Assembly: GCA_001563335.1 (NCBI GenBank)
Contig: LRSL01000014.1
Span: 1 to 24,956 of the forward strand
DNA length: 24,956 nucleotides
Source of the DNA: Candidatus Thorarchaeota archaeon SMTZ1-45
Lineage (GTDB): Archaea; Asgardarchaeota; Thorarchaeia; Thorarchaeales; Thorarchaeaceae
Direction: 5' to 3'
Shown here: positions 1 to 24,956 of the stretch, piece after piece
How positions within the stretch are numbered: the stretch's first letter is position 1
How the letters are laid out: the number at the start of each line of letters is the position of its first letter
Program-made: the position numbers and the translations under genes
Notes under the pieces: generated by a model
The model's database searches: none
What the model was told of the DNA's origin: nothing
The model's input: the letters and a program-made list of their open reading frames with translations, nothing else

Positions 1-1
1 C

Positions 2-3000
2 ACCAAATCTGGTTCATATCTGAATGTAGCTCAAGTCGATGTCACATTCACATTGAGAGCTCACAAGACTGCAGTGACTGTGACTGGAGATATGACCACA
101 CCCTATGGCCAAGATACACAAGTCAATATTGTCTTGTTTGATCTGGACACAGGTTCTGCAGTTGATATTTCTGATGTCAATACAATAACCTTCAGCTATA
201 CAGGGGGATATACCTCCGATAACTTTGGTTCATACTCTGCCACCTTGACTACCGCTGATTGGAATGTAGGATCAGTTACAGCCACTTTGACTATCACAAT
301 GTCGAATATTAAGATTCAAGCACCTACACTATATGCATTCAACATCCAAATTTTGGCTCACAGGACTTCGTTGTCAGTAACGGGTGTCACTACCAACCCT
401 TACGGTAATCAGACTGCCCTTACAATAATCCTGACAGACTTGGAAAATGGTAGTTATGTCCCAATTGGTTCCGTTTCCAACATTCGACTTCAGCATCCAT
501 ATGGTTTTGATGACTTCAGTAGCTATGCCCTTACTCTGGACACTAGTTCTTGGTCTGTTGGAGCACATACTGTCACTGTAAATATCACAATTAGTGGAAC
601 AATCTATAGTGCTCCATCTAACTATCAATTTACGATTACGATTCGAAGCATGACTTCTGTAATGTATCATGATCCGTCTCCTTTGAACTTCCCATTAGGT
701 GCAGACTTTGAGGTATATCTCCGACTAAACACTAGTGAAGCAGGTCCACACTATGGTGATCCCATTTCTGGAAGAATTGCTGGGGAGTTCTCTGTACCGG
801 GATATTCCATCTCGATTGACACAACTGAGCAAGCAATTGGTCGATATAAACTCACAATTAGTGAATCCTATTTCGTAGGTACAACCTATGAGATTACAGT
901 TTATTTCACGTCCACAGACAATAGATATGCCAATACATTTGTAGTGATTCGCTTCTTATATCGTTCAATTGATAGTACACTAACCTCTCCTAATTATCCG
1001 CAGGTTACAACGCCTTATCAACTGAATGTGGCGATTCTTCTAAACTATACAGACATTGATTTTGGTTCTGGTATCGAAGGTGCAACAATATCCTCACCAG
1101 ATCATTCATCCTGGATAGCAAGCTGGACCGATTTGAGTGGCGGTCTATATAATGTTACAATTGATGTATCAACACTAAGCCAGGGCATCTATTACCTTAA
1201 CCTTACAGCCACCAAATCAGGTGTCGCACAAAGAACTCTAGAGTTCAGAATAGTAATTCGTGAAGCATATACCTCTGCAATCCCATCAGTGAGTTCGCTG
1301 GTAATTCCAATCGGCAACTCACCATTCTTCTATGTTGAATACTCTGATGTTGATAGACTCATACCTATTGATAATAGCTCATCTCCGTATACTCAGGTTA
1401 TATCAACATGGCATAACTTCTCAGTTGAATATATGCCTGGACTTCAGAAATACAAGATAACATTCCACACATCTGATTCGGATTCAATTATTTCGAATAT
1501 AGCGTACAACTTCGAATTCTCAAAAGGTAGCAACTATCAAATTGTCAGTTTTAACATTATAGTAACTATCCGTACGCACAATACCGAGTTTAGAATCGTT
1601 AGCTCAATTGAGCCAACGAGTACAATCGGAACTTTCAATATTTCTGTATACTATGGAGATCTTGATAGTGCTATAGGCATCAAGTCTGCTTTGGTTATAT
1701 TCTCTGTTTCTAATGTATCTGGACCAGTTAGCTCGAGCTACGATTATGACTTTGATCTTGGCAATGGTTATTACATAATATCTGTGCCAGCTTCTCAATT
1801 TGGTCTAGGTTTCCAGACCTTTACAGTCTATGCAGATTGGACTGGCGCTGTATTAAAGTACCAAGACAAGTCATTCGTTACATCAGCAAATGTAGTGGGT
1901 AGGGATTCAGCTCTAACACTTCTAATTGGTTCTGAGCCAACGCCTTATAATGAGGACATGGGTTACACATTCTTCTATAGCGACATATTCAGTGGTGTGG
2001 GAATTGACAATCTTACTGGAAATGTTTTCATCTATGTAAGTTTCCAAGGTGAAATAGTTAATCCATCTGATATCATTATTACTGACTTTTCTGGAATAGA
2101 TAATGGAACATACGCCATTCAATTTAACACAAGCATCTTCAGTAGAACTGGTTTAATCTATATGAATGTCTTCGTCAACTGGTCTAAAGGTGTTTCACCC
2201 TTCTATTCTAACCGAACTGATGTTGTATCAGTCAGGGTTCTTCCAAGGGATACACTCCTTTCAATCACACCTGCATTATCGACAAGTTATAACGAGAATG
2301 CAACCTTTACGCTAACATATGAGGATGTCACTAGTGGCCTAAACATCATTGATGATCCAAAACTGACAATCTCTATGAATGTTACATTCTCATATGTTGA
2401 GAATGCAGGAATCTTCGAAATAACGATTAACACGAGTCAGTTTGGTAGCTTAGGAATTAAGGCGATTCGAGTTGATGTGACGTGGAGTGGTATTCCATTC
2501 TATGCAAATCGAACTGGTCGAATCACATACATCACTATTGTTACTAGAGTTACCTCTCTTGAATATCTGACACCTCCACCAACGCAGTATGGTGATCAGG
2601 TGGTCTTCAATGTGACTTGGACTGATATAACGGAAGGTGCTTCAATTCCCATTACAGGTGCAACTCTTGTGTTAAAAGAAGGTCTTTCACCAATTGATGT
2701 TAGCGAATATTCCTATGTGGAAATATCACCCGGAGTTTATAGAGTAACTTTGAATACAACATATGCTTTTGCGCCGGGTACAGATACGCTAAGAGTTGAG
2801 ATTTCTTCAATCAACTTCTATTATGCTCTAAAGGCAATCAATCGTCAATTCACAATTCAGGAACGTGCAACTATAGTCGCTGCGAATCCTGTACCTGATG
2901 TTCCATATGGCTCCTCAATTACTGTGATTGTGAGTTACCTAGATTTGTTCACTGGAACACCTATAGCAAATGATTCTGCCAATGGATATCCTGTGACAAT

Positions 3001-6000
3001 AATGATATCAGGTCAGGCATATGCGTCAATCTGGAGAGCTGGATTCCAGAACTATCAATTGAATATCTCATGGAATCCGCTTTGGGATGCAACTTGGACT
3101 CCTGGAACATCACATAGCCTTACAATACAAATGGATTTTGCTTACCAAGCACCATTCTACTTACCAAATCAAGCACTTATCACATTCGATATAAGAATCA
3201 GAGACTCTTCACTTGCACTTGATATTGAGCCAGAAACCACTCCATATCTTGATAATGTGAACTTCACTGTTTTCTATAGTGATACTGATGCAGGAGGAAC
3301 AGGTATTGCAGGTGCTGATATCTCCATAGTTGGTTTTACAGAAATTACAGACTATCTCATTTCAGAAGGTAGTCCTGGATACTACACAATAACTGTATTC
3401 ACTACATCGTTGGGAAGCCTTGGCATACATGTTCTTGACATTCAAGCAGACTGGACAGGTGCACCTTATCATGCTGATGCCGCAAGAAGTGTCAGTGTGC
3501 TTGTTCGAACAAGAGCCACAAACCTAGAAGTCACTGTGCCACCAGCCCAGACACTATATTTGGACAATCTAACCTTTGAGTTTGAATTCAATGATCTCGA
3601 TGCTGGTACATCTATTTCACTAGCTGACCTAACTATCATTCATCTCTACTGGCCTAATATGACTGAAATCAGTCAACTTGAATACACTATTATTGAAAAT
3701 AGTGGCACATATGAGCTTAATATCTCCTCAACTACACTTTCTACCTCGCCAGTGACTGGTCTATCGATTAGAGTGGTTGTGGATTGGCCTGCTGTGCAAG
3801 CACCATTCTATGCTGATGATTTCACTATTGTCAAAATTACAATTACAGGACGCTCCATTCTTGTTGAAACAGAGCAGATTCAGCGTACGCCTAAGGGCGA
3901 CATTCTAAATATCACAATCAATCTTTCAGATCTTGACAATGGAAATCCTGTTGAGGGAGCAATAATCCAATTCAGCTGTCAGGGTCATTTCCTACAGGAA
4001 GGTATTGATTACACTAGAAGCGAAGCACTGGGAACCTATGTATTCAACGTTGATACACTTTCTTTGACTGGTACAGGCACGTTTCTCTTTGATATAAGAG
4101 TCCAATGGAATCCCAATTTCTCACCGTTCTATTCTAACCGTTCCTTGGTAACTTTGACTGGTCTAGTTGATTTGGTGAGAACTTCACTTCAGGTCAATGC
4201 ACTGGTACCATCATCGGTTCAATACACAGACTCTGTTTCACTTAATGTGACTTGGAGAGATTTAGACCATGGACTTCCTGTTACTGGATATGCTGCAATA
4301 ATAGATTCCAATGTGAAATACCTTGTCAGTGGAGCAAGACCTGCAGACTTGGTTGTCTATGAGTATGGCTCATCAGGTATCTATAATATTACTTTCAGTA
4401 CTTCTGATTTGCCAACACTAGGACCCTACACACTTAGAATTGTAGCAGCTGTTTCAGTATATGCATCTGTAACTGTGACCCCACAATTTAACGTTATAGC
4501 TATCAACACAGCCCTCACTCCTGTTGAAACATCTGTTTCTGCATATTGGAAGAGTAGCATAGAAATCAGAGTAGATTATGAAGACCTACTAAACGGAATC
4601 CCAATCTCTGACGCATTGAGTGTATTTTGGTCCTATGGGGCATTTATTGGACCACTGGACGAAATAGGATCAACTGGCCGATATCACGCAACAATAGATA
4701 CTGACAGTTTTGAAGCTGGGACATTTGTATTGACTATTGAAGCTAGTAAGGATAAGTACACGACTTCAATAACAACAATAACATTAGTTGTATTGACGAT
4801 TCCAAGTGAAATAGTAATCCTAGAACCGGTTGAAATAGTAAAAGAAGTGAATAGAGGTAGTTCTGTAATCATTGAGGTCCGGCTTCTTGACACCAATTAC
4901 AGTCTTACAATCGATGACACCCAAGTTCGGAATGAATCCGGATACCTCCAAGTCTATGCATCTCTAAATAGCATAAAATATTACATGACATATAATTCCT
5001 TTACAGGTCTATGGAATGTAATAATACCTGGGAATGCGACCATTCTGGCAGCACTGTTATCTTATGATATTCAGATATTTGCCTTCTTTAATAATTACGA
5101 CCCAGCTGTTGATCAGTTCAAGATATATATCACGCAAACTTCAACGAAGCTTAGTGTGGTTGGTCTTCCTGATCCACCCAAACTTGAGGTGTATTACCTT
5201 CAGAATGTCACTTTGCAACTTAATTTCACGACAGCAAAAGACGTTGCTTTCTTTATGGAAATCAATGATGGAATGGTGAATTGGACTGATGCGATTCGAA
5301 ATATTAGTCTCAGCTTTACATCAATAGGTAATGGTATTTGGACTCTGACATTCAATACGTCAATTCTAGGATTTGGTACTATTGGAGTTTCATTCTATGG
5401 ATATCCAGAAAATACAACTCTTGCTCAAACAATAACGAGCATGACATTGACGGTCAAAAATGTTCCAACTGATGTTGATGGTCCTACTGCAACTATAGAC
5501 TTGTATTGGGGCTGGGCTGGGAACATCTCCATTGACTATATTGATACATACAATTCGAGGTATATACCTGGAGCATTTGTTACCTATAGCTATGGTAACC
5601 TCGATTTCAATGCTACAGACCTCGGAAATGGAACATATACTCTCTTTATTGATACAACATTATTGGAATCTAATGTTAGGGAAAGAATATCCACTTTATT
5701 CTTCCTTGAAAACTATGAAACCCAATCTCGTAGCTTCTTTATTCGAGTACTTGAGAGACCCACAGAGCTAATCATTGATTATCCTGACCAGAACTTTGTA
5801 ACAATTGATCAAGGAATACATTACTTGGAGTTAACGATGGGCGACTCCATTGATATCTCACTATTCTATAATGATATCCTTGCTATTGGAGGATTAAATG
5901 GTGGAATTACTTCTGCAACTTTCTCAGAGTTCACAGACATGAGAGCTCCTGCCTATTTCGGTTCTGGTGTGTCTATGCCAATAGTCTTTCGAGAAGGATT

Positions 6001-7297
6001 CGGATTCTATAATTTCACATTCGACACAAATAACCTGGTGCTTTATGCACTCCACTCAGGTCCTATCATTATCGAGGGCGAGTACTTCAGATTTTCCATA
6101 GAAGTTTTTGATGCGAATAGAGAACTTCAAGCAATAGAAATCCGTATCAGAATCAGAACAACACCGACAGAAATTCTCCATGATGGCGAAGTTGTTACCA
6201 CCGACCAAGCGTTCACCATAATTAATGGAGAAACTATTACATATGATTTCTATCTCAACGATACATGGCATGGTTGGGGTGTTGATGGTGCTACATTTTC
6301 TATAGAACCCGGTGTAACAGCAATCATCAGTAGCAATTCTTCAATAGGAAATGGTTACTATAGAATAGTTATCCAAGCTATTGGGTATGGCGGGTTAGAA
6401 GATATCACAATAACAATGAAACGAGAATTTCATGATGATGTTGATATCGTTTTTTCAATACGCACACTAGCCAATGACTTCGATGTCCTATTTCAAAACA
6501 TTACTATTTATGGTCTGCCAATTAGTATATTTATTATAGCGCTACTTGGCGCTTATGTGAAAGTTTGGAGTGTTCCAAAGAGAATTCGCCAGATAAATGG
6601 TCAGCTCAAGAGCCTTCGTAAGGGTAAGGTGCCAAAACCAATCTCTGATGTAAAAAGCAGACAACAGCTTGCTGCTGAGCTTTTCAATGATACTTTTGAA
6701 AAATTGAAACTAACACGAACTGCAGCACAGATGCCTGAGGATCCTATTCCTATCGAGGTTCCAGAAATGGGCGAGCTTCTCATTCAACTTGCGATTCTCA
6801 CAAATCTAAGCCCTGAGGAGCTTGATGAGTTCCAAGCTGATATCAATAAGATGAAAATGAGTGAGCAAGCCGCCTTCGTACGAGAAGTCATTATGCAGGA
6901 AGCAATCCGAGCTGCTCGTCGAGAGGGCCGAACAGTTGAAGAAACACTTGCCAGAATAGAACAGGAAGCTCAACGACGTCTCGGTGCGGAGGAAGATGTA
7001 GAGCCTATTGATGTGCTAGAACCTGTTTCTGAAGAGATGGTCTTTCTTGAAGACGAAGAGCCAAAAGAAATCCCACGAAAGGAAACGGTACCGCCCGAAG
7101 ATGAAGTCACCTATGAGGAGCCTCCTGACACAATTTCCGAGAAGATGAGTCTCTATGAGATAGAAGAGCTTCGGAAAGACCTCGAACGAAGAGGTGTACC
7201 TCCTCACGAGATTGAAACCATAATTGAACAAGCAAAGGAATTACCTCGTGAACTTGTCGAAGAGCTTGTCAAGAGTCTAGAAGGGAAGAAAGACTAG
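2..7297 (+). CDS. Giant type-I membrane/surface protein A (5'-truncated): >=20 tandem Ig-like beta-sandwich repeats, single TM helix, conserved ~245 aa cytoplasmic tail
   Basis: The frame is open from base 2 (TKSGSYLNVAQVDVTFTLRAH...), so TTG at 53 is not the real start. This stretch aligns with internal residues NATKPGSLYEMASVNITFILRPH of the downstream paralog. Repeats of ~100-120 aa follow the pattern T-x-L...PY...Y-x-D-x-D-x-G...G-x-Y-x-I-x-x-N/D-T, with many N-x-S/T sequons. TM ITIYGLPISIFIIALLGAYV at ~6500-6560 is followed by basic residues (positive-inside rule). Confidence 0.93.
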   Translation, partial: TKSGSYLNVAQVDVTFTLRAHKTAVTVTGDMTTPYGQDTQVNIVLFDLDTGSAVDISDVNTITFSYTGGYTSDNFGSYSATLTTADWNVGSVTATLTITMSNIKIQAPTLYAFNIQILAHRTSLSVTGVTTNPYGNQTALTIILTDLENGSYVPIGSVSNIRLQHPYGFDDFSSYALTLDTSSWSVGAHTVTVNITISGTIYSAPSNYQFTITIRSMTSVMYHDPSPLNFPLGADFEVYLRLNTSEAGPHYGDPISGRIAGEFSVPGYSISIDTTEQAIGRYKLTISESYFVGTTYEITVYFTSTDNRYANTFVVIRFLYRSIDSTLTSPNYPQVTTPYQLNVAILLNYTDIDFGSGIEGATISSPDHSSWIASWTDLSGGLYNVTIDVSTLSQGIYYLNLTATKSGVAQRTLEFRIVIREAYTSAIPSVSSLVIPIGNSPFFYVEYSDVDRLIPIDNSSSPYTQVISTWHNFSVEYMPGLQKYKITFHTSDSDSIISNIAYNFEFSKGSNYQIVSFNIIVTIRTHNTEFRIVSSIEPTSTIGTFNISVYYGDLDSAIGIKSALVIFSVSNVSGPVSSSYDYDFDLGNGYYIISVPASQFGLGFQTFTVYADWTGAVLKYQDKSFVTSANVVGRDSALTLLIGSEPTPYNEDMGYTFFYSDIFSGVGIDNLTGNVFIYVSFQGEIVNPSDIIITDFSGIDNGTYAIQFNTSIFSRTGLIYMNVFVNWSKGVSPFYSNRTDVVSVRVLPRDTLLSITPALSTSYNENATFTLTYEDVTSGLNIIDDPKLTISMNVTFSYVENAGIFEITINTSQFGSLGIKAIRVDVTWSGIPFYANRTGRITYITIVTRVTSLEYLTPPPTQYGDQVVFNVTWTDITEGASIPITGATLVLKEGLSPIDVSEYSYVEISPGVYRVTLNTTYAFAPGTDTLRVEISSINFYYALKAINRQFTIQERATIVAANPVPDVPYGSSITVIVSYLDLFTGTPIANDSANGYPVTIMISGQAYASIWRAGFQNYQLNISWNPLWDATWTPGTSHSLTIQMDFAYQAPFYLPNQALITFDIRIRDSSLALDIEPETTPYLDNVNFTVFYSDTDAGGTGIAGADISIVGFTEITDYLISEGSPGYYTITVFTTSLGSLGIHVLDIQADWTGAPYHADAARSVSVLVRTRATNLEVTVPPAQTLYLDNLTFEFEFNDLDAGTSISLADLTIIHLYWPNMTEISQLEYTIIENSGTYELNISSTTLSTSPVTGLSIRVVVDWPAVQAPFYADDFTIVKITITGRSILVETEQIQRTPKGDILNITINLSDLDNGNPVEGAIIQFSCQGHFLQEGIDYTRSEALGTYVFNVDTLSLTGTGTFLFDIRVQWNPNFSPFYSNRSLVTLTGLVDLVRTSLQVNALVPSSVQYTDSVSLNVTWRDLDHGLPVTGYAAIIDSNVKYLVSGARPADLVVYEYGSSGIYNITFSTSDLPTLGPYTLRIVAAVSVYASVTVTPQFNVIAINTALTPVETSVSAYWKSSIEIRVDYEDLLNGIPISDALSVFWSYGAFIGPLDEIGSTGRYHATIDTDSFEAGTFVLTIEASKDKYTTSITTITLVVLTIPSEIVILEPVEIVKEVNRGSSVIIEVRLLDTNYSLTIDDTQVRNESGYLQVYASLNSIKYYMTYNSFTGLWNVIIPGNATILAALLSYDIQIFAFFNNYDPAVDQFKIYITQTSTKLSVVGLPDPPKLEVYYLQNVTLQLNFTTAKDVAFFMEINDGMVNWTDAIRNISLSFTSIGNGIWTLTFNTSILGFGTIGVSFYGYPENTTLAQTITSMTLTVKNVPTDVDGPTATIDLYWGWAGNISIDYIDTYNSRYIPGAFVTYSYGNLDFNATDLGNGTYTLFIDTTLLESNVRERISTLFFLENYETQSRSFFIRVLERPTELIIDYPDQNFVTIDQGIHYLELTMGDSIDISLFYNDILAIGGLNGGITSATFSEFTDMRAPAYFGSGVSMPIVFREGFGFYNFTFDTNNLVLYALHSGPIIIEGEYFRFSIEVFDANRELQAIEIRIRIRTTPTEILHDGEVVTTDQAFTIINGETITYDFYLNDTWHGWGVDGATFSIEPGVTAIISSNSSIGNGYYRIVIQAIGYGGLEDITITMKREFHDDVDIVFSIRTLANDFDVLFQNITIYGLPISIFIIALLGAYVKVWSVPKRIRQINGQLKSLRKGKVPKPISDVKSRQQLAAELFNDTFEKLKLTRTAAQMPEDPIPIEVPEMGELLIQLAILTNLSPEELDEFQADINKMKMSEQAAFVREVIMQEAIRAARREGRTVEETLARIEQEAQRRLGAEEDVEPIDVLEPVSEEMVFLEDEEPKEIPRKETVPPEDEVTYEEPPDTISEKMSLYEIEELRKDLERRGVPPHEIETIIEQAKELPRELVEELVKSLEGKKD

Positions 7298-7307
7298 GAA
7301 ATTTCCT

Positions 7308-7325
7308 ACTTTCTTTCATTCTTTT
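7308..7325 (+). terminator. Pyrimidine/T-rich archaeal-type terminator after gene A
   Basis: The tract actttctttcattctttt lies just downstream of the TAG at 7297. Confidence 0.4.
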
Positions 7326-7355
7326 AATCAATTTCGAAAAAAAAGACAGACTTGA

Positions 7356-7421
7356 CATTTGAGAATAATAATCCAAACGACATGTATTGATATAGGCAAC
7401 GAATAATTTGGTTCTCAAATG
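7356..7421. repeat. Perfect 10-bp inverted repeat, extendable into a long imperfect hairpin
   Basis: catttgagaa (7356-7365) pairs with ttctcaaatg (7412-7421). Inside, ccaaa (7373-7377) pairs with tttgg (7407-7411). Confidence 0.7.
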
Positions 7422-7470
7422 ATAGACCTGCCCCTGAGGAGAAGGTAGGTAACAAAGAATTCGAAAACAA

Positions 7471-10400
7471 ATGGTGCCAATGATGCGGAAAAGTTGTCTT
7501 TTCTCCCTAATTTTTGTTGCGTTGTTTGTGTTTAGTCTTGCAGACCTCTCTGGGAGTGGTGTTCCTACAGTGGATCGAGGTCTGTTAGTGAATAGCCAAT
7601 ATCAGGTTTCGGAGGCAGGTGGTGCATATGTTGGAACAGGGTCTCCTCTCACAGTCTCATTCTCTGGCACCTTCACAAATAGCTCCAGTTGGAGTCAAAC
7701 GACCACAACTCTCTCCTCTAGCTTCACCTCTGGCACATCGTTTGTTGTTACCAACTCAAGTACTGTAGCATGGACTGCGTATATTCTTGTTTCTCCACCA
7801 GCAGAGGTAGAGAGTCTAAGTTTCAATGTAGATTATCAAGAAACTGAGTGGCGTCCAATTTCATTGACAAATCCAATTGGAGTAGTGATGAGCTATCCTA
7901 CAGAGTGGTGGTATGAAACTGGACTTGTATTTGTAAGTCAATCCGCTGTAACAACTCATGGTCTCTGGAAGCTCGAATTTGTAGCGATGAACCATCTATT
8001 CAATCTTGAATTAGGACCAAGTAGTGGACCATTGGGTTCAACTTCGACATTCGGTCTAAGTGATGAGATGTTGTTTCGGAGTACAAGTAGTTGGATTACT
8101 GGTGCATCCACCAAATTTGTACTGACAGATCCAACTGGTTCTGAATGGTACTTTGCTACTAACACCACATCGGGTTCTCCAACTCACATTTTGCAATCAT
8201 TCCGATACAAGAAAGACATCACCATAGACCGAACTCGGCATCTTGCTACAAGTGTGAACAACTTCCCTGTCTTGATCGACATCACAGATTCTGATCTTCA
8301 AACAGATGTCCAAAATGATGGAGACGATATTCTATTTGTATCTGGGGGCCATATCCTCTCACACCAGATTGAACTATTTGAGAAAGCAACAGGTCATCTT
8401 GTTGCATGGGTGAAGACAAATCTTACAGGCTCTGTTAACACTGTAGTCAGCATGTACTATGGAAATCCCCTTCTTGGTAATATGGAGAATCCTGCGGATG
8501 TGTGGACTGAGAGTTTCGCAGCTGTTTGGCATCTTGATGAAGATGCTACTGCTGGACAAACGACAGCAACTCATTATGATTCAACATCTGAAGGATATGA
8601 TGGCACTCAAAATGGAAACTTCGATGATTCTGGCAGAGTTGGCTTAGGACAACACTTTGATGGCTCAAATGATCAGATTGTTATCCTAGCATCAGAAGTA
8701 CTCGAGCCTGCTGGGGATGTTGAGATATCTGGTTGGTTTAAACTAGATGTAGCTCACACATCTACTTCAACAACAACAAAACTACTCTTCACTAAAATGC
8801 TTGATGGCGACAATGATATGCACATTGCACTTGTTGGAACTGACTATACAACAGCAGCCGCTACTGATGGAAGTCTGGTCTTCAAGACTGAGAATGGTGG
8901 TAATGGTCAGATGTACAAATGGACCAGTCAAACAAGCTGGCAAGCTGGCGTATGGTATTATTTCTCTTGTTTCATGGATGCTAGTACTCCTTCAAATAAT
9001 AGAATCCAAGTTAATGGTGTAGTAGATGTTGCTGGTTCGAGTGGAGGCATAACCTATGCTGACCTCTCTTTCACCGCAGATTGGGGAATTGGGGGTGGAC
9101 TAATCGATCAGATTTCTGGAAACCTTGCATGGTTTGACGGTGTTATGGATGAAGTCCGGGTGTCTGCCACAACTACCGCAAACGGTAGGTCTACTGCATG
9201 GCGTGCAGCTGAGTATCAGAATCTAAACAGCCCCTCAACATTCTACTCAATAGGACCGGAGCAGGAAAGAACCTCTCCTGATTCTCAAATCAAGAAGACT
9301 GTTGACGTGACAGCTTTGGCTGGTTCTTGGGTTGTTTCTGGTTACTACAACGACTCCGGTAGCTCGGTCAACTATCGTGTGGGCATGTATGAACGAACCT
9401 TTGTCATAAAGCATGCTTCCTCATTGAGTCTCACAGCTCCAACTGATGCAGTAGCTGACAGTATAACTGTAGCCACAATTGGTGATTCGGTTTATGTCCA
9501 AGTGGAACTAACTGATGGTATCACAGCATCTGGTGTGGCTGGTTCTATTATGACAACAAATTGGACCATTTATGGCTCTGGAACAAACCTCCAATTCCAT
9601 GATGAGGGAGGAGGTTTGTATGGCCTTGTGCTTAATACATCGCACCTTGAGAACAACATTAGATGGAGGCTCAATATCTTATCAAGTCATCCCTACTACA
9701 CTGATGCTTCAACCACTCTATATATTGATCTTAACCACGACACCTCTCTTGATTATACGAATATAACCTCTACACCCACAGGGTTTGATTTCACAGCAAC
9801 TCTGTTTTTCACTGACACATTCAATAATGGTAGAATCTCAGGAGCGACTATCACATTAGCAAATGGAACTGTAATCTCTCCTGATGCGGAAGGGAATGGT
9901 CAATACAATATCTCTATCCCAACTTCAAGTCTTACTCCCGGAATCTACTGGTATATTATCAATGCGACTAAACCTGGCTCATTATATGAAATGGCAAGTG
10001 TGAATATCACTTTCATTCTTCGACCACACTATACAGCAGCTTCGGTGTCAGGTGATCTTCTGACTCCTTGGGGTTTTGATACTCCATTGACAGTAGTTCT
10101 AATCGACCTTGATACTGGTGGTTTTGTTGACATTAGTAATGTGGATTCTATTACCTTGACTCCATCAGGCTATGGGCCACAAGTTTTTGGAACATATAGC
10201 TTAACTCTTGATACTGATTTATGGACTGTCGGAGTTGCAGATGTCACACTAACTATCAGCATGTCTAGTTCTAATTATTATGAACCAGATGCATATGTCT
10301 TCCAAATAACAATTAGAAAACATTACACATCTGCAACAGTTGTTGGAAATCTTGTTACTCCCTATGGAAACAATACTCCACTAACTGTAATGATAACAGA

Positions 10401-13400
10401 CCTAGATACTGGAGCGGCGGTATCTGCCTCGTCAGTAGATTACCTTGAGTTTGATTCTAGCTATCCTCTCTTCTTCCTGAACTCTCCCTTTACAACACTC
10501 GCAGTTACTTTACCAACGGGTGATGATTCATGGGCTGTTGGAGTGGAATCTGTAACTCTAAGCATCAATATGATAGGGTCCTCTGTCTATCAAGACCCCT
10601 CAGATTATTTATTCCAGCTCACAATACGAAGCATGACTACCTATCTCTATAATGAACCAAGTGACCTCATCTTTCCGAATGGAGATGATTTCACAATTGT
10701 ACTCTATCTAAATGTCAGTGAGATTGGACCCAATTATGGTAATCCGATAAATGGGCTTGCAGCAGACTTCACTGTTAAGAATTCAACATACACCTATCCT
10801 GCTGTCGTGATTGGTCTAGGAAATGGACGATATAATTTAACTATTGCAGCTTCGTTCTTCCCGGAGGGGACTTATACAATTACTGTAACTGTGAATCCAT
10901 CTGATTCTCGTTACGCAAAAACTCAGTTAGTCATTACCTTTGACTATAGACCAGCTCGCAGTGATCTTACTGCAAACTTGTACACTGTGTCTACCCCATA
11001 TGACCATGACATCACAATAGTATTGTTCTATGAGGACTTAGATCGTGGCGTTGGTATAACAACAGGTGACATAACCTCCCTAGATGCTACAATCTTTGAC
11101 ACGCACACTGGAGGAGGGTATTATGATGTCCTCATTGATGTCAGTGGTCTAGCAGTTGGTACTCATGTTGTCAATCTTGAGGCTAATGCAGCTGGCTATG
11201 ATGCTAGAAGTGTAACAATTACTATCATCATTACAAAGATACACACGGATGCTGAACCTTCCCTGGTTTCGCTAGACATGCCTGTCGGCAGTACAAAGAT
11301 CTTCTACATTGATTTCAATGATCTTGATAACGGTGTCCCAATTAACGTCGCAACCCCAACGAATAATTGGAGTACACCAGCTAATGTCGTTGTTACCTGG
11401 ACTGGGATAACTTGGGAGGTGTCTTTTACAACAACTGGTTCCGATGCCCTCGGTACATACATTGTATGGTTCAACTTCGATGAGGGAAGCGGAAACTACT
11501 ATGATGGTTTCTGCGAGATTGAAGTAGTAGTACGTAGTCACGTGACAATTTTCAATCTTGTGAGCGCGATAGAGCCAACCCCCTACAATGGTATTGTCAA
11601 CATCTCTCTGCGATACTATGATTGGGATGGCAAAGTAGGCATTACTGATGATAGCAACATTCTTTCTCGTGTCTGGAATCAAACCAACTGGATAACTCAC
11701 ACCTTAGTCAATGATGGAAGTGGTTACTATACAATTCAGATTAATGCCACCCTATTTGGTCAAGGTGTTCAGAATTTCATCATTTACTTCGATTGGATCG
11801 GACCTGTTCAACAATTTGAAAATAAGTCTACCAATGCATCTGGAAATATCATAGGGATTGACTCTCGACTCACTCTACTTCAATCCTCGGAACCAACGCC
11901 ATATCTTGGGTCAATGCTCTATATCTTCAACTATGCTGAAACCGGTGGCGCTGGCATCACAAATACAAGTTATGGAGGAGGAAATGTCCATATCTATGTC
12001 AACTTCCAGGGACAAATAGTAGATTTAGGTCAAATCACTATAACAGAAATCGATCCTGTGTTGCAGCCTGGAAACTATTCCATTTCATTCAGTACTACAA
12101 TATTTGGTAGAACTGGTCTAATCTACATGAACGTTTACATCAATTGGACCGCAGGCGTAGCTCCATTCTATACAAATCGATTCGATGTCATCTCAGTTAG
12201 GATTCTACCACGTGATACAGTTTTATCTGTCGTACCTCCGACGCCTCAGGCTTATGGCGAGAATGCTACATTCTCATTCACATTTGAAGATGTGACTGGC
12301 GGCGCAAGTGTACCAATCGATGATGATCCTGCATTAGATGTCAGCTTAAGCCTTTCTGATTACACACTCACCTGGAATGGTGGGACACATGAATTTACAA
12401 TTTCCTTCAATACAAGTCAATTTGGAGCACCATTAGGTCAAAAGTCATTCACACTCAGTGTTACATGGGCTGGTGCACCTTACTACAATAACCGAACTGG
12501 TCGAACAGTCTTCGTCATGGTGACTACTAGACAGACAGTCTTTGATTATCAATCACCTGCACCTACAGCATATCTGAATAATGTCACCATCAACCTTGAA
12601 TGGACTGATGTTTCAGGAGCTGCAACAAGAGGAATCGAAGGAGCTATGGTCACTCTATTTAATGCCATATTTCCAATTCCCAGTGTTTACTACACTGTAC
12701 GAGATTTAGGTAATGGTATGTATGAAGTTGAACTTAACACAACCGCATACTCCAACCCCGCAGATTATGAATTAACAATTGAAATGTCGACAAGTTATTT
12801 CTATCTCAATAATGTAAGTTCTATGCGTATTCTGAAAGTCCTCTATAGGTCCTCACTTCTATCTGCTGAACCAATTGGACCAGCACCCTACAATTCCTCT
12901 CTTGTATATATACTAGACTTCCAAGATCGTTTAACTTTAGATACGATTGGCAATGATACATTAAAAGTCACCCTCACAATTCTGAATGGAAGTAGTTGGT
13001 ACTTCAACATTGAATGGAAACCAGCATTTCAATACTATGAGTTGACGATTGAAACTTACAACCATCCTGAGCTTGTCATTGGACTTGAGTATACATTGAG
13101 GATTCAAGCTTCATATGCGAATCAAGCTCCCTTCTATGGTTCTGATGATACATACGTATTCTTTGAACTTAGAACCCGTTCCTCAATTGTGACTCTGGTT
13201 GAATCTCCAGACCCAACACCATATCTCGAGGACGCACAATTCAGAGTTAGGTATGTCGATTCTGATAGCGGAAAAGGAATATTAGCGTCCAGCATATCGC
13301 TGTACAAGAGTGGAATTCCATTAACCGAAGGAGTTCACTATGTTCTTACAAACCAAGGAAATGGCTACTATCTATTCACATTGGAAACGACTGCATTGGA

Positions 13401-16400
13401 TGGTCTAGCTTATACCACTGTCCAAGTGCGTGCAATCTGGAGTGGCGGAGCTCCATATCATGATAATGCTAATCTAAATGTCGATGTATACGTGACCAGA
13501 CGAGAGGCTAATGTTGAAATCATAACACCGCCCACTCAAGCTAGATATCTAGACAATGTTACATTCCAATTCGTATACAGGGATCTTGGTAGCGGGGTAG
13601 TGATTACTACTATTACTTCATCAGAAATTGAGGTCTGGGCTGCAGGTATTTTGTTAGCATTAGGTCAATACATGATAACTGGAATTGCCGGTACATTCAC
13701 AGTAGAGGTCAATTCAACTGTACTTAGTCCTGGGTTGGTAACCAGCTATAACATAACAATTCGAGTTGATTGGGATGACGGAAGTGCTCCCTATTACTTT
13801 GATGATTCAACAATTGTTAGAGTTTCAACTAGATCAAGATTGATGTCATATACAGTGTTATCTGCTGAAGAAACAGCATTTGGGGAACTACTCAATTTGT
13901 CCTTTACATTGTTGGATGCAGACTCAAGCAACCCGGTGATTGATGCTCTGATATCTTTCGATCTTAAAACGGGTGGTCTAGTAGAAGGTGTCGATTTCAT
14001 TGTAATTAAAGGAATAGGAATCTATACGATCCAGATTGATACAACTGCCTTAGGTGTTCCCGGAACGTATCTGTTTGATCTTGATGTTGGATGGAATGGG
14101 TCCTCCCCATATTATCTTGGATTACCAACGATTACTATGACTGGAATTGTTTCCAAGATTGATACGCTCTTTGTCCCATTGGCTGATCTTGTTACAGGAC
14201 AGTGGCAGAGTTCGGCTTCTATCACTCTAAATTACACCAGCCTTCTTGATGGTAGCCCCGTATTAGGAGCAGAAATGAAATGGATATGGAATGAAGCATT
14301 CATCTATGCTGGACCTGCAGGGGAGATTGGAAGTGGACTATATCAAGCTGATATCGATACATCACTTGCTGACGCTGGTACATATGTGATAACTTTCATT
14401 ATAGAAAATCTGACCGCTTATAAAGAAGCAGTCGCGTACGTGACACTCGTCATTACAAACCTTGATAGTCAATTGACTCTGATAGACCCAGCCCTACCAG
14501 TAATTAGCGTTAATCGAGGTGCGGCCCTAATAATAACTGTCTACTTTATTGACGGGACCAGTAATCCAATCTCTCATTCAATTGATACTCAGGTCGTGGC
14601 AACTATTGAAGGTGTGTCCTTCCCATTAACATACAATGGTACTCCTGGGTACTATACAGTTACACTTCCCGAGAACGATGAAACTGCGACAAAAAGAGCT
14701 CCTCGAACGCCCTATAATGTAATCATTTCTGCAACAACAAAGAATTATGATCCCGCATTATCCTCGGTTACCTTCTATGTACTTCAGTCAGCAACCGAGA
14801 TTCAATTAGGACTCAATATGGCAGAAGAAATGACATTTGTGTACTCTGAAATGGGTTTACTTACAGTAAATGTAGTCATAGATGCAGGTGATATACCATT
14901 CTGGAATGGTACAGTACAGTGGTCGATACAAGATTTAGGGTTGATTGATAACTTTACCATCGACTATGGGAATGGTACGTTTAGTACCTACTTGGATACT
15001 ACAACAATTGGCTATGGGATTGTACCCATTATGCTAAGATTCATTCCTTGGAACAATATGTCTCTCTATGCAACATCATTAAAATTAATCACCGTGGCAA
15101 TAACTCGTATACAAACTTCTGTAACTCCCCCCTCTGGCCGCGAATTTTATTGGGGTTGGAGTGGTTATCTTGAGTTTATATACTGGTCAGAATCATTTGG
15201 AACAGGAATCCCTGATGCAGATGTAACTCTGACACTACCTGGATTAGAATCATCAGTAGCAATTGATCTTAACAATGGAACTTATCTTGTCTTTCTAAAT
15301 ACAACATTGCTCAGAGGAAGTTCAAGCTACTTACCACTAACAGTGAGTTTCACAAAAGCCAATCATCTTGAAGCAAATGCGATTATCCAGATTCGAATCT
15401 TAGAAGTTCCCACAGAGATTTCGGTTGAATCCGTCGAATATACCCCCTCTTATGCTGGTACCTTAGAGGATTTGATCAATCTTCAGATACCTATTGGAGA
15501 TTCGATGGCAATTGATTTCTGGTACAATGATACGGATAACTCTGAGGGCTTTGTTGGCGGATTGTTTGGGGCAACTTCCACACCAAATAGCTATCTTCGA
15601 GGTCCAACTATAGATGGGTATCTCAATGTGACAGTTATTACTCTTGGAGGTGGACTCTATAGAGTTGTCTTTGATACGATGGACGCTATCATTGCAGCTC
15701 AGGCAAGTTCAGAAGAGTATCGACTCTATATCGAGATGACGCTGAGTAATCGTTCCACAACAGACATTCTGTTTAAAATTGGGGTCATCAATATACCTGC
15801 TGAACTAATCATTATAGGAACACCTCCCACAATAATTACTAATGGTGAAATTATCACTTTGGAACTCTTCTATCATGATATTTGGCACAACCTTGGTATT
15901 TCTAGCGCTACTTCTACTGCTAATGTTAGTGCTGGTTCACCATTCTCCGCCCAGATTGAAGCGGGCTCAGCAGCTGGACAGTATTTCTTGAGCTTAAACA
16001 CTCGTGGACTTATGCTGAGTCCGGGATCTGGAACTGTTACAATCAATCTAAATGCTGAGTCATATTCTCTTGGTTCCGCATTACTTTTTATTGAAGTCCT
16101 TCAAAACAACGTAGATGTTTTGGTCACTAATGGAATCACATTTGGTCTTCCAATCGTGCTAATTATTGCAATCTTAGGATTTGCTTACATGAGAGTTTGG
16201 AGTGTGCCAAAACAGCTCAGAATGATCAACAATCAGATTAAAATCATCAAGAAAGGCAAAATACCCAAACCTGTGAAAGAAGTACGTAGTCGTCAAAAAA
16301 TCATTGCAGATCTATATACTGACACATACGAAAAGTTGGGAATGACTCGCCCTGTCGATGCTTTTCCTGAGGAGTCCATTCCTGTAGAAGTGCCAGAGCT

Positions 16401-16959
16401 TGGCGGGCTTTTAATTCAACTTTCAATCCTTACCAACCTCAATCAACAAGAACTCGATGATTTCAAGGCTGATATTGCCAAGATGAAGATGAGTGAGCAG
16501 GCTGCATTTGTTAAGGAAGTCATTATGCAGGAAGCTATTCGCGCAGCGAGGCGAGAAGGAATAACTGTTGAAGAAACCATTGAGCGAATACAGAAAGAAG
16601 CTTCTCAGAGGCTCGCTGGTGAGGAAGGTAGAAGAACTCCTGAAGATACCCTAGATGAAGAACCTGAAGAGCTTGAAGAAGAACCAGTGTTCCTTGCACC
16701 TCGAAAGAAAGAACCAGATGTTGAACTGGATGTAGAACCAGATGAGCCAGATGTACCAACTGAGGATTTCAGCTTTTCAAGTGACCAAATGAGTCCATTC
16801 GAAATAGAAGAGCTTCGAAAAGAGTTGCTTGAGAAAGGTGTGCCTTTGGCTGAGATTGACATCATCATCAAACAGGCTGGTGAGCTACCAAGAGAACTCA
16901 TTGAAGAGCTCGTTAGAAGTTTGGATGTTGAGAAGTCCAGGAAAGGCAAGAAAATCTAG
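7471..16959 (+). CDS. Giant type-I membrane/surface protein B: signal peptide, DUF2341 + LamG/concanavalin-A-like head, ~21 Ig-like repeats, TM helix, conserved cytoplasmic tail
   Basis: Signal peptide MRKSCLFSLIFVALFVFSLA (start could be ATG 7471, 7480 or 7483). DUF2341-like YKKDITID..NNFPVLI..GDDILF..AWVK..SMYYGN at ~8206-8470. LamG-like VWHLDE..FDGSNDQI..ISGWFK..WYY..FDGVMDEVRVS at ~8500-9255. TM GITFGLPIVLIIAILGFAYM at ~16130-16190. Collinear paralog of gene A. Confidence 0.95.
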   Translation: MVPMMRKSCLFSLIFVALFVFSLADLSGSGVPTVDRGLLVNSQYQVSEAGGAYVGTGSPLTVSFSGTFTNSSSWSQTTTTLSSSFTSGTSFVVTNSSTVAWTAYILVSPPAEVESLSFNVDYQETEWRPISLTNPIGVVMSYPTEWWYETGLVFVSQSAVTTHGLWKLEFVAMNHLFNLELGPSSGPLGSTSTFGLSDEMLFRSTSSWITGASTKFVLTDPTGSEWYFATNTTSGSPTHILQSFRYKKDITIDRTRHLATSVNNFPVLIDITDSDLQTDVQNDGDDILFVSGGHILSHQIELFEKATGHLVAWVKTNLTGSVNTVVSMYYGNPLLGNMENPADVWTESFAAVWHLDEDATAGQTTATHYDSTSEGYDGTQNGNFDDSGRVGLGQHFDGSNDQIVILASEVLEPAGDVEISGWFKLDVAHTSTSTTTKLLFTKMLDGDNDMHIALVGTDYTTAAATDGSLVFKTENGGNGQMYKWTSQTSWQAGVWYYFSCFMDASTPSNNRIQVNGVVDVAGSSGGITYADLSFTADWGIGGGLIDQISGNLAWFDGVMDEVRVSATTTANGRSTAWRAAEYQNLNSPSTFYSIGPEQERTSPDSQIKKTVDVTALAGSWVVSGYYNDSGSSVNYRVGMYERTFVIKHASSLSLTAPTDAVADSITVATIGDSVYVQVELTDGITASGVAGSIMTTNWTIYGSGTNLQFHDEGGGLYGLVLNTSHLENNIRWRLNILSSHPYYTDASTTLYIDLNHDTSLDYTNITSTPTGFDFTATLFFTDTFNNGRISGATITLANGTVISPDAEGNGQYNISIPTSSLTPGIYWYIINATKPGSLYEMASVNITFILRPHYTAASVSGDLLTPWGFDTPLTVVLIDLDTGGFVDISNVDSITLTPSGYGPQVFGTYSLTLDTDLWTVGVADVTLTISMSSSNYYEPDAYVFQITIRKHYTSATVVGNLVTPYGNNTPLTVMITDLDTGAAVSASSVDYLEFDSSYPLFFLNSPFTTLAVTLPTGDDSWAVGVESVTLSINMIGSSVYQDPSDYLFQLTIRSMTTYLYNEPSDLIFPNGDDFTIVLYLNVSEIGPNYGNPINGLAADFTVKNSTYTYPAVVIGLGNGRYNLTIAASFFPEGTYTITVTVNPSDSRYAKTQLVITFDYRPARSDLTANLYTVSTPYDHDITIVLFYEDLDRGVGITTGDITSLDATIFDTHTGGGYYDVLIDVSGLAVGTHVVNLEANAAGYDARSVTITIIITKIHTDAEPSLVSLDMPVGSTKIFYIDFNDLDNGVPINVATPTNNWSTPANVVVTWTGITWEVSFTTTGSDALGTYIVWFNFDEGSGNYYDGFCEIEVVVRSHVTIFNLVSAIEPTPYNGIVNISLRYYDWDGKVGITDDSNILSRVWNQTNWITHTLVNDGSGYYTIQINATLFGQGVQNFIIYFDWIGPVQQFENKSTNASGNIIGIDSRLTLLQSSEPTPYLGSMLYIFNYAETGGAGITNTSYGGGNVHIYVNFQGQIVDLGQITITEIDPVLQPGNYSISFSTTIFGRTGLIYMNVYINWTAGVAPFYTNRFDVISVRILPRDTVLSVVPPTPQAYGENATFSFTFEDVTGGASVPIDDDPALDVSLSLSDYTLTWNGGTHEFTISFNTSQFGAPLGQKSFTLSVTWAGAPYYNNRTGRTVFVMVTTRQTVFDYQSPAPTAYLNNVTINLEWTDVSGAATRGIEGAMVTLFNAIFPIPSVYYTVRDLGNGMYEVELNTTAYSNPADYELTIEMSTSYFYLNNVSSMRILKVLYRSSLLSAEPIGPAPYNSSLVYILDFQDRLTLDTIGNDTLKVTLTILNGSSWYFNIEWKPAFQYYELTIETYNHPELVIGLEYTLRIQASYANQAPFYGSDDTYVFFELRTRSSIVTLVESPDPTPYLEDAQFRVRYVDSDSGKGILASSISLYKSGIPLTEGVHYVLTNQGNGYYLFTLETTALDGLAYTTVQVRAIWSGGAPYHDNANLNVDVYVTRREANVEIITPPTQARYLDNVTFQFVYRDLGSGVVITTITSSEIEVWAAGILLALGQYMITGIAGTFTVEVNSTVLSPGLVTSYNITIRVDWDDGSAPYYFDDSTIVRVSTRSRLMSYTVLSAEETAFGELLNLSFTLLDADSSNPVIDALISFDLKTGGLVEGVDFIVIKGIGIYTIQIDTTALGVPGTYLFDLDVGWNGSSPYYLGLPTITMTGIVSKIDTLFVPLADLVTGQWQSSASITLNYTSLLDGSPVLGAEMKWIWNEAFIYAGPAGEIGSGLYQADIDTSLADAGTYVITFIIENLTAYKEAVAYVTLVITNLDSQLTLIDPALPVISVNRGAALIITVYFIDGTSNPISHSIDTQVVATIEGVSFPLTYNGTPGYYTVTLPENDETATKRAPRTPYNVIISATTKNYDPALSSVTFYVLQSATEIQLGLNMAEEMTFVYSEMGLLTVNVVIDAGDIPFWNGTVQWSIQDLGLIDNFTIDYGNGTFSTYLDTTTIGYGIVPIMLRFIPWNNMSLYATSLKLITVAITRIQTSVTPPSGREFYWGWSGYLEFIYWSESFGTGIPDADVTLTLPGLESSVAIDLNNGTYLVFLNTTLLRGSSSYLPLTVSFTKANHLEANAIIQIRILEVPTEISVESVEYTPSYAGTLEDLINLQIPIGDSMAIDFWYNDTDNSEGFVGGLFGATSTPNSYLRGPTIDGYLNVTVITLGGGLYRVVFDTMDAIIAAQASSEEYRLYIEMTLSNRSTTDILFKIGVINIPAELIIIGTPPTIITNGEIITLELFYHDIWHNLGISSATSTANVSAGSPFSAQIEAGSAAGQYFLSLNTRGLMLSPGSGTVTINLNAESYSLGSALLFIEVLQNNVDVLVTNGITFGLPIVLIIAILGFAYMRVWSVPKQLRMINNQIKIIKKGKIPKPVKEVRSRQKIIADLYTDTYEKLGMTRPVDAFPEESIPVEVPELGGLLIQLSILTNLNQQELDDFKADIAKMKMSEQAAFVKEVIMQEAIRAARREGITVEETIERIQKEASQRLAGEEGRRTPEDTLDEEPEELEEEPVFLAPRKKEPDVELDVEPDEPDVPTEDFSFSSDQMSPFEIEELRKELLEKGVPLAEIDIIIKQAGELPRELIEELVRSLDVEKSRKGKKI

Positions 16960-17732
16960 TCATCCAATGTTTCCTCTTTGCTCGCAAGGAAATATGAGAG
17001 CGGCAGAGTGGTCCCAGACGAGATAATCTTTATTCTGTTAGTCCTTCTAACAGGATATTGAGGATGTTTGGCCAGAGTGTAGACTCGTCTTGACTTTGAC
17101 TCTGAAACATGAACATGTACTTGGGCTGCACCTGTAAGTGTTCTTCCGCCCTGTGGAAAATTTGGTTTTCTTATCGAAACTGGCGCAGACACAAGAGAGA
17201 ATATTCCTCTGCGAAGTGTAAGAGTTGATATTTTCGATGCCATGTGGGAAATCTCTTGCATTCCCTCTCCCTTTAGTCCTTCTTCCAGATATAACTGAGG
17301 AAGTCCTGTCACCATTAGGACTCTTGCAGGGACTGTGTTAAGAAATCCCTCAAGTTGATTCATCACAAGGTCATACGTCTGAGGTGAGTTGAACGCTCGA
17401 GAGATGTAGATTCGTTCCAAAGCTGTTTCTGGTTCTATATCATACTCATACGCAAGCTGCGTGAACTTCTCCAGTTTGATAATGTTTGCACTGTCGATGA
17501 TTATCGTAGGTGTTTCCAATCCTCCCTTATCAAGTGAGGTCTGCACTTTCACTGCAATACGTTGAAAGTCATCATGTAGTGACCTATCACCATAGAAGAG
17601 ATGAACTAATCCAGACTCAAGTCCACCCCCGAGGAGGCTGTCAAGTGCTACTATTCCCGTTTCAACTTTTACACTCATGAACTCGTCTGCAGTATGAAAA
17701 CCTGGTCGCAGTGGAGTTTCAGGCAATCTCAT
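16956..17732 (-). CDS. Inactivated RadA/Rad51-family paralog (RecA fold, no N-terminal HhH domain, degenerate Walker A/B)
   Basis: RadA hallmarks: ETGIVALDSLLGGGLESG, IAVKVQ..KGGL, IIIDS, ALERIYISRAFNS.Q, GGRTL, LAKHP. The Walker A position reads YGDRSLHDD (no GKT) and Walker B reads VLMVTG (no D). Confidence 0.88.
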   Translation of the reverse strand: MRLPETPLRPGFHTADEFMSVKVETGIVALDSLLGGGLESGLVHLFYGDRSLHDDFQRIAVKVQTSLDKGGLETPTIIIDSANIIKLEKFTQLAYEYDIEPETALERIYISRAFNSPQTYDLVMNQLEGFLNTVPARVLMVTGLPQLYLEEGLKGEGMQEISHMASKISTLTLRRGIFSLVSAPVSIRKPNFPQGGRTLTGAAQVHVHVSESKSRRVYTLAKHPQYPVRRTNRIKIISSGTTLPLSYFLASKEETLDD

Positions 17733-17758
17733 CTCACTGATTAGTTAATGGCCAGTCC

Positions 17759-17765
17759 AATATAA
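17759..17765 (-). promoter_or_regulatory. Putative TATA box of the radA-like gene
   Basis: TTATATT on the minus strand ~27 nt upstream of ATG 17732, typical spacing for a leaderless archaeal transcript. Confidence 0.5.
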
Positions 17766-17860
17766 CCACCCCCAGAAGGACGAAAGATAGGTTTCCGAAT
17801 CAGGTAATTGTTTTAAGGGACAACCAATAATATATTGTATCCACGCCGGGAGGATGCAGC

Positions 17861-18073
17861 GTGTCTATGAGGAAAATTCGAGTCTGCCCCAAATGTGGCT
17901 CTGATAAGATCAGTGATGCCAAGACATCAGTTTCTGGATGGCTTGTTCCAACCACGTATTATTGTGAAGAGAAGGATTGTGGCTATTCAGGAACTCTTTA
18001 CGTTGAGATTGACGTAGATGAAGCAGAACAACTAAAACGTGCTATGAATGGAGATACAACTGAAAGTACGTGA
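17861..18073 (+). CDS. Small CPxCG-type zinc-ribbon protein
   Basis: CPKCGS...YYCEEKDCGYSG gives two Cys knuckles. SD-like gggagg at 17848-17853 precedes GTG 17861 (alternative ATG at 17867). Confidence 0.8.
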   Translation: MSMRKIRVCPKCGSDKISDAKTSVSGWLVPTTYYCEEKDCGYSGTLYVEIDVDEAEQLKRAMNGDTTEST

Positions 18074-18157
18074 AAGAACCGTAAATTCATGAGAATTCTA
18101 CCAAGAGTAAATGTCTTAAGTAGCCGTCAAACAGACAAAAACTAAGGTGACATTACC

Positions 18158-18583
18158 ATGGTAACTTACGAGGGTTTCGATTTCCCTGATGATCTACACT
18201 ATACAGAGGACCAGATCTGGGTCAAGAAGGAAGGAGGCAAAGTCAGAATTGGCTTTACATCCTTTGGCATGGACCTAGCTGGCAAAATCAAGTTCGTCAG
18301 ACTGAGACCAGCTGGCAAAGCTATCGCTGTTGGGCGTAGCATTGGTACACTGGAATCAGGAAAATGGACCGGCCCAGTAAAGGCCCCTGTTGGCGGAACC
18401 ATTACTGAGGTCAACGATGCACTCAAGGACAATCCAGGACTTCTGAATGATGATCCCTATGGGGCAGGTTGGGTTGCAGTTCTAGAGCCTGACAACTTGG
18501 ATGCAGATCTTGCAAACATTCAAGGCGCAGCTGGATTAGAAGACTGGGTCAAGAAGGAATTTGCAGAGAAGAAAGCTGCATAA
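18158..18583 (+). CDS. gcvH: Glycine cleavage system H protein / lipoyl-carrier protein
   Basis: FPDDLHYT..WVK..VRIG.T, lipoyl-lysine in GTLESGKWTG, APVGGTITEVN, LLNDDPYGAGW. SD aaggtga at ~18144-18150. Confidence 0.93.
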   Translation: MVTYEGFDFPDDLHYTEDQIWVKKEGGKVRIGFTSFGMDLAGKIKFVRLRPAGKAIAVGRSIGTLESGKWTGPVKAPVGGTITEVNDALKDNPGLLNDDPYGAGWVAVLEPDNLDADLANIQGAAGLEDWVKKEFAEKKAA

Positions 18584-18591
18584 TCCATAGA

Positions 18592-18630
18592 ATGAAGGGC
18601 CGGGTTTCCGGCCATCATCCTTTCTTCTTT
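18592..18630 (+). terminator. GC-rich hairpin plus pyrimidine tract between convergent gcvH and cdc6-like genes
   Basis: ggccgg-gttt-ccggcc (18598-18613), extended by atga/tcat, then cctttcttcttt. Confidence 0.65.
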
Positions 18631-19772
18631 TACTTTCTACGAGCTAGTTCGCGTCTTAAACCAATAGCAGCATCATAGATAATTTCAGGTGGTGCAAGCA
18701 CATAGAGAAGATTTCTGGAATATCCTGACTCGAAGACAATGCTTTGGAAGATGAGCGTCTGAAGACTCTTCTCAATGTCATTTTGAGCATAACGAACACC
18801 AAGCTCTTCACATTTCACTTCTACAAGCTCATTCAATGTCTGACGATCTATGTAGGTTTCTGTCTTGTATCGCATCAGGTGTTCACACATAGCCTCCAGA
18901 ACCAAGAGTGTCATGTAATCATTCATGCTAATGGTTTCGATAAGGTCCATGTAGTCATTATCGTGAGCAAAGGATGTTATGGACATTGTTGCACTTCTCA
19001 CTGCATCTGAGTCAATCTCTTGACCTCTTGAAGCCAGTGGCCATAACGCCTTCAGAGCTTCAATTGTTGTCTTTGGTTTTGAAGCATCAAACTCCACAAC
19101 TAGATCTGTTATGTAGCGGACAACTTCCTCGGTGAGTTGATGAGGGAAAGTGTCCTCAACTCGCATCCTAACAATATCATATAACTGGGACTGTGTGTAT
19201 ATGTCAAGAGGAACCTCGAAGTCATAGGACATGTGAGTGGCTGGTAGCTTTGTAAGCAACCTATAGTCGTGACTATTGAGTACACCAATCGTGCTAGCTT
19301 GAATCTCCTTAGAGAGTCTTGCTAGCTTCGTATAGACCTCCTCATTGGTTTCATCTATATTATCAATAACAAACACTGTTCTTTTGTCAGTTGCTGAAGC
19401 TGTTCTCTTGAACTGCATCCAGAGAATGTCAAGATCAAAAGCAACAGTGATTGGTCTGTTTGTTTCTCTGTGAATCTTGTCATTTAGTTCTGAAACAATC
19501 TCGAGGGTATCCTTATGCTTTGCATCAACATATACTGTATGCGAATTGAACTGCTCGGGCACAAGCTTCGTGAGAAAATAACGTGAGAAGACGGTCATTC
19601 CAACTCCTGAAATTCCATGCACGAGCGTGTTGATACCATACTCCCCCTCAAAGGAGTCTCTATACACCCCATTGATATTGCCAAGTTCACGGTCTCTATG
19701 CAATAGCTTTTCAGGCACATAATATGGATCGAATAGGCCCTTTGGGCTGCGATGTGGTCGGACCATACTCAT
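18630..19772 (-). CDS. cdc6: Orc1/Cdc6-family AAA+ / winged-helix protein with degenerate catalytic motifs
   Basis: LFDPYYVPEKLLHRDREL, N.LVHG..G.G.T, VYVDA, VFVIDNID, IGVLN, YTQSQLYDIVRMR and a C-terminal wHTH-sized region. Start moved from GTG 19805 to ATG 19772 because a TATA box lies inside the longer ORF. Confidence 0.87.
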   Translation of the reverse strand: MSMVRPHRSPKGLFDPYYVPEKLLHRDRELGNINGVYRDSFEGEYGINTLVHGISGVGMTVFSRYFLTKLVPEQFNSHTVYVDAKHKDTLEIVSELNDKIHRETNRPITVAFDLDILWMQFKRTASATDKRTVFVIDNIDETNEEVYTKLARLSKEIQASTIGVLNSHDYRLLTKLPATHMSYDFEVPLDIYTQSQLYDIVRMRVEDTFPHQLTEEVVRYITDLVVEFDASKPKTTIEALKALWPLASRGQEIDSDAVRSATMSITSFAHDNDYMDLIETISMNDYMTLLVLEAMCEHLMRYKTETYIDRQTLNELVEVKCEELGVRYAQNDIEKSLQTLIFQSIVFESGYSRNLLYVLAPPEIIYDAAIGLRRELARRK

Positions 19773-19794
19773 CAGAACTTCGTCTATTAGAGAG

Positions 19795-19802
19795 TATATA
19801 AA
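19795..19802 (-). promoter_or_regulatory. TATA box of the cdc6-like gene
   Basis: TTTATATA on the minus strand ending 23 nt upstream of ATG 19772; matches the archaeal TTTAWATA consensus. Confidence 0.7.
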
Positions 19803-20057
19803 CACCTGTCTGAGATGTCCGAAAGTATTCTTCTATGGATTTACACAACTCAACTGATGTGCAACATAATAATCACTCATTAGGGGTGTTCATGGATGAC
19901 AACAGTTTTACTTACAATGCGAGGTATTCTGCCAAATGACTTCCATCGTTCTCTTTTCCCAGGTTTATGCTAAAAGCTACGTCAAAGACAAGACATATAC
20001 TTGTCTGACTTGCAGGAAATCACTGTGAATTAATTGTCATTTTCACTTGATAACCAG

Positions 20058-20282
20058 ATGGAACCTTTGAATACACAGTTCGAGTTTCAATCAAGGAATG
20101 AATGTAGAAACACTACGATTTATTGTGTCCTGTCTATATTGTTCTTCATTGTCGTTGGTATGCTCAATAGTCCGGGGTTTTCAGAGGCTTTACCAGGAGG
20201 GCAACTTACAGCTTCATTACTTTCAATAGTGATCTTCATAGCTGTACTATTCCTGTGTATAAAGCAGGCACCAAGACTTTGA
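20058..20282 (+). CDS. Small hypothetical membrane protein (2 TM helices)
   Basis: Hydrophobic segments IYCVLSILFFIVVGML and LTASLLSIVIFIAVLFLCI, then a basic end. ATG 20058 is preferred over TTG 20034. Confidence 0.6.
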   Translation: MEPLNTQFEFQSRNECRNTTIYCVLSILFFIVVGMLNSPGFSEALPGGQLTASLLSIVIFIAVLFLCIKQAPRL

Positions 20283-20316
20283 TAGATTATTCACCAATAT
20301 CCTGGTAAAGTTGGTC

Positions 20317-21654
20317 TTAAACCATTGAACCAAGAACCTCGTTGCACTCTGGAGAGAGCAAGAAGGGATTGAAACCTTGACCGATTATTGCTCTGATTTC
20401 TGCAAGTCTCTTTTTCTTGAGTTCATCCGAATAAAGCCACTTGTGTTCAGGTTTCGGTGTGATTCCAGTAGCCTCGCATAAGTCAACTATGGCAAGAACC
20501 GTATCGAGCATCTCTGGTCCGGTCTTATCTTCTGGTTTGATTTCTCTAGAGTGAAGTATCAGTCCATATGTTGGTGTGTTGTCGCCTAAATACCATTTAC
20601 TTGGACCGTGTCCATACTTTGCAAATGGAGTTAGGCCATGGTCGATTAGAAGAGCGTTTATCATGTCAAGACGATCTTGAAGATGAACCAAGCTGTCACC
20701 ATAGAACCCATAGCCTTCAAAGAGCGCAACCTGAATCCCAACTTTCGGATTTCTCTTAGGCAATTTTAGTCTAATGTCTTTCATTCTTGCGAGGCCCTCT
20801 TTATCGAGAGGTTTGTAGTCCATGATATCTTTCATCTCTGATTCATAGTCAGTAGGAAAGTCAACAATAAGCAACGGGGGATTCAGATCCTCTCGAACAT
20901 CAACATGAGCTGATGTTATTGCTTCTCCATACCTAACTGGACTCTTCCTTTCAATCATCTCATTTAGAGCTCGACCAAGAGAGTTGCATTCCTCAAACTC
21001 AGCAAGTCCCCCAATCAAAGTTTCATTGATTACAGGACCAATTGACAAACGCAACTCAGTGATGAACCCAAGAGTTCCGTGAGAACTTGCAACATCGTGC
21101 ATCGACATACCAATCTTATTCAGCTGTGTTTCTAGCTCGGGATCGCTACTCTTGACACCATTCACATCGATAGTTAGAAGTCTACCATCATATAGAACCA
21201 TCTTAACACGACGTGTCTTATCTCGTATTGTACCGTGAACCCAAGTATCGTTTCCTCCACCATCTGTAGAAAGAATCCCTCCCACAGTTGCAATGTCACG
21301 GCTGCTTGGTGCAATATAGAATCGCATTCCCATTGGTGTTAAGAACTCGTTTATCTTGTCTGGTGTTATTCCTGGTTGCACATCAATATACCCTTGGTCC
21401 TTTGAAACTGTTAAGACCTCTTTCATCTGTAGACTGCTAATCATCAGACGTTCTTCATTACCCCCAGTGCACGCACCACTAAGACCTGATCCGCCACCCT
21501 TGGGTGTCACAGTGAGTCCATTGCTATGTGCGTGTTTTATCGCTGCTATCACTTCTTGTTCAGAACGAGGATAGTAGACTCCTTTGATTTTTCCGAAGTT
21601 TAGCTTATAGTACATGCTTGCATTTGCACCGATTACAACATCTCGAATTCTCAT
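20317..21654 (-). CDS. FAD-binding oxidoreductase (VAO/PCMH family, GlcD / D-lactate dehydrogenase-like)
   Basis: VYYPRSEQEV, PKGGGSGLSGAC, VQPGI, PSS..ATVGGILSTDGGG, SHGTLGFITELRL and a C-terminal EH motif (PEHK). Confidence 0.9.
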   Translation of the reverse strand: MRIRDVVIGANASMYYKLNFGKIKGVYYPRSEQEVIAAIKHAHSNGLTVTPKGGGSGLSGACTGGNEERLMISSLQMKEVLTVSKDQGYIDVQPGITPDKINEFLTPMGMRFYIAPSSRDIATVGGILSTDGGGNDTWVHGTIRDKTRRVKMVLYDGRLLTIDVNGVKSSDPELETQLNKIGMSMHDVASSHGTLGFITELRLSIGPVINETLIGGLAEFEECNSLGRALNEMIERKSPVRYGEAITSAHVDVREDLNPPLLIVDFPTDYESEMKDIMDYKPLDKEGLARMKDIRLKLPKRNPKVGIQVALFEGYGFYGDSLVHLQDRLDMINALLIDHGLTPFAKYGHGPSKWYLGDNTPTYGLILHSREIKPEDKTGPEMLDTVLAIVDLCEATGITPKPEHKWLYSDELKKKRLAEIRAIIGQGFNPFLLSPECNEVLGSMV

Positions 21655-22761
21655 CTACTCAACATCTCCTCCCAATGCAGTTGACACTAATTCAACGATG
21701 TCTTTGGTCTTAAGGTCCTGTCCAAGTAGCTGTTCCCTGCACGAAGGACAAGCTGTAATCACAATCGTATCTTTCACACCTTCTCTAGCCACTCGTAATT
21801 GTATGACCTTGTCACTGAGGTCCGGATCTGTCATTCTCAAGAGACCTCCACCTCCACAACAGGCTAGGTCCATCTCTCTAAACTTAATTCCCATTTTATT
21901 AATGACTGACCTGGGCTCTGTTTTTATCTCAAGAATCCTGTGCAGCTCACATGGATCATGATACGAAAACTCCTCAGTCTGTTTATACTGAGTTATCGTT
22001 TCCAGTTTTCTATCAAAGAATTGTGTGTGATGCAATGCTCCAATACTATCTAGATTGTGATGTTCTCGAAGTTGAATAAGACAACCAGGGCAACATGTTA
22101 TGACATTCTTTGATTCAGCATCTTCCATGACCTGCTTGTTATGGTTTCTCAGCTTCTGAGCCCCCTCATCATCTCCAATAAGATAGAGGGGGTGTCCACA
22201 ACAAAACTCTTCAGAGCCCATAACAAGATAGTCGACCTCAAGTTTCTCAAGAGTCTTGAAGAGTGATCGGAGTACATCAATCTGACTTCCCCTAAATGAC
22301 ATCAGACAGCCAAGAAATACCATGACTTCAGCTGTTTTCCCTTTCTCATAGACTCGATCTTCCAGACCTGGGATTTCGTCCTCGAGTTCATCGAGCCAGT
22401 AGATCGCTCTGTCCTCAGCTGCAAGTCCATAGATATTCTTTACATTAGCAAGAGCATCCTTAAGTGGGTCTAGATATGCAAACTCCTCTGGAGCGGTTTC
22501 AATGGCCTTTGCTCTTTGCTCATGCCAGATTTTTAGAAGGTCAACACCGGAAGAGCAGGTTTCCTCGCATCGACCACAAAGTGAACACTGGAACAAGAGA
22601 CGTCTAAACTCCTTCCCTAGTTCTTCATCATCCTCAATCTGGTCCATTACTTGCAAAAGATAGGTTTTCCCTCGGGGTGAGAACTGCTCCTCACCAGTTG
22701 CATCAAACATCGGACAAAACTGCAGACATGAGCCGCAGCGAACGCATTTGTCATAGGACAT
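21655..22761 (-). CDS. Fe-S oxidoreductase, GlcF/HdrD-like (2x[4Fe-4S] plus two CCG domains)
   Basis: CVRCGSCLQFCP, SPRGK, CSLCGRCEETC, FLGC, EFCCGHP, TCCPGC, YHDPCEL, CCGGGG, TACPSC. Confidence 0.92.
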   Translation of the reverse strand: MSYDKCVRCGSCLQFCPMFDATGEEQFSPRGKTYLLQVMDQIEDDEELGKEFRRLLFQCSLCGRCEETCSSGVDLLKIWHEQRAKAIETAPEEFAYLDPLKDALANVKNIYGLAAEDRAIYWLDELEDEIPGLEDRVYEKGKTAEVMVFLGCLMSFRGSQIDVLRSLFKTLEKLEVDYLVMGSEEFCCGHPLYLIGDDEGAQKLRNHNKQVMEDAESKNVITCCPGCLIQLREHHNLDSIGALHHTQFFDRKLETITQYKQTEEFSYHDPCELHRILEIKTEPRSVINKMGIKFREMDLACCGGGGLLRMTDPDLSDKVIQLRVAREGVKDTIVITACPSCREQLLGQDLKTKDIVELVSTALGGDVE

Positions 22762-22792
22762 TTCTGTTTCTCCAGGGATTTCAGCAAGTCGG

Positions 22793-22805
22793 TTACATTA
22801 TGTAA
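22793..22805. promoter_or_regulatory. Palindromic putative operator upstream of the Fe-S/FAD oxidoreductase pair
   Basis: Perfect TTACAT-T-ATGTAA, 32-44 nt upstream of ATG 22761. An extra half-site ATGTAA sits at 22860-22865. Confidence 0.45.
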
Positions 22806-22956
22806 GAAGGCTCACCAAGTTTCGTGGGTAGAATTTTCATTTCTTAATAATATAGCGCAATGTAATCTTAAAATTGAGATATAATACACCAAATGATTGC
22901 GGCAAAAGAGAGAGGGTGTCCTCCCAGCAAAGTTAGGTAGGATCCTGTTGAAATCG

Positions 22957-24315
22957 TTAAATAGGTGCCTTTGGAATGAAACCTTTCTCATAGAGAATCT
23001 CTGATGCGCCTCTAGCACGCTTTATGATTTCCTCCGCATGCCTATAGAGATTTTCTTCCTCCCAGTGTTTCTTGGCAATCCCTTGCTCTATAGCTTTCAT
23101 TCCTACAGCTGTAGCTTCAGCAGGATACAATTCCCACTGATCCATAGTTGGGATCACCTTACGCTCACTGGCTTCTTTTGCACCAAGGTCTGCCAATGCC
23201 TGAGCAGCGGCAATACACATCTCATCAGTGATGGTACTTGCCCTCACGTCGAGGGTTCCTCGGAAGATGCCTGGGAATCCAAGAGAATTGTTGATTTGGT
23301 TGTCAAAATCACTCCGTCCAGTTCCTACTATTCGAGCACCTGCTTCTTTGGCATCCCATGGCCAAATCTCGGGGAGAGGGTTGGCACATGCATAAACGAT
23401 TGAATCCGTAGCCATCTTTGAAATCCATTCCTTTTTCACAGTCCCTGGAACTGGTCGTGATGCTGTGATTAGTACGTCCATTCCATCTATGACCTCACCA
23501 AGATCTCCTGTCTTTCTATCAGGATTGGTTTTTTGGGCTAGGTCATACTTGAAGAAGTCATCATCCTTTTCCTTCACAATATCTTCACGGTCTGCATATA
23601 TTGCACCTTGGCTGTCTACCATTATGATGTTCTTTGGATCAACTCCAGCTGCAATCAATAAGTAGGCTGTACGCGTGTTTGCTGCTCCAACACCCAGGAA
23701 AGCTACAGTGATATTCTCGACGTCTTTCTTGACAACATTCAAACCACCAAGTACCCCTGCAAGCACTACAGTAGCCGTCCCCTGTGCATCATCATGCCAT
23801 ACTGGAATTTTGATATCAGGATCGTTCCTCAGTTCTTCGAGAACCTTATAGCACTTAGGTTTGGCAATGTCCTCAAGATTGATGCCACCAAAGGATGGCT
23901 GAAGGAGTTTGACGAATTCGATGATCTTGTCTGCATCCTTTGTATCAACACAGACAGGCCATGCATCCACTCCTCCAAGGTATTTGAATAGAATGGCTTT
24001 TCCTTCCATGACTGGACCTGCGGCAAGTGGACCAATATCACCTAGACCAAGCACTCGAGTACCATCGCTAACAACAGCCACCATGTTGCCTTTATTCAAA
24101 TGCTCATAGGCCATATTGGGATTTTCTTTGATATCCAAGCATGGTTTTGCCACACCAGGAGTATACCAGATTGCAAAGTCTGAGAAGTCTCGGACTGGAG
24201 CTTTACCAATGCTCATAATCTTACCTTGGTAAAATGGGTGCAGGACCAAAGCGTCCTTTCCAGGCTTTTCAGCTTTTTTCTTCAACTCTTCGACGGAGAG
24301 TTTTTCTTCAGACAT
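22957..24315 (-). CDS. mae: NAD(P)-dependent malic enzyme (short prokaryotic type, no PTA domain)
   Basis: [95 protein letters not shown] 24315 (MSEEK) is preferred over TTG 24363. Confidence 0.96.
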
Positions 24316-24492
24316 TATTTGAGCCCCTTTGTCTCCTTCAGACGAGCTGTTATCACCCGTCAAGCGAGTTGGGGCTGTTCAAAGCCCCGATTAAAGTCTA
24401 TGCCTTCTGGTGAAATCTATAACGAACTAAATGAAATATTAGAACTAAAGACACATCATTGGATTCATAAAACAACTGACCAATAGTGGTTT

Positions 24493-24956
24493 ATGCCAGG
24501 AATCGGTGATGAATTTCATTCTGCTACTAAATATCAGCGAGGTAAATTGCCAGGTCACAGATTGGATTGGAGTACTAGACCAGCGGTCTACAAGAAGTAT
24601 CCTAAGGCCAAGAAGATTGATCTTCCTCCCCCTGTTATCAAAGGTGGTCCTGGTCTTTGGGAGGTGCTAAGAACTCGAAGAAGTGTGCGTGCCTACACTC
24701 GAGACCCTATTAAGCTGGAGGATCTCTCACAAATCCTTTGGGCGACTCAGGGACTCACTGCCTCCATTGGGGAATACAAACTCAGGACTGCTCCTTCTGC
24801 AGGAGCACTCTACCCAATAGAAACCTACCTTTTGATAAATCGAGTTGAAGATTTGGAACCCGGTCTATACCACTATGATGTTGAAACCCATCAACTTGAT
24901 GTTCTTAAGCTAGGTGATTATTCACAAGAAGTAAGAGCAGGTGCACTAGACCAACA
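24493..24956 (+). CDS. SagB/ThcOx-family FMN-dependent dehydrogenase / nitroreductase (3'-truncated; missing from the ORF track)
   Basis: Translated by hand: MPGIGDEFHSATKY...LWEVLRTRRSVRAY...LSQILWATQG...LRTAPSAGALYPIETY...GLYHYD. The frame is open to the window end, with TATA-like ttcataaa at 24464-24471. Confidence 0.92.
   Translation, partial: MPGIGDEFHSATKYQRGKLPGHRLDWSTRPAVYKKYPKAKKIDLPPPVIKGGPGLWEVLRTRRSVRAYTRDPIKLEDLSQILWATQGLTASIGEYKLRTAPSAGALYPIETYLLINRVEDLEPGLYHYDVETHQLDVLKLGDYSQEVRAGALDQ

Follow-up and report, generated by a model that had tools for sequence, protein, structure and literature searches.

Tandem giant Ig-repeat surface proteins with a conserved, predicted cytoplasmic tail in a Thorarchaeota archaeon

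Can an archaeal surface protein carry, beyond a giant extracellular rod and a single membrane helix, a folded and conserved domain on the cytoplasmic side, and what would such a domain be for? The question was raised by two genes, A and B, in a stretch of 24,956 nucleotides (the window) that begins where contig LRSL01000014.1 begins. An earlier note on this DNA had described the two genes as tandem co-oriented paralogs with an Ig-like stalk, one transmembrane (TM) helix and a tail of ~250 aa, and the open reading frames, a repeat HMM and the hydrophobicity profiles all agreed with this layout.

The tandem locus, the ectodomains and the predicted topology

Both open reading frames were found on the + strand. 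Gene A (2..7297) was a partial CDS of 2431 aa, open at its 5' end because the window begins at the start of the contig, and its N-terminal ~1670 aa lay beyond that start; gene B (7471..16959) was a complete CDS of 3162 aa. Direct reading of the 173-nt spacer between them (7298..7470, + strand) revealed T-rich runs past the stop codon of A and, ahead of the start codon (ATG) of B, a purine-rich stretch of GGAG type, and the spacer may have a promoter or terminator role. The Asgard host supposed by the earlier note turned out to be a Thorarchaeota MAG (87.7% complete, 5.8% contamination), in which six such giant genes were arranged as three tandem pairs. The neighbours of A and B were housekeeping genes (RadB-like, GcvH, Orc1/Cdc6-like, GlcD/GlcF-like and malic enzyme), and no conserved neighbour gene, operon partner or cytoplasmic partner gene was found around the loci examined. 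Near-identical DNA without indels was present on contigs from three further public metagenome runs, and in the likely source run one contig bridged the A-B junction. All four matching runs were DNA, and no RNA run carrying the locus was found.

The N-terminus of B was signal peptide-like (7471..7551, + strand), with a basic n-region and a hydrophobic core at aa 8-27. The head of B, which the earlier note had called lectin-like, contained DUF2341 (PF10102; 8317..8508, + strand), which scored 25.2 bits (cut-off 23.4) in a scan of the head alone, and next to it a LamG-like region that was recognised in orthologs. The full-length ortholog of A in a related genome, G001 (4105 aa), had a signal peptide, DUF2341 (PF10102 at 22.3 bits, slightly below the cut-off) and Laminin_G_3 (PF13385, E 5.5e-9, 36.8 bits, cut-off 27.6), which bears out the lectin-like head. 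Both PF10102 and PF13385 were precomputed for homologs, PF13385 for several of the length of B.

The stalk of A consisted of 20 contiguous repeats of ~100 aa each (98..6472, + strand; HMM domain E 4e-8 to 4e-22) and that of B of 21 contiguous repeats of ~100 aa each (9472..16104, + strand; repeat HMM), and both arrays extended as far as the TM helix. The counts, which refer to a partial gene A and a complete gene B, match the stalk of about 20 Ig-like domains that had been proposed. One repeat, modelled by AF2 from an alignment of the 41 window repeats, was predicted to form a 7-strand β-sandwich (pLDDT 95.9), and the best Foldseek matches of this model were Ig domains, among them those of NCAM and titin (probability 1.00, TM about 0.55-0.6, best E 7.6e-4). 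The ~100-aa repeat thus resembled solved Ig domains in its predicted fold. No Pfam repeat family matched the stalk, whether whole proteins or pieces were searched, and a Por_Secre_tail match in the stalk was rejected (14-20 bits against a cut-off of 27).

Each protein had one strong hydrophobic segment ~245-255 aa from its C-terminus, besides the signal-like segment of B. In A, this single TM helix (6506..6559, + strand) coincided with a Kyte-Doolittle peak and was flanked by net charges of -1 in the 15 aa before and +4 in the 15 aa after; in B, the single helix (16135..16191, + strand) was located from hydrophobicity and flanking charge. Overall, the 15 aa preceding the TM helix had a net charge of -1 to -5 and the 15 aa following it one of +3 to +5. 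Among the six host paralogs, N-x-S/T sequons numbered 49-72 per ectodomain, against 24-35 expected by composition, and 0-2 in the tails, and lysine made up 7.5-9.2% of the tails of A and B against 1.4% of the ectodomains. These topology calls are heuristics based on hydrophobicity, charge and sequons. Taken together, the signal peptide, the sequon excess confined to the ectodomain and the positive-inside charge point to an N-out, C-in topology. All topology indicators agreed in marking A and B as type-I membrane proteins with the tail inside the cell, as had been assumed, and the ectodomain is probably N-glycosylated.

Composition, conservation and distribution of the tail

Four parts could be told apart in the tail of A (245 aa) and that of B (255 aa; 16192..16956, + strand). 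A basic juxtamembrane motif came first, then a four-helix domain, then a linker that was acidic and predicted to be disordered, and at the C-terminus a three-helix unit in 1-4 copies. The juxtamembrane motif of A (KVWSVPKRIRQINGQLKSLRKGKVPKP...R; 6560..6664, + strand; in B 16192-16296) was delimited from alignments, in which the residues P, R, G, P and R were invariant in 13 sequences of several Asgard families. Its net charge was +5 to +6 and its helical hydrophobic moment about 1.5, whereas the tail overall was strongly acidic. The middle domain of A (6743..6988, + strand; in B 16375-16620) was conserved in the alignments and was predicted by AF2 to contain four helices (tail residues 68-143, block pLDDT 88-92). 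The linker of A (6995..7132, + strand) was acidic, proline-rich, variable and predicted to be disordered, with pLDDT <50 at tail residues 146-167 and 172-191. The C-terminal unit of ~48 aa (7145..7288, + strand; in B 16789-16932), supported by the alignment, appeared as three helices (residues 198-244, pLDDT about 88). The tail model as a whole was made from an alignment of just 11 sequences and reached a mean pLDDT of 76, with 80-92 in the helical blocks, and a pTM of 0.36. Nine copies of the C-terminal unit were counted genome-wide, all within the six giants and four of them in one paralog; no further carrier of this unit or of the juxtamembrane motif was found in the host genome beyond the six giants, apart from one extra match at E 0.02. 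That the middle domain and the C-terminal unit might be repeats of each other received an hhalign probability of 55% over 20 columns only, too little to establish such a relation. The predicted A/B complex (TM + tail core, ortholog alignments) scored 0.00 in two runs without controls, which is uninformative either way.

The tails of A and B were 56% identical over 273 columns. In a global alignment of the two proteins, identity was 36% in the ectodomain, 66% in the tail core and 68% in the C-terminal unit, and the earlier view of the tails as the best-conserved part was upheld. Between A and its G001 ortholog, identity was 51% in the ectodomain, 71% in the tail core, 78% in the C-terminal unit and 30% in the linker, and between B and its G001 ortholog the difference was small (tail core 63%, ectodomain 57%). 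Analysis of 11 same-genus orthologs of A gave 77-88% identity in the tail core against 36-71% in the last Ig domain. The contrast between tail and ectodomain is therefore strongest between paralogs and weaker between orthologs. Model and alignments together indicate that the tail is folded and conserved.

The tail had been expected to fall outside characterised families, and the searches agreed: there was no match among Pfam, NCBIfam and PDB families, no match of the tail model to the PDB in Foldseek at E<=1e-3, and no usable match in the ESM Atlas. A wide VIA-align search with the tail model, in which only residues 66-141 were well tested, gave a best Z of 7.2 to designed helical proteins, within the noise for helical models. 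Profiles built from the tail as a whole, from its middle domain and from its C-terminal unit found nothing credible among PDB sequences. De novo TIM-barrel designs, a phage repressor and polycystin-2 headed the matches, all of which were rejected; the match to polycystin-2 covered a stretch of 21 residues and was the best PDB profile match of the C-terminal unit (E 0.0045). The NCBIfam match MHJ_0274 was likewise dismissed as noise (E 2.9e-4, 20.6 bits against a cut-off of 80). For the C-terminal unit, Pfam at E<=10 returned a sub-threshold RecX_HTH1 alone (E 0.023), and VIA gave Z of about 5 to generic three-helix bundles; UBA/SHOCT-like modules were considered. No description of the tail or of the juxtamembrane motif was found in the full texts searched, though supplementary tables may list the genes.

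A profile of the full tail matched 101 of 400 Asgard genomes at E<=1e-5, and full-length matches occurred only in families f1 (82/85 genomes) and f2 (1/1), so that the tail was, as proposed, kept in other genomes of the Thorarchaeia family. Among cluster representatives, 135 of 1,835,955,588 were matched at E<=1e-3, and the match was C-terminal in every long protein. The four-helix domain and the C-terminal unit are found only in one family-level Thorarchaeia group. Soluble stand-alone homologs of the middle domain were singletons only, on contigs of 0.9-2.2 kb, and two queries found no soluble tail homolog in the host genome. Four proteins in which the C-terminal unit followed an unrelated N-terminus (P0111, P0121, P0128 and P0130) were set aside as chimeric-looking calls; P0121, the one of them looked up, was a singleton on a 1.1-kb contig.

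The juxtamembrane motif was distributed far more widely. A profile of TM plus motif matched 266 of 400 Asgard genomes at E<=1e-6, in large Ig-repeat proteins, and had no match in families f5 (0/31), f18 (0/22), f14 (0/12) and f20 (0/12), so that it is not a generic TM match. The families with matches included f1, f9, f12, f26 and f3. In a database-wide motif search, 17 of 17 organism-named matches were labelled Asgard. The Asgard "TM + YPKxxRK...KGK" module was defined as a TM followed by P-[KWS]-x-x-R ... G-[KRN]-x-P ... R, located C-terminally in a large Ig-repeat protein, and both A and B fit this definition, including the invariant P/R/G/P/R. Loki-like genomes carried TM and motif in proteins of 545-1900 aa, in which the tail beyond the motif may be just about 60-80 aa. 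The Thorarchaeia proteins differed from these in having the extra tail and in being two to five times longer.

Comparison with known surface proteins

Huge archaeal proteins with an N-terminal Laminin_G_3 are described as common, though their function is not understood, and this architecture is the commonest among archaeal proteins of >5000 aa (PMC11573180). A and B are like these LamG giants in having a DUF2341 and LamG head followed by long β-rich repeats; both appeared to be secreted, and their public homologs were annotated as "DUF2341 / LamG-like jellyroll domain-containing protein". The description of the LamG giants in PMC11573180 makes no mention of a TM with a conserved folded cytoplasmic tail. 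A and B represent an undescribed form of giant archaeal LamG/Ig surface proteins.

The bacterial Big adhesins intimin, invasin and FdeC likewise have a tandem Ig-like rod that bears a lectin-like or binding head, and the repeat profile showed marginal similarity to FdeC-like 4e9l (E 6.9e-5) and invasin 5n40 (E 1.2e-3) in the PDB. Intimin, invasin and FdeC are anchored through an N-terminal outer-membrane β-barrel, whereas the anchor of A and B is a C-terminal single TM with a cytoplasmic domain. The layout of a signal peptide, a string of β-sandwich domains, one TM and a conserved tail is shared with metazoan Ig-CAMs and cadherins, and there too the tail is more conserved than the ectodomain between paralogs. 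However, no Cadherin, I-set, fn3 or integrin Pfam family was matched at E<=0.1 with whole proteins or at E<=1 with head and stalk pieces, and no catenin-, ankyrin- or FERM-binding motif was recognised in the tail. The likeness to metazoan adhesion receptors is one of design only, by analogy, with no sequence or domain homology. No NCBIfam or Pfam match to a PGF-CTERM/archaeosortase anchor was found in A or B; PGF-CTERM S-layer glycoproteins have a short basic end past the TM, in contrast to 245-255 aa in A and B. Ebh/Embp of Staphylococcus and the tetrabrachion stalk of Staphylothermus are also very long surface fibres with a C-terminal membrane-spanning segment, but their repeats are helical bundles or coiled coil, unlike the Ig-like repeats of A and B, and we know of no cytoplasmic domain in them that is homologous to the A/B tail.

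Possible roles of the fibre and the tail

The reading we favour, and hold with moderate confidence, is that A and B are giant type-I surface proteins of Thorarchaeia that form an adhesive fibre, and that the tail docks to a cytoplasmic partner or to itself. The chain would be exported by a Sec-type signal peptide, and the DUF2341/LamG head would be borne by a rod built from about 21-22 Ig-like domains. An Ig-like domain is ~4 nm long, so the rod would measure roughly 80-90 nm. One helix would cross the membrane and leave the helical tail of 245-255 aa in the cytoplasm. The ectodomain would serve as an adhesive or contact fibre for glycans or partner cells, the juxtamembrane motif would lie along the inner leaflet and act as a basic anchor, and the folded tail modules would bind a conserved cytoplasmic partner or one another and thereby anchor, position or report on the fibre.

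One rival reading is a purely structural role. A and B could be envelope or glycocalyx proteins that replace a missing S-layer, with the tail as an anchor and biogenesis element that has no partner and no signalling function; the basic in-plane helix and the bulky cytoplasmic plug would then stop the ~90-nm stalk from being pulled out. The six paralogs per genome and the near-universal presence of the family (82/85) are consistent with this, as are the charge and hydrophobic moment of the motif, its standing as the most widely conserved part alongside the short Loki-like tails, and the failure to find a partner gene near the loci. Left unexplained are the 66-78% identity of the four-helix domain and three-helix unit against 30-34% in the linker and the expansion of the terminal unit in one paralog to four copies, while the five invariant residues across distant lineages suggest recognition rather than mere charge. 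We regard the structural role as a serious but rather unlikely alternative. All three pairs, A/B included, might instead be obligate, integrin-like heterodimeric receptors that signal through paired TM helices and tails. The three co-oriented pairs in the host, the 4-nt overlap between the genes of one of them (C58), as expected for co-expressed subunits, and the recurrence of tandem pairs in relatives such as G001, G013 and G002 would fit such receptors. However, a genome of the sister family (G025) had one A/B-type gene only (4431 aa, 33 repeats), so the A/B pair appears to be a younger tandem duplication, not an ancestral two-subunit design; the 173 nt with T-runs between A and B, the missing integrin and cadherin domains and tail cores 66% identical, as expected for recent paralogs, also speak against heterodimers, which we consider quite unlikely. 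Least probable by far, in our judgement, is a Notch-like tail that is freed by pulling or cleavage of the ectodomain and acts, for example, on DNA or transcription. The hints in its favour, sigma-factor helical domains in the top Foldseek rows (E>1, probability <=0.08) and the RecX_HTH1 match on the terminal unit, are weak and both non-significant; no protease gene was located nearby, and the tail is strongly acidic.

A bolder reading, which we regard as speculative and unlikely as it stands, is that TM and motif form a pan-Asgard docking signal that ties long Ig-repeat fibres to a conserved cytoplasmic machine (such as Lokiactin, ESCRT or a small-GTPase adaptor), with lineage-specific tail modules added; in Thorarchaeia, the additions would be the four-helix domain and the three-helix unit in its multiplied form. 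If so, the prokaryotes closest to eukaryotes would possess an adhesion-receptor system that links touch to an internal scaffold. Cryo-ET of a cultured Lokiarchaeon revealed a single membrane, no S-layer and unidentified "complex surface proteins", and protruding Asgard surface proteins are thought there to mediate the contacts between cells on which models of eukaryote origin draw (PMC9834061). Both the Lokiarchaeon densities and, by prediction, the A/B family are Asgard surface proteins; the family offers concrete candidates for the protruding proteins, and a true docking signal would put names to the molecules behind the densities. A conserved folded cytoplasmic tail is unusual among archaeal surface proteins. 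Binding of an intracellular partner would make it the first link between surface and cytoplasm described for the Asgard group; as a mere anchor, it would keep its use as a sequence marker for Asgard surface proteomes.

Architecture and membrane topology of the paired giants

The first 17 kb of the window were filled by two long co-oriented ORFs, gene A (2..7297, + strand), whose 5' end was open at the contig start, and gene B (7471..16959, + strand), which encoded 3162 aa. The MAG that carries them comprised 3.54 Mb in 119 contigs, with a completeness of 87.7% and a contamination of 5.8%; the window makes up the first 24,956 bases of its contig C14. The remaining genes were ordinary archaeal ones: a Rad51/RadB-like gene (16956-17732, - strand; Pfam Rad51, E 1.4e-14), a glycine-cleavage H protein, an Orc1/Cdc6-like AAA gene (18630-19805, - strand), an FAD-binding and CCG/Fe-S pair (GlcD/GlcF-like), a malic enzyme and a nitroreductase. 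The Rad51/RadB-like gene was convergent with gene B and overlapped its stop region by 4 nt. Downstream of gene B in G001, a relative with a full-length gene A ortholog, an Orc1/Cdc6-like counterpart and the GlcD/GlcF-like pair were found too, so synteny was partly kept. The stretch was present in public metagenome data of four runs, each from a different study (by label, marine sediment in three and seawater in one), and one of these runs is probably the source. Contigs of the three other runs were at least 99% identical to the locus, from which they differed by a dozen substitutions but by no indel, and the A-B junction was spanned by one 3.5-kb contig from the probable source run.

The lectin-like head described in the earlier note was borne out. 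Gene B began with a basic stretch followed by a hydrophobic core (aa 8-27), and its head, scanned alone, matched DUF2341 at 25.2 bits, above the Pfam cut-off of 23.4. The G001 ortholog of gene A (4105 aa) carried a signal peptide and Laminin_G_3 (E 5.5e-9), with DUF2341 slightly below the cut-off at 22.3 bits. Judged by the length of this ortholog, ~1670 residues of gene A are absent from the window, and the missing part includes a head of ~1500 aa. The head was followed by an unbroken array of ~100-aa repeats. Repeats were counted with an HMM that had been iterated on the genome's six paralogs: there were 20 in the partial A and 21 in B, 23 in each protein of the pair on contig C81 and 17 in each of the pair on contig C58. 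The gene A ortholog in G001 had 22. A single repeat, modelled with 41 window repeats as the alignment, formed a seven-strand β-sandwich (pLDDT 95.9, pTM 0.85), and its Foldseek matches, at a probability of 1.00 (best E 7.6e-4, TM ~0.55-0.6), were Ig domains: those of titin, myotilin, NCAM, Rib and the S-layer protein SbsC. These counts and matches bore out the proposed Ig-like stalk of ~20 domains. Bacterial Ig-like adhesins were matched weakly by the repeat profile (4e9l, E 6.9e-5; 5n40, E 1.2e-3), and no repeat family was matched in a Pfam scan of the window proteins. As an Ig domain is ~4 nm long, the stalk would measure 80-90 nm.

One strong hydrophobic segment was present in each of A and B, 245-255 residues before the C-terminus. 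In all six paralogs, the net charge was +3 to +5 in the 15 residues after the TM helix and -1 to -5 in the 15 before it. Each ectodomain had 49-72 N-x-S/T sequons, roughly double the number that its composition predicts (24-35), and the tails had 0-2. The ectodomains of A and B contained 1.4% Lys and were rich in Ser and Thr; their tails contained 16-19% Glu and 7.5-9.2% Lys. Such sequence features argue strongly for an N-out, C-in topology, and we consider architecture and topology well supported.

At the start of the gene for the 3975-aa paralog on C81 (~75364-75640, - strand), a signal-peptide-like stretch lay upstream of the first ATG, in an open frame that overlapped the last part of the giant gene before it; translation of this paralog thus probably begins at a non-ATG codon.

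Structure and conservation of the tail

An alignment of 11 tails (A1) from the window's genome, G001 and G025, a genome of a sister family, was interpreted alongside an AlphaFold2 model (mean pLDDT 76) and divided the tail into four parts. The basic juxtamembrane stretch (helix at residues 7-20) read [RK]V[WLF]S[VI]PKxxRxINxxIKxLxKGKxPKP...R. It was followed by a four-helix domain (residues 68-143, block pLDDT 88-92) with the conserved core VPExxELLxxLxxLTxLxxxELDxFxxDIxKMxxSExxxFVKEVIxQE, by an acidic, proline-rich and variable linker (pLDDT <50 at residues 146-167 and 172-191), and by a terminal three-helix unit (residues 198-244, pLDDT ~88) with the consensus ExxELRxxLxxxGxxxxEIDxIxEQAxxLPRxLxEELLKSL. 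Five paralogs had a single copy of the terminal unit, and four tandem copies, with short charged linkers between them, were found in the 3975-aa C81 protein (about 63713-64290, - strand; locus L004:946-1644). The tail had no match above threshold in Pfam and NCBIfam, no credible match of its HMM profiles among all PDB sequences, no Foldseek match of its model at E<=1e-3 and no usable match in the ESM Atlas. Full-text literature searches returned no description of the tail or the juxtamembrane motif, although supplements may list the genes. Designed helical proteins, returned by an exhaustive structural scan of the tail model (best Z 7.2), were at the noise level for helical models.

Between A and B, the tails shared 56% identity. 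In a global alignment of the two proteins, identity was 36% in the ectodomain, 66% in the tail core, 34% in the linker and 68% in the terminal unit. In 11 same-genus orthologs of A, the core was 77-88% identical versus 36-71% for the adjoining Ig domain. The contrast was clear between A and its G001 ortholog (51% in the ectodomain, 71% in the core and 78% in the terminal unit) and small for B (57% versus 63% in the core). The statement of the earlier note that conservation is highest in the tails was right for the paralogs and for gene A, and only marginally so for gene B orthologs.

Range of the tail and of the juxtamembrane motif

The six giants of this genome that carry the tail were arranged as three tandem pairs: A and B on C14, the C81 pair (3667 and 3975 aa) and the C58 pair (2589 and 2567 aa, with a 4-nt overlap). 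Neither the terminal unit nor the juxtamembrane motif was found in this genome outside the six giants. Among 1.84 billion cluster representatives, the tail profile gave 135 matches at E<=1e-3, always C-terminal in long proteins. The 120 homologs listed were named 'hypothetical protein', 'DUF2341 domain-containing' or 'LamG-like jellyroll fold domain-containing'. When one genome of each prokaryote species was scanned with the tail profile, 72 loci were confirmed among 120 pattern matches, titled Candidatus Thorarchaeota (50), Hermodarchaeota (2), Promethearchaeota (3) and 'archaeon' or 'uncultured archaeon' (17); these titles place the host in Asgard, which the earlier note had left conditional. 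At E<=1e-5, the full-tail profile matched 101 of 400 Asgard genomes, including 82/85 of f1, the window's Thorarchaeia family, and 1/1 of the sister family f2; the three f1 genomes with no match were 52-88% complete. Weak matches occurred in other families (f12 10/19, f3 4/4, f9 1/135, f15 1/4, f31 1/3), and in five non-Thorarchaeia genomes re-examined, they were mainly juxtamembrane and reached profile position 137 at most.

In the database proteins P0111, P0121, P0128 and P0130, the Thorarchaeia C-terminal unit was joined to unrelated N-terminal parts, by eye polytopic membrane, prenyl-transferase-like, HTH-like and MoaB/MogA-like. P0121, the only one looked up, was a singleton on a 1.1-kb contig, and all four most probably stem from chimeric contigs or gene calls. 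The small proteins P0101 (341 aa), P0122 (185 aa) and P0129 (191 aa) had no TM helix but contained the middle (four-helix) domain of the tail, to which P0101 added a portion of the juxtamembrane stretch. All three were singletons from contigs of 0.9-2.2 kb, and none occurred in the window's genome; they would, if real, be soluble tail relatives.

The juxtamembrane motif ranged more widely. An alignment (A7) of the TM and juxtamembrane segments of 13 proteins from several families had invariant P, R, G, P and R positions. The corresponding profile (E<=1e-6) matched 266 of the 400 genomes, with 81/85 in f1, 123/135 in f9, 18/19 in f12, 11/14 in f26, 4/4 in f3 and 3/3 each in f13, f22 and f31, among others; none was matched in f5 (0/31), f18 (0/22), f14 (0/12) and f20 (0/12). 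A word-seeded motif search of 5.8 billion proteins (127-2000 aa, 8000 candidates) gave at least 48 matches, and all 17 organism-named ones had Asgard labels (Thor 9, Promethearchaeota 3, Odin 2, Sif 1, Hod 1, Hermod 1). Carriers beyond Thorarchaeia were ORFs of 385-2687 aa ending in the TM helix and ...YQKYFKYPKIIRK...KGK...R[DE]L, followed by a short tail or a lineage-specific helical one; the stretch before the TM helix, where inspected, looked like the same kind of repeat. In L131 (G160:C5:1332345-1335539), a surface protein of another Asgard family, the TM helix and motif preceded at least five helical repeats of ~70 aa (MINKIAADLIAQV...KLSSGEM...) in a tail extending beyond the sequence examined, apparently a case in which the cytoplasmic side expanded independently. 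Family f12 had tandem large Ig-repeat proteins with the motif in the form RVFSIPWLVRKMR...GKTP (L021, G035:C24:89000-97000; also L109 and L114, G141). Their tails held 2-3 units of the LxxLxxLsxxEKxxLFxxMKxIPxxDRxxFhxxL type, which resembles the pattern of the middle domain in Thorarchaeia.

Functional reading and pairing

The A and B proteins would most economically be read as very long glycosylated contact or adhesion fibres, with a cytoplasmic tail that may be constrained by self-association or by binding to a partner protein or the inner leaflet. The sequence-specific conservation of two folded modules flanking a free-running linker, the multiplication of the terminal unit and the invariant juxtamembrane residues all favour recognition over mere anchoring; a tail that is an anchor only is less likely, though by no means remote. 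No conserved neighbour was seen as a candidate partner for such recognition at the three loci of the window's genome or in G001 and G025.

Tandem pairs were found again in relatives. In G025, however, a C58-type pair was accompanied by only one gene of the A/B type (4431 aa, 33 repeats), and the A/B pair is thus a younger tandem duplication. Tail-core identities (A-B 66%, A-C81b 56%, C81a-C81b 48%, C58a-C58b 43%) agree with duplication within pairs. The 173-nt spacer between A and B contained T-runs and a purine-rich stretch ahead of the gene B start, which suggests that the two genes may be transcribed separately.

Follow-up and report, generated by a model that had tools for sequence, protein, structure and literature searches.

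A conserved modular tail on paired giant surface proteins of Thorarchaeota and its possible role in docking

Two adjacent giant proteins of a Thorarchaeota archaeon end in a modular tail of ~245 aa (244-254 residues after the membrane helix) that appears from their build to be cytoplasmic, and the strongly conserved block that drew attention to it is the folded helical core of this tail. We analyzed a window of 24,956 nucleotides from Candidatus Thorarchaeota archaeon SMTZ1-45 (contig LRSL01000014.1, positions 1 to 24,956), in which a 27-residue block occurs at 6848-6928 in one open reading frame (A) and at 16480-16560 in the next (B), with coordinates, letters and 26/27 identity all as the original prediction gave them. 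The anatomy of the tail, the selection on it, its distribution and its absence from known families are shown here; in addition we infer that it binds a partner, and we tentatively read it as a docking platform.

The two frames that carry the tail are as follows.
2..7297, + strand: giant ORF A, truncated at its 5' end where the contig begins (2431 aa remain); ectodomain rich in repeats, a single membrane helix, putative cytoplasmic tail
7471..16959, + strand: giant ORF B, 3162 aa; N-terminus resembling a signal peptide (by eye), DUF2341-like region, internal repeats of ~100 aa, a single membrane helix, putative cytoplasmic tail

ORFs A and B are paralogues, with 38% identity over 1651 columns. 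Both are rich in N-x-S/T sequons (49 in A vs 24 expected from composition, and 52 in B vs 33), and segment-against-segment phmmer of ORF B returned 99 internal segment pairs at E<=1e-3. DUF2341 (PF10102) matched the N-terminal region of ORF B with 21.5 bits (E 3.3e-4), which is below the gathering score of 23.4, and many full-length relatives of the giants carry a precomputed PF10102 or PF13385 label; a literature search on DUF2341 in Asgard archaea found nothing. The signal-like N-terminus, the sequons and the single hydrophobic helix point to a type-I topology with the C-terminal tail in the cytoplasm. The same layout agrees with the earlier description of the block as cytoplasmic and membrane-proximal, since the only C-terminal hydrophobic helix precedes it.

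Alignments and AlphaFold2 (AF2) models divide the tail into the following parts, all on the + strand.
6509..6559: membrane helix of A, a hydrophobic stretch that lies within predicted helix 2-41 of the AF2 tail model
6560..6643: basic, amphipathic juxtamembrane (JM) motif of A, whose 27 residues have a net charge of +8; P, K, R, G, P positions conserved
6644..6760: short helix and ordered extended segment leading into the core of A (AF2 pLDDT 79-92 in the core-only model; alignment)
6761..7006: helical core of A, four predicted helices, containing the 26/27 block 6848-6928 (AF2, alignments)
7007..7144: acidic disordered linker of A, in which an acidic run is followed by a short hydrophobic motif (V/I, F/I/L, L) (pLDDT below 50; pN 0.49)
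7145..7294: C-terminal three-helix module of A (AF2 helices 219-231, 236-248 and 251-265, pLDDT about 90; alignment)
16141..16191: membrane helix of B, a hydrophobic stretch
16192..16275: JM motif of B (alignment)
16393..16638: helical core of B, containing 16480-16560 (alignment)
16639..16788: acidic linker of B; 16710-16755 is a 12-nt tandem repeat
16789..16956: C-terminal three-helix module of B (alignment)

An alignment of 120 tails gave three conserved blocks with a variable acidic linker between them, and AF2 placed confident helices in the conserved blocks and pLDDT below 50 in the linker; the predicted helical nature of the block is in line with a core pLDDT of 87. The JM segment has a net charge of +7 or +8, and hydrophobic residues in its helix, as read from alignments, recur at 3-4-3 spacing. 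The hydrophobic motif of the linker was present in 101/120 tails vs 31.8/120 in shuffled linkers, a pattern of the sort typical of linear binding motifs. The terminal three-helix module spans 45 residues and occurs four times in one paralogue (G000:C81:63716-75640), which fits multivalent binding. The protein ends with the tail, as the match stops within 6 residues of the C-terminus in 122/122 rows. A comparison of the core helices with the terminal module for internal duplication gave an hhalign probability of 57% over just 17 columns. Two parts of the original prediction need adjusting against this anatomy: the region 6560-6985 is indeed conserved but was drawn too small, as the conserved tail begins with the membrane helix (6509) and continues up to the stop codon (7297), and the KMKMSEQ helix block is real but is just one module of a four-part tail in which the JM motif is the more widely conserved.

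Comparison of A with B showed that conservation of the block exceeds chance, because 27-residue windows of the aligned ectodomains peak at 20/27 identical residues vs 26/27 in the tail. At least 20 identities were reached by just 2 of 1972 ectodomain windows and by 44 of 215 tail windows, against an ectodomain background of 771/1998 identical residues (39%, pairwise alignment). Identity was 65% (93/142 residues) between the 6560..6985 region and its counterpart in B, and 47/58 residues in the three-helix core; the flanking motifs VWSVPK..IN.Q.K...KGK.PKP...V.SRQ and IP.EVPE.G.LLIQL.ILTNL...ELD.F.ADI are present in both copies, as claimed beforehand.

Purifying selection on the block at the protein level, also proposed earlier, was borne out by Nei-Gojobori counts between A and B, given here as proportions because saturated dS makes a true dN/dS incomputable. 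Nonsynonymous differences (pN) were 0.43 in the ectodomain, 0.22 in the 6560..6985 region, 0.039 in the peak and 0.49 in the linker, and synonymous differences (pS) were 0.74 in the ectodomain, 0.83 in the region and 0.92 in the peak. Codons in the block differ as quoted (gcc gcc ttc gta in A vs gct gca ttt gtt in B), leaving 63/81 identical nucleotides. Synonymous sites are thus saturated everywhere, far from the near-zero dS of a recent duplication or gene conversion, and selection therefore acted on the protein. A comparison with four DNA runs showed near-identical contigs and a few single-base differences; in it, contigs from other public runs cover 6495-6917 without any difference, and the stretch was therefore not created by the assembly of a single sample.

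We rate the tail as an undescribed domain family: the earlier note did not recognise the domain, and no match reached threshold in Pfam, NCBIfam, PDB sequences or fold searches. In Pfam-A the tail of the window scored 12.9-15.4 bits vs cut-offs of 25-27.5, with no gathering threshold reached; across 35 tail members, judged by E-value instead of cut-offs, there were weak matches to MobC_2 (21/35, best E 0.0012), Bap31_Bap29_C, RecX_HTH1 and PYRIN. NCBIfam left the tail unassigned to any family (top match MHJ_0274_fam, 21.6 bits vs a cut-off of 80), and a profile search of PDB chains gave nothing significant, with a best E of 0.11 to a 59-residue stretch of the TFIIH subunit TFB2. Foldseek with the predicted models returned 0 matches at E<=0.001 for both the whole tail and the core. 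The best VIA-align Z was 7.1 for the whole tail and 5.8 for the core, so that no chain reached Z>=8, and the tool itself remarks that Z below about 13 is uninformative for helical bundles. An ESM Atlas search with the tail gave no usable match, the tail holds no catalytic or nucleotide-binding signature, and literature on Asgard and Thorarchaeota surface and giant proteins yielded nothing on the tail or the JM motif.

The full tail is nearly confined to giant proteins of the window's family (82/85 genomes; 133 clusters among 1.84 billion proteins). Genes with tails are usually same-strand tandem pairs: there are three pairs in the window's genome, in whose surroundings no common conserved neighbour gene was found, and other genomes add at least 16 tail pairs on shared contigs, with a spacing of 9.5-11.7 kb. 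Outside the order the JM motif alone is statistically shared, with one exception, a family-f14 protein whose match extends to profile position 113. HMMs of the core and terminal module built from Thorarchaeota only scored <=3 bits on the helical ends of non-Thorarchaeota tails, and the tail profile had no match in Asgard families f8-f13.

Two Thorarchaeota genomes have been noted to carry giant genes in tandem, with high similarity between neighbours and a distant relationship to a giant gene of Heimdallarchaeum (Wu et al. 2022, PMC8813620), and the giants here are probably the same gene class; the passages of that paper on giant proteins do not mention a cytoplasmic tail.

The JM part of the tail is common to other C-terminally anchored Asgard surface proteins. 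Its profile matched in 274/400 Asgard genomes, with a hydrophobic helix immediately upstream in 93/96 matches, and specific P, K, R and G positions are kept across Asgard families. A conserved, uncharacterised cytoplasmic family of ~380-aa proteins, present in 311/400 Asgard genomes, has a near-equal family-level pattern, both being nearly missing from f8-f13 and f30. Among 25 JM cases from 10 few-contig genomes in 7 families, a member of the ~380-aa family lay within 6 kb of the JM-motif gene in 15, vs about 0.6 of 25 by chance (a rough estimate). Gene order at these loci varies (upstream in G000:C46 and G004, downstream in G301, G304 and G189), and an Arf-family GTPase-domain protein follows two of the three ~380-aa paralogues in the window's genome (G000:C46:6675-7838, C75:40241-41377 and C118:7978-9084) and one in G362.

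These findings lead us to put first, with slightly less than even chances, a reading in which the tail is a docking platform that would link both members of every tandem giant pair to at least one cytoplasmic partner. The JM basic amphipathic helix, continuous with the membrane helix, would lie on the inner leaflet or pair with its neighbour, and the helical core would offer a fixed membrane-proximal binding surface. From there an acidic flexible linker of ~50 residues could present its short hydrophobic motif, with one to four terminal modules acting as tethered hooks. We favour docking because selection acts on the protein, conservation is modular, the linker has a motif and the terminal modules are repeated, and because the tail has neither a catalytic or nucleotide-binding signature nor a family match, sits on tandem pairs and shares its JM motif across Asgard archaea. 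The role in oligomerisation or partner binding that the original prediction proposed for the block is likewise a putative one.

No known prokaryotes are more closely related to eukaryotes than Asgard archaea, and we know of no established link between their surface and their cytoplasm. Pairs of giants ending in a conserved tail suggest that these cells connect the outer surface to something inside. A near-constant cytoplasmic tail on giant surface proteins implies an intracellular reader, as does a widespread JM motif genomically linked to a protein family near Arf-like GTPases. The ~145-residue core, the 45-residue terminal module and a JM peptide of ~30 residues offer small, soluble and well-defined baits for a partner; if that partner belonged to the cytoskeleton or to trafficking, a question about how eukaryote-like cell organisation arose would become directly testable.

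Adhesion receptors of eukaryotes offer a partial analogy for docking. Integrin beta and cadherin cross the membrane once and have a large repeat-built glycosylated ectodomain that is less well conserved than their tail, and integrin-beta-type tails carry NPxY or NxxY adaptor-binding motifs. By analogy, the giants would join a large repeat-built ectodomain and one membrane pass to a basic membrane-proximal segment followed by docking elements, and like adhesion receptors they are encoded in pairs and probably also act in pairs. The two groups are unrelated in sequence and fold, however, and the Thorarchaeota tail has folded helical domains instead of short peptide motifs alone. Archaeosortase signals (PGF-CTERM and others), in which a membrane helix and a short basic cluster stand at the extreme C-terminus with the motif on the outer side, likewise place basic residues after a C-terminal membrane helix on large archaeal surface glycoproteins, but the giants have 244-254 residues, not a few, after the helix and their conserved motif is on the putative cytoplasmic side. 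Death-fold domains (DD, PYRIN) are also small all-helical modules in membrane-proximal receptor tails; the death domains of Fas, FADD, TRADD and MALT1 aligned to the core model with Z between 4.1 and 5.1 (values 5.1, 4.5, 4.3 and 4.1 for death domains), within the noise range for helical models, PYRIN appeared in 4/35 Pfam member scans at E 0.05 or worse, and the core model has four main predicted helices, unlike the six-helix bundle of the death fold.

Several observations count against docking. The three pairs in the window's genome lack a common neighbour, and Thorarchaeota giant pairs do not adjoin the ~380-aa family (in G362 the two are separated by about eight unrelated ORFs). The tails show no recognised binding motif, with NP.[YF] (NPxY) in 0/120, and the tail is not always better kept than the ectodomain among orthologues: for P0007, identity is 76% over the ectodomain and 70% over the tail.

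Self-association, which would account equally for the conservation, is the first alternative and in our judgement an unlikely one. JM helices and cores of the pair members, or of many copies, would pack under the membrane and order the ectodomains into a heterodimer or surface lattice. Such packing is consistent with pairs kept across genera, with the spacing of hydrophobic residues in the JM helix and with partner tails that, by topology alone, stand close together in the tail tree in some lineages. However, a tethered terminal module in up to four copies and a linear linker motif are more typical of recruitment than of lattice contacts, and the JM motif also occurs on unpaired proteins. A tail that does no more than self-associate would still be a new domain family, one by which a major class of envelope proteins in Asgard archaea can be told.

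That the tail is mainly a sorting or positioning signal is similarly doubtful: conserved Asgard machinery would read the JM motif and deliver or retain large surface proteins at particular membrane sites, with the ~380-aa family and its Arf-like GTPase neighbours as candidate readers and the Thorarchaeota core and terminal modules as lineage-specific additions. The matching phyletic patterns, the proximity in variable gene order and the adjacent GTPase-domain proteins argue for it. Against this, related genomes are not independent, so a single deep split may underlie the common pattern; the ~380-aa family has a weak likeness to ArsR-type winged-helix repressors (E 0.02-0.2), which makes it a possible local regulator of the transcription of its neighbours instead of a binding partner, a point that weighs on docking as well; and the distance of the giant pairs from this family counts here too. 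In a more specific version, which we consider rather improbable, the JM motif and tail would form an Asgard cargo or anchoring signal recognised in the cytoplasm by the ~380-aa family working with longin-like Arf-family GTPases, and the Thorarchaeota helical core would come on top of this as a domain to which another partner docks; if true, this would be a prokaryotic forerunner of signal-dependent, GTPase-controlled membrane-protein handling, or of a surface-interior link.

It is very unlikely that the tail is a passive anchor, a positive-inside stop-transfer segment with a stable helical plug that fixes topology without a partner. The JM charge and the lack of any partner or known motif would suit such an anchor, but a plug is not expected to hold 26/27 residues while the rest drifts to 39% identity, nor to hold the JM P, K, R and G positions, the linker motif and repeated terminal modules. 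We give next to no credence to constraint on the DNA itself (recent gene conversion, an overlapping gene or a structured RNA), for which a minus-strand frame in the tail of B might speak, as it is already refuted by the pS and nucleotide divergence of the block and the tail of A has no matching frame.

Some carriers of tail parts were set aside. 'Stand-alone' tail copies of ~200 aa all lie at contig ends and are truncated giant genes, and P0203, P0164 and P0222, in which tail parts are fused to unrelated N-termini, each occur once, on contigs of 797-1147 bp, and are probably chimeras of the assembly. P0212, P0235 and P0240 resemble that type by sequence. P0211 (341 aa) and P0237 (191 aa), likewise singletons (contigs of 2152 and 899 bp), could be real soluble proteins that bear the core. 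The minus-strand frame inside the tail of B encodes 114 aa and runs over 16605..16949.

Two giant open reading frames lie side by side on the plus strand of the window:

2..7297, plus strand, ORF A, 5' part lost at the contig start, 2431 aa visible
7471..16959, plus strand, ORF B, 3162 aa

The two are paralogous over their full length, with 38% identity over 1651 aligned columns by BLASTP, and a global alignment of their ectodomains gave 771 identical positions out of 1998. The N-terminus of B is hydrophobic and signal-peptide-like as judged by eye, N-x-S/T sequons are more frequent than composition predicts (49 in the ectodomain of A and 52 in that of B, compared to 24 and 33 expected), cysteine is nearly absent from both ectodomains, and a single strongly hydrophobic helix near each C-terminus is followed by 244-254 residues. 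From the signal-like N-terminus, the sequons and the single helix we infer a type-I topology that would expose a giant glycosylated ectodomain and keep the tail cytoplasmic. The ectodomain of B also carries diverged internal repeats (99 segment pairs at E<=1e-3), and a DUF2341-like region in B falls just short of the Pfam threshold (21.5 vs 23.4 bits).

The original prediction singled out a cytoplasmic block of ORF A (6560..6985), and its coordinates, peptides and codons were exact, as was the 26/27 identity of the peak (6848-6928 in A, 16480-16560 in B), where the DNA is 63/81 identical. The best 27-residue window of the ectodomain alignment reaches 20/27, a value attained by only 2 of 1972 windows, compared to 44 of 215 windows in the tail alignment. 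Along the tail, identity between A and B is 17/26 in the juxtamembrane segment, 18/39 in the segment that follows, 47/58 in a three-helix core, 20/53 in a linker and 30/47 in a terminal module. By the Nei-Gojobori method, pN drops from 0.43 (ectodomain) through 0.22 (block) to 0.039 (peak) and rises to 0.49 in the linker, while pS is saturated throughout (0.74, 0.83 and 0.92 for ectodomain, block and peak), so a numerical dN/dS between A and B is not meaningful. These values bear out the proposed purifying selection on the protein and, since synonymous sites are far from the near-zero divergence expected of gene conversion, that process is ruled out. The stretch was reproduced in contigs from other public metagenome runs; at position 6904, within the core-coding stretch, the window has A and a contig of one run, possibly the source of this DNA, has G, a single-base difference.

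The anatomy of the tail was derived from an alignment of 120 tails and two AlphaFold2 models, one covering the entire tail of A (35-row alignment, mean pLDDT 78, pTM 0.37) and one of tail residues 23-170 alone (55 rows, pLDDT 87.4, pTM 0.56). In the models, the membrane helix runs unbroken into a basic amphipathic juxtamembrane (JM) helix with a net charge of +7 or +8 per 27 residues, whose proline, lysine, arginine and glycine positions vary little or not at all, even in the most divergent paralogues. Next, a short helix together with an ordered extended stretch leads into a predicted compact four-helix bundle, the longest helix of which is the block first noticed; in the alignment of the three-helix core, 13 of 54 columns are invariant among 34 sequences. 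The third part is a freely varying acidic segment (median 49 residues, 35% D+E) predicted to be disordered, with pLDDT below 50, in which a hydrophobic triplet follows the acidic run in 101/120 tails, compared to 31.8/120 in shuffled linkers. The extreme C-terminus is modeled as a 45-residue three-helix module (pLDDT about 90), and four such modules stand in a row in the 427-aa tail of a 3975-aa paralogue in the same genome (contig C81:63716-75640; tail at L004:787-2067, minus strand). Profile-profile comparison faintly suggests that part of the core may be akin to the terminal module (probability of 57% over 17 columns). The acidic linker of B contains a 12-nt tandem repeat (16710-16755, 4.1 copies, 72% matches), which fits linker expansion and contraction.

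The domain was originally left unnamed, and it stayed so: neither Pfam-A (searched with the block, both whole proteins and 35 tails) nor NCBIfam returned a tail family at threshold, and the best match of the tail profile among all PDB sequences had an E of 0.11. Foldseek found no PDB match at E<=0.001 for either model, and a second, independent structural search reached Z 7.1 and 5.8 at best and placed no chain at Z>=8, which is the background level for helical models. Death domains recurred among the weak structural matches at Z 4.1-5.1, within that background, and PYRIN appeared weakly in Pfam scans of the tail; we take this as no more than a lead. The ESM Atlas held no usable match for the tail and no description of it was found in the literature; the closest printed statement, a passage of PMC8813620, reports giant genes arranged in tandem in two Thorarchaeota genomes. 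We class the feature with surface receptors or adhesins whose cytoplasmic tail is conserved; here, in Asgard archaea, the tail's domain family is undescribed.

The window is contig C14 of a 3.54 Mb genome in 119 contigs (88% complete), in which the full tail occurs on six giant ORFs that form three tandem pairs, each pair on a single strand, and no further ORF was found with the core or terminal module:

Window, ORF A and ORF B
C81:75634-86634 and C81:63716-75640
C58:4978-12744 and C58:12723-20423

With the tail of B as query, a word-indexed search of 5.8 billion proteins returned 126 proteins of 1785-5058 aa; those with names are almost all Thorarchaeota, close relatives being labelled 'Candidatus Thorarchaeota archaeon', and in 122/122 rows the match stretches to 6 residues or fewer from the C-terminus. 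A profile search of all 1.84 billion cluster representatives yielded just 133 clusters at E<=0.001; none of 12 shorter clusters inspected came from another family, and many short rows are fragments (5/5 looked up were singletons on 797-2152 bp contigs). Two divergent proteins, P0211 (341 aa) and P0237 (191 aa), at 25-29% identity, have the helical core and, by eye, no membrane helix; they may be soluble relatives, and each is a singleton, on a contig of 2152 and 899 bp respectively. Across 400 Asgard genomes, a single tail sequence matched 80/85 genomes in the window's family, 1/1 in the sister family and none elsewhere, and the tail profile raised the first count to 82/85. Among the places listed, at least 16 further tail pairs share a contig and strand at 9.5-11.7 kb (for example in G353:C3, G355:C19, G362:C1, G372:C2, G377:C57 and G364:C13); the distance is that of one downstream gene, so the tandem layout is conserved.

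The JM motif (6560-6643 in A, 16192-16275 in B) extends further. Weak tail-profile matches occur in other Asgard families, and all five inspected cover only the first 45-113 profile positions, each with a hydrophobic helix immediately ahead of it and close to where a large ORF ends. The window's genome has a seventh giant ORF (C46:7842-14930, 2363 aa), which likewise bears the JM motif (C46:14139-14318) followed by a different tail. A 60-position JM profile built from 11 sequences of six families matched 274/400 Asgard genomes at E<=0.001, always close to the C-terminal end of a large ORF, for example in families f22 (121/135), f14 (18/19), f21 (10/14) and f29 (4/4). Matches were absent or almost so from f8 (0/31), f10 (0/12), f11 (0/22), f13 (1/12), f26 (0/7) and f30 (0/5), families that thereby act as a built-in negative control. 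Applied to the protein database, the profile found 100 proteins, and every attached name is Asgard, one being Odinarchaeum yellowstonii. A strongly hydrophobic 19-residue window lies directly upstream in 93 of 96 evaluable matches, and the tails span 66-280 residues. The helical core is thus something that Thorarchaeota built onto an older anchor found across Asgard archaea.

The analysis supports a tail that is non-enzymatic, modular and under strong protein-level constraint, and the oligomerisation or partner-binding role first proposed for the block is plausible as a hypothesis. The tail's membrane-proximal domain is fixed, its acidic tether is flexible and bears a linear motif, and between one and four modules sit at its end; docking of cytoplasmic partners is the best, if tentative, explanation of this layout. 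Self-association of the paired giant proteins is a less probable but live alternative, and a sorting or positioning signal read via the JM motif is about equally so; these two and docking are not mutually exclusive. A passive anchor is improbable. Constraint at the DNA level is scarcely credible, because pS is saturated everywhere, the peak included, and saturated synonymous with low non-synonymous change rules against it.

Judged by identity to ORF B, tail and ectodomain have decoupled histories. The closest tail, that of P0005, is 79% identical but its ectodomain only 45%, compared to tails of 70-72% in relatives with ectodomains of 73-76% (P0007, ectodomain 76%, tail 70%). Ectodomain identities of P0005-P0112 cluster near 45% and 72%, which suggests that recombination joined similar tails to ectodomains of deeply divergent types. 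The tail is therefore not uniformly more conserved; instead its identity keeps a high floor of about 55%, and the ectodomains belong to types that diverged deeply. In a tree of 124 tails, upstream-member and downstream-member tails form separate clades in the window's genus; in some other lineages partners' tails are adjacent (P0040 and P0046, on one contig), which could reflect occasional homogenisation.

An uncharacterised family of ~380-aa proteins (X380) often neighbors JM-tailed genes. A 388-aa ORF without any family match stops 4 nt ahead of the giant gene on C46, and a homologue in G301, a 1.4-Mb genome of another family (363 aa, BLASTP E 7e-42 over full length), begins 21 nt past an 862-aa JM-tailed gene. 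X380 is present in 311/400 Asgard genomes, with a family-level pattern almost identical to that of the JM motif; this is weak evidence, since it may reflect a single deep split. When coordinates were compared in ten few-contig genomes from seven families, 15 of 25 JM matches (E<=0.01) lay within 6 kb of an X380 match (E<=1e-5), compared to about 0.6 of 25 expected by rough arithmetic from X380 locus number and genome sizes. About 12 separate loci, in 7 of the 10 genomes, account for these proximities, and X380 lies upstream at some and downstream at others. X380 genes near JM-tailed genes include:

G000:C46:6675-7838, the 388-aa ORF of the window's genome
L051:5965-7053
G189:C1:949594-950712
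Several loci in G002 and G004

In the pairs examined, X380 is not adjacent to the Thorarchaeota giant pairs. The other two X380 paralogues in the window's genome each precede, on the same strand, an Arf-family GTPase-domain protein (Pfam E 3.6e-21 and 1.2e-19), one with a weak longin-like N-terminus (Clat_adaptor_s, E 0.011), and the arrangement recurs in G362:

G000:C75:37872-41377, minus strand, X380 and Arf-family protein
G000:C118:7978-9932, plus strand, X380 and Arf-family protein
L054:1875-3829, minus strand, X380 and Arf-family protein

X380 may be a partner reading the JM motif, or it may act locally as a regulator: over its C-terminal third it shows a weak likeness to ArsR-type winged-helix repressors (E 0.02-0.2), so it may regulate its neighbors rather than bind them. 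In G189 (family f22), three consecutive JM-tailed genes of 758, 544 and 509 aa (C1:943872-949560; L055:873-6561) precede an X380 gene and a TrmB-like winged-helix gene.

The remaining window genes are ordinary archaeal ones: a RadB/Rad51-like ATPase, GcvH, an Orc1/Cdc6-like AAA protein, an FAD/FeS oxidoreductase pair, malic enzyme and nitroreductase. A minus-strand 114-aa ORF (16605-16949) within the tail-coding part of B has no counterpart in the tail of A and was treated as a chance ORF. The RadB/Rad51-like gene (16956-17732, minus strand; Pfam Rad51 E 1.4e-14) converges on ORF B, and its stop region overlaps the stop codon of ORF B by 4 nt.
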